DNA of 46,365 nucleotides from Pseudomonadota bacterium (GTDB lineage: Bacteria; Myxococcota_A; Bradymonadia; UBA4248): positions 1-46,365 of the forward strand of contig JAFOHE010000247.1 of NCBI GenBank assembly GCA_017421975.1, written 5' to 3'. The notes below the pieces were generated by a model. It was not told where the DNA came from, did not search any database, and worked only from the letters and a program-made list of their open reading frames with translations. A program made the translations under genes and the position numbers. Shown piece after piece: positions 1-46,365 of this stretch (within the stretch, counting starts at the first letter, position 1; every line of letters starts with the position of its first letter).

Positions 1-18
1 AAGCCCTACGGGCTTTTT
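1..18 (+). terminator. Intrinsic terminator of a + strand gene lying upstream of the window
   Basis: AAGCCC-tac-GGGCTT hairpin (1-15) running into a T5 tract (14-18). The stem may be truncated by the window edge. Confidence 0.5.
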
Positions 19-35
19 AATTGATACATCAAACC

Positions 36-77
36 TCATCATGTTTAAAACATACGTAAACAATATAAACATGATGA
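36..77. repeat. 12-bp perfect inverted repeat in an AT-rich spacer
   Basis: TCATCATGTTTA (36-47) and TAAACATGATGA (66-77) are exact reverse complements, separated by 18 nt. Confidence 0.85.
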
Positions 78-161
78 TTAGTTATCAACGAAAACCAAAG
101 AAAACAACTATTTTGGGCATTGCTGTCTGAAAGTTATCGTCACTATTATCGAGAATTCAGG

Positions 162-354
162 TTCTAAGAGCCACCATCCCACATTTGGGAAATCCAATCA
201 ATTTTCTAAGCGTGATCATCCCACATTTGGGAAATCCAATCAATTTTCTAAGAGCCACCATCCCATATTTGGGAAATCCAATCAATTTTCTAAGAGCCAC
301 CATCCCATATTTGGGAAAGCTACTCAATTTTCTAAGCGTGACTATCCCACATTT
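162..354. repeat. Non-coding tandem array, 42-bp unit x 4.6, each unit with a 14-bp near-palindrome
   Basis: Units at 162-203, 204-245, 246-287, 288-329 and a partial unit at 330-354. Unit sequence is TTCTAAG-(AGCCACC or CGTGATC)-ATCCCA(C/T)ATTTGGGAAATCCAATCAATT. Internal dyad is TCCCA-N4-TGGGA. Confidence 0.9.
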
Positions 355-374
355 AAGGTGCGACAGTGCCGCGG

Positions 375-550
375 CGCGTATCAATATAGCGGGGCGTATC
401 GAGCCAGTAGAATCGTGTTATGACACGATTCTCTGGCGAGATAGCCACGCGCAGGCGGGCGTATTTGCCAAAAGGGACGCGTGAAAACGCGTCCCTTTTG
501 GCAAATAGCCCGATAAAAGCGAGCCGTATTGAGCCGCAGGCGAGATAGGC
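375..550 (+). repeat. Four consecutive bulged-G hairpin units (A1-A4)
   Basis: A1 375-391: CGC-G-TAT-caat-ATA-GCG. A2 393-446: GGC-G-TAT-(GCCAG.AGAATCGTGT-tatg-ACACGATTCTCTGGC)-ATA-GCC. A3 456-512: CGGGC-G-TAT-(17-bp perfect stem TTGCCAAAAGGGACGCG, loop tgaaaa)-ATA-GCCCG. A4 523-550: GCC-G-TAT-TGAGCC-gca-GGCGAG-ATA-GGC. Confidence 0.85.
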
Positions 551-568
551 GAGCCCATCCAATGTGTT

Positions 569-598
569 TTACGCAAATGCCTTCGCCTGTGGTATGAT
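569..598 (+). promoter_or_regulatory. Possible sigma70-type promoter for the AAA+ gene
   Basis: TTACGC (569-574), 18-nt spacer, then TATGAT (593-598) preceded by TGG (extended -10-like). By eye only. Confidence 0.3.
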
Positions 599-738
599 GC
601 CAATGGCCAAAGTCGTGCGGTACGGGGGCCAATTTAGACAAATGACGCCTCAAAACGCTACGACATTAAAAAACAGTCATGCAAAGGGATAATTCTCCCG
701 ACGCCGTTTTTAACCGATAAATCTTACAGGGGCGTATT

Positions 739-2160
739 ATGGACGAAACTGAATTTCTCCAACAACTCGCATTACATATCCAGGCCCATTATCCCATGTT
801 ATTTATTGAGACACCTGATGATGACTGGATTGTAGAATCCCTCAAAAGTTACTTCGGGCAGGTGTTTGACGTTGAGACGATCGCGGAGCTCGATCCGGCG
901 CAACTGGAGCTCATGCCCGAAAAGCCGCGGATTTTGCATTGGGTAGGCGCGACGATCGAGGATTGGCGGTTACATGCGCGTGTGCTGTTACGTCATGCGC
1001 ACCGCCTTCGCACAAACGTGCTTCTTATTCTTCAAAATGAATCGTGGGCGGACCTGCCTGATATGATTTCCATCCCGCCTATTTTGCGTGCGCCCCTGCC
1101 TTCCCAAAGGACGCGTGAAAACATAGCGCAACTGGCGCTTGGCGCATCCACGGCAGATCCGATGCTCATTTCGCGCATCACGTTTGCCTCAGCTGGCATG
1201 ACGCGGACGCAGCTCTTTCGCGCCTTATCGAAGGCCCTCGTCTACCGCAGGCAGGACGCGGCTTTCGATGCATGGGAACAGCTCATCGTCGCAGAAAAAA
1301 AGACGCTCATGTCACGCAGTTCGACGCTCGAAATCATCAATGCCACGACGCGTCTCGAAGATGTGGGTGGTTCAGACGAACTGAAGATATGGCTCAAACA
1401 ACGTAACCGCGCCTTTTCCGCCCAAGCCCATGCCTACGGCCTCGAATCACCGCGCGGCCTGCTTCTCGTCGGGATTCAGGGATGTGGCAAATCGCTTCTG
1501 GCCAAATCGATTGCAACAGACTGGCATTTTCCGCTTCTCAGGCTCGACATGAGCAGTATTTTTGCCGGTACGGTTGGCAATCCGGATGCAGCACTGGCGC
1601 GTGCGCTCGATGTCGCTGATGCCATGGCGCCTGCTGTAATATGGTGTGATGAGATCGAAAAATCATTTAACGATCAATCGGATCCGACGACGCGACGACT
1701 TTTGGGACACATTCTGAACTGGCTCCAGGAGCGTCAATCAAAGACATTTTTCGTCGCGACGGCCAACGATGTCCAGGCGCTTCCGCCAGAACTGACGCGT
1801 AAAGGGCGTTTTGACGAAATCTTTTTTATTGATTTGCCGGACGAAAAGGCACGCCGTGAAATTTTTAATATTCACCTTCGTCGTCGCCGACGCGATCCCA
1901 ATCGCTTCGATTGCGAAAAGCTCGCGGCACAGGCCGTCAATTTTTCAGGTGCCGAAATTGAACAGGCCATCATGAGCGCATTGTTTTCAGCGTTTAATCA
2001 GGATCGAGAAATCACGACAGATGACATTATCGACGCCATCCATGACACGACGCCGCTCTACAAACAGCGCGAAGAAGACATAAAACGCCTGCGTGAGTGG
2101 GCCGGCGAACGCACGCGCTCTGCGAGCCAGAACGAACGCATCCTCAGTTTTTTCAACTGA
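739..2160 (+). CDS. Ycf46-like AAA+ ATPase
   Basis: 473-aa ORF with AGGGG 6 nt before the ATG. Walker A GIQGCGKS and Walker B VIWCDEIE are present. Also present: the second region of homology ATANDVQALPPELTRKGRFDEIFFIDLP, and FSGAEIEQ. The layout is an N-domain of about 230 aa plus a single AAA module, as in Ycf46-type proteins (from memory). Confidence 0.85.
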   Translation: MDETEFLQQLALHIQAHYPMLFIETPDDDWIVESLKSYFGQVFDVETIAELDPAQLELMPEKPRILHWVGATIEDWRLHARVLLRHAHRLRTNVLLILQNESWADLPDMISIPPILRAPLPSQRTRENIAQLALGASTADPMLISRITFASAGMTRTQLFRALSKALVYRRQDAAFDAWEQLIVAEKKTLMSRSSTLEIINATTRLEDVGGSDELKIWLKQRNRAFSAQAHAYGLESPRGLLLVGIQGCGKSLLAKSIATDWHFPLLRLDMSSIFAGTVGNPDAALARALDVADAMAPAVIWCDEIEKSFNDQSDPTTRRLLGHILNWLQERQSKTFFVATANDVQALPPELTRKGRFDEIFFIDLPDEKARREIFNIHLRRRRRDPNRFDCEKLAAQAVNFSGAEIEQAIMSALFSAFNQDREITTDDIIDAIHDTTPLYKQREEDIKRLREWAGERTRSASQNERILSFFN

Positions 2161-2169
2161 TGCATGCCG

Positions 2170-4485
2170 TCAGCCGGATGCCATTTTTTCAGCCAGGGGC
2201 TCGAGCTTACGCGTGAGTCTGCGTAAGCTTCGGGACTCCTCGACGCGCAAGATATCGAGTGAGCCCGCAAGATTGAGCGATTCGATTTCATTGAGGCGGC
2301 GACATTTGTCCGCCAAATCGACGTCATCACACATCACGAGAATACGCTTACCATAGGGCGTATTCGAGATCGTGAGCTGAAGCAGTTCGAGCGCCTGCGC
2401 ACGCGTCGATGCACGTGACGAAGCCAACGACTGGTAGACGGCGGCCACGATTTCTGTCTTATGAAGCAACATGAGCCCCTTAAACACGCGCTGTGTTGCC
2501 GCGACATACGCATCGGACAAAGAATCAATGATCCTTATATAATCACTCGGCAGAATCCGGTCTTCGTCATCGGTGCCCTTATCTACGCTTTCAGACGCTC
2601 CGTCCTCACCCAAAGCCGTGCTATTTGAACACTCAGACGCCCCGTCGTCTCCGCAAGAGACGGTGTCTGAACGCTCAGCCGCATCGTCGTCTCCGCAAGA
2701 GACGGTGTCTGAACGCTCAGCTGCATCGTCGTCTCCGCAAGAGACGGTGTCTGAACGCTCAGTCGCATCGTCGTCACCACAAGAGACGGTGTCTGAACGC
2801 TCAGCTGCATCGTCGTCTCCGCAAGAGACGGTGTCTGAACGCTCAGCCGCATCGTCCTGGCGATAGTTTTCCTTTTTCACAGCATCAGCGGCTTTTTGTG
2901 GCGTGTCTTCGAGCGCAGCTTCGAGCGCATTTTTTGCCGTATCAAGCGCCTTGGAAATCGCCAAACGGCAAACGAGCGTCGCCTGTGCGAGGCGTGCGTC
3001 GTGCCTGATTTGCTCGACGATGGTTTTGCGAAGGCTGTCCGAACTTAATGCCTCTTCATCGTGCGATTTCAAAACGGTAAATGCGTCGAGTGCGCCCATA
3101 CGGACGTTTTCGTCGGGATCGACGAGCTGCGCAGGATCGACCTGTGCAACATTCACCACAGCCTCATCTGCCGGCTCAACAGGGACTAGGATGCCTTCTT
3201 TGATCGCACTCGACTGGAGCGACATATACAAATGATTGGCGCAATAGCGGTTCAGATTACGCACGCAATAAAGCGACAAAAGCGCGACGGGAATGATGAG
3301 CAGCGGCAAGTAACGCGGCCCCATCATGCCCGCGAGAATATTGAGTACGACGCCTGCTGTTATGCCACCCAACGGGTTCATCACGCCCTTAAAGATAACT
3401 TTTGCTCTGTTTCTCAATAACCGTGGCAACGGCGAAAGTGCAATCTCACGCGCTGCATCCTGTATGACAAAGCGAAGCGCGACATCCATAAATCGCATCA
3501 ACACGACGCATACGGCGCTGTAAACAAACAGAAAAGGAAACGTGAACACCAAAAGGACGATTGGCGTCACGGCAAAGAGCGTTCGCGTCCTGAATCGCGT
3601 CAAAAAACTCGACAACAGCGTCAGTTGAACGACGAGATTGAAACCGTTCGATATTGCATTAAATTGCCCATAAAAATATGCAATACCATTTTGATCAAAA
3701 TTCGTCTGAAGGTAATCCTTGAGCGAATAGTCGATGATATTTGTCGTCACGGCTGTCAGGAAAAAGACGACAGAGAGGTTGCGAATGAGCGGCGAACGCA
3801 CGACGTCATCGAAGCCATTGATAAACTCGCGAAACATCGATCCCGATTCGTCATGTGGCATCGTCAACATCGTTTTTTCGGAGCGTCTGTTTCGATGCAA
3901 AATGATGACTGGAACCGTCGCTGTCGCAAAGAGCAGGCAATAACTGATGGGCAACGACGAAAATCCGAACCAATCAAGCATCATGGGGATACACGCCCCG
4001 GCCACAATACCGCCAATCGTCGAGAACGCACAGACGATATAGAACAGGCGTCGTCCCTGACGCGCATTAAACGCATCCCCGATGGCATTCCAGGCAATGA
4101 TGTTGCCCAAGGCTGGAGCCGTGATCAAAAAAGTCGCATACGCCTGAATATACCACGTCGCAGACGCCCCGCTAAAAGATTCGAAGATGAGCGTCATCAC
4201 GGCAAAAAGCAGCAGAAAACCCGCATTGAGCCGCGCCGGATGGACTGCTCTCAGAAGCCGATAATAGACGACGGATACCGCCATGAGTGCCAGACTTGAA
4301 TAAATGAAAAAATTGGCGATATTCACCGCCGGCCTGACGGAGAGCAGAATTGCGTCGCTCAATGTTCGACCGAATACAACGGTAGCGATCGACAAAAACG
4401 TCGCCAAAGATGCCATGAGAAGCGGCAAAAATTCGCCCTCACGCAAATTCAAAAAACGAAAAATCCGGCTCAAAGTGGCAATCAA
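2170..4485 (-). CDS. TLC/Npt (ATP:ADP antiporter)-like polytopic transporter with a C-terminal helical (HEAT-like) domain
   Basis: 771-aa ORF. The listed start is TTG with no clear RBS, so the start is uncertain. There are about 11-12 hydrophobic helices in the first ~430 aa. The N-terminus LNLREGEFLPLLMASL...GRTLSDAILL resembles the TLC-family N-terminal signature. The C-terminus is soluble and helical, and the protein carries an internal acidic 14-aa x5 repeat. Confidence 0.7.
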   Translation of the reverse strand: MIATLSRIFRFLNLREGEFLPLLMASLATFLSIATVVFGRTLSDAILLSVRPAVNIANFFIYSSLALMAVSVVYYRLLRAVHPARLNAGFLLLFAVMTLIFESFSGASATWYIQAYATFLITAPALGNIIAWNAIGDAFNARQGRRLFYIVCAFSTIGGIVAGACIPMMLDWFGFSSLPISYCLLFATATVPVIILHRNRRSEKTMLTMPHDESGSMFREFINGFDDVVRSPLIRNLSVVFFLTAVTTNIIDYSLKDYLQTNFDQNGIAYFYGQFNAISNGFNLVVQLTLLSSFLTRFRTRTLFAVTPIVLLVFTFPFLFVYSAVCVVLMRFMDVALRFVIQDAAREIALSPLPRLLRNRAKVIFKGVMNPLGGITAGVVLNILAGMMGPRYLPLLIIPVALLSLYCVRNLNRYCANHLYMSLQSSAIKEGILVPVEPADEAVVNVAQVDPAQLVDPDENVRMGALDAFTVLKSHDEEALSSDSLRKTIVEQIRHDARLAQATLVCRLAISKALDTAKNALEAALEDTPQKAADAVKKENYRQDDAAERSDTVSCGDDDAAERSDTVSCGDDDATERSDTVSCGDDDAAERSDTVSCGDDDAAERSDTVSCGDDGASECSNSTALGEDGASESVDKGTDDEDRILPSDYIRIIDSLSDAYVAATQRVFKGLMLLHKTEIVAAVYQSLASSRASTRAQALELLQLTISNTPYGKRILVMCDDVDLADKCRRLNEIESLNLAGSLDILRVEESRSLRRLTRKLEPLAEKMASG
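2632..2857 (-). repeat. In-frame 42-bp tandem repeat x 5.4 inside the transporter gene
   Basis: Units start at 2632, 2674, 2716, 2758 and 2800, with a partial unit at 2842. Unit is CTCAGCYGCATCGTCGTCTCCGCAAGAGACGGTGTCTGAACG, with 0-5 differences among full units. It encodes (D)DAAERSDTVSCGD repeats. Confidence 0.9.
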
Positions 4486-4562
4486 TCAGACAAGCCTGTT
4501 TTGGAAGTCAATACAACCGCAGTGTATGCTGGATCCTGTTTGCACACACATAAAACAGGCGA

Positions 4563-4588
4563 CAAAAAAGGCGCGAAAACGTCGCGCC
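4563..4588 (-). terminator. Intrinsic terminator downstream of the outer-membrane protein gene
   Basis: The minus strand reads GGCGCG-acgtttt-CGCGCC followed by TTTTTT. Confidence 0.65.
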
Positions 4589-4697
4589 AAGTCGTAAGGC
4601 ACAACGCCCGCGGCCTTATACCTCAAACGGATCATTTTGGAAACACCTACACCTCATGTAAGTTGATGTAAGTGATCATTATCCGTCACTTTTGTGT

Positions 4698-4812
4698 GGG
4701 GGAAGTCTCCCCCTACGCGTCTATTTTCCTGCAGGGACGTTCCCAGGAACGTCCCTGCAGAAAAATACGCCGCTACCCCCTCAGCGGGGGCTTAATGCCC
4801 CCGCAACGCCCC
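4698..4812 (-). repeat. Composite repeat module B (G5A/TC5 hairpin, bulged-G unit B1, C5/G5/C5 block)
   Basis: B0 4698-4713: GGGGGA-agtc-TCCCCC. B1 4717-4773 reads on the minus strand GCGGC-G-TAT-(19-bp stem containing GGGACGTTCC)-ATA-G.CGC. B2 4770-4812: CCGCTACCCCCTCAGCGGGGGCTTAATGCCCCCGCAACGCCCC. A near-identical module lies at 20949-21089. Confidence 0.85.
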
Positions 4813-4834
4813 GTGTGGGACGCATGACGGGCGA

Positions 4835-6463
4835 TTAGAAGCGAGCCTGCGCAAAGATGCTCAGGCCGAGGACGTGGGGATCACGCATGTAGTACTGAGC
4901 CGTGTAATCGACGGTATCTTTACGGCGACCGAGCTGGTTGGGATCATAATTGTAATTGATCTCACCGATGAGGCTCATCATGTCCGAAAGATCCCAGCGG
5001 AGTGCAAGCTGAACGCCATAGATTGCAGCGGGTGTGCGGCCTTCGGGGAAGGCGATAATCGTGCTGGAATCCATGATGGCGACGGTCTGTGTGCCGGAAA
5101 CGAGTTCAGTCGGGTTCGGCGTTTCACTGATGCGGCCCTTATAGGAAGCCGGTTTCTGGATGCTGAACTGGATAGACGGCAAAAGATGCGTCGATTCGAA
5201 CCAATACTCACCCTTGACGGCGAAGAGGATTTCGGGCGAGGAGCTCGCGCCATCGGGAAGGGCATAGTAAGGATCGAGGCCAGGGACGTTAAACAGAATG
5301 AAATAGAGATCGCGATAGACGAGGTCGATGTTGATCGCGAGGTTTCCGACATACATATCGGAGCGGAGGGCACCGGCGAAAGCATCAATGCGTTTTGTCG
5401 AACCGATGTTATCGGAATCGCCGAGGGTCTGGGTCAGCCAGTTACCTTCGATAGAAGCACGCCACGTAAAGTTTTCGTACGTTTTGGGCTTACGAAGGAA
5501 GAAATTCGAAGCCTCGAAAGCGTCATCATTGTTACGATAGAGACGATAATCGATCGATGCTTCAGGCGCGAAGCCTTCGGAGAAAGCGCTCAAGCGTGCG
5601 GACAGACCACCCGAATAGACGGTTTCCCCCTGGATACCCTGTTTCGGGTTGCGACCGGCATCGAAGATACCGCCGTTGACTTCGACGCCCCACATATTGC
5701 CGAGATAACCGAGACCGAAGATGCCGCCCCAGAAGGCGCCGAGTTCGCGGTTCTGGACGTCGTTTTTATCTTTGGTGAGGATAAGCTGACGCGTGGATTT
5801 TGCACCGGCGAGGGCATAGAAGCCGTCCCAATCAAAGCGGAGACGAAGACCAGGCGTTGCGAACTGGGATTTGGACTGCGTATAGATCTTGTTACCGCCC
5901 CACGAAAGGTCATAGGTATAACCGGCGCGGAAACGGTCAGCATTCGTCGGGAAGAAGGTGAATTCAAGCTGACGCGCGGAATCGAGGACATGCCCCGTTT
6001 TTTCGTCTTTCTGAATATCCGTAAAAGAATAACGCGCACGAATATAGGAACCATCGTCACGAAGCCGGATATCACCCGCACTGAAGCCCGTTTCCGGTTC
6101 CGTCAAGACGCCGAGACGTGCGACAAACGCAGCATCAGTCGTCAGATTGTCGATAAAGCCTGGCATCTCTTTATACAGAACGAGGTGCGTCAAAGTCTCA
6201 TCGCCGCTATCTGAGCTGTTGAGTGATTCAAAGGGGAAGAAAAGGCCGTCGCGTGCGCCGAAGTCGATCTCAGGGCTGTTGATCAGAGTATCACCAGGAT
6301 CAGACAGAAGGTTATCATCACCGAAGACAAAGCTGATTCGCGTATCGACGAAATCACCGGCAAACGCCGCCGGAGCAAGAAGAACGGATGCTGCTGCCGT
6401 GGCGATTGCTGTACTGACACCTTTACGGCAATGGTTAAAAAGCGCGTTGAATTTCGATTGCAT
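4835..6463 (-). CDS. Outer-membrane beta-barrel protein, family not recognised
   Basis: 542-aa ORF with an AGGAGA RBS. The signal peptide ends AFA-GD. The sequence shows an alternating amphipathic strand pattern, and the C-terminus ends ...FAQARF (terminal aromatic residue). Confidence 0.8.
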   Translation of the reverse strand: MQSKFNALFNHCRKGVSTAIATAAASVLLAPAAFAGDFVDTRISFVFGDDNLLSDPGDTLINSPEIDFGARDGLFFPFESLNSSDSGDETLTHLVLYKEMPGFIDNLTTDAAFVARLGVLTEPETGFSAGDIRLRDDGSYIRARYSFTDIQKDEKTGHVLDSARQLEFTFFPTNADRFRAGYTYDLSWGGNKIYTQSKSQFATPGLRLRFDWDGFYALAGAKSTRQLILTKDKNDVQNRELGAFWGGIFGLGYLGNMWGVEVNGGIFDAGRNPKQGIQGETVYSGGLSARLSAFSEGFAPEASIDYRLYRNNDDAFEASNFFLRKPKTYENFTWRASIEGNWLTQTLGDSDNIGSTKRIDAFAGALRSDMYVGNLAINIDLVYRDLYFILFNVPGLDPYYALPDGASSSPEILFAVKGEYWFESTHLLPSIQFSIQKPASYKGRISETPNPTELVSGTQTVAIMDSSTIIAFPEGRTPAAIYGVQLALRWDLSDMMSLIGEINYNYDPNQLGRRKDTVDYTAQYYMRDPHVLGLSIFAQARF

Positions 6464-6578
6464 AAATGCATCTCCTATTTTTAATGGGTAAGACCCGAAA
6501 ATTTAGAACAACCTAAAAGAGTAAACCTTTGTTCGGCATTGCCAGAACACCGATTCCCAAACGGGAACACACCTCGAA

Positions 6579-8513
6579 TTAGCACTGCATCATGCAAGCG
6601 ATATAGTTCAGCTTATCCGTATTCGGATTATGTTCAGTTTCGCATTGTTTAGAACAATTTTCAAATGCAGTTTTCTCACTGTCATTGTACGTTTTATCTT
6701 CGATAATATCCGAGCTGAAGCGCGGTTCAATGACGGTCATGACGATATTTTCGTGAGAAGAGAGACAACGTCCCTCATTGACTTTTTCGGCGAAGCATCC
6801 AGGTAAAACCTGCTTCATGGTGCCCGTCAGGCGTTTGAATTTACGTTTCTGACAAAAGACATTCTTACGAAGGTTATCATCGAAGATGGTAATACACCCA
6901 TCAAGGATGTCGAACCCGGCAATCAGCGAAGAGCTTGCGACAGAGATTTCACTGCTGATCTTACCGCCGTCAAATTCGCCGTTAGCGCGAGCCTTCCACT
7001 GGTCATAGCTGTCAAGATTCGAATATTCTGTACACTTCGGATTGTTGTTACATTCTGTTCGGCATGTTGCTTCATCAGAATTGCTTTCGATTTTTCCGTT
7101 ACCGTTGTCATCGCAATCGATGAAGTAACTCGACAAATCGATGTTCTCGACCGTAATGATGGAGCTTTCCATGGCTTCAAGTTTGACACAAGACGCAAGG
7201 TCTGTCTGATTGTTACCGTCAGAACCGCACATCAAGACTTTCCAATCGACCTCAAGTGGCTGAGGCGGTTCAATATAGGCGAACGCATTTTTTTCGGCCT
7301 TACACTCGGCTTTAGCCTGTTGGCGCGCCGGATTCGGCACAGCCTCAGTATCGACACCATATTTGGCATCCAAGGCAGCATCCGAACATTCCGTAGCACG
7401 TTCTTCATTAAACAAGGCCCAGCAGTCCACGATTTCGGCCATATTGGCGAGTTCTTCGTCGGTGCATGGACGTGGATCACCCGTATCCTTATCGACGCAA
7501 TAGCCGGCGCCCGTATCGCCATCTTCAGGCGCAGGATCCGTGTCTTCAGCCGTCGAGCGTTCCTTATTCTGGATACCCCAGGACGGGAACTGCATCTGCG
7601 TCATGCCCGTGAATTCGGCTATACCACCCGTGACTTCACAGATACGGTCGCCGATATCGACGCGGGCAGGCTGAGAATATGAATAGATGAAGATCGAGTT
7701 GAAACCGTCTTTCATGCCGTCTTCGCCGACATCGGAGACATAGAATCCCGTCGATACGACGTTTGAAACGACAAGGTCATGGCCTTTTTTGGCTTTTACG
7801 TTACCAAATTGCTTAATGAGCGGTGTCACGCCATCGGGAACATCGGGATTATACTGGATCGTGTGAATGGTCTGATCTTCAAAATAGAACTCATCCGAAA
7901 CACCCGTGGCGAGCGAACCAGTGAGAATACCATATTCATTTTCGGTGGCATCCTCGATCCAGAGACGCGTAGCACCATAAGCAAAGCGAAGTTCGACATT
8001 TTCATAGGCTGTCGGATTGGAATTTTCGGGATCCGCAGGGTTCTGCCAAGTACCCAAAAGGCCGTTTTGGAAGGTCACTTCCTGAACGTTAAGTTCACCG
8101 GGGACCGATTTGATCCGCACGGTACCATTAAAAGAAGGATTAAATTTGCCGTGAACATCGACAGCATAGGCGGCGAGGCCAATTTTTAAGCCAGATTCGC
8201 GCTCTGATTCGTTGAGCCACTGGACTTTATCGACCGTCGTTTTTGATTCGTCTTTCCAGATGTATTGTTTCCAACGCGGTGCCTGAAATGGAAGCGGTTC
8301 AGCTTGTGACCCGCGTTCAACACTGGGATCGACGCGCACGACAAAAGCCTTCGTAAAGGGCACACAGACGGGGTTACCATCATCACCGACGTGACAGGCT
8401 TTGTCGTATTGATGATCGACCTTTTCTTCGACGCAACCCGTAGCCAAAAGGCCAGATACAGCCAATCCGGCAAGAATCATGCAGGTACGTGTAAACTTCA
8501 TTTTTTTACTCAT
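6579..8513 (-). CDS. Cys-rich lipoprotein with an ExeM/NucH-like OB-type module
   Basis: GGAGGT RBS; the start is ATG 8513 or GTG 8516. Lipobox LLATG-C. The segment VVSTGFYVSDVGEDG..FIYSYSQPARVDIGDRICEVTGGIAEFTGMTQ resembles the OB-like module of extracellular nucleases (from memory). No catalytic motif was recognised. Confidence 0.75.
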   Translation of the reverse strand: MSKKMKFTRTCMILAGLAVSGLLATGCVEEKVDHQYDKACHVGDDGNPVCVPFTKAFVVRVDPSVERGSQAEPLPFQAPRWKQYIWKDESKTTVDKVQWLNESERESGLKIGLAAYAVDVHGKFNPSFNGTVRIKSVPGELNVQEVTFQNGLLGTWQNPADPENSNPTAYENVELRFAYGATRLWIEDATENEYGILTGSLATGVSDEFYFEDQTIHTIQYNPDVPDGVTPLIKQFGNVKAKKGHDLVVSNVVSTGFYVSDVGEDGMKDGFNSIFIYSYSQPARVDIGDRICEVTGGIAEFTGMTQMQFPSWGIQNKERSTAEDTDPAPEDGDTGAGYCVDKDTGDPRPCTDEELANMAEIVDCWALFNEERATECSDAALDAKYGVDTEAVPNPARQQAKAECKAEKNAFAYIEPPQPLEVDWKVLMCGSDGNNQTDLASCVKLEAMESSIITVENIDLSSYFIDCDDNGNGKIESNSDEATCRTECNNNPKCTEYSNLDSYDQWKARANGEFDGGKISSEISVASSSLIAGFDILDGCITIFDDNLRKNVFCQKRKFKRLTGTMKQVLPGCFAEKVNEGRCLSSHENIVMTVIEPRFSSDIIEDKTYNDSEKTAFENCSKQCETEHNPNTDKLNYIACMMQC

Positions 8514-8537
8514 CACTCTATACCTCCATGGCCCGGA

Positions 8538-11153
8538 TTAATAACAGGCATCTTCGCCGGCATCCTGAAGCGCTTCCATGATGGCGGCACCGTTGCCGAA
8601 ACTACTGTAATCAATAAGGGCATTTTCTTCAGCCAGCTCGTTGTGCGGACGTTCGGAATTCTGACGTCCGTCCGTACTTGCGATGAAGCAGGAGACATCG
8701 AGACAGATCGTTTCTGCATTTTTTGTGACCTGGTTTATGCACTGCTCGTATTCGCTCACAATGCTCAGATCCTGGCAATCGGGATTTGCCGCCAGATAGT
8801 TGGCAGCACAACGCGAGTAATCGCTCTCATCCGCATTTGGCTCCGACGCGCATGTATTGCCGTTGGCAGCATCGGACGACACATAGCAGCTCTGGATCTT
8901 CTCCGTCGTAAACTCAAGCTCGCAATCGGTGTACGTTTTGCGATAGCATTCTTCCTTGGCTGTCAATTTCTTAAGGCCGACGCACTCGGCTGCACGCTCA
9001 TCCGCACGTTCGAGGCAAACTTCCTGCTCACTGTATTTGTACTGTGCCTTACACCATTTCGTAAGCTGCGCCACAGTATCGCGCTTGCAATCTTTGATGC
9101 GTTTGCAGCTACCGATTGGGACATCCGTACCAAAGGTAAGCCCTTTTGCAATATAATCATCGACGCAACGGTCATAGCACGAACGCATTTTTTCGATGCC
9201 GTCGATCGATACAGCACGAAGCTCAATACCGGTATCGGCCTGCGTCGTGTTGTATTTGAGCGTCGAGAAGCCCGAACCGCCGTGAGCCATATAGTTATTT
9301 GTCGAGAATTTGTAGAACCACTGTGGCTGCATCAATTCAATGCAGACATAATGATCGCCGGATTCGGAATCCGTCAGTTTTTCGCACGACGTAATGCCTT
9401 TACCTTCGCCGAGTTCAGCATCCGTGTAGTGGCAGAGCGAAGGATCGGGTTTCGGATTGCCGAATTCATCCTTGACTTCACACGAACCACGCACGAACTT
9501 GATGTCTTTTGCAAAATGGACGTTGGCATAATTGGACATGCCATTTTTGTCGATGCAGTACGAAGGCGTGTTGGCATCCGCGGGTTTGGGCGTCTCACCG
9601 CACAATTTTTTGAAGGCATCGACGCGGTACTGATAATCGAACAGATAACCGGCATCAAGGTAGTCATCGACAACCTTTTTCGCCGTATGGCAATCGAGCG
9701 TATAGCGGACACCCGACAACTGAAGCTGGCTCTGGCAACCGCGGTTCATCGAACGATACGTGTTGTAGTCCAAAAGCGACCAGACTTCGGTACCCGAAAG
9801 CGTCATCGTCGTCAGCGTGTTCGGGAACGGGAAAACGTTGTAGAGCTGATCGTTTGTGACGGGGCCCTGATTGACGTCAGTACGGATACCGAGCGAGTTC
9901 GTTGCACCAAAATCGGCTTCCGAACGCTGACGATAAACCATCTGATCTGCGAGGAAGTTGCCGAGCGGCGAATCGTGGCCGTTCGAACCGAAGCGGTTCA
10001 ACTTCATCGGCGCATAACCCACGATTTTGCGCAGATCCAAACGGCGTGCAAGTTCACGTTCATAAGGTGCGATGACGAATTCCATATCTGCATCGTCTGG
10101 AATCGTCGAATCGATCGGAATCGGCTTATACGTATGGCTGACGAGCGTCAAATCCCACGGATTGACAATGCCTTCATCCGCGCGGGGATACATCTCCGGG
10201 CGAATCATGTAGTCTGGATAAAAGACACCATCGAAATAGCCGACGTATTTCATGAAAGCGCCCGAGTGAACGAGCGGAACCATCTTGGGTGCATCGTTAC
10301 CGAATTCATCCACGCTCGCATCCGGAATATTTTTCGGCGGATTGAGGACGACGTGGAGATGACCACCAAAGACAATATCCAGTCCTGTCGTCTTGCGGAT
10401 GACGTCTTCATCATCGCCAAGGCCAAGGTGCGTGACCATCGTAATCACGTTGACGTCATTTTTGAGAAGATCAATGTAACTCTGGACGAGCTGAATGTTC
10501 TCAAGAACCGTGATGCCTAGGCTGTTGTCGCCGTAAGTAATGGAGGACATACTCGAATAGTTTGCCATACCAATGACAGCAACTTTGACGCCGTTCGCAT
10601 TGATAATCGCATAGGGACGCGCGATTTCTTTAAGCGGTTCCTCATTGACGCCCTGGACGTTTTTCCACTGATAGTTCGCCGCCAGAATGCTAAATTGTGC
10701 TTTTGCCAACTTATCATAAAGGTTAGAGGCGCCGAAGTCGAACTCGTGGTTACCGATAATGAACGCATCCATTCCGATATGGTTCAACGCAAGGATTTCC
10801 GGTTCACCTTCAAATTCATTGAAGATAGGCGCACCCTGAAAAACGTCACCCGAGTCGACGTGAACACTGTGTTGAGCCTGCTCTCGGATCTGTTTTATGA
10901 CCGTCGCCGCTCGCGCGATACCGCCAAACGGTTCATTCGCCTGAACCATACCAATGCGCTCATCCGTCGCCATCAAATCCATATCATACGGAAGCAAACG
11001 ACTATGAATGTCGCCCGTATGTATGACTGTGAGACGTATGCCGCTCTCAAAATTCAATTCTTCCGTTGACATCTCGGTCGTACATGACGCCGCAAGACCA
11101 CTGCACAGCATCAGCACGGCACAAAGACTAACCATTCTCTTTGTCACTGCCAT
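8538..11153 (-). CDS. UshA-type 5'-nucleotidase / metallophosphoesterase lipoprotein with a Cys-rich C-terminal extension
   Basis: GGGGAG RBS before ATG 11153; the listed ORF starts at an upstream TTG at 11165. Lipobox LAAS-C. Metallophosphoesterase motifs GDIHS, GDVFQG, GNHEFD and GGHLH are present, followed by a 5'-nucleotidase C-terminal domain. After that comes about 330 aa with many Cys. Confidence 0.85.
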   Translation of the reverse strand: MAVTKRMVSLCAVLMLCSGLAASCTTEMSTEELNFESGIRLTVIHTGDIHSRLLPYDMDLMATDERIGMVQANEPFGGIARAATVIKQIREQAQHSVHVDSGDVFQGAPIFNEFEGEPEILALNHIGMDAFIIGNHEFDFGASNLYDKLAKAQFSILAANYQWKNVQGVNEEPLKEIARPYAIINANGVKVAVIGMANYSSMSSITYGDNSLGITVLENIQLVQSYIDLLKNDVNVITMVTHLGLGDDEDVIRKTTGLDIVFGGHLHVVLNPPKNIPDASVDEFGNDAPKMVPLVHSGAFMKYVGYFDGVFYPDYMIRPEMYPRADEGIVNPWDLTLVSHTYKPIPIDSTIPDDADMEFVIAPYERELARRLDLRKIVGYAPMKLNRFGSNGHDSPLGNFLADQMVYRQRSEADFGATNSLGIRTDVNQGPVTNDQLYNVFPFPNTLTTMTLSGTEVWSLLDYNTYRSMNRGCQSQLQLSGVRYTLDCHTAKKVVDDYLDAGYLFDYQYRVDAFKKLCGETPKPADANTPSYCIDKNGMSNYANVHFAKDIKFVRGSCEVKDEFGNPKPDPSLCHYTDAELGEGKGITSCEKLTDSESGDHYVCIELMQPQWFYKFSTNNYMAHGGSGFSTLKYNTTQADTGIELRAVSIDGIEKMRSCYDRCVDDYIAKGLTFGTDVPIGSCKRIKDCKRDTVAQLTKWCKAQYKYSEQEVCLERADERAAECVGLKKLTAKEECYRKTYTDCELEFTTEKIQSCYVSSDAANGNTCASEPNADESDYSRCAANYLAANPDCQDLSIVSEYEQCINQVTKNAETICLDVSCFIASTDGRQNSERPHNELAEENALIDYSSFGNGAAIMEALQDAGEDACY

Positions 11154-11497
11154 TTTTCTCCCCAAGTTGAGGCCTGGTTACATGTCCAAAATTTGGACAC
11201 AAGTTAAACCGCTTCTATTCCATATTCAATAAACGCGCAACCGTCAAAAATCCACACTTGCAATCTTATTCCACTTTTTTTTTACACTTGAATTAAATTC
11301 CTCATTTTTCAGCTTAACAAAAGATAATGCCAATTTGTTAGTATACCCTTGAAGTCATCACAACTTTTGATGGTTTTTTCTACCCTATTTCAAGCTCTTT
11401 GAGCATATTTATCGTGTCACAAATTGAATTTTTCAGAAATATTTTTTATACGACATGTAGGTATATAAATTACATTTTCATACATATTTATTATTAT

Positions 11498-11569
11498 AAA
11501 GGTGCGTATTGCCCGCAAGGGCGATAGCACCTTTCAAGGACGCGTATCGCCTTATAGGCGATAGCGTCC
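11498..11569 (+). repeat. Bulged-G hairpin units C1 and C2
   Basis: C1 11498-11534: AAAGGTGC-G-TAT-TGCCC-gcaa-GGGCG-ATA-GCACCTTT. C2 11538-11569: GGACGC-G-TAT-CGCCT-tat-AGGCG-ATA-GCGTCC. Confidence 0.9.
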
Positions 11570-11573
11570 GCAA

Positions 11574-11605
11574 GGCTTGCGCAATCGCATTACGATGCGC
11601 AAGCC
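11574..11605. repeat. 14-bp-stem hairpin just 3' of the Cys-rich gene stop
   Basis: GGCTTGCGCA.ATCG-catta-CGAT-GCGCAAGCC with one bulged A. No U-tract follows on either strand. Confidence 0.7.
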
Positions 11606-11612
11606 CCAGCCA

Positions 11613-14600
11613 TTATTTATCGAAGTAACGTGTCTGTGCATCCGTCAACGTCGTCGTATCATCGAGCAGAATCGGCGTCGCATCATGTTCATTGGCTGCA
11701 CTGCAGGCATAGCGTCCCGCATCGAGGAAATCAAAGATGAACGTGCAGTAATTGCGCCCCGACGGTGCATTGGCATAGCTCGTCGTTTCAAATTCGATGT
11801 TATGTTCGCCGCAACCGTCGCAAAGGGGATTGTGGGTACCGTCGGCAGCCTCGACCCAATCGTTGACGGGCAAAGAAAGATTCGTGGTACAGAGCATCTG
11901 TGCGAATGCCGAATCAGCCGTATAGCCATCGGGCATGCGAATGCGTCCATAGCCTTTGATGGACGTTGAATCGAGCCACTGGAAGTAGCACCACGATGGA
12001 TTGGCGAGTTTGTCCGGATCCAGATGATAACAGCCTGATTTGTGGCTACAGGCCTCATCTGGCGCACAATTTGTGACCAGATCGCCGTCGACGCCGCCCC
12101 AGATGCGATGCTCGTCGCACATCTGCCAAACCGTCGTATCGCCAATTTTGGTACAACGCGTTGCTTCAGGCGTACAGCCGTTTTGGGCATAGCAATTGGA
12201 ATAATCGATTGCTGAGCAATCGGACTTGCAGAAAGGCATGCCATCGAGCGCAGGCACGCCGAGGTACTCAGCACATGTTGCGGAATGAATGTTTGCGCCG
12301 TCACACGCTTCTCCGAGATCGGTATCAATGTTTCCATCGCCACAACGTGGTCGAACGACACAAGCGGATATATCAAGCGTGCAGTCCGCTTGACACGTCA
12401 AGTCGCCGGAAGAATAGAGGAGGCTTGAAAAATCGACGCAAGACTCGTAAATGAGTTCGTTTCCATCACATTCTTCGTCGCTCGCACTATCTTCATTGAG
12501 TTTTCCGTCGCCGCAGTACCGGCAATCGGAAGTATTGATTTTGCAATTTTGGCACGTCAATGATCCCGTGGCCGTTGCCCCAAAATAGTTTTTGCAAGTC
12601 AGGCCGTTGAGATTAGCGCCGTCGCATTCTTCGCCATCGTCGATCTGTCCATTACCGCAGGCGAGCGTACAACCGGAAGTATCGACGATACAGGCGTTGC
12701 ACTTGAGATTTCCCGACGCATAACGCTTGGCATCGTAGGCCTTGCATGACGAAATGCCATTGCGGAAGAGCGATCCGTCACATTCTTCGCCATCATCGAG
12801 GCGTCCATTGTTGCAGCCATCAGCCGGTGAACACTCAGTTTTGACGAGCTTGCAACTGCTATCGCAGGAAAGTGAGCCCGTCGATCCTTTACCAACGACA
12901 GAAGCACACGTGGCACTGCCTAAAAGCGTGCCATCGCACGCCTCTCCAGAATCGAGTTTGCCGTTGCCGCATTTGACTTCGGGCGTACACGTTCCCTGTC
13001 CAAACCCCGTACACGTATCGTTGCAGACGGGGAGTCCCGTCGAACCGTGTCCAATGAGTTTTTCGCACGTTTGCCCGTTGAGGTTACCCGCTTTATCACA
13101 GGCTTCACCCGCGTCAATTTTTCCGTTGCCGCACGGTGGCTGATCGGTACACGTTCCGCGAACGATCTGCGTGCAATCGCTATTACACGCCGGTGTGCCC
13201 GTCGAACCTTTGCCGACGACAGAATCGCACGTCGCATTGAGAATGATGTTGCCATCGCACGCCTCGCCGGCATCGAGTTTGCCGTTACCACATTTGACTT
13301 CGGGCGTACATTTGGCAGTGTCAAACCCCATGCAGTTGACGCGGCAAACGAGCGGTCCCGTCGAACCGTATCCGACCTCTGAGGCGCACGTTCTTCCAGC
13401 GAGTAGCAAACCATCACAGACTTCGCCATCGTCGATGCTGCCGTTACCGCAACTGCTTGCCTTGGAACACTTGGATGTATCGAAAGCATAGCAAGTCGAA
13501 GCGCAGGCAAGCGTTCCTGTTGAGCCTTGACCCACGATGCTTTCGCACGTCTGCCCGTTCAGTTTATTGCCATCACAGACCTCGCCCGCGCTCTCGTCTA
13601 TCGTTCCATTTCCGCAGACACTCGGCGCAGAACATCCCGATATATCAAGAACAGCGCAATTTTTACCGCACAACACCGTTCCAACGGAGCCATTCCCGAC
13701 TTCCGATGCACAAGTTGCCCCGCGGACATTCTTGCCGTCGCAGACTTCGGAACCATCGATTCTGCCATTACCACACGTCGTGGAATTGGAGCACCCGGAG
13801 CGATCAAACCCCATGCAGTTCTGCAGACACGTGAGCGTGCCGACGGAGCCACTTCCGACTTCCGTGACGCACGTTTTGTCGTTCAAATGTTCGCCGTCAC
13901 ACGCCTCACCTGGTTCCACGATGCCATTGCCGCAAGTCGCCGGTGCCGTACAACGGCTCGTCTCAAATCCAGAACAGTTGGCTTGGCAAAAGAGCGTTCC
14001 CGTTGACCCCGATCCAATGACCGTCTCACACGTTTCACCGTTCAGGTTCAAACCGTCGCATTTTTCACCCGCATTGATGATGCCGTTGCCGCAGGCCGAT
14101 GGTGCCGAACAATAGGACGTGCTTATTTTGCAACTTGATGTACACGTCAGAGAACCGGTTGAACCGTTTCCAACAACGGTCGCGCAAGTGCTTGCACCAA
14201 AATCGGTCGTGTCACATTCTTCGCCATGATCGATTTTACCGTTACCGCAAGTCTTTTCTGTCGTGCAAAGAGACAGATCGTAATCCATGCAATTGGAAGC
14301 ACAACGAAGGATGCCGCGTGCGCCCTCAATAAAGCTACTGCAATTTTGATAATTGAGAGCTTCGCCGTCACAGACTTCGCGTCCTTCAATCGTTCCGTTA
14401 CCGCAGGAATCCGGCGGTGAGCAAAGTGCCGTCTCGAATTCCTGGCAACCTGACTTGCAAAAGAGCGTTCCCGTTGAGCCTTTACCGACGATCGTCTCAC
14501 ACGTCTGTCCATTGAGGGCATAACCGTCGCAACGTTCGCCTTCCTCGAATTGTCCATTGCCACACACGGCTGTCGTCAGTTTTTCACACCCATCTTCGGG

Positions 14601-15032
14601 TTGGTGATTCGCATCCATCCAACCACTTCGGCAGACAAGTACAATCTCCGAATTGCGGCAGATGGCATTGGCCAGATGAAGGGCATCATTGGCAACATCC
14701 GGCACTGTGATGCCACAACCACCGCAGTTTTGAGCATCATTTTGCGTCATCACGCAACCGGATGCACAACAAGTCCCTGAGCAAAAACTATCGGTTGCGC
14801 GGCATTTACACACGCCTTCATCACAATAATTTGCACCTGTCACTGTACAATCGATTGAGCAACCACCACAATGATGGTCATCCTGCACCTGACACTTGCC
14901 ATTGCAACAGAGCTCATCCGCTGTACAAAAATTAGAACCGCATGGGACGTTCCGCCCGTCATCGACTGCTTTGTCGGCACAGCCTACGCAAGCAACACAA
15001 CAAACGAGAAATAACCATCCTTTTTTTGCCAT
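11613..15032 (-). CDS. Large lipoprotein with 15 Myxococcus-type cysteine-rich repeats
   Basis: GGAGGAG RBS 5 nt before ATG 15032; the listed ORF extends to 15089. Lipobox VACVG-C. There are 15 modules of the form CGNG-x(3-5)-GE-x-CDG ... G-x-GSTG-x-L-x-C (TIGR02232/DUF4215-type, from memory). A distinct C-terminal domain of about 230 aa follows. Confidence 0.85.
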   Translation of the reverse strand: MAKKGWLFLVCCVACVGCADKAVDDGRNVPCGSNFCTADELCCNGKCQVQDDHHCGGCSIDCTVTGANYCDEGVCKCRATDSFCSGTCCASGCVMTQNDAQNCGGCGITVPDVANDALHLANAICRNSEIVLVCRSGWMDANHQPEDGCEKLTTAVCGNGQFEEGERCDGYALNGQTCETIVGKGSTGTLFCKSGCQEFETALCSPPDSCGNGTIEGREVCDGEALNYQNCSSFIEGARGILRCASNCMDYDLSLCTTEKTCGNGKIDHGEECDTTDFGASTCATVVGNGSTGSLTCTSSCKISTSYCSAPSACGNGIINAGEKCDGLNLNGETCETVIGSGSTGTLFCQANCSGFETSRCTAPATCGNGIVEPGEACDGEHLNDKTCVTEVGSGSVGTLTCLQNCMGFDRSGCSNSTTCGNGRIDGSEVCDGKNVRGATCASEVGNGSVGTVLCGKNCAVLDISGCSAPSVCGNGTIDESAGEVCDGNKLNGQTCESIVGQGSTGTLACASTCYAFDTSKCSKASSCGNGSIDDGEVCDGLLLAGRTCASEVGYGSTGPLVCRVNCMGFDTAKCTPEVKCGNGKLDAGEACDGNIILNATCDSVVGKGSTGTPACNSDCTQIVRGTCTDQPPCGNGKIDAGEACDKAGNLNGQTCEKLIGHGSTGLPVCNDTCTGFGQGTCTPEVKCGNGKLDSGEACDGTLLGSATCASVVGKGSTGSLSCDSSCKLVKTECSPADGCNNGRLDDGEECDGSLFRNGISSCKAYDAKRYASGNLKCNACIVDTSGCTLACGNGQIDDGEECDGANLNGLTCKNYFGATATGSLTCQNCKINTSDCRYCGDGKLNEDSASDEECDGNELIYESCVDFSSLLYSSGDLTCQADCTLDISACVVRPRCGDGNIDTDLGEACDGANIHSATCAEYLGVPALDGMPFCKSDCSAIDYSNCYAQNGCTPEATRCTKIGDTTVWQMCDEHRIWGGVDGDLVTNCAPDEACSHKSGCYHLDPDKLANPSWCYFQWLDSTSIKGYGRIRMPDGYTADSAFAQMLCTTNLSLPVNDWVEAADGTHNPLCDGCGEHNIEFETTSYANAPSGRNYCTFIFDFLDAGRYACSAANEHDATPILLDDTTTLTDAQTRYFDK

Positions 15033-15319
15033 AACGCTCCTCCACGTAAAAATAAATCCACGCCTATTTATTAGATCCCGTACACACATTACTCAAATAA
15101 AGCACGTCTTTTTTATAAAAAGGCGTCATGATGCGCCACGACGTAGGCGAGCGTGCGTCATACGAAAGGCAGAAACATGCCTTAGATGCACATTTTTTAA
15201 TTTGTTGTGTATCAAAAGAATAGATAAGTATATAAACTTCATGGCAGATACCCCACGCATCATGTCCCGTTGATATTTCGTTGATACACAATTATTTCTG
15301 AAGATGAGGAAAAAAAAAG

Positions 15320-16039
15320 ATGAACGAAACAAAACAAATTGCAATCCTTGAAAAGATCCTGGCTTCAAATGATTCGATACGCAAAGTTGTTTCAAGATGT
15401 GAAGCCGCAGCCGTTCATTTTAGCAAAGATAAAAAAACGCGGGAACGCCGCGTCGCCCATCTCATTATTGGTCATTATGCAAACTTATGTGCCCTGTCGG
15501 GGGGGGCGAGCGGGATTCCGGCACTCATACCTTTTGTTGGCAGCATTTACTCGATATTTGGTGCATCGACGGCGGATGCGATTGCAGCGCTCAAATTTGA
15601 AATTGAAATGGCGCTGGCTCTGACGAGTTTTATGGGCTATGACATTGACGATCCGCGCGAACGTAAACTGGCCATCATCATGGCATGTGCCGCATTAGAG
15701 GAAGCGTTTCACCGCGACAGACCGACGACGATTTTTGATATCGTCGATTCTGCTTTGGCCGAGTATTCGACGCGTCAACTGTCGAAGACGATGGCAAAAC
15801 TTTTTGCGCGAGCCATCCTCACCCTCGTCGCCAAACGCTGGACGCGCTTATTCCCACTTGTTGGCATTGCCATTGGGGGCACTGTGAATGCGCTCATGTC
15901 CGCACATACCGGAAACGGTTGTTATCTTGCCTTGTGCCGTCGCCGTCGTCGTGATGCTAAAGCCAGTGGACTTGATACTTCCAACTGGGATGACATTCCG
16001 GAAAATGATGTTGATTCTGCGTGGAGCTTTAAAAAATAA
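15320..16039 (+). CDS. EcsC-like family protein (function unknown)
   Basis: 239-aa ORF. GGASGIPALIPFVGS followed by ALKFEIEMALALTSFMGYDIDD resembles the EcsC/DUF697-type core (from memory). A terminator lies downstream. Confidence 0.55.
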   Translation: MNETKQIAILEKILASNDSIRKVVSRCEAAAVHFSKDKKTRERRVAHLIIGHYANLCALSGGASGIPALIPFVGSIYSIFGASTADAIAALKFEIEMALALTSFMGYDIDDPRERKLAIIMACAALEEAFHRDRPTTIFDIVDSALAEYSTRQLSKTMAKLFARAILTLVAKRWTRLFPLVGIAIGGTVNALMSAHTGNGCYLALCRRRRRDAKASGLDTSNWDDIPENDVDSAWSFKK

Positions 16040-16118
16040 GCGGATGCATCCGCTATACGCCACATAGCCTGGTTCCCCATTATCTCGTGGGGAACGGCAT
16101 CATGAAGGCATAAAAAAA

Positions 16119-16159
16119 GGCATAAAAAAAGACGTACTTTCGCACGTCTTTTTTATGCC
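16119..16159. terminator. Bidirectional terminator between convergent genes
   Basis: GGCATAAAAAAAGACGT-actttcgc-ACGTCTTTTTTATGCC. The inner GACGT/ACGTC stem is flanked by A7 on one side and T6 on the other, so a U-tract follows on both strands. Confidence 0.65.
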
Positions 16160-16171
16160 TTCATGTAAAGA

Positions 16172-16939
16172 CTAGTCTGCAACGTACTGAACGAGGACGC
16201 ACGTCACGTTATCTTTACCGCCATTTTCGCAAGCTGCATTGATTAATCGTTGAACACCCGTTGTCAAGTCATCACCTGTTTCACGGAGAATATCCTGCAT
16301 CTGAGAATCTTTGACTTCGCCCGAAAGACCGTCGGAGCAGAGCAGGAAGATGTCCTTATTTTGAGGCACGTGGAACGAGACATCGACTTGAACGTTATCT
16401 TTCATACCGAGTGCGCGTACGATGACGTTTTTATGCGGGAAGTTCTCAATTTCCTCGGGAGTAAGAACTTTCATTTTAATGTAGTCGTTGAGGAGGGAAT
16501 GGTCTTCCGTCATTTGTTTCAGCTCACCTTCGCGGAAACGATAAATACGGGAATCTCCGACATGACCGAGGTAAACGCCGTCCTTCGTAAAGTTCACGGC
16601 GACGATTGTCGTACCCATACCTTTTTTCTTTACGTTGGCAAGTGCCTCTTCGTAGATGCGCAAGTTGGCGTATTTAATTGCCGTGACAAGACGATTCTCT
16701 TCATATTTTTTCTGGCGATCCATTTTGAACGGCCAGGTGATTTCGTCGTCTTCAGCGGTATCTTTGAAAAACTGGGAGACCGTTTCAACAGCCATCTTAC
16801 TTGCGACTTCACCAGCGGCATGTCCGCCCATCCCATCGGCAACGATGTAGAGAAGCTGATCATGTACGATCATAAAGTTGTCTTCGTTATGATTACGTTT
16901 ACGTCCGACGTTTGTGTCGCCTGCCTTGCGAATTGTCAT
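16172..16939 (-). CDS. PP2C-family Ser/Thr protein phosphatase
   Basis: 255 aa. Motifs present: GRKRNHNEDNF, ADGMGGHAAGEVAS, GMGTT, GDSRIY, LLCSDGL and GGKDNVT. Confidence 0.9.
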   Translation of the reverse strand: MTIRKAGDTNVGRKRNHNEDNFMIVHDQLLYIVADGMGGHAAGEVASKMAVETVSQFFKDTAEDDEITWPFKMDRQKKYEENRLVTAIKYANLRIYEEALANVKKKGMGTTIVAVNFTKDGVYLGHVGDSRIYRFREGELKQMTEDHSLLNDYIKMKVLTPEEIENFPHKNVIVRALGMKDNVQVDVSFHVPQNKDIFLLCSDGLSGEVKDSQMQDILRETGDDLTTGVQRLINAACENGGKDNVTCVLVQYVAD

Positions 16940-17103
16940 CTTTCTCTTTCCCTAATTCGTGACCGATAAAACATCAGGTCAAGGCCTGATGGAAAAATCC
17001 GTATTCTTTTACCGCGTTTTACACGTTGGTGTCAACAACACACGCACACAATACGCGTATTCTTCCACGTGTCTCAGATGAACAAAAGTCATCTGCCGCT
17101 CCC

Positions 17104-17132
17104 TTACTGCGGCATTTTACGCGCTCTATAAA
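17104..17132 (+). promoter_or_regulatory. Possible sigma70-type promoter giving a ~250-nt leader for the TPR gene
   Basis: TTACTG (17104-17109), 17-nt spacer, TATAAA (17127-17132). By eye only. Confidence 0.35.
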
Positions 17133-17387
17133 AAACAACAAATTTCTATGCTTACTGCCATATAACAAAAGCCGTCATTTACCCCAGTTGGCTTCATTAT
17201 GATTACCCCCAGGCCCCCCCGCCAAGACAAGCGCTTCATGGCTCCACGTTGTGACGGAAACGTCATGATGCAACCCTCGGAGGGAGGCAGAATCGTTATG
17301 ACGAAAAAATAACCCCCTTCACAGTCTCAACTGACTTTGATAAATCGTGAAAACGCGTAACGTTGCGCTTTTTTTTTGAAGGGAAAA

Positions 17388-18791
17388 ATGGACGATCTAC
17401 AGGAACTGCAACCAGGCAGAATCAAACGAAAAAATCGGAAAAATCCATCGGAAAGTATCATGAATCTTTCGCCGACGGAGCCATTAAATAAGTCAGAAAC
17501 CACGCCGGATATGCCAACAGTTTCCCGCGAGCAGCAGACGACAGAAAACCACGATGCCAATCTTCTCGATGACTTGTATAATATTTTGAAGCCCGCCGAC
17601 GAACCGGTGCCGACAGAGACGGGCATTGGCGAAACGCCGTCATCGGAAGCGAATACCAAAGCGTCTCCCGCACCCCATGATGCCGGTCAGACACCGTCGT
17701 CGTCTTGGCTTCGCGGCATTCAGGGAGAGAATCAGACGACAGGAGGCTCTATCGCCGATTTGCTTCAATCGGGTTCTACAACCGACGCGCTCGCGCCTGC
17801 ACCATCCGAATCACAGACCAATGCCGTCTCACCGCTCGATCTATTGGATACGGCGCGTAGCGAAACAAAGGCGGCGACGGGACGAGATGATGTCCGAAAA
17901 CTCACGCCGACCGCACGACGCAAATCCCAAGCTCAAACACAGGACGCCGCCGCACCCGTTCCCGATGCCGTCGAAACGACGATTCAGCGTGCTTCAAAAG
18001 CTGCAGATAAAACGCTCGAAGCACTGGCGCAACTTCAAGCCGCTACGGACAGAGCTGAACGAAGACATTTCTTTAATTCCGCCGCCGCATACGTCCTATT
18101 TTGTGTCATCTTAACCCTAGGCTTGTACTACGCCCTGAATTACCGCGCTTCCGCAAGATACGCTTACCAGGCCGTCAATCAGGAACGCTACGAAAAACTC
18201 CTGAATGCCAAAAAGATCCTCGATGCGGAATTCGAGCGCGATCAGCGCGCATCGAGCGAAGCATACGAAGTCTATCAGCTCATTGAACAGGGACGTTACG
18301 AAGAATCGATCGAGCGCTATATTAAGGTACAGGCCAATATGACGCATCCCGCCGAATCGGCACTTCTGGCGCAAAAAATAGACGAAATCCGCTGGCGTCT
18401 GGCTGACAGTGCCTACCATGATGGCATCATTCTATTCAGAGAACAAAATTATGATCAGGCACGCGATGCCTTCTATAAAAGCCAGACTTATAAAGAAAAC
18501 ACGTCCTACACGCACATGCTCAATTATTATCTCGCGACGTGTCTTTTTCAGTTGGGCGACTTCGAAGGGGCACGCGGACACTTCGAAAAAGCACAGGAAA
18601 GCGGTCAGCTCAACAGCGAATTTGACGCGAATGCTCGCTATTACAGAGCCGTTTGTGCCGAAAAAGTCGGTGACGTCTCGGAAGCCTACACGCAGTATGA
18701 CCAGTTTACGCGAAAATACCGCTATCACAAAAACGCTGACGAAGCGAACCGCGCCAAAGCCAGGCTCGAAAAAACGCGACCAAAAGACTGA
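17388..18791 (+). CDS. Membrane-anchored TPR-repeat protein
   Basis: ATG at 17388; the listed ORF begins at TTG 17376. A low-complexity N-terminal region of about 230 aa is followed by one TM helix (AAAYVLFCVILTLGLYYAL). The C-terminus has TPR-like helices. Confidence 0.75.
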   Translation: MDDLQELQPGRIKRKNRKNPSESIMNLSPTEPLNKSETTPDMPTVSREQQTTENHDANLLDDLYNILKPADEPVPTETGIGETPSSEANTKASPAPHDAGQTPSSSWLRGIQGENQTTGGSIADLLQSGSTTDALAPAPSESQTNAVSPLDLLDTARSETKAATGRDDVRKLTPTARRKSQAQTQDAAAPVPDAVETTIQRASKAADKTLEALAQLQAATDRAERRHFFNSAAAYVLFCVILTLGLYYALNYRASARYAYQAVNQERYEKLLNAKKILDAEFERDQRASSEAYEVYQLIEQGRYEESIERYIKVQANMTHPAESALLAQKIDEIRWRLADSAYHDGIILFREQNYDQARDAFYKSQTYKENTSYTHMLNYYLATCLFQLGDFEGARGHFEKAQESGQLNSEFDANARYYRAVCAEKVGDVSEAYTQYDQFTRKYRYHKNADEANRAKARLEKTRPKD

Positions 18792-18848
18792 CAACTACGC
18801 TATGCACTACCCAAAACGCTATGCGTGAAAGGGTAGCGCCACCCAAAA

Positions 18849-19265
18849 TTATATGCGTGAATTCGCCGCGATCGCGCAAATTTCATCGGCAGACCAAAGC
18901 CGTCCACGGTTCATGCCAGGACACGATTTGGCCGCATCCTGCCACGCTTTTTCGTTCTTCAACTGGCATCGCCAAAACGGAAAATCGCGACACTGAGACG
19001 GCCTGACGTCATAGACCGTGCAACCGTGGTCATAGAAGACGCAATGACCATCCTCAAAATCGTCGCGTGCCGTGTACGAATCACGCCAGGGTTTCATATA
19101 CTCGGCAATAATCTTCTCGCGCCCAAGCTGGCGCGTCTTGCCCAAAAAAGCGACGAGGCGATCAAATTCTTCGGGCGAAAAATATACAATACCTGGCTCG
19201 CCACAACAGCATCGACCACACTGTTGACACGAAAAACGGAGCCCATCTTCCCAAAATTGTTTCAT
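18849..19265 (-). CDS. YkgJ-family cysteine-cluster (CxxCxxCC) protein
   Basis: 138 aa. The N-terminal CQQCGRCCCGEPG motif is typical of UPF0153/YkgJ. Confidence 0.8.
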   Translation of the reverse strand: MKQFWEDGLRFSCQQCGRCCCGEPGIVYFSPEEFDRLVAFLGKTRQLGREKIIAEYMKPWRDSYTARDDFEDGHCVFYDHGCTVYDVRPSQCRDFPFWRCQLKNEKAWQDAAKSCPGMNRGRLWSADEICAIAANSRI

Positions 19266-19271
19266 CTGACC

Positions 19272-19949
19272 TCACGATTGTGGCGTCGCCGCCAACGTCA
19301 TTGCCAAAACGCGTTTTGCACCGGCATTGCGAAGCACGAGCGCACACGCCGAAAGCGTCGCTCCCGTCGTCACAACATCATCGACGAGGATGACGCGTTC
19401 GGGCGCCATATCTACAATTTCAAAGGCACCACGCAGGTTCTGGGCACGTTCTGCAGCGCTAAGCCCCGCCTGATGAAGCGTATGTCTGCTTCGATGAAGA
19501 CATGCGTCATTGAGCGTGAACGTCTCCCCTTTGGCTTGTGAAAGCTGCGTAGAAAGCTTCGATGCAAACGTCCACACCGGATCAAAACCGCGTTCCCTGA
19601 GTCTTCGCGGATGCGGTGGCACGGGAATCACCGTCGCTGACGCGCCAACAAAGGCGAGAACACGATCGATTCTTTCTGACATGCTGGATAAAAGCGCAAG
19701 CCGCGCACAATAATCTTCATGATATTTCCAGCGTGCGATCAGGCTTTGTACGGCTCCTTCGTAGGCAAAAAAAGAGAACATGCCATCCACGGCTTCCGGC
19801 GACGGCATTTCTCCAACAAAACGCATCGCTTCATGGCACGAGTCACACAAAAAAGCTTCCGGTGATTCAAGTAACAAATCACACGAAGCACACCGTGAAG
19901 GCCATATCAGATGCCTCAACGCATCAAGCGTATCTCGAATCATCGTCAT
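19272..19949 (-). CDS. comF: ComF-family phosphoribosyltransferase-like protein
   Basis: 225 aa. N-terminal Cys pairs CASC...CDSC and the PRTase motif VILVDDVVTTGATL are present. Confidence 0.8.
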   Translation of the reverse strand: MTMIRDTLDALRHLIWPSRCASCDLLLESPEAFLCDSCHEAMRFVGEMPSPEAVDGMFSFFAYEGAVQSLIARWKYHEDYCARLALLSSMSERIDRVLAFVGASATVIPVPPHPRRLRERGFDPVWTFASKLSTQLSQAKGETFTLNDACLHRSRHTLHQAGLSAAERAQNLRGAFEIVDMAPERVILVDDVVTTGATLSACALVLRNAGAKRVLAMTLAATPQS

Positions 19950-20417
19950 CTATACCTTATGATACGGTTCGTTGCGAAGAATCGTCATGGCGCGATAGAG
20001 CTGCTCATAAATCATCACACGCGCAAGCTCATGCGGAAACGTCATTGGCGAAAAAGAAAGCAATGTATTCGCCCGCTGACGCAGACATTCATGGTGTCCA
20101 CAGGCACCGCCAATCGCAAAGGCAAAATCCTGTGAACGGTCAATGAGACGACCAAGTTGCGATGCAAAGGTCACGCTGTCAAACATTTTGCCACGCTCGT
20201 CGAGGACAAAAAGATGCGTCGTATTGGCGATATTTGCCATAAGCTGCCGCGATTCTGTCTCTCGAACCTGAAGTTCCGTCAATTTTGGCGACGTCGCCGA
20301 CTTTATCTCAATCTCCCGGATTGAAAGATAATGCCTGAGACGTGCCATATACTCATCCGCAGCACTTCTGTATGGCGCAAACTTCATTTTGCCAATGGCC
20401 AGAATCGTTGCCGTCAT
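19950..20417 (-). CDS. rlmH: 23S rRNA (pseudouridine1915-N3)-methyltransferase RlmH
   Basis: 155 aa. It aligns by eye with E. coli RlmH: IGK...LDERG...FAIGGACG...LSFSPMTFPHELARVMIYEQLYRA...PYHK. Confidence 0.9.
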   Translation of the reverse strand: MTATILAIGKMKFAPYRSAADEYMARLRHYLSIREIEIKSATSPKLTELQVRETESRQLMANIANTTHLFVLDERGKMFDSVTFASQLGRLIDRSQDFAFAIGGACGHHECLRQRANTLLSFSPMTFPHELARVMIYEQLYRAMTILRNEPYHKV

Positions 20418-20422
20418 GGATA

Positions 20423-20830
20423 TTAATCATCCAGATCATCAAGATCGTCGTAAACTTCATCTGTCTCGCGCAATTCGGGCGGAACCTCAATGTCGAGACG
20501 CGGCGCATCTTTCCAAAGACCTTCGATGTTATACTCTTTACGCTTGACACCATTGAAAATATGAACAACGACATCGCCATAATCCAGAAGCGCCCATTGT
20601 CCATTGGCAAGCCCTTCCTGTCCAAGACATTCACGCATTTCGACGACTTCTGCATCAATGCCGTTGGCGATACCATCGACCTGTCTATCGCTACGTCCCG
20701 AGCAAACGACGAGAAAATCGGCATAATCGCAATTTCCACGTACATCAATGACGACGGGGGCAATCGCTTTCTTCGCAATGGCGGCTTCTACAATGACACG
20801 GGCTACCTGTTCCGACGTGTACTCTTCCAT
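20423..20830 (-). CDS. rsfS: Ribosome silencing factor RsfS
   Basis: 135 aa. The pattern KKA...VIDV...CDYADFLVVCSGRSDRQV...W.LLDYGDVVVHIF is present. It lies immediately upstream of rlmH, as in many bacteria. Confidence 0.9.
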   Translation of the reverse strand: MEEYTSEQVARVIVEAAIAKKAIAPVVIDVRGNCDYADFLVVCSGRSDRQVDGIANGIDAEVVEMRECLGQEGLANGQWALLDYGDVVVHIFNGVKRKEYNIEGLWKDAPRLDIEVPPELRETDEVYDDLDDLDD

Positions 20831-20948
20831 TTCATTCTCCTTTTGTACATTCGACGCTTCATGCGCCGCATAGCATAACTAAATCATCATGCGAGCGTGT
20901 GCAAGTTTTATGCATCCTCTGCCCGCGGTTTTTCACAAAAATGCCTGC

Positions 20949-21089
20949 GGGGGATGGCTCCCCCTGCGCGGCTATTTTTTATGTAGGACGTTTCATGGAA
21001 CGTCCCTACAGGACGTTCCATGAAACGTCCCTACTACATAAAAAATACGCCGCTACCCCCTCAGCGGGGGTTCCCCCCGCAACGCCCCC
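20949..21089 (-). repeat. Composite repeat module D, homologous to the module at 4698-4812
   Basis: D0 20949-20964: GGGGGA-tggc-TCCCCC. D1 20968-21053 reads on the minus strand GCGGC-G-TAT-(~30-bp imperfect stem with two GGACGTT..AACGTCC sub-hairpins)-ATA-GCCGC. D2 is 21050-21089. The 30-nt stretch AAAAATACGCCGCTACCCCCTCAGCGGGGG is identical to 4761-4790. Confidence 0.85.
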
Positions 21090-21125
21090 ATACGTGAGTT
21101 CGCACCATGACAAGGTTATGGCCGC

Positions 21126-24100
21126 TTAATCGTTCGAACCATCTTCAAGTGCCTGGAGCCGTGCTTTCCATTTCGCGAGTTGTTCAGGCTTCTCTTTGCT
21201 CTGATAGTACCGAATGATACCGCGTATGGCGCGTTCGTTGTCGCCAATGAGCTCAATGGATTTGAGATAATGCTGCTTTGCTTGTGAACTTCCGGTTGAC
21301 GGCTGATACATGGCGGCGGCGGCGTGGTGGGCTGCTGCAATAACATGGCGATCCATACCTCGCGCATAGAGCTGCGGAATAAGCGCTTCAAACGTGTGTG
21401 AGCCCTCATAACGCCGTTTTCGCGACTCAAAAACGGCCTCAAGTTCAGCAACAGTCTCAGGCGTCGCCGTCGTCGGATCGTGAAGAATCGCATCAAGATA
21501 CGATTTGACGCCATCACGCACAGCGCCCGAGGCAACTTTGAGGCGGGCGAGGCGTTTGTGGAAGCCAGGCGCACTGATCGCACCACTGCCGGCACGCGCA
21601 AGATCATATTGGTTAAAGCGTGCACCGTGTTTGTCGAGCCAAAGCGGTTTGATCGGACGGTTGTATTTACGCTTACTCAGTTTTTCTGCGCACGACGGAT
21701 TCGATCCCATCGCATCCAAAATCTCACATCGCCCGTGCTCGAGCATCGGATCGCTCATCTCCAGCCAAAACAAAGGATAAACCATGGCATTGACTGGCAT
21801 ACCCGAACGTATGCGATAGAGGTTGGACATGACCATGGCAACGGCGCCACCTTCGTTGTGAAGCGCACGAAGTTCATAGACGCCCGCTGCATCCTTGCCG
21901 CGTCCCGTGTGATAAAGAACTTCCGCCTGAAGCATAAGCGGTTCCCAGGCATCGGGCTGGCGTCCGCGAAGCGTGCGCAAAATATTGAGTGCCCCAGAGT
22001 AATCACCCAAAATGGCCTTCTGCCAGGCGTTGTCCATCATCATCTGAGAGGCAGACGCCTGATTCACGCCCGTCGGGCGCTTCGTGCCGTAGCGCATGTA
22101 ATATTCCGGCCAGACATTTGAAACCACGGCATCGTCCGAGTCGAGATAGCGTGCCGCTTCGATAGACGTTATATCCAACGGAATACGTGCATCGAGGGCA
22201 TGGAGTGACGCCAGATCATCAATATCAAAGGCGCGTTGCATAATTTCATGGCGGAAACGGTCTTTATCCGGATGTGCCCCCGTCGGCTGATACGCGCCAA
22301 ACCATTGGGCTGCCGTCTGTATATCGCCTGCCTGCAAGGCACTCTCGATGATGGCGTAGACGCGATAAGGCTCCAAATCCGCATCAACCGTCATTTCAGA
22401 CAAACGTTTTCGCCAAAATGATGGTATCGGAAGCCCTTCGTGAATGCGGCGCAACGTCGTTCCTATCGTACACATATCGGCATAGGGCTTCGCCATGGAT
22501 TCAAAATCCCAGACGATTGGGCCACCCACGGCGCCTTGCGTCAAGATGGAACGCACGCATTGCGAAAAAACGGGTTCATCTTCTGACCAGGGGAGTTTGG
22601 CATAAATGGAGCGGACTTCCGGACTATCCGTGTACAACGCAAGATGCGCGAGGCGCGAGATCGCAAACCCTGCTATCGGCGAATTGGCAAGACGCGCGTA
22701 CCGCTGTGCCGCCGTCGGATACGCATGATCCAGCTCCGAAATGAGCGCTTCTGAAAAGCGCTTAAAATACTCTGCGCCACGCCAGGTATCCGTCGTTGTC
22801 GCATCAAAAAGCGAACGGGCTTCTGCACCTCGCTCATGATGCGTCAACCAAAGCATTTTGGCCGCCACTTCACAGGGTTGGCTCGGATCAACCGTTTCCA
22901 CAAAAATAGCGTCTTCGGAAACGGTAAAATAAATCGACTGCCAAACTTCAAAGAACTTGCGAAAAGCATCGGTGAAAGGTTTGGCGAGCACAGCCTCGTT
23001 CGCCGTCAGGACGTGTACCGGATCTTCGCTTCCTGCCTGTGCTGCAGAAAAATATGCCACGCTCATCTCGCGTATCGCTTCTTTGGCAAGATCGGGTTCG
23101 CTCGCCTTCCACGTGATCAAGCCAAGTACCAAAATCACGCAAATGGCAACACAAATAGAGAGTTGACGCGAACTAATCGAAAAGGTTTTGGATGGCGTCG
23201 GTTCGTATGGCGCATCCTGAGGCACTTCGTCCTCAAGCGCATGAGAAACGGCGGCCACCTTGTCAAACGGATCATCATAAACCACATTAATGCTGATATT
23301 CGATGCATTGAGCGGTGATGTTAAGAACTCGGCCAATTCCTGGTCAAACGTGCGATAAGGCGTCAGCTCTTTCGATGCCTGGTGCCCGCCTGACATAAGG
23401 GAACTCCCGATTTGGTCATCAAAATCGAGGATCACGCGCTGCATGGAGTCCTCGACGAAGACCTCTTGCGGCTGTTCCGATAAGGCCGATGTCGCACTCA
23501 TACGCTCAAAGCGTGAGTGCACCACTGGATCTTCTATCGGCTTAATGGGTTTGCTTCGGCGGCGAGCGACCGACGTCAGGGCAATTTGAGAGATCAAATC
23601 CGTATCGAGGGATAGGCCTGGTTCTGCGGGGGCTGGCGGCGCCACGGGGTGTGGCGTGACGACCGTCATGGGGGCAGGACGCGGCGGCTGTGGGCGAGAA
23701 ACTGGTACCTCGCGTTCGGCAGCCGGCGGCAATTTCACAGGCAGTTCCAAAGACGCCATGGAAGCAATCCGCGCATCCGAATCCACATGATCATCATTGG
23801 TCAGCGGAATACGCACACCATCGAATTCCATTGATGTCGCCATCGGGCGCACCGCCGTAGAAGGCACTTCGGGAATTCCTGTTTCTAATGCCATCATAAG
23901 GCTGCGATCGGCGTGCGTCAGCGGATCAGACACGGTCTGCGTCGATTGCGGCGTGCGCGTCACGCCAACATAGTTGTCCGAGGAAGGGGCTTTGGCAATG
24001 CGGCGAAATGACGATGAAGCGCGTGGCATCTGAGCTGCACCCGTCAGACGATGCGGTTCACCCACGACATGATAGGCTTCGCGTTCAAGACGTGTTCCCA

Positions 24101-24512
24101 CTGGATACGGCATGGGATGCGGCGATTCCTGGGCAGGTGAAGGTTGACGACGCGTGTGATCGCCATAATTGGCATGCGCCATCTTCATCTGGTTCACGCA
24201 ATACGCCTCAAAATGGCGCTGAAGATAATGTGCCGTTTCCTGCTTGCCTTCGACACACAATGCCTGAGAAAGAAGTTCTCCAAACCGCGGATAAATCGTC
24301 TGAAGGCGGTTAAGTTCCTCTTCAAAGCCAGGTACGTAATACTTGGCAATAAAAGCAATCGGTGATGGCGTCGCCTCAAAAAATTGAGGATTGTAGCGTA
24401 GCGCATTAATGACCGTCACGATCGCTCGACCGTTCTCACCGCGGTCTGCCAACCGCTGTGCGATCGGCATAAATGACATGGCTCGCGTACTTCCAGACAT
24501 CCCTGTCCCCAA
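21126..24512 (-). CDS. Large membrane-anchored protein of unknown function (Pro-rich N-half, helical-repeat C-half)
   Basis: 1128-aa ORF. The listed start is TTG, and ATG alternatives exist at 24500 and 24479. It has one TM helix (LSICVAICVILVLGLITW). The C-terminal ~650 aa are TPR-like helical. No family was recognised. Confidence 0.7.
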   Translation of the reverse strand: MGTGMSGSTRAMSFMPIAQRLADRGENGRAIVTVINALRYNPQFFEATPSPIAFIAKYYVPGFEEELNRLQTIYPRFGELLSQALCVEGKQETAHYLQRHFEAYCVNQMKMAHANYGDHTRRQPSPAQESPHPMPYPVGTRLEREAYHVVGEPHRLTGAAQMPRASSSFRRIAKAPSSDNYVGVTRTPQSTQTVSDPLTHADRSLMMALETGIPEVPSTAVRPMATSMEFDGVRIPLTNDDHVDSDARIASMASLELPVKLPPAAEREVPVSRPQPPRPAPMTVVTPHPVAPPAPAEPGLSLDTDLISQIALTSVARRRSKPIKPIEDPVVHSRFERMSATSALSEQPQEVFVEDSMQRVILDFDDQIGSSLMSGGHQASKELTPYRTFDQELAEFLTSPLNASNISINVVYDDPFDKVAAVSHALEDEVPQDAPYEPTPSKTFSISSRQLSICVAICVILVLGLITWKASEPDLAKEAIREMSVAYFSAAQAGSEDPVHVLTANEAVLAKPFTDAFRKFFEVWQSIYFTVSEDAIFVETVDPSQPCEVAAKMLWLTHHERGAEARSLFDATTTDTWRGAEYFKRFSEALISELDHAYPTAAQRYARLANSPIAGFAISRLAHLALYTDSPEVRSIYAKLPWSEDEPVFSQCVRSILTQGAVGGPIVWDFESMAKPYADMCTIGTTLRRIHEGLPIPSFWRKRLSEMTVDADLEPYRVYAIIESALQAGDIQTAAQWFGAYQPTGAHPDKDRFRHEIMQRAFDIDDLASLHALDARIPLDITSIEAARYLDSDDAVVSNVWPEYYMRYGTKRPTGVNQASASQMMMDNAWQKAILGDYSGALNILRTLRGRQPDAWEPLMLQAEVLYHTGRGKDAAGVYELRALHNEGGAVAMVMSNLYRIRSGMPVNAMVYPLFWLEMSDPMLEHGRCEILDAMGSNPSCAEKLSKRKYNRPIKPLWLDKHGARFNQYDLARAGSGAISAPGFHKRLARLKVASGAVRDGVKSYLDAILHDPTTATPETVAELEAVFESRKRRYEGSHTFEALIPQLYARGMDRHVIAAAHHAAAAMYQPSTGSSQAKQHYLKSIELIGDNERAIRGIIRYYQSKEKPEQLAKWKARLQALEDGSND

Positions 24513-24612
24513 TCAAAAAAACGATGTCTTCCCTGACATCCATGCGTACACTATAACATATCTCCTCACCCCCGCAAATTCATAAGGTGATATTGCACGC
24601 CCGTTGCAGACT

Positions 24613-25083
24613 TTAGGACAAGTGTTTTTTGACGTTTTTTGCTTTGGTAATCCAGTCTTTGACGACCGTCATATCGGGCTGAACCCCCGTAATGGCGTGT
24701 TCGCGGTTCGCAGTCAAAAGGGCTTCAAGGAGCGTATTGGGATCGGCAGCGGCAAGACCTTTGAGGTTTTTAACGCCGGCAAGCATCAACAGTTCAGCGG
24801 CTTTTGGCCCGACACCGATGATTTGCATCAACTCGATCTTATGCGCCAACTTATCGACAGACGCCGAATCCATGCCGTATTTGGCTGAAAATGCCTTGCG
24901 GTCAGAGGGCGTCATCAGGCGTTCCAAAAGATCTTCAGTCGTTTCAAGACCATCCGAAATCACCTTCGACTGGACGGCTGCCGGAAGAATATCGACGTCA
25001 GCAATGTCGTAGTGACTCGCGTAAGCAAGCGAAGAGACGAAGGTCATACCAATCAATGCTGCAAGCACGAGAATCGATTTCAT
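24613..25083 (-). CDS. Secreted DUF4332-like helix-hairpin-helix protein
   Basis: AAGGAGG RBS. The signal peptide ends LAYA-SH. The motif IIGVGPKAAELLMLAGVKNLKGLA is HhH-like (from memory). Confidence 0.7.
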   Translation of the reverse strand: MKSILVLAALIGMTFVSSLAYASHYDIADVDILPAAVQSKVISDGLETTEDLLERLMTPSDRKAFSAKYGMDSASVDKLAHKIELMQIIGVGPKAAELLMLAGVKNLKGLAAADPNTLLEALLTANREHAITGVQPDMTVVKDWITKAKNVKKHLS

Positions 25084-25250
25084 TTTTGCCTCCTTTGGGA
25101 TGATGGGCCTATCGCATCGGCGGATTCAATCTCGATAGAACGCTTCACCACGGGATGTTCAGAGATCGGCTGTATCAAAACAGACTGATCACGGGTTATA
25201 GCAAATTAAGTGCTCAAGTGTGAAAAAAAACGCGTATGTTCCTGTATGGG

Positions 25251-25348
25251 GGTGGCGCGTATTGCGAAGCAAAGCGCCACCAGGCAGAGCGTATGGTGCC
25301 TGTGGCACCATAGCGTCGCCGCCACGGCGTATCGCAGATAGCCGTGGC
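25251..25348 (+). repeat. Bulged-G hairpin units E1-E3
   Basis: E1 25251-25281: GGTGGCGC-G-TAT-TGC-gaa-GCA-AA-GCGCCACC (one nt of the ATA is lost). E2 25289-25314: GC-G-TAT-GGTGCC-tgt-GGCACC-ATA-GC. E3 25321-25348: GCCACGGC-G-TAT-cgcag-ATA-GCCGTGGC. The last base of E3 is the first base of the slt stop codon complement. Confidence 0.85.
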
Positions 25349-28300
25349 TAAAAATTCGGCATCGCTTCGAAGGTTGAAGGGAGACTGTTCGAAATATAGT
25401 AGAAATAATTGGGATCGGCGTGGTCAATGCGCTCGAAGATGAGAAGCCGCGCCATGCCTTTTTTGACGTAATTTCGCGCTTCGTTGAGCGGAATGAGCTC
25501 AATAAAGGCGTCGTGTTCCATTTGTTTGCCGTAGGCTGTGATCCATCGTGCGACCTGGAAGGGGCCGCCGTTGTATCCGGCCATGGAGAGCGTCGCATAA
25601 CCGCCGAATTTTTTGACGATTTGCCCAAAGTACCAGGCGCCCATCGGTATCGAGCGCTCGGGACGAATCAGATCGTATGGCCCAAACTGTTCGTATTGCA
25701 GGGCTTCGGCGAGTTTGTAGCCGGTAATGGGGATGATCTGCAAAAGGCCGTAAGCGTCGGCAATGGAGACGGAATCGGGGTTAAACGCCGATTCGATATT
25801 CATCAAAGTCCACAAAAGATAAGGCGAAAGGCCATTTTGGCGCGAGGCCTCGACGATCGCGCGGTTGTAGGCATGCGGATAGATGATCGACCATGTGGCA
25901 TTGTCGCGCGGTGTGCCAGGCTGAGAAGCAGGTGTTCCCGTATAGCGACGCGCCAGATAATAGTCATGGCTCAGAATGGCAGCATCCCGTATAAACTTGC
26001 GCACGGTGCTTTTGTCATCGAAAATGGCCTGCTGACGCGCTGCAAGTTTTTCCCGCTCGGCTGTCGCCTTTTTCTCGGGGAGATGAAAATACGTCTCAGA
26101 AAGCGCGATACCCCAGTAGCCCGTGTCTGAACGTCGGTTATCGACGAGGTGCCCATCGACGCTCAGAGAAGAATACCAAAGGTTCTTGGCCGTCGGGCGT
26201 TTGTTCAGCTTTGAAATGGCATGCGCTTCGAGCAACATCGGACGAAGTTCACGGTTACGCGCCGTGTAAAGCTCGGCACGGTGGAGGGCAGCGACACGGC
26301 GAAGGCGCGGCCAGACGTCGGCATAACGCTTTGCCCATGTATCAAACCAGGCGGCACTGTCCCCTTTGGCGAGCGTCGTCTCTTCGTCAAAAGCGTAGAC
26401 GGATGCTATGGCGCGTGCCGGAGCCTCTTCCACGGATGGATCAAACGTCGATATGCCTGCGAGCGGCATAAAGAGGGGCGAGGATTCGCGTGTCGGCGAA
26501 CCATCCATTTCGGCGAGTCTGCTGTACGCAAGAATGGCATAGTAGTCGGTATCGTTTTCTTTGAGGAGCTGCTCAAAGAGCGAACGCGCAAGCGACGGGC
26601 TCGCTGCGGCGAGGACGGGAAGAGCGGGGGCTTTTTTGGCTTTGGATTTTCGACTGCGCCGCGATTTTTTGGGCTTGGGCTCTGGCGCAGGTTCATCGAC
26701 GGGCGCGGCTGCCACTGGTTCGGCGTTGGGCGCTGTTTCTTTGGCACAGAGCGTCTCACGATCCGCGTCTTCGGCATGCGCTTCGAGGCAGGCTTTGGCG
26801 CGTTCCGCTTCCTCTGCTGCATGCTTCTCGCGTTCAATCTTCTGTTCGTATGCCTTGAGCGTCGCCTGCGCCAAAAAGTACTTCGTGCGCCGTTTGTACG
26901 TCCCTGACTGCGCTTCCATTGCCTGCGTCAAAGCGATGCGGGCGATCTCGTAATGCTGCGCGAGGTAGGCATAAAAACCATAATCCCAATCACCAATCAA
27001 TCCGGATTCACGCAGGGTCTGCGCGTTTTTCCAGACTTCATCGAGGGCACCACACGTCAGCGCATATTCCATGCGGCTACGGATGCGGTCATTGCGGCTC
27101 AGGCGCGTCAAATTCTCTTCCTGACGTCGAAGCGCTTCCTCACAATTGCCGCGATACCCCTCGGCCCTGTAAATATAAGCCACAACCGAAGCTGGACGAA
27201 TGTTTTCGCGCTTTTCGCCGTCAAGCGCATCGTAGAGCTTCTGAAATTTTTCGATGGCGGGCGCATAGTTACTCTGCTCATAGCTTAGACGGGCATCCTG
27301 AAGCATGAGACGAAGACTGTCGGGAAAACGATCGAGCGCTTCATCGACGCTGATTTGCGCGAGGGACCAAAAACGCTTGCGACGCAAAAAATCGACGTGT
27401 TCGATCGTCTCTTCGAGCGGACGCTCACGGAGCGTAAAGCCGTGGGAAGCAACGATTTTTTGGGCTTCAACAGCGGCTTGCGACCACGGATAATCCCAGA
27501 TCAAGTCATCGAAAGCGGATAAGGCTTCTTCCTGTTTCCCTTGCTCAAGCTGAATTTTGGCATACCAGAGCTTCATATCGGGGAGTTCCGGGTAATCGGG
27601 GTACGTCGCCACGAAAGTCTGAATGGCCTGCGCCGCCTGGCACGTGCTTCGCGCAGCAATACAGGCTTTAACTTCCCCCTCGCGTGCGCGGTGATAATAA
27701 GCGCCTAGACGATCAAGCGTCGCACGCGAAAAGGCATCTGACGCCAAAAGCGCGTGGTTGAGTGCTTCAGCTTCCTCGTGACAGGACGCCGCTCTCGAGA
27801 GTTCCGTCAATCCAAGGTAATAATCAAGCACGTCGGGAAGAATCTGCGAAAGGCTGTCCGGCGCATCATGCACTTTTAAGCGCCTCAGAATTCGCCCCGC
27901 CATAGCATTGTAATCCAACTCGGTTAAAGCGTCGTCCGAAGGGAATTCTTTGCCGACGGTTGTCGGCGCGCTGGCGACAGAGGGAATTGCATTGTCGGAC
28001 TGCGTCGGCATGCTGGCGACAGAGGGAATTGCGTTGTCGGACTGCGTCGGCGCGTTGGCGACAGAGGGAATTGCGTTGCCAGCAGACGATGTAGCGGTGT
28101 TTTGCGCATACGTGGCGTCACCCATGTCATTTGCCGTCGGCTTTCGCTGACTGAGGTGATACAGGGCAATGGCGAGCCTGAGCGAGTCGATTTCGTCGTT
28201 CGATACACAGGCGCGTAAGAGCGTGCGTATAAACGGTTCTTCTGTCTCGACGAGGGCATCTTGTTCCTCTTTATCGACGGCCACAAAATGGCTGAGTGCG

Positions 28301-28518
28301 CGAAGGCGCAGGATACCATCCACAAGGCTGTCATTGAGCGCGAGAAAAGTGTTGGGATCGACGTCCAAAGCAGACGCAGCCGTTTCTGCCACAGACGTCT
28401 TTGAGCCTACCGTTGGCGTTTGCACACACCCGCACCCCGTCCATGTCATCAGGAGCATGGCTGTCAAAAAGCGGCGGCCGTGTCGGAGCGAGCGTTGTAA
28501 GCGGTTACGGATTTTCAT
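25348..28518 (-). CDS. Large soluble lytic murein transglycosylase (Slt-type)
   Basis: 1056 aa with an N-terminal signal-like sequence and a long helical-repeat region. The C-terminal SLT domain carries the motifs MNIESAFNPDSVS, AYGLLQIIP and AGYNGGP. Confidence 0.85.
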   Translation of the reverse strand: MKIRNRLQRSLRHGRRFLTAMLLMTWTGCGCVQTPTVGSKTSVAETAASALDVDPNTFLALNDSLVDGILRLRALSHFVAVDKEEQDALVETEEPFIRTLLRACVSNDEIDSLRLAIALYHLSQRKPTANDMGDATYAQNTATSSAGNAIPSVANAPTQSDNAIPSVASMPTQSDNAIPSVASAPTTVGKEFPSDDALTELDYNAMAGRILRRLKVHDAPDSLSQILPDVLDYYLGLTELSRAASCHEEAEALNHALLASDAFSRATLDRLGAYYHRAREGEVKACIAARSTCQAAQAIQTFVATYPDYPELPDMKLWYAKIQLEQGKQEEALSAFDDLIWDYPWSQAAVEAQKIVASHGFTLRERPLEETIEHVDFLRRKRFWSLAQISVDEALDRFPDSLRLMLQDARLSYEQSNYAPAIEKFQKLYDALDGEKRENIRPASVVAYIYRAEGYRGNCEEALRRQEENLTRLSRNDRIRSRMEYALTCGALDEVWKNAQTLRESGLIGDWDYGFYAYLAQHYEIARIALTQAMEAQSGTYKRRTKYFLAQATLKAYEQKIEREKHAAEEAERAKACLEAHAEDADRETLCAKETAPNAEPVAAAPVDEPAPEPKPKKSRRSRKSKAKKAPALPVLAAASPSLARSLFEQLLKENDTDYYAILAYSRLAEMDGSPTRESSPLFMPLAGISTFDPSVEEAPARAIASVYAFDEETTLAKGDSAAWFDTWAKRYADVWPRLRRVAALHRAELYTARNRELRPMLLEAHAISKLNKRPTAKNLWYSSLSVDGHLVDNRRSDTGYWGIALSETYFHLPEKKATAEREKLAARQQAIFDDKSTVRKFIRDAAILSHDYYLARRYTGTPASQPGTPRDNATWSIIYPHAYNRAIVEASRQNGLSPYLLWTLMNIESAFNPDSVSIADAYGLLQIIPITGYKLAEALQYEQFGPYDLIRPERSIPMGAWYFGQIVKKFGGYATLSMAGYNGGPFQVARWITAYGKQMEHDAFIELIPLNEARNYVKKGMARLLIFERIDHADPNYFYYISNSLPSTFEAMPNF
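27971..28080 (-). repeat. In-frame 42-bp tandem repeat x 2.6 inside the slt-type gene
   Basis: Units at 27971-28012 and 28013-28054, with a partial unit from 28055. It encodes NAIPSVA(N/S)(A/M)PTQSD repeats. Confidence 0.85.
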
Positions 28519-28521
28519 GGA

Positions 28522-29370
28522 TCAAACAAAATCGATGTGTTGAACGTCCTTCGGTGCCTGAGACATAAAACTCGCACCGACGGCAGCAAACGGCGCCGGA
28601 GCGTCCGTCACAAAGTAATGCGTTTCGCCAGGTGTCTTGCGCAAAGACAAAAGTCCGCGTTGTGCAAGCTCATCATGAAGCACCTGAGCCGTCGCGTCAG
28701 CACAGTCACATAACGTCATTTCGAGGCCAAGCGTGTCAAGCGCACGGCGAATGGCGCGTTTCAAGATGGGGTAATGCGTACATCCCAGGATAAGCGTATC
28801 CGGCGTCTGTGACACCGTCTTAAAATACGCGAGATATTCGAGGGCGACTTCATACGTGACTTCGTGATCTGCCCACGCTTCTTCGGCAAGATTGACAAAG
28901 AGCGGACACGCCTTTGCGCTCACCACGATTTCGGGGTCAATCGCATGAAGCGCACGCGCATAAGCACCGCTTGAGACGGTCGCACGCGTACCGATTAAGC
29001 CAATGGCACCATTTCGCGTCGTGCGTGCCGCTTCACGAGACACGGGATCAATCACGCCAAACACGGGAATGTTCAATTCACATTGAAGTACATCCAGGGC
29101 ATGGGCACTCGCCGTATTGCACGCAATCACAATCGCCTTTACCCCACGCTCGACGAGGACTTGCGCACATTCCAAAGCATATCGCACAATCGTCTCGGGC
29201 GTTCTGTTGCCGTAGGGAACGCGTGCCGTATCGCCAAGATAGACGATCGATTCATTTGGCAGTGCCTTTTGTATGGCATCGAGGACGGTCAATCCGCCGA
29301 CACCGCTATCAAATACACCAATAGGTTCATCCATGAATCTGGCCTTTAGCTCTTCCTGAGCCGCAAACAT
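28522..29370 (-). CDS. murI: Glutamate racemase MurI
   Basis: Motifs present: IGVFDSGVGGLTV, GDTARVPYG, IVIACNTASA and LILGCTHYP. An alternative start at 29334 (MDEPIGVF) has AAAGG 8 nt upstream. Confidence 0.9.
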   Translation of the reverse strand: MFAAQEELKARFMDEPIGVFDSGVGGLTVLDAIQKALPNESIVYLGDTARVPYGNRTPETIVRYALECAQVLVERGVKAIVIACNTASAHALDVLQCELNIPVFGVIDPVSREAARTTRNGAIGLIGTRATVSSGAYARALHAIDPEIVVSAKACPLFVNLAEEAWADHEVTYEVALEYLAYFKTVSQTPDTLILGCTHYPILKRAIRRALDTLGLEMTLCDCADATAQVLHDELAQRGLLSLRKTPGETHYFVTDAPAPFAAVGASFMSQAPKDVQHIDFV

Positions 29371-29458
29371 ACAGACAGCCGGTCTGTCTGTATGCGGTCA
29401 ATAGCATGAAATGAGATGCGGATGAAGTGATTTCATCCACAATCACCCCAACGTACGC

Positions 29459-30208
29459 TTATATATTGCGTTTGCGTCGCCAGGCTTCGACGAGTTCAAG
29501 CTCATCACGCGTATTAACGCCCATGACTTCGCCCTGATCCGTCGCGACAATCGGGTTGACATTGATGCCATCCTGCGCCGCCAATTCAACAATATCGGTC
29601 AGATAGTATTCGCCTGCAGCATTGTTGTTCGTCAAACGCGGAATGACCCGATTCAGATATTCGAGGGGCACACAATACAAACCGACGTTGACTTCATGGA
29701 TGAGCGCTTCTTCGGGCGTGCAATCTTTAAATTCGACAATACGCACGACTTTGTTTTCTTCGTTTCGGATAATGCGTCCATACGCCGAAGGATCATCACG
29801 AACGACTGTTAAGCAACGCATACTCTGCAAATCGCGTTTGGCCATCATTTTTTTGAGCGTTGCGGCCTGAATATTCGGGAGATCACCCAAGAGGATCATG
29901 ACGTAGCGAGCGCCGAGCGTGCCGAGTTTATCGAGGGCTGCGCGAACTGCATCGCCTGTGCCTCGAGGTTCGTTTTGAACAGCAATATGCACGTCGAGCG
30001 CATGGTTATCTCTCATAATATGTTGACGAATATCCTCGGCTGCCGGGTTGATGACAACGACGACCTGTTCCATTCCTGCGAGCTGGCAAGCATCGAGAAG
30101 CCAATCAAGGATCGCACGGTCCGCCACTCTATGAAGAACCTTACTCTGCTCCGAATGCATCCTTGTGCCTCGTCCACCTGCTAAAATAAGTCCTGCTACA
30201 TCACGCAT
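29459..30208 (-). CDS. Stand-alone sugar-phosphate nucleotidyltransferase (GlmU N-terminal-domain-like)
   Basis: 249 aa. Motifs LILAGGRGTRM..SKVLH, VQNEPRGTGDAV and LLGDLP are present. There is no left-handed beta-helix acetyltransferase domain. The start lies 3 nt after the queD stop. Confidence 0.8.
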   Translation of the reverse strand: MRDVAGLILAGGRGTRMHSEQSKVLHRVADRAILDWLLDACQLAGMEQVVVVINPAAEDIRQHIMRDNHALDVHIAVQNEPRGTGDAVRAALDKLGTLGARYVMILLGDLPNIQAATLKKMMAKRDLQSMRCLTVVRDDPSAYGRIIRNEENKVVRIVEFKDCTPEEALIHEVNVGLYCVPLEYLNRVIPRLTNNNAAGEYYLTDIVELAAQDGINVNPIVATDQGEVMGVNTRDELELVEAWRRKRNI

Positions 30209-30211
30209 TGT

Positions 30212-30574
30212 CTAACCTTCCTCATAGCGTACACTTGATGTACAAGTTTCATGAACATAAACAGCTTTTAACAACGGAAGCGTTGGCTTTAACCGATGAT
30301 AAATCCATGGTGCCAGTACTTCTGATGTCGGGTTTTCAAGCCCTTCGATCTCGTTGAGATAATAATGATCAAGTACCGCATGGAGCGGTTCCCAGGCTGC
30401 CGTAATTTCCGCAAAATCAATCACCATGCCTGTTGCGGGATTGACATCCCCTTCAACAATGACATCGACTTGATAACTATGACCGTGAAGGCGGCCACAC
30501 TTATGACCTGCCGGGACTTTTGGAAGCCTGTGCGCGGCTTCAAAACGAAATGTTTTGCTAAGTGTCGTCGTCAT
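30212..30574 (-). CDS. queD: 6-carboxy-5,6,7,8-tetrahydropterin synthase QueD
   Basis: 120 aa with a GGAGGAA RBS. The pattern [22 protein letters not shown]...DHYYLN...NPTSEVLA is present. Confidence 0.9.
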
Positions 30575-30737
30575 AATTCCTCCGACGTATGACCGTGAAC
30601 CAGGATCGGTTCGTAGGTGGGCTTAAATCTTCGTAAGTTTACGCGCTTTGCAAAAAATAACGAATTTTTGAGGTCTTACCCACGTCGAGAAAATAAAAAG
30701 CTATGGTGTGAGCCGACGGCAGTTTTATTTTGGGCGT

Positions 30738-30800
30738 CTGCTATTGTCCTTACGGCCAATACGCAGGCGCACGCGGCCTATGGTTTCACCATACGGCCGC
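30738..30800 (-). repeat. Bulged-G hairpin units I1 and I2 in the queE-queD spacer
   Basis: Minus-strand reading. I2 30773-30800: GCGGCC-G-TAT-GGT-gaa-ACC-ATA-GGCCGC. I1 30738-30766: CTGC-G-TAT-TGGCC-gtaa-GGACA-ATA-GCAG, with one mismatch. Confidence 0.85.
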
Positions 30801-30811
30801 GTCAAATGCGA

Positions 30812-31459
30812 TTAGACGCCGCGTGTATCGGGATCCCATATTATTTTATGTATTTGAAAATTGAGGCGGATCGGCGCGTGAGCGTCGCAAATCCATGCGA
30901 CGAGCGCTTGTGGATCACATTCTCCCCAAACAGGCGAAAATAAGACGGGAATACGTCCAATGGCACCGTAATGGTTGAGCTTTTCGATGCACCAGTCGAA
31001 ATCGGCGCGATCGCAAACGACGCATTTGATCTGATCGGTATCGCGCCAATGTTCGGCATACGTCTTCCAAAGGGCGACATCGTGTGGCTGACCACTCTTG
31101 GGCGGTTTCAGATCGATGATGCGATGGACGCCGTGGGGCACATCTTCGAGTGGCAGGGAGCCATTTGTTTCAAGCAAGACAGTGTATCCCTTTGCCAACA
31201 ATCGCGCCATCAGCAAAACCGCTTCCTGACGCTGACACATGGGTTCTCCGCCGGTGATTTCTACTGTCTTGCATTGATAAGAATCCACCTGCTTTTCGAT
31301 ATCATCGAGCGTCATGCACTGACCTTGTGTAAACGCATACGTCGTGTCACACCAACGGCAGCGCAAATTACATCCCGTGAGACGCACGAATACACAGGGG
31401 ACACCGGCAAACGTCGATTCCCCCTGAATGGAATAGAAAATTTCGTGGACGCGAAGCAT
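30812..31459 (-). CDS. queE: 7-carboxy-7-deazaguanine synthase QueE (radical SAM)
   Basis: 215 aa. The pattern EIFYSIQGESTFAGVPCVFVRLTGCNLRCRWCDTTYA is present. Confidence 0.9.
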   Translation of the reverse strand: MLRVHEIFYSIQGESTFAGVPCVFVRLTGCNLRCRWCDTTYAFTQGQCMTLDDIEKQVDSYQCKTVEITGGEPMCQRQEAVLLMARLLAKGYTVLLETNGSLPLEDVPHGVHRIIDLKPPKSGQPHDVALWKTYAEHWRDTDQIKCVVCDRADFDWCIEKLNHYGAIGRIPVLFSPVWGECDPQALVAWICDAHAPIRLNFQIHKIIWDPDTRGV

Positions 31460-31465
31460 GAACCG

Positions 31466-32269
31466 TTATTCCCTCGGCAATTTGGCCAGGGCATCGGCCA
31501 AAAGACGGACGCGTGCAACATCGACGGGATTTCGCCAGAACCCATCTTTTTTGATCCACGAACCGACGATCAGGCCATCTGCTTTGGCACCGAAGGCGGC
31601 AATATTGGAAACATCTATGCCTGAGCCGATAATCACGGGTAGGCCGGCCACTTTTGCCTTATCGATATCATCGATATTGGCGGCACATCCCGTGGATACG
31701 CCCGTGACGATGAGGGCATCTGCACCGCAGAATTCGAAGCCATGGGCGAGATTTTCAAGGCTCGTGTCCCCCGTAATCACGTGACAGGAGTGCTTTTTTT
31801 GGACATCGGCCCAAACTTTGACGTTTGAGCCAAGACACTTTCGCAAGCGTAGAACTTCTGCGGCAGAAGCGTTCATCATGCCTTCGTCGGCGATATGGGC
31901 ATAGGCAAAACATTCTGCACGAATGAAAGAAGCACCGGCACACGAAGCAATCGCCATCGCTTCACAATTGGCTGCGGCGAGGACCTGAATCCCGACGGGA
32001 AGATCAAAACGGCTGACGACTCTGTCGACAGCCATCGTCATACAAGCGACGATTTCGGGACCCACATGTCCATTCAGGTACGGCAAATCGGCCATATTTT
32101 CGACGAGGAGCGCATCGCAACCGCCGTTGACGAGGGCTTCTGCATCAAATAAGGCGTCATCCATAATTTGGGAAACCGATTTGCAACTTCCAGGCGTTCC
32201 GGGAAGGGCACCAAGATGAATCATACCGATGAGGGCGCAACGCGATTTTTGATTGGAGAATAAAACCAT
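31466..32269 (-). CDS. BtpA/SgcQ-family TIM-barrel protein
   Basis: AAGGA RBS before ATG 32269; the listed ORF extends to 32296. The pattern LIGMIHLGALPGTP...VENMADLPY...ADALIVTG..TG...PVIIGSGI...ADGLIVGSW.K matches the family (from memory). The stop lies 6 nt before the queE start. Confidence 0.75.
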   Translation of the reverse strand: MVLFSNQKSRCALIGMIHLGALPGTPGSCKSVSQIMDDALFDAEALVNGGCDALLVENMADLPYLNGHVGPEIVACMTMAVDRVVSRFDLPVGIQVLAAANCEAMAIASCAGASFIRAECFAYAHIADEGMMNASAAEVLRLRKCLGSNVKVWADVQKKHSCHVITGDTSLENLAHGFEFCGADALIVTGVSTGCAANIDDIDKAKVAGLPVIIGSGIDVSNIAAFGAKADGLIVGSWIKKDGFWRNPVDVARVRLLADALAKLPRE

Positions 32270-32279
32270 TTTTTGTCCT

Positions 32280-35200
32280 TTAATTGTTGGCATCATAAAC
32301 GCCGAAAATATCGCCTAATTCACTGTCAGCTGCCTGTTGGGTATAGCCGCAGGAACGCTGAACGGGGATCAGAGGCGTGCCATCCGGCAGGTAGAGGGCC
32401 GGATCGAAATCGTATTTGAGCGGATCACGTGGATCCGGAACATAGAATGTGATGGGCTGCTGTTGCATCAGTTCAATACTTGCAGCCGATGGACAGCAAG
32501 GCTCAAAGGGCACAGGCATTTTGCGTTTTTCAAACCGTGCACGCATCTGTGCGAGCATTTCGGGGGTACATTTGCGCCGATACATTTCGCGAATGTAAAA
32601 GTTCATCGTTTTTTGGAGTGCCTTGGAGACGACGCCCTGCGTGCGATACAATTCGCCTTTTCGCGGCCCTGGTATGATGGCAATCAAGAAAGCGGCTTCA
32701 TTGAGCGTCAGCGCATCACTACGCTTACCGAAGTAATACTTTGCCGCTTCTTCAATGCCGTAAATTTCGGGGCCGAACTCAATGATATTGAAGTAGATCT
32801 CCATGATTCGCTGCTTGGGAATATGGAGAATGGACTCCATAAGCCACGTGTAGAGCGCTTCCTGTCCTTTGCGTGCCAGAGTTTTGTTTCGGTCAAAGAA
32901 GAGATTTTTGATGAGCTGCATACTAATCGTCGATGCGCCGCGATAAAATTCGCCCCTTTCGACGTTACGCGCCAATGCAGCCTTGATCTGAAGTGGGCTA
33001 AAGCCTGCATGCGTAAAGAAGGAACCGTCTTCAGTCGTCGTAATGAGCTGCACGAGCCATGGATTTAGGTCTTCGAAGAGCACCCAGTTGGGGAAGCGGA
33101 TGCGGACGTCATCAGCGGTTTGTTTAGGCAAATACGTATCGGTCATGACGCGTCTGACGCGGTCAAAGACAGTGACCTGATGCGTCGAAGCCGGAATCAC
33201 GATGTCGTGTGGCAAAAGTGCATTGGGATCATTGACGTGAAAGAGGAATCCTGTATTGAGCGCCATTAAATCGCGATTGGCTGGCCAGGCAAAAACGCCG
33301 AAATCATCGGATGTTGTCAAATCAAACTTATGTTGTGTGGCATCAATATCGTCGAGCCGACCTTTGGCCGTCAGCTTAAACGCGATATTGCCGCGCGCCT
33401 GAAGGCCATCGAGTTCTGTGCGTATGGCATGTGGAATGGCATCAAAGACGGTCTGAGCGGCCTGATCGGGCAACTGAAGGGCCAGATCGTAACGCCACGT
33501 GTCATATTCTGTCGTTCCAGCGAGTTTTCCGGTTCTCTGCCTGACCATATGTTCTTTGGCGAAAGTTCCGTTAAACAGGACTTTTGCAAGATCCCGCGTG
33601 ATTTCACATTCAGCGATCGTAAGCGAAGGATAGGGCTTGGCAGCCACATTGGCTTTGAGCTTCACTTCACTGTCGAGCGAAAGGGGTTCCGTACTAATGA
33701 TATCGCTTACGATGGAGAATCCCTTTGTAGAGAAAGCCGTTTCGAGCGAAGCAGACTGAGCGGCGACGTTGCCGTTTATCGTGAGATGACCACGCGCCGA
33801 AGCGTTATCCATTTCGAAGAAAGCGAGGATGCGTTCAAGTGGCGTCAAATTGAGTTTTGTTCGTGGCACAGGTTCCCCATCCCGAAGATATGTGCGAATC
33901 TTTTCGCGCATGGCTTTGGTCTCGGGGGTTGCATTGAACGTCGGGACATCGAGGGTCGCCTGAAAATCCTCATTTTTCATATTATAGATGCCGTCGAGCG
34001 TCCACGCTGTTTTGAGCGGCGACGTCATCTCGCCCGTCACGCGGAGATCGACGATTTTTCGGATGCTTCGATATCCGCTTTCGAGGTTGAGATGTTCCAT
34101 CTTGTAATCGGCGCGAGCTGCCTTACGCGCATCATGCAGATGAAAAGACGCATCCGAGACGTAGAAGCGCTGTGAGAAGTAATAATCCTTGATATCGCGC
34201 TGACGCGCATCGGCATCGCTATCCACGGCATCGCCGTCATGTTTTGGTAGTATGAAAGCCGATTTGAGGGCTTTGGCAAATGCCGTCAGATCATTGCCTT
34301 CATCATTGAGCGTCATATTGACGACGGGTTTTTTGAGATCAATTTCTTTGAAGTAGACGCCACTGACTTTTTTGGGTGGTAACGCCATGAGGCGGATATT
34401 GGCGCGTTCAGCCGCAAAGAGCGTCGTATCGCCTTTTGCGATGCGGGGTTGATCGAAAGTCAATGTCGTCGGAAGCGTCCATGTCAGCGTCTGTGTCTCG
34501 ATGGCATAATCGGCAACCTTCAAGAGTTCTGGAATGGCATTGGCCTTATTTCGCGGCATTGTGAGCGTCAACGCGCCTTCCGATTTTCCCATCATTTCGG
34601 CACTGAGCGTCGAAGCATATTCGTTTTTGGTACCCTTTTCGTCGAGCGTAAAACCGGCTGTTGCCGTGAGTTTGATGACTTTCTTTGCATCGCGTGATTC
34701 CGTCGAAACGGCGATATTTTTTGCGTTTAACGCCGTGAGGGAAGTTGAAGCCACCAGAGGCAAACTGGGCATGGCGATTTGCACGTCATTGACGGAGACA
34801 TCAGGTAAAGGCGTGATGTATCTTTTCCACGCAGGCGGCGTTTTTTCGTCATCCTCGTCGCCATTTTCGCGATCCGTGGTTTTCACCAGCGCCAACAGAT
34901 CTTCAAAGTTGTGGTGTCCGTCTTTGTAATTGAACGTTATTTGGACGTCATTGACTTTGACATCAGCCAAACGGGGTTCAGCGATGCCAGGAATACCGGC
35001 GAGGTAGAGATCGACCTGATCGACGGTTATCGCTGGTTGCTTGGAATCTTTGTCAGCGATCGTGATATCATTGAGCGTCAAGTGACGCAGTGAGCGTAAG
35101 CGGACATCACCCAAGGCTATTTTACGTCCTGTTTTTTGCTCAGCAGCGGTGAAAGCCTCCTCAAGTTTTGCGTGGATAATGCCAGGCACAACGGCGTACC

Positions 35201-35309
35201 AAGCGGCGGCAGCGCCGAGGATGAGAATACCGAAAACAGCGAGGAGAATGATGAGGATACGTTTATTTTTTGAAGACATCTTGTACGCCTTTGAAGCCCG
35301 AACCATCAT
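32280..35309 (-). CDS. Peptidoglycan glycosyltransferase (GT51) with a ~650-aa membrane-anchored N-terminal extension
   Basis: 1009 aa, with an alternative start at 35279 (MSSKNKR). It has an N-terminal TM helix. The C-terminal GT51 motifs are EDGSFFTHAGF, GASTISMQLIKN, RKGQE and YFNIIEFG. No transpeptidase domain is present. The N-terminal part has an AsmA/DUF748-like repeating-strand pattern (weak, from memory). Confidence 0.8.
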   Translation of the reverse strand: MMVRASKAYKMSSKNKRILIILLAVFGILILGAAAAWYAVVPGIIHAKLEEAFTAAEQKTGRKIALGDVRLRSLRHLTLNDITIADKDSKQPAITVDQVDLYLAGIPGIAEPRLADVKVNDVQITFNYKDGHHNFEDLLALVKTTDRENGDEDDEKTPPAWKRYITPLPDVSVNDVQIAMPSLPLVASTSLTALNAKNIAVSTESRDAKKVIKLTATAGFTLDEKGTKNEYASTLSAEMMGKSEGALTLTMPRNKANAIPELLKVADYAIETQTLTWTLPTTLTFDQPRIAKGDTTLFAAERANIRLMALPPKKVSGVYFKEIDLKKPVVNMTLNDEGNDLTAFAKALKSAFILPKHDGDAVDSDADARQRDIKDYYFSQRFYVSDASFHLHDARKAARADYKMEHLNLESGYRSIRKIVDLRVTGEMTSPLKTAWTLDGIYNMKNEDFQATLDVPTFNATPETKAMREKIRTYLRDGEPVPRTKLNLTPLERILAFFEMDNASARGHLTINGNVAAQSASLETAFSTKGFSIVSDIISTEPLSLDSEVKLKANVAAKPYPSLTIAECEITRDLAKVLFNGTFAKEHMVRQRTGKLAGTTEYDTWRYDLALQLPDQAAQTVFDAIPHAIRTELDGLQARGNIAFKLTAKGRLDDIDATQHKFDLTTSDDFGVFAWPANRDLMALNTGFLFHVNDPNALLPHDIVIPASTHQVTVFDRVRRVMTDTYLPKQTADDVRIRFPNWVLFEDLNPWLVQLITTTEDGSFFTHAGFSPLQIKAALARNVERGEFYRGASTISMQLIKNLFFDRNKTLARKGQEALYTWLMESILHIPKQRIMEIYFNIIEFGPEIYGIEEAAKYYFGKRSDALTLNEAAFLIAIIPGPRKGELYRTQGVVSKALQKTMNFYIREMYRRKCTPEMLAQMRARFEKRKMPVPFEPCCPSAASIELMQQQPITFYVPDPRDPLKYDFDPALYLPDGTPLIPVQRSCGYTQQAADSELGDIFGVYDANN

Positions 35310-35354
35310 AAAGCAGCCGCATCAGCGTCGGCAGGATTGTTTGACGCGTGAACG

Positions 35355-35454
35355 GCGTCGCGTATGGCCTTTGGCCATAGCGAACGCAGCGTCGCGCGTA
35401 TGGCCTTTGGCCATAGCGCGGCGGCCAGAGCGTATCGCGCAAGCGATAGCTCGG
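35355..35454 (+). repeat. Bulged-G hairpin units F1-F3
   Basis: F1 35355-35387 has the core CGC-G-TAT-GGCC-ttt-GGCC-ATA-GCG. F2 35392-35421: CGCGC-G-TAT-GGCC-ttt-GGCC-ATA-GCGCG. F3 35425-35454: CC.GAGC-G-TAT-CGC-gcaa-GCG-ATA-GCTCGG. Confidence 0.9.
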
Positions 35455-35495
35455 CAGAATTTTGCATAATATAGGCGGAAGTGGCTTTTTTGGGT

Positions 35496-35527
35496 AAAAA
35501 AAAGCCCGACAATGAGCATTATCGGGC
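35496..35527 (-). terminator. Intrinsic terminator of the phasin-like gene
   Basis: The minus strand reads GCCCGA-taatgctcattg-TCGGGC followed by T8. Confidence 0.7.
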
Positions 35528-35567
35528 AAAAAAAGCAAACTGTTTGGTGGGCACGCGATAGAGCGGC

Positions 35568-35888
35568 TTAGGCTTCTTCGTTCGCTTCTTCGTTTTCGCA
35601 ATCCTGGCAATCGCATGCAGCAGGGGCATCGCAGACTTTTTCTTCGACTTTTTCGAGGGATTCGCGGAGGCTGTCGAGATCTTTTTGCGTGGCGAGGCCA
35701 AGTGAAGCGGCAAATTGAGCCTTAGCAGCTTCGCGGAGTTCCTGGATGCGTGTGAGCGCATTGAGTCCCAGTTCCATCGCTTTTTGAGCCTGAGGCGATT
35801 CGAGTAATTTTTGCGCTTTTTCGCTTTCCATAATGGCCATGCCCTTGGAAATGACTTTATCCATGATAGCGGCGATCTGTTTGTTCAT
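35568..35888 (-). CDS. Small coiled-coil protein, phasin/COG3937-like, with a Cys-rich acidic tail
   Basis: 106 aa. LGLATQKDLDSLRESLEKVEEKV resembles the phasin-like family signature (from memory). The tail is CDAPAACDCQDCENEEANEEA. Confidence 0.5.
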   Translation of the reverse strand: MNKQIAAIMDKVISKGMAIMESEKAQKLLESPQAQKAMELGLNALTRIQELREAAKAQFAASLGLATQKDLDSLRESLEKVEEKVCDAPAACDCQDCENEEANEEA

Positions 35889-36145
35889 CAGTAAAACTCC
35901 TTATCAATTAAATAGCCGGTCACATCCGGCGGGAATAAAGTGAGTGTAACATGACGCGGCGCGTCATGCTATAAGAAACAGCATAAAAAACGCAGTTCCT
36001 TTTTGAATGGCATTGTTGGTGATGTTGAAGGCCGCTTTGATCCATGACGTTTAGGATCATTGTATCTATTTCAATATTCGCATCTTTTAATGATATATGG
36101 TATAAAGTGTGTACGGCTACAAACAATGGTCTATGAATCGTCCGA

Positions 36146-36193
36146 TTTTTGCCAAGGAAAACCGATAAATTTTTGCCAAGGAAAACCGATGAA
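36146..36193 (+). repeat. 24-bp tandem duplication covering the RBS and start codon region
   Basis: TTTTTGCCAAGGAAAACCGAT occurs at 36146-36166 and again at 36170-36190. The first copy is followed by AAA (ATA where the start would be), and the second copy contains the ATG. Confidence 0.9.
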
Positions 36194-37043
36194 AAAATAT
36201 ATTTTGAGTTCATTACTCGCCATTAGCATGAGTTTCGCATCCACATTTGCGTGGGCTGAATGTGAAGAAATTGGGTCACCGGATTGGGATTCCCACTACA
36301 TTGAGATGAGCAAGGCGATCAGTGCGGGAACGAATGAAATCGCGCTTCAACATGCGCTTCAGCTTGAGCTTATGTGCAAGACGGATCCCGTTCTTCTTTA
36401 CTCGATCAGTGAAATTTACAACCGCATGGGTCGAGAGCAGGAGAGCAATTCATACGTTCGCCGTGCATCAGAGAACTTGCGCGGTCATGCAGATCTTCCG
36501 CAAGCGGTCGTAGAGAAGATTTGGTTTAGGCGAGCGACGCTGGAGCTTCCGATGCGCCAGGAACTTGCCGAAGCTCAAGCCGAAAATGTGCAACTCAAGG
36601 AAAAACTAGAGTCTCAGACGACATTTTCTGCGGAAATTGCGTCAGAGGAGCTTGCTTTCCTTGAGAAGCTTCAGTGGACGGGGACGGGGCTTGCAGCAGG
36701 CGGGGCAGCGATTGCCGTCGTTGGAAGTGTTCTTTTTGCCATGTCCTATAACAAACTTAAACCGTGTACATCGACGTCCGTAGATTCTGATAAATGCGAA
36801 GGCAAGATTATTACCAATAGCAAAATCGACAGTAGCAACGGTGACTTTGGTGCAGAGAAGAACAAGGGAGAGCTCGGCGTAGGTCTTTTGGGAGCTGGTG
36901 CAGCCATTGCTGTTGGCGGTTCCATTCTTGCGATCATTTCACACGTCAAAAAGAATGAACTCGAAATCAAGACGACAGGCGGGGATGTCACGTTCAATTT
37001 TGACGTTTCTCCCGCCTGGTCCGGTATCACCGTGAATTTTTAA
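36189..37043 (+). CDS. Exported protein with helical N-domain and two Gly/Ala-rich TM segments, function unknown
   Basis: AAGGAAAA RBS before ATG 36189. The signal peptide ends FAWA-EC. A coiled-coil segment is followed by GLAAGGAAIAVVGSVLFAM and LLGAGAAIAVGGSILAII. Confidence 0.7.
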   Translation: MKKYILSSLLAISMSFASTFAWAECEEIGSPDWDSHYIEMSKAISAGTNEIALQHALQLELMCKTDPVLLYSISEIYNRMGREQESNSYVRRASENLRGHADLPQAVVEKIWFRRATLELPMRQELAEAQAENVQLKEKLESQTTFSAEIASEELAFLEKLQWTGTGLAAGGAAIAVVGSVLFAMSYNKLKPCTSTSVDSDKCEGKIITNSKIDSSNGDFGAEKNKGELGVGLLGAGAAIAVGGSILAIISHVKKNELEIKTTGGDVTFNFDVSPAWSGITVNF

Positions 37044-37091
37044 CAGATTGCGCCATTTATAGCTTGCGCCATTTTAGAAGTTAGGTCGCGA

Positions 37092-37115
37092 ATGGACGTT
37101 CCATAGAACGTCCAT
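37092..37115. repeat. 10-bp-stem hairpin with a GGACGTTC core between convergent genes
   Basis: ATGGACGTTC-cata-GAACGTCCAT. It is followed by the perfect palindrome ATCGTGATCACGAT (37117-37130), which straddles the tex stop codon, and then by T6. Confidence 0.8.
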
Positions 37116-37122
37116 ATCGTGA

Positions 37123-39411
37123 TCACGATTTTTTGAGGCTTGCGAAGGGATTGTTTGTGAAGGCTTCGTGTAGCGTTTTTTCGTTCCGTTTTTTGGAACT
37201 GCGATCCTGTCGCGTCTGAGGCGCATTTTTATCTGTTTTTGGCGCATGCTGTGTGCCGAAATCCGCCGTTCTGCAGGAAAGAGAAATCCGCTTTCTGACG
37301 AGGTCAACGTCCATGACGACGACTTTAACGGCTTGTCCAGCGGTAACAACATCGGCAGGATTTGAAACGTACTGATCACTCAGCGCCGAGATATGCACGA
37401 GTCCGTCCTGATGGACGCCAATATCGACAAAGGCACCGAAGTTCGTCACATTTGTGACGATCCCATCGAGTACCATACCGACTTTAAGGTCTTCGATCGT
37501 CGAAACATCTTTATTAAATTTTGGCGGTTCAAACTTGGCACGCGGATCACGTCCAGGTTTAAGGAGTTCCGCCTTAATATCATTGAGCGTCATGATACCG
37601 ACATCATCGGAAACATATTTTTCGACGTTGAGCTTTGCCACGAGCGCAGCATTACCGACGAGGTCAGCGACAGCGACGCCGTAATCAGCGGCCATTTTTT
37701 CGACGAGTGCGTAGCGTTCAGGGTGTACAGCGGAAGCATCGAGTGGATTTTCGCTTTCGCGGACGCGCAGGAATCCGGCGGCCTGTTCATACGTTTTTGG
37801 TCCCAATCCACTCACCTTCAACAGCTGTGCGCGCGTCTGGAATTTTCCATTGAGTTCACGGTGCGCCACAATTTTTTTAGCCATTGTTGGTCCGATACCG
37901 GCGACATATTTAAGGAGTTCAGCGGAAGCTGTATTGAGATCGACGCCGACGCGGTTGACGCAACTTTCGACGACTTCTTCGAGTTTTCTTTTAAGCATAG
38001 GCTGATTGACGTCATGCTGGTACTGTCCGACGCCAATGGATTTAGGATCAACTTTAACGAGTTCGGCGAGTGGATCTTGAAGTCGTCGCGCAATGGAAAT
38101 GGCACCGCGGACAGTGAGATCGAGATCAGGGAATTCATCGCGTGCGAGATCAGAAGCGGAGTAAATACTGGCACCTGATTCAGAAACCATGACGACGTAA
38201 GGTCGAACATTATCGGGCATAGAAGCGACGAGCTGACGCACGAAAGCTTCCGTTTCGCGCCCGGCAGTACCATTGCCGATGGCGATCGCGCGTGACGGAT
38301 ATTTTGCAAGGAAAGCCAAGAGCTTCGATTCCGCGTCTTTTCCGTTTCCTGTTTGTGGGAAGATGACTGTATTATCGAGGTATTTTCCCGTTTTATCGAC
38401 GGCAGCCACTTTGCATCCCGTTCGAATGCCTGGATCAATGCCGATGACGGATTCAGCCCCAAGTGGTGAAGCAAGAAGGAGATTTTCGACATTTTGGGCG
38501 AAGACATCGACGGCTTCGCGATCGGCTGTTTGTTTAAGATCGACGCGGACGTCCGATTCAATGCTTGAAGCGAGCAAGCGTTCAAAAGCATCGCGAGCAG
38601 CCTCTGAGAGTGCTTCGGCATAAGGTGTCCCAGGCCGACAATTCATAATGGCGAGGATTTTTGCGACAGCAGTATCTTCATCGACGGCGATTTCAGAGCG
38701 CAGGAACCCTTCTTTTTCGCCACGGCGAATGGCGAGGAAGCGATGTCCGCGGAAAGCGCTCACTGCTTCATGATAATCATAATATTGTTCAAATTTGGAT
38801 CGTTCGTCTTTTTTATCATCCACCACTTTCGAGATCATTTCACCGGTTGAAACCATGAAATCGCGCAAAAACTCGCGTGCGTTTGCATTTTCGGAGATGA
38901 TTTCAGCGACGATATCGTTTGCACCTTCGAGTGCATCGTCAATCGATTCGACGCCTTTTTCAGCATCAACAAAATTTTGAGCATCCGAGCGCGGATCCCC
39001 GTCATTGGGTTGAGCCAAAATGCGTGTTGCGAGCGGTTCAAGTCCTTTTTCACGCGCGATTGTCGCACGCGTACGTCGCTTTGGTTTGTAAGGCAGGTAA
39101 AGATCTTCGAGCGTAGATTTTACCATAGCGCTTTCGATCTGTTGTTTGAGTTCAGGCGTCAGTTTTCCCTGACTTTCGATAGCTGTGAGAATGGCGGTTC
39201 GACGTTCTTCGAGTTCCGTCAAATAAGTGTTTCTTTCTTCGATATCGCGGATCTGGACCTCATCGAGACCCCCAGTTTTTTCTTTACGATAACGCGCAAT
39301 AAAAGGGATCGTCGCACCACCCGAAAGGAGTTCGAGGACAGCCGCAGTTTGCGACGTCTGGAGGTTCATTTCGAGTGAAATCTGCTGAGCAAAAGTCTTA
39401 TTATCAGCCAT
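37123..39411 (-). CDS. tex: Tex-like transcription accessory protein (S1 domain)
   Basis: 762 aa. The N-terminus has GATIPFIARYRKEKTGGLD. YqgF and HhH regions are present. The C-terminal S1 domain reads GIVTNVTNFGAFVDIGVHQDGLVHIS. Confidence 0.92.
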   Translation of the reverse strand: MADNKTFAQQISLEMNLQTSQTAAVLELLSGGATIPFIARYRKEKTGGLDEVQIRDIEERNTYLTELEERRTAILTAIESQGKLTPELKQQIESAMVKSTLEDLYLPYKPKRRTRATIAREKGLEPLATRILAQPNDGDPRSDAQNFVDAEKGVESIDDALEGANDIVAEIISENANAREFLRDFMVSTGEMISKVVDDKKDERSKFEQYYDYHEAVSAFRGHRFLAIRRGEKEGFLRSEIAVDEDTAVAKILAIMNCRPGTPYAEALSEAARDAFERLLASSIESDVRVDLKQTADREAVDVFAQNVENLLLASPLGAESVIGIDPGIRTGCKVAAVDKTGKYLDNTVIFPQTGNGKDAESKLLAFLAKYPSRAIAIGNGTAGRETEAFVRQLVASMPDNVRPYVVMVSESGASIYSASDLARDEFPDLDLTVRGAISIARRLQDPLAELVKVDPKSIGVGQYQHDVNQPMLKRKLEEVVESCVNRVGVDLNTASAELLKYVAGIGPTMAKKIVAHRELNGKFQTRAQLLKVSGLGPKTYEQAAGFLRVRESENPLDASAVHPERYALVEKMAADYGVAVADLVGNAALVAKLNVEKYVSDDVGIMTLNDIKAELLKPGRDPRAKFEPPKFNKDVSTIEDLKVGMVLDGIVTNVTNFGAFVDIGVHQDGLVHISALSDQYVSNPADVVTAGQAVKVVVMDVDLVRKRISLSCRTADFGTQHAPKTDKNAPQTRQDRSSKKRNEKTLHEAFTNNPFASLKKS

Positions 39412-39568
39412 GATAATGTCGTCCTCATTGGAAATAGAATCGATAAACTATGAAAAATAAGAAGCACCTAAAAGGTGCTTCTCACAATGATTTTGTTTTA
39501 AATTTCAACGGCGCATGGGCAAGCTTGCCTCAATGCGTTTTGTGCATGCGAGGGTTGCGACGTCAGGA

Positions 39569-42500
39569 TCAAATCTCATCCATACGCGAGCGTCGCGTTT
39601 TGCGCACGCGTTTTGCGGCTTCGGCATCAGCATCACGCGTCACGGGCTCAGTCGATTCGCCGTTAGAACTGGTTGAATCCACATTGTTAGCGGCCACGAC
39701 ATCAGTTTTTTCTGTCGTTCGTGCGATTGCTCGACGTGCTGCAGAGCGACGAACGCGTTTTTCGGAAGCGGGCATACTAGGCGTATCGACGATTTCATTG
39801 TTTTCTTCGACTGGATTCTGAAGCATCGTCTGCGCAGGTTCCGCTGCTACAGGCGTATTTTCTGTGACAGTCTCCATCGATGAAGCCACGCGCCGTGCTG
39901 TTGTTTTACGCACGCGTCGTGTTTCATGACGCGTCGTTGCTTCTGACTTTATTGCTTTGTCTGTTGCCACAGGCGTTTCGGGTGTTATCTCCTGTTTTGT
40001 GACAACTTCAGTCTGTATTTGTATTTGTTCAGTAGCAGCCGAATCGCTTTGTTCGCGTGTTACACGGGAGCGCGTTCGACGCGGACGACGTTCATTTGTT
40101 TTGGGAGCAGCGTCATTATCTTTCGCCGCGACGAGCGTCATCTGTTCAATCTCTGATTCGGCGTTCATTTCGTTCTTTAACACCGTCTCACGTTTTTCAG
40201 TTGTGATGGCGTCATCTTTTTTAGTTGTGACGGCATCATCGCTGATACGTCCACGGCGTGCACGTCTGACGCGCGAAGCATCATTACGCTGTTCATCAAT
40301 CGGATTGCTGACGGGCGCCATCGTTTCGATTTCCTGCATGGGGCGATACATGAGATCACTAAAGAGGTCATCGATTTCTTTAGAAATGGCGTCATCTTCG
40401 ATTCTCGAAGCGATCTGGAGCACATCATTTTGATCGGCTTGTGGTGTGATAGCAACAGCAGCTCGATCTCGACGGCGTTCACGTCTTTCGCGACGTGCTG
40501 GCATGACGTTACCATTATCAACATCAACCGTCGTTTCGTCATCCGCCACAGCTTCGGCGATAGGCGACACATCGACGTTCTCCGGAGCAGGCCCAGCAGA
40601 ACGTGCAGTACGACGTCGCGAGCGTTCACGTCTGTTGCGTTGACTGAATGAGCCTTCTGGTGCTTCAATCGCAGGAAGTTCCTGTGTGATTGCCTGAGCG
40701 ATGTCGATTTCATCTTCCTCAGCGTACTTAATGACCGTCATGGGGGCGACTTCGACATCAGCGCAAACCACTTCGTTATTATCTCTGAACTGAGGTACAT
40801 CACCGATCGCTTTACGTGAGTGTCGGCGTCGGCGACGCGAACCATTGATCGCATCATCAGACTCGGTTGTATCTGCAACCGAGCACATTTCAGCGGCAGC
40901 AGCGACGATGGCATCTGCAGCCTTTGGCGGTGTCGCCACAGCCTGCGTCATGGTTTCCGGCGTCTGATCATGATTCACGTCCACATCCGTATCCGTGATG
41001 CGATTTCGGCGCGTATGACGGCTTCGACGTGATTTTGCAAGCGGATCCTCTTCCTGAACTTCGAGCGCAGAAGTATCGAACGTCGAGGGAGCCTGAAGCA
41101 CAGCTGGATTGAAAGACACAGCTTTATCTGATGCTTTTTCTTTTGTTGTTTCCTTCACAGCAACAGGTGCAGCAGGGGTTTCTTTTTTCTCGCCGAAGAC
41201 TTCGGCAATACGTTTTGCGATCGCGACATCAATGGCATGAAGCGCCTTTCGAGAGGAATTGCCATCAAACTTGTGAAGCACGATATCGCGTTCTGTGCAG
41301 AGCGCGATGCCGAGCGCATCAGAGGAAGCAGGTTCAGTACCACTGAACAGCACTTCGAGGCGTGCGCGCGCATGACGAGACGATGTTTGTGCAATGAGCG
41401 CGGCGCAACGTGAACTCATAATTTCTTCAGGCGAAGTCAGTGCACGTGAGAGCCAATTGACGACGCGATCTGCATTTTCGATCAACTGTTTTCTGGACAC
41501 TTCCCCTTCGACGCCGTCAATCGTGCAAATTGCCCGAATCATATCGAGAGCAAACAGGCACGTATCCATCTTAATGCCTCCGTCTTCGCGATGAGGCCGA
41601 CGATGTCCGCGGATATTCATGCGTCTTCTGGGTTCATTTCCGCGTTCATCAAGGTGTGGTGCCGCCGAACGAATGAGACTCGTCAAGACGGCGAGTCCGA
41701 CACGTTTTTGCGTCATGGAAGTATCTGGCGTTGGATCAAGTGCTTGCGCCGGCGTTATGGCAGGTTCGGCAGCTGGCATGGCATCGGCAGTTCCCTGTCC
41801 GCGTTTTGCACGTCGCGATGCACGTCGTTTACGCGCTTCTTCACTTGAAAATTCTTCAAAATCGTTTGGACGATAAGAATCATCGACGATGGGCGACTGT
41901 GCATTATATGCTTCCGTGACTTCGACGAGCGAAGAAACATCGACAGCACAAGTATTTGTGTGCGGCGCATTTCCGGGATGAAGGGCTTCAACCGCTTCTT
42001 TTGTGAGCCATTCGATCGATTCATCACCACGAGACATTTCGCGCACAGCACAGATTTCGATATGAAGATGGTAATCTTCCTCAAGCTGAGCAATATCATG
42101 ACGACGTGCATTTTGCACCGTTTGCGCATTTTCGGGGCTCAGACTGATGATTGCGCCAGCAATCGACCCCTGTACAGCTCTCGCCTCAATTTCACGAATC
42201 AGATTGAGTCCGAGAGCCTCGATCGTGGGGATAAATCCACGGCCACCGCAAGTCGGACATTCGAGGTGCGTACGCATGGAAAGTGCCTGGCTCAATCGTT
42301 GACGATTGATTTCAAGCAAGCCGTTTGCACTGATGCGCTCACATTTGTTTCGCGCCTTATCGCGTGCCATGGCAGTGCGCATGGCCCTTTCGACATCGCG
42401 TTGGTACTTACTTGATTTCATATCGATGAAATCGATGACGATAAGCCCGCCAATATCGCGCATACGCAACTGTCGACCGATTTCTGCAGCGGCTTCGAGG

Positions 42501-43459
42501 TTTGTATGATACGCTGTGAGATCCTGACTATCGCGTTTGGTGGCGCGAGCCGAGTTGACGTCAATGGCTGTCAGGGCTTCGGTTGGGTCAATGACAATGA
42601 AGCCACCACTGGGCAAAGAGACAGTTCGCGCATAAATCTGGTTGATCTGGCGCTCGATATTGTAACGCGTAAAAAGTGGCGTGCGATCATCATAATACTT
42701 AATGCGATCACTACCGCCATCAACCGTTGCATGAATATAAGCAAGGGCACGTTCATAGCACGAGCGGTTGTCAATGAGGACTTCGTTAATCGTCGAATCA
42801 AAATAATCGCGCATGGCCTGAACGACGATGTCCTGATCATTATAAAGGAGCGTCGGTCCATTGCTTTTTTCGTACTCAGCTTCAATTTTGTGCCACAGCT
42901 GAATGAGGACTTTGGCATCGCGAAGCAGGATAGCACGGGACTGATCCATGGCATTGGTACGCACGATACAGCCATAGCCATCTGGCAGATCGAGGCTACG
43001 CGCTTTTTGGGTCAAATCGGCACGTGCATCTTCATCGACTTTCCGCGAAACACCACTTTTGGCGTCTTTGGGCCGCAGGACGAGGTAACGTCCTGCGAGG
43101 CTGATGTTTGTCGTCACCTGAGCGCCTTTGAGCCCCGTGGCGTCTTTGATGACCTGAACGATCAACGGTTGCCCCACGACGAGGACATCACTGATTCTCT
43201 GGGCATCTTTAACCGGCTTGTGATAAGCACTTTCAACGACATCGTTGAAAGCAAGAAAGCCATTTTTTACATCGCCAAAATCGATAAAAGCAGCGTTCAG
43301 GCTGGGGGCGATGTTCGATACAATGCCGCGGTAAATATTGTTGCGCAGAAGGCCGCTATTCTTGGTTTCGATCTCGAAATCTTCAAGCGTTTGATTTTCG
43401 ACGATCGCAACGCGCACTTCTTCCTCGCGACGACCATTAATAAGGATCTTACGAGTCAC
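39569..43459 (-). CDS. rne: Ribonuclease E
   Basis: 1296 aa with a GTG start and GGAG 7 nt upstream. The N-terminal catalytic half shows ILING...EEVRVAIVEN, NIYRGIVSNIAPSLNAAFIDFG and CPTCGGRG. The C-terminal ~780 aa are low-complexity and Arg-rich. Confidence 0.92.
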   Translation of the reverse strand: MTRKILINGRREEEVRVAIVENQTLEDFEIETKNSGLLRNNIYRGIVSNIAPSLNAAFIDFGDVKNGFLAFNDVVESAYHKPVKDAQRISDVLVVGQPLIVQVIKDATGLKGAQVTTNISLAGRYLVLRPKDAKSGVSRKVDEDARADLTQKARSLDLPDGYGCIVRTNAMDQSRAILLRDAKVLIQLWHKIEAEYEKSNGPTLLYNDQDIVVQAMRDYFDSTINEVLIDNRSCYERALAYIHATVDGGSDRIKYYDDRTPLFTRYNIERQINQIYARTVSLPSGGFIVIDPTEALTAIDVNSARATKRDSQDLTAYHTNLEAAAEIGRQLRMRDIGGLIVIDFIDMKSSKYQRDVERAMRTAMARDKARNKCERISANGLLEINRQRLSQALSMRTHLECPTCGGRGFIPTIEALGLNLIREIEARAVQGSIAGAIISLSPENAQTVQNARRHDIAQLEEDYHLHIEICAVREMSRGDESIEWLTKEAVEALHPGNAPHTNTCAVDVSSLVEVTEAYNAQSPIVDDSYRPNDFEEFSSEEARKRRASRRAKRGQGTADAMPAAEPAITPAQALDPTPDTSMTQKRVGLAVLTSLIRSAAPHLDERGNEPRRRMNIRGHRRPHREDGGIKMDTCLFALDMIRAICTIDGVEGEVSRKQLIENADRVVNWLSRALTSPEEIMSSRCAALIAQTSSRHARARLEVLFSGTEPASSDALGIALCTERDIVLHKFDGNSSRKALHAIDVAIAKRIAEVFGEKKETPAAPVAVKETTKEKASDKAVSFNPAVLQAPSTFDTSALEVQEEDPLAKSRRSRHTRRNRITDTDVDVNHDQTPETMTQAVATPPKAADAIVAAAAEMCSVADTTESDDAINGSRRRRRHSRKAIGDVPQFRDNNEVVCADVEVAPMTVIKYAEEDEIDIAQAITQELPAIEAPEGSFSQRNRRERSRRRTARSAGPAPENVDVSPIAEAVADDETTVDVDNGNVMPARRERRERRRDRAAVAITPQADQNDVLQIASRIEDDAISKEIDDLFSDLMYRPMQEIETMAPVSNPIDEQRNDASRVRRARRGRISDDAVTTKKDDAITTEKRETVLKNEMNAESEIEQMTLVAAKDNDAAPKTNERRPRRTRSRVTREQSDSAATEQIQIQTEVVTKQEITPETPVATDKAIKSEATTRHETRRVRKTTARRVASSMETVTENTPVAAEPAQTMLQNPVEENNEIVDTPSMPASEKRVRRSAARRAIARTTEKTDVVAANNVDSTSSNGESTEPVTRDADAEAAKRVRKTRRSRMDEI

Positions 43460-43819
43460 AGAAAACTCCGTATTCAGTTGTAAATGAAAGTTCCAGCAAT
43501 GCGCTCCACAACCCGATCACGAGAGCCTGGCTCACCGACGTGGTATCGGCACTGAAACAGGCGGTTTCTACGAATAAGCTCTTCAAGGGAGGCATCGATA
43601 AGCATCATCGACTGCAGGCTCAAACGTTTTTCGCATCAGAAACCATGACCCAGTGTTCAGAATCGGAACCGGGGGAACGCGAAAATTTCGTTCTTTCACC
43701 CTTATACCACATTTCTCATACAGACGCAGTAATTTTGGAGGTAGGCATCAATTATCCGTTGTTAGCGGGGCGTGGAAAATGGGGGAAGCCCCTCGTCACA
43801 CGGCGAATCGCCAGTCAGA

Positions 43820-43909
43820 GCGGCGTATTGGCTGTGACAAGGGGGCAAGCCCCCTTTGTCACAGCCGATAGCCGCGATGGCGAGCCGTATTGAGCGAAGC
43901 GAAATAGGC
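43820..43909 (+). repeat. Bulged-G hairpin units G1 and G2 in the rne upstream region
   Basis: G1 43820-43875: GCGGC-G-TAT-(19-bp stem TGGCTGTGACAAGGGGG.., one bulged A)-ATA-GCCGC. G2 43884-43909: GCC-G-TAT-TGAGC-gaa-GCGAA-ATA-GGC. Confidence 0.85.
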
Positions 43910-44140
43910 GAAGCAACCTATAAAACGTACACGCTATGACAGTAAAATCCCGCATGCGCATCATGTTCGTGAACCGATTTCAACAGAAATCCCGCTTCGA
44001 CATCGACAGCCCATGACACTGACTATGCGAAATCGCGTGATTCAGGAAAAAAACGATTACCTGGCTAATTTTAAATCGGTCGGGACCAACATCGGTGCAG
44101 CATCCTTCCAAGGCCTCGCCGGCGATAACGTGGCGCTCGG

Positions 44141-46108
44141 TCAGTTCGTGTGATCAGTGTCATCGGTTTCGTGTATGCGTTCGAGAAATTGATCGGAAGT
44201 AATGCCGTGGCGTGCGAGAAAATCGGGAAAGCATTGATCTGCGCGAATAGACTCGTCAAGGTCAATGGTAAAAGCATCTTCTTCTTTTTCAATGCGATAG
44301 ACTGTGCCTTGAGCATTGGATTGCCAGACTTCGACGACCTGGCTCAAGACGACGATGATGAGCGGAATATGCCATGTTTCCACGACGAGCGCGTGGAGTG
44401 GTCGGAGCGTTTCGAGCATATCGAATTCCAGGTCTGTCCAATAATTGACGAGGATGGGGATACTTTGGGCGTGTGCTCGGTTGAGCGTCTGAAGAAGTTT
44501 GTGGGCGATGAGTTCGGGAATGCAAATCTGTTCGCCGCTTAAGGGAATCAACTGGATGAGATTTTCACCGATGCGCAGGCGTTCTGAAAACCGGGATATG
44601 GAGATTTCGCTTTTTTGAAATGCCGTGGCGACTTCGAGGTTTTGCATTCGACAGGAGAGTTCGAGATCGGCGCCGGCAGAGAGGGGACCAATGGATAACG
44701 CGTGATCGCACAGAAGCAGAGTACGCGGGGGAGGTGGTTCCCACACGGGAATGGCCGAGAGACGATAGTTGGCGTTGAGGCGGATTTCGCTGTTCGGCTT
44801 TGCATTGCGATGCCCGAAGGCATCGACAAATTGTGCGCCATCTTGTGCAAGCTCGGCAATCCAAGCATGAGCCAGACACCCCCAGCCTTCAGAGGCAGGG
44901 GCGTCGGATTCTGGCACGTGGCGGATGATGAGATGTGCCCCCTGGTAAGCGGCGCGTCTGGCCATGTGAATATCCAGAGCGGCTTCTGTGGCGCAGAGAA
45001 CGCATTTCCATGAACGGATACTGAAGGTCACGAGCAGATTGTCGGCGTCGGCAATCAGGAGCTGCGCATCTTTTGTGCCGGTGCGTGCATACATCATGCG
45101 GTAGCGGGAACCGTCGTGTATCCGTGCGATGAGGTGACGCGTTTGGCTAAGACTGCGCAGCGTTTTGAGGATGGCGTTTTGAGAGGTGAATTCTATGTCG
45201 CCATGGACGAGGGCCAGAGCGTGATCGGGAACCTGGGAGAGGACGGATGCCAGGGGATCGGCACTCATTTCGTCGATTTCGACTGATTTGACGACGAGAT
45301 CATTTTTTAGCGCCGTTTGGGGAAGCGGCCAGATGGCTTGTGGTGCGGTCGTATGCGGATGAAGCCGAATGGGGTGCTGCGGGAATTCACGCGCAACGGC
45401 GAGTTGTGGCGCGTCATCAGACATCAGTGCGCTGATATGCGCGTCACGACTGGCTTCGGACAGGGACATGAGAAGGTCGAGAGAGAAGGCGTGAAGTTTG
45501 TCTGAAGGGAGCGCATGAAGAAGATTTGAAAGAATCTCGCGATAAATGATATTCTCCTGATCATAGCGGCAAAAGACGGATGTGTTACAGACGAGTGTAG
45601 CGACATCGAATACGCCATCAGAGAGTGCCTGTTGAAGGTACATATCCTGGTAGACAAAATTATCTTTTGAGGTCGCATCAGAGAAGATGGTTTCAACAGC
45701 GTCGTCCGAATGAAGCAGGTCATTAATCGTGTCACGAATGAGTGCCACATCGGGCTGAAGGCCATCTGCCCAAAGCGTGTGCATGATGCGCCGAGAGAAT
45801 TCGATGAAGATGCCGGGTTCATGGTTCATGAGCCAGACACCGGCGCGAAGTGCGTGACCGTTGTGGACGGGATCGTTTCGCCAGACGAGGGAAAGCTTTC
45901 GGGATGCGGCAAATCGCATGGCTTCCTGTCGAAGCCATGCGCGCTCCGGCGGTGTATCGGGGACGCGTATGCCGCTAAGCGCACGCAGTGAGAAGGCATC
46001 GACGACGATCCATTGGATTTGCACGGGTAACGTCTCGAGAAAAGAGATCGTCGGAAGCATGAGATAGGAACGGTAATCGGAATAATCAAAGTAAAATCGA
46101 AGTTTCAT
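44141..46108 (-). CDS. DsbA/HCCA-isomerase-like domain (no CxxC) fused to a ~450-aa region of unknown function
   Basis: GAGAAGG RBS before ATG 46108; the listed ORF extends to 46144. The N-terminal ~190 aa read KLRFYFDYSDYRSYL...GVFDVATLV, which is HCCA isomerase/DsbA-like (from memory). The rest has weak CN-hydrolase-like strings (KCVLCATEA..GAHLII) that I cannot confirm. Confidence 0.7.
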   Translation of the reverse strand: MKLRFYFDYSDYRSYLMLPTISFLETLPVQIQWIVVDAFSLRALSGIRVPDTPPERAWLRQEAMRFAASRKLSLVWRNDPVHNGHALRAGVWLMNHEPGIFIEFSRRIMHTLWADGLQPDVALIRDTINDLLHSDDAVETIFSDATSKDNFVYQDMYLQQALSDGVFDVATLVCNTSVFCRYDQENIIYREILSNLLHALPSDKLHAFSLDLLMSLSEASRDAHISALMSDDAPQLAVAREFPQHPIRLHPHTTAPQAIWPLPQTALKNDLVVKSVEIDEMSADPLASVLSQVPDHALALVHGDIEFTSQNAILKTLRSLSQTRHLIARIHDGSRYRMMYARTGTKDAQLLIADADNLLVTFSIRSWKCVLCATEAALDIHMARRAAYQGAHLIIRHVPESDAPASEGWGCLAHAWIAELAQDGAQFVDAFGHRNAKPNSEIRLNANYRLSAIPVWEPPPPRTLLLCDHALSIGPLSAGADLELSCRMQNLEVATAFQKSEISISRFSERLRIGENLIQLIPLSGEQICIPELIAHKLLQTLNRAHAQSIPILVNYWTDLEFDMLETLRPLHALVVETWHIPLIIVVLSQVVEVWQSNAQGTVYRIEKEEDAFTIDLDESIRADQCFPDFLARHGITSDQFLERIHETDDTDHTN

Positions 46109-46196
46109 TGTGCCTTCTCGAACAAAAAGAAGTGTGATGTGCATGCTTTTAGCAGAAATAAGGCATCACATTGAAAAAAAATTTTTGAAAAAAAAC

Positions 46197-46225
46197 TTGC
46201 ACAGAGTTGGCAATCTGTGTATAAG
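46197..46225 (+). promoter_or_regulatory. Probable sigma70-type promoter of the tRNA gene with an A/T-rich UP-like element
   Basis: TTGCAC (46197-46202), 17-nt spacer, TATAAG (46220-46225). It is preceded by AAAAAAAATTTTTGAAAAAAAA. The tRNA starts about 55 nt downstream. Confidence 0.5.
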
Positions 46226-46282
46226 GCCACCCGTTTCGAGAACGAGATAATCGTCACGAGACAGGCATAACGGTTTAGTTAT

Positions 46283-46355
46283 GGGGCTATAGCTCAGCTG
46301 GGAGAGCGCTTGACTGGCAGTCAAGAGGTCAACGGTTCGATCCCGTTTAGCTCCA
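46283..46355 (+). tRNA. tRNA-Ala (anticodon GGC)
   Basis: 73-nt cloverleaf. The acceptor stem is GGGGCTA/TAGCTCC with the G3:U70 alanine identity pair. The D arm is GCTC-AGCTGGGA-GAGC. The anticodon arm is CTTGA-CTGGCAG-TCAAG. The T arm is AACGG-TTCGATC-CCGTT. CCA is not encoded. Confidence 0.95.
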
Positions 46356-46365
46356 TATCAAAACT

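Follow-up and report, generated by a model that had tools for sequence, protein, structure and literature searches.

A lineage-specific family of REP-like intergenic hairpins built around one invariant extrahelical G

Introduction

Few non-coding features of bacterial genomes are as common as REP-type repeats. They are typically imperfect palindromes of 20-40 bp present in more than 100 copies per genome, and the classical ones carry an unpaired terminal GTAG or CGTC tag, have similar sequences and show inverted pairing. To our knowledge, the mechanism of their recognition is established for very few. REPs lie between unidirectional or convergent genes; they form complementary stem subfamilies with G-T pairs and have modular self-complementary loops, and head-to-tail dimers are rare in most of their families (PMC3733652). 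GTAG- and CGTC-tagged superfamilies have been distinguished (PMC3733652, PMC2817692).

The hairpins analysed here come from a contig of 46,365 nucleotides (the window, meaning this whole stretch of DNA). Like the REP/BIME repeats of E. coli (REP), Pseudomonas (REPIN) and Stenotrophomonas (SMAG), they are short imperfect extragenic palindromes, dense, clustered and lineage-specific, placed in co-directional or convergent spacers with divergent ones avoided; they have stem subfamilies with complementary changes and G-T pairs and modular or self-complementary apices, and two composites (B1 and D1) carry GTAG at their foot. Unlike REPs, the solo copies lack an unpaired terminal tag, their GTAT being internal with TAT paired to ATA; they have one invariant extrahelical G, and many copies share only 9 nt.

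Three other classes of site offer likenesses. Integron attC sites are also defined by structure, with strand choice through extrahelical bases, covarying stems and a terminal structure that ranges from a triloop to a branched stem. The subterminal hairpins of IS200/IS605 elements and PATEs are likewise imperfect, with an extrahelical base and strand asymmetry, and are read as ssDNA by Y1 HUH enzymes. In RNA operators (those of MS2/PP7 coat proteins and the iron-responsive element), a bulged base that never varies is set at constant spacing from fixed pairs, within otherwise covarying helices, and several copies can occur.

Results

Based on inspection of the sequence, the original prediction had listed 18 hairpins, and we found all of them in place (Table 1), in eight loci (A, B, C, D, E, F, G and I) rather than the nine it counted and with GAA loops in three cases instead of two. 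Its description of the core is borne out: CGTAT occurs in 18 of 18 copies and ATAG in 17 of 18, with 17 copies carrying both and E1 having AAAG. Read on the bulged-G strand, the hairpin stacks four elements. At its base is a GC-rich outer helix that ends in a C-G pair; next comes a single extrahelical G in the 5' arm, then the constant pairs T-A, A-T and T-A, and finally a freely varying apical module, which may be as small as a loop of 3-4 nt (often GAA, GCA or GNRA) or as large as a nested palindrome belonging to another repeat family. The shared core amounts to 9 nt. Seventeen copies and the E1 variant are intergenic; basic units measure 17-37 nt, and longer ones contain nested repeats.

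Table 1. Bulged-G hairpins of the window and the composites that contain two of them
Feature	Position	Strand	Description
A1	375-391	+	cgc-G-TAT-caat-ATA-gcg; minimal copy, 4-nt apex
A2	393-446	+	ggc-G-TAT...ATA-gcc; tandem G.A pairs after core; GTAG-tagged palindrome in apex (407-435)
A3	456-512	+	cgggc-G-TAT...ATA-gcccg; apex palindrome GGGACGCGTGAAAACGCGTCCC
A4	523-550	+	gcc-G-TAT-tgagcc-gca-ggcgag-ATA-ggc; T.G pair and tandem G.A pairs; 16-mer common to G2
B1	4717-4773	-	gcggc-G-TAT...ATA-gacgc; one G.A mismatch in outer helix; apex palindrome GGACGTTCC..GGAACGTCC
B1 composite	4697-4813		three-hairpin composite with B1 as middle arm
C1	11498-11534	+	outer helix of 8 bp; TAT followed by T.G pair; GCAA loop; flanking genes both antisense to it
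C2	11538-11569	+	ggacgc-G-TAT-cgcc..ggcg-ATA-gcgtcc
D1	20968-21053	-	gcggc-G-TAT...ATA-gccgc; apex with two GTAG-tagged GGACGTT..AACGTCC palindromes
D1 composite	about 20945-21090		three-hairpin composite with D1 as middle arm
E1	25251-25282	+	variant: CGTAT kept, 3' side AAAG replaces ATAG; GCGAAGC apex
E2	25287-25316	+	gc-G-TAT-ggtgcc..ggcacc-ATA-gc; only 2 perfect outer pairs
E3	25321-25348	+	8-bp outer helix, C-GCA-G apex; abuts stop codon of opposite-strand SLT gene
I2	30738-30766	-	ctgc-G-TAT-tggcc-gtaa-ggaca-ATA-gcag
I1	30771-30802	-	acgcggcc-G-TAT-ggt-gaa-acc-ATA-ggccgcgt; 10 nt past queE stop, same sense as genes
F1	35358-35383	+	tcgc-G-TAT-ggcc-ttt-ggcc-ATA-gcga
F2	35393-35420	+	near-duplicate of F1, other outer helix (cgcgc/gcgcg)
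F3	35428-35452	+	gagc-G-TAT-cgc-gcaa-gcg-ATA-gctc
G1	43820-43875	+	gcggc-G-TAT...ATA-gccgc; T.G pairs; G5-loop-C5 hairpin in apex
G2	43884-43909	+	gcc-G-TAT-tgagc-gaa-gcgaa-ATA-ggc; tandem G.A pairs, GCGAAGC apex

A strict descriptor (the regular expression CGTAT...ATAG with the C paired to the final G and a perfect outer helix) was compared between the window and 200 dinucleotide shuffles of it, a kind of control that the original prediction had named. Observed and expected matches were 29 and 2.9 for an outer helix of at least 2 bp, 19 and 0.77 for at least 3 bp, 12 and 0.18 for at least 4 bp, and 8 and 0.05 for at least 5 bp, a density clearly above that of the shuffled controls. A control without the bulge (CTAT..ATAG) and a symmetric one (CGTAT..ATACG) each gave 0 matches in the real window sequence, which disfavours a trivial explanation. 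Because a model selected on the core cannot test the core, its invariance was judged from the shuffles together with an unbiased scan covering all hairpins that have a single 5' bulge, in which C.G.TAT (12 matches) was the only non-homopolymer class to stand out. Outside the listed copies and their combinations there is a single match of at least 3 bp, at 22671-22725; it falls within coding sequence, lacks an inner hairpin and probably arose by chance. The bulged-G hairpins are a real, selected repeat family.

Covariation was evaluated on a trimmed alignment of 30 copies from at least five genomes against 500 shuffles. Cells are paired in 90.8% of cases, compared to 65.9% in shuffles, and the covariation score is 0.551 compared to 0.121, with 0 of 500 shuffles reaching the real score; sliding the partners by 1-3 columns leaves 24-49% paired. 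The three outermost pairs, which had no part in copy selection, pair in 13, 22 and 26 of the 30 copies, the outermost one least. The covariation part of the proposal of freely covarying, unrelated helices thus stood up to the test, and the claim of full freedom did not. Outer helices fall into recurrent classes (GCGGC/GCCGC, GCC/GGC, CGC/GCG, and in relatives also GGCGCGGC/GCCGCGCC), A4 and G2 have their 16-mer in common, and a termite-gut relative has two-hairpin units (S1+S2) with identical stems dispersed at no fewer than 10 loci. Sequence subfamilies exist.

Comparison of the orthologous three-hairpin E cluster between the window and the related locus L088 gives 87% identity (83 of 95 positions), linkers included, and 4-fold sites in the genes that flank it are 36-52% identical, i.e., near saturation. 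The orthologs show two compensatory double changes, among the differences a compensatory G-C to T-A change in E3, and indels in the apical loops only; the AAAG variant of E1 is present in both. Purifying selection is shown to hold the copies in place over long periods. Mismatches on the bulged-G strand are biased, with 17 of G.T type and 4 of A.C type (5:1 and 12:3 in two clades), and this bias persists where the bulged-G strand is antisense to both neighbouring genes. That selection acts on the fold with one specific extrahelical base, and not on a plain sequence repeat, is supported by the covariation, the compensatory changes between orthologs, the free apices and the wobble bias, in agreement with the original prediction.

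By spacer type, the clusters number 13 co-directional, 5 convergent and 0 divergent. Within the window, all seven co-directional spacers of at least 230 bp carry copies and none of the three divergent spacers does. Copies stand downstream of genes in either orientation. Tabulated against the genes in co-directional spacers, as had been suggested, orientation is the same in 5 cases and opposite in 8, hence random. Adjacent copies are arranged head-to-tail in 26 of 26 cases, none being inverted, which sets these arrays apart from the inverted pairs of REPINs and BIMEs. The flanking genes are of housekeeping type (rne, murI, a glmU-like gene, queE, a PBP) in conserved synteny. GC skew along the window is weak and changes sign.

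Placement bears on the possibility that the hairpins are passive structural elements, 3'-end stabilisers or terminators whose core is shared by descent and for which no recognising factor exists. Copies downstream of genes would fit such a role, as would the position of B1 between a stop codon and a real terminator, and the complement of E1 in L088, which is directly followed by T6 in the manner of an intrinsic terminator. We regard this explanation as very improbable. The window copies lack a T-tail in the terminator scan of 20800-36000, where no D, E, I or F copy was called as a whole hairpin and the one weak call joined an adjacent G-run to the 5' arm of D1; the F cluster lies past the real terminator of its upstream gene (35527-35504, minus strand), 49 nt upstream of the next gene. 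Descent alone is insufficient, moreover, since the asymmetric 9-nt core is invariant while stems are unrelated and 4-fold sites approach saturation, and a role independent of orientation would leave the absence of unbulged or symmetric forms unexplained.

Conservation of the E cluster with its linkers, the GNRA loops and the tandem G.A pairs would also fit a functional RNA. Transcription of the arrays from the bulged-G strand, whether into small RNAs of their own or into antisense transcripts, could give operator hairpins on which a protein reads the bulged G and the U-A/A-U/U-A step, as phage coat proteins and IRP do, the tandem sites serving to titrate or recruit it. This is an unlikely alternative, though one with which the strand-specific wobbles (17 to 4), the strictly head-to-tail arrays, the GNRA loops and sheared tandem G.A pairs, and the 87% conserved E cluster are all consistent, as are an AT-rich promoter-like stretch directly upstream of C1 and a 10-bp hairpin after C2. 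Known RNA operators differ in being read in a defined transcript orientation, whereas the bulged-G hairpins occur in either one and contain nested DNA repeats; their random orientation relative to genes means that they cannot act within the flanking mRNAs. The arrays have neither a promoter nor a terminator consensus at their borders, and promoter-like sites are no commoner than in shuffles. Divergent spacers are empty, although independent small-RNA genes need not avoid them. Other DNA repeats sit nested at the apices, and in a termite-gut clade hairpins of both orientations are nested within one another. Finally, there is no match in Rfam: tRNA-Ala was the sole family passing the gathering threshold in the window (Rfam 15), so that the match to a known RNA family named by the original prediction as a refutation was not found. 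With the cut-off relaxed to E = 1, nothing relevant appeared anywhere in the window (local scans returned generic long-hairpin, miRNA-type noise), and the related loci gave nothing at gathering or permissive thresholds.

The long copies are nested mosaics that hold other palindromic repeats, a feature missing from the original prediction. GTAG-tagged or GGACG palindromes and G5/C5 hairpins are located precisely at the apex, in the orientation of the host hairpin. The second apical palindrome of D1 is a 25-nt duplication that is missing in the 99%-identical strain L087, an indel polymorphism between strains. Tandem duplicates are F1/F2 in the window, whose likeness points to local tandem duplication, and the copies at 2875 and 2912 of L090. 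The copies are shown to spread through local tandem duplication, and the termite-gut relative additionally has them as dispersed two-hairpin units. A REP nested in the termite-gut clade, GTAGGGGCGRCCG...CGGYCGCCC, occurs among the matches listed in Oscillospiraceae, Chloroflexota, Chitinispirillales and others, and was of no use for pulling lineage contigs; at least seven RAYT-like ORFs from those matches were used for a profile.

Bulged-G hairpins were present in every relative retrieved (L001, L087-L091, L093-L101, L343-L396). The window has 37 of them per 100 kb and ~640 kb of relatives about 17-19 per 100 kb; a lineage value of 18.8 per 100 kb stands against 0.25-0.49 in 2.85 Mb of sequence taken from other phyla. 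On these sequences the family is confined to one uncultured lineage from animal and termite guts, and extrapolation from the 46 kb and the ~640 kb of relatives suggests several hundred or more copies per genome. A JGI metagenome scan with the SLT protein as query found no relatives, and a literature search for a conserved 13-mer gave nothing relevant.

For a partner enzyme, the window and roughly 170 kb of lineage DNA contain no RAYT, IS200 transposase or recombinase, which for the window agrees with what had been noted before. Searching the six-frame ORFs of all loci with jackhmmer, starting from E. coli RayT, yielded two lineage genes. The first, at 9704-10372 of L352 (Pfam Y1_Tnp, 39.6 bits), is the only one with its flanks in view, and these carry the inverted palindrome CTGGGAGTGCGGGCATCCTGCCCGC and not bulged-G hairpins; the second is a partial gene in L377, and the 420 nt examined next to it showed no bulged-G hairpin. 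Unlike in REP-RAYT systems, where the same repeats flank a single-copy Y1 transposase gene, no RAYT flanked by the hairpins was found in the window and lineage loci. The hairpins of IS200/IS605 and PATEs, in contrast, border a transposase or some defined element and are conserved in sequence and in their cleavage tetranucleotides, features not identified for the bulged-G family.

The analogy drawn earlier with IntI/attC or HUH/RAYT systems finds no support in these results or in the head-to-tail count of 26 to 0. Taken literally, it would make the hairpins attC-like sites of a tyrosine recombinase in an integron-like system, and a structure-defined hairpin with a conserved extrahelical base and variable terminal structure is what such a site should look like. 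The core sites RYYYAAC/GTTRRRY (R'' and R') and a cassette organisation are nevertheless absent, the hairpin core being C-G-TAT/ATA-G; there is no integrase in the window or the screened lineage loci; one extrahelical base is found where attC has two or three; and up to four sites share a spacer between housekeeping genes in conserved synteny, not cassettes. We consider this origin so improbable as to be nearly negligible.

Discussion

To the reading of the family as lineage-specific, REP/BIME-like intergenic hairpins, defined by fold and 9-nt core and recognised as a folded single strand, probably of DNA, we give about an even chance. The invariant asymmetric core would then be the putative site at which a protein recognises the strand in its folded, single-stranded form. 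DNA, exposed in replication or repair, is a more likely substrate than the flanking mRNA, because orientation is unrelated to transcription and the wobbles lie on the bulged-G strand even when it is antisense. The leading candidate for the reader would be a hairpin-specific HUH enzyme (Y1, RAYT-type). Effects at the level of RNA, from hairpins in 3'-UTRs and an occasional terminator stem, would be secondary. From the family one can read a clean recognition code, consisting of the closing C-G pair, the bulged G and T-A/A-T/T-A, that is open to test and could guide the search for a hairpin-binding protein. It reduces nearly all of a repeat to a fold plus one extrahelical base, provides a landing pad for other palindromic repeats, and indicates that the structure-defined logic of attC can exist outside integrons.

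A further result, absent from the original prediction, is that B1 and D1 each serve as middle arm in an element of three hairpins, roughly 80 nt long and conserved across phyla, with the layout GGGGCGTTGCGGGG..CCCCGCT..GGGG-TA-[arm]-GA-GGGG..CCCC. Solo hairpins might accordingly be middle arms or leftovers of this element, their spread and conservation following whatever mobilises or uses it. A profile built from other phyla only matches both composites (E = 5.5e-7 for B1 and 2e-6 for D1), the lineage copies of the element always have the bulged-G core in the middle arm, and GCGGC/GCCGC, the outer helix most often seen in solo copies, is that of the composites. We find this derivation quite improbable nonetheless, given that the flanking P1 and P3 hairpins accompany only 2 of the 18 window copies (B1 and D1) and that other phyla bearing the element are without bulged-G hairpins (density 0.49 per 100 kb). 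The foot sequence GGGGGTAGC (GTAG) is likewise restricted to these two composites; solo copies have no conserved flank and many unrelated outer helices.

The element could also enter a broader reading, in which the hairpins are recognition sites, across the core genome of the lineage, of an undescribed system that reads ssDNA structure and is neither RAYT nor IntI, and may at the same time be the lineage-specific variable arm of the cross-phyla element. Distinctly unlikely as this is, it would make hairpins and element a widespread unannotated ssDNA-active class (e.g., priming or loading sites, or single-strand promoters) whose specificity arm evolves with a host factor. The three-hairpin element, being present across phyla and without an Rfam entry, could interest more widely than the hairpins themselves. 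Rfam family RF02937 (Clostridiales-2 RNA) was considered as its home and rejected, its match (18.1 bits, E = 0.05, alphaproteobacterial copy; 10 bits for the window copy) lying far below the gathering score of 58.6; a weak likeness is seen in the 5' module GGGggUG[caGGGG..CCCCug]. Two pairing registers coexist in the middle arm, which RNAalifold therefore failed to recover. For the copies in L251 and L321, interruption by an IS110-type gene was a guess that Pfam left unconfirmed. The element is shared by Spirochaetes, Fibrobacter, Verrucomicrobiota, Alphaproteobacteria and others, and on alphaproteobacterial plasmids, mostly conjugative, it stands immediately upstream of genes of the ardC or DUF932 type, which usually belong to the leading region.

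A lineage-restricted hairpin family with a specific core

The bulged-G hairpins between the genes of the window form a real family, and its core is specific. At the stated coordinates, the copies match exactly the architecture of the original prediction: an outer helix ending in C, a G without a partner, TAT, a variable module, ATA, G and the return strand. The predicted core counts also hold, both halves of CGTAT/ATAG being found in 17 copies and E1, in the cluster beside the SLT gene, having AAAG instead of ATAG; the outer helix of B1 has a single G.A mismatch. The copies occupy eight loci, not the nine claimed. With a regular-expression descriptor that sets a minimum for the outer helix, the window gives 19 matches at a helix of at least 3 bp compared to 0.77 ± 0.88 in 200 dinucleotide shuffles, and 8 compared to 0.05 at a helix of at least 5 bp. 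Neither the bulge-less form CTAT..ATAG nor the symmetric form CGTAT..ATACG occurs in the window, and when hairpins of every kind with one 5′ bulge are scanned, C.G.TAT is the sole non-homopolymer class to stand out. The way in which the copies were found therefore does not account for the conserved core.

The genes of the window are housekeeping genes (rne, Tex-like, PBP/transglycosylase, btpA, queE, PTPS, glmU-like, murI, SLT lytic transglycosylase, PP2C phosphatase and others). Bulged-G hairpins occupy all 7 of its co-directional spacers of at least 230 bp and none of its 3 divergent spacers. Several public metagenome assemblies contain the same species at 99.4-99.9% identity, and the closest reference-set genome, a MAG labelled "Myxococcota bacterium", has a MurI that is 57% identical. 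Relatives were reached through homologs of the SLT protein (97, 62, 55, 52 and 46% identity); scanning DNA for patterns brought in a termite-gut MAG (WQTY01), one from roe deer and 54 contigs (469 kb in total) that stem mostly from a single JGI metagenome. Intergenic CGTAT...ATAG hairpins are present in every relative genome obtained. The strict descriptor counts 18.8 copies per 100 kb in the lineage, compared to 0.25-0.49 in three control sets of other phyla (2.85 Mb in total), showing that the family is confined to the lineage of the window.

Apart from the hairpins, a 771-aa membrane protein (2170-4485, minus strand) weakly matches the ATP/ADP (NTP/NDP) exchange transporter family, with an E of 1.9e-6, far below the cut-off, and the stretch 6579-11165 contains extracellular-nuclease-like and UshA-like nucleotidase genes; together, they may hint at nucleotide scavenging in a gut-associated organism. 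Across 10001-45000 there is a weak GC skew that changes sign, being negative between 10 and 25 kb and positive between 25 and 45 kb; it may reflect gene content rather than a replication landmark.

Purifying selection on the fold

The proposal that selection acts on a fold with an extrahelical base is borne out by covariation and by an orthologous cluster. Covariation was scored on 30 copies from five or more genomes, chosen by three outer pairs and two of the three inner pairs and trimmed to 12 pairs around the core. Standard pairs fill 90.8% of cells compared to 65.9% with shuffled partners, and the covariation score of 0.551 (shuffled, 0.121) was reached by none of 500 shuffles. When the partners are slid by 1-3 columns, 24-49% remain paired. 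The three outermost pairs, which were not used for selection, are paired in 13, 22 and 26 of the 30 sequences.

Orthology provides the stronger evidence. The E cluster of three hairpins downstream of SLT is shared by the window and a relative (L088) in which 4-fold degenerate sites of the flanking genes are just 36-52% identical; the cluster itself is 87% identical (83/95 aligned positions). Its indels are confined to the three apical loops. T-A becomes C-G in E1 and G-C becomes T-A in E3, both by compensatory double changes, and a single G.T pair is new. The same site, which directly adjoins the SLT stop on the opposite strand, is occupied in L090 by a copy whose closing pair is T.G and in L091 by a composite copy; L089 is the sole relative without a family member there. 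Purifying selection thus acts on both the fold and the core.

Strand, orientation and transcription

The folding constraint is strand-specific. Stem mismatches on the bulged-G strand are of the G.T type in 17 cases and of the A.C type, the wobbles of the other strand, in 4 (5:1 in the clade of the window, 12:3 in the termite clade). In some of the copies with such wobbles (C1, G1 and E1 of L088), the genes on either side are both antisense to the bulged-G strand, and the constraint is therefore not exerted via flanking mRNAs. The main rival explanation, an array of RNA operators transcribed from the bulged-G strand, is in our view possible but rather unlikely. Orientation is independent of transcription: of the clusters in co-directional spacers, 5 point in the same and 8 in the opposite direction. 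Convergent spacers hold five clusters, divergent spacers none. Arrays are head-to-tail only, as found for all 26 adjacent pairs.

That the hairpins are passive terminators or stabilisers appears very unlikely. A terminator scan found no terminator-like copy between 20800 and 36000, and the F cluster sits past the true terminator of its upstream gene. Classical intrinsic terminators, seen at 16130-16165 (bidirectional) and 35504-35527, stand in hairpin-free spacers or apart from the hairpins, so the organism uses ordinary terminators as well. The apices are rich in GNRA loops and GAA/GCA triloops, among them the motif GCGAAGC, an exceptionally stable DNA mini-hairpin, which we take as a hint only.

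Nested mosaics, duplication and dispersal

Long copies are not merely long stems, for their apices contain other palindromic repeats. A second palindrome family, GGACGTTCC..GGAACGTCC, of the form GGACG(T/C)..N..(A/G)CGTCC and sometimes GTAG-tagged, has 6 matches in the window compared to 0.11 expected. GTAG-tagged palindromes are found at the apices of A2 and D1 and, in the termite clade, as GTAGGGGCGACCG..CGGTCGCCC; the apex of G1 contains a G5-loop-C5 hairpin. In D1, the nested palindrome has a 25-nt duplication that distinguishes two strains of 99% identity (window 20968-21053, L087 17520-17580), which is evidence of ongoing remodelling at the apices. Tandem duplicates are seen in F1/F2 of the window and at 2875/2912 of L090.

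The termite-clade organism contains two subfamilies, S1 and S2, always side by side and dispersed at 10 or more loci (L343-L396), where they lie inverted within the arm of a larger composite. Stems and linkers are near-identical among copies and almost all apical loops differ in sequence and length, so variation is concentrated in the loops. Nested palindromes, duplicates and dispersed units therefore make up a BIME-like picture of a modular family, a nested mosaic that spreads both locally and by dispersal.

Features of the hairpin family and associated elements (window positions unless a locus is named)
Feature	Location	Description
GGACG palindrome	475-494	nested at apex of A3
GGACG palindrome	4735-4754	nested at apex of B1
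GGACG palindromes	20986-21005 and 21011-21030	nested at apex of D1
GGACG palindrome	37094-37113	alone in convergent spacer
GGACG palindrome, sixth match	8647-8669	inside coding sequence
S1 (termite clade)		GGCGCGGC-G-TAT-CTGC-loop-GCAG-ATA-GCCGCGCC
S2 (termite clade)		CGGCCGC-G-TAT-TGCCC-loop-GGGCA-ATA-GCGGGCG
S1+S2 unit, examples	L348 9120; L351 3813 and 7840; L369 10694; L375 7712	
Three-hairpin element	4697-4813 (-)	with B1
Three-hairpin element	about 20945-21090 (-)	with D1
Three-hairpin element	L222-L340, L341, L342	loci outside the window
Y1 (IS200-like, RAYT-like) transposase gene	L352 9704-10372	Pfam Y1_Tnp 39.6 bits, cut-off 23

A widespread three-hairpin element

B1 and D1 are flanked on the 5′ side by a hairpin GGGGCGTT[GCGGGG..CCCCGC]T..GGGGGTA and on the 3′ side by GCA[GGGGG..CCCCC], and are the middle arms of an element of about 80 nt with the plan GGGGCGTT[GCGGGG-loop-CCCCGC]T-nGAA-GGGG-TA-[variable arm]-GA-[GGGGAA-loop-TTCCCC]. 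A search of reference genomes with the 5′ module found at least 119 loci; the matches listed include Treponema and other Spirochaetaceae, Fibrobacter, Verrucomicrobiota, Acidobacteriota, Bradymonadales and many Alphaproteobacteria, and nearly all of them share the same three-hairpin plan of 74-100 nt with a variable middle arm. The element is conserved in sequence among Spirochaetes, Fibrobacter, Verrucomicrobiota, Acidobacteriota, Alphaproteobacteria and the window lineage, with several copies per genome, and a profile built exclusively from other phyla matches the B copy of the window over its full length (E = 5.5e-7) and the D copy (E = 2e-6). Its orientation is random relative to neighbouring genes, which are unrelated to each other; alphaproteobacterial plasmids, mostly conjugative, have one copy directly upstream of ArdC- or DUF932-type genes. 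Rfam 15 holds no family for it, the best match being a weak resemblance to Clostridiales-2 (18 bits, threshold 58.6).

Could the bulged-G hairpins be solo arms of this element? We judge this unlikely. The middle arm takes the bulged-G form only in the window lineage; in other phyla it carries different motifs (tandem G.A pairs or CGAGAC, for instance), and by the strict descriptor bulged-G hairpins are absent from the genomes of other phyla that have the element. This distribution points to a factor, specific to the lineage, as the cause of the bulged-G form.

At two loci outside the window, L251 (1366-2048) and L321, copies of the element end directly after the first hairpin and unrelated DNA follows. 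The ORF that starts this DNA (N-terminus MDQQVIFVGLDVHK...) looks, by eye, like an IS110-family transposase; Pfam gave no domain for it.

Relation to known repeats and a possible reading enzyme

The best-supported reading, to which we give about an even chance, is a REP/BIME-like repeat family whose identity resides in the fold and an asymmetric 9-nt core. Location, density, clustering, modular apices and complementary stem variants are all REP-like (PMC3733652). REP families, however, have a terminal unpaired tag, copies paired in inverted orientation and a RAYT gene flanked by the repeats; the bulged-G hairpins lack the tag and the inverted pairing, and no RAYT flanked by them was found. The predicted analogy to attC sites stands as regards the structure-defined logic, the extrahelical base and the variable terminal structure, but none of the parts that define attC is present, making attC-like sites a highly improbable explanation. 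With three defining REP features failing and attC parts lacking, the family is therefore not placed in any named family. Abundant intergenic palindromes in general are a familiar phenomenon; what a specialist would find unusual is that the bulged-G code does not vary, that the arrays run strictly head-to-tail and that the loops are hypervariable, and the code lends itself to direct testing.

Under the REP/BIME-like reading, the bulged-G hairpin would be read by a protein, probably as single-stranded DNA and not as mRNA, and the likeliest reader would be an enzyme of the HUH type. As predicted, neither a HUH gene nor a recombinase lies in the window, and there is no other obvious candidate. Six-frame ORFs of all DNA obtained were searched with jackhmmer, using E. 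coli RayT as the seed, and gave two genes of the lineage (L352 and, partial, L377); the lineage therefore possesses Y1 enzymes. A gene flanked by bulged-G hairpins was not among them: the L352 gene has classical flanks, inverted copies of a low-copy palindrome of another kind, CTGGGAGTGCGGGCATCCTGCCCGC, and the 420 nt read beside the L377 gene hold no bulged-G hairpin. In the DNA obtained, the association that defines RAYT-REP systems was not found for the bulged-G family. At 230 nt from the L352 gene there is a composite that has a bulged-G arm, a proximity of little weight because all these loci were retrieved by that composite.

In the L352 region 9530-10420, three tandem 51-nt repeats on one side of the gene each include a degenerate CTGGGAGTGCGGGCATCCTGCCCGC copy. 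Another REP-like sequence, GTAGGGGCGRCCGNNNCGGYCGCCC, is shared by numerous unrelated phyla among the matches listed (L102-L220; e.g., L128 6955-7579, L167, L119, L174), with termite-gut Oscillospiraceae, Chloroflexota, Chitinispirillales and Bacteroidota among these hosts, and it lies inside the ORF for at least 3 of 7 RAYT-like ORFs from these loci.
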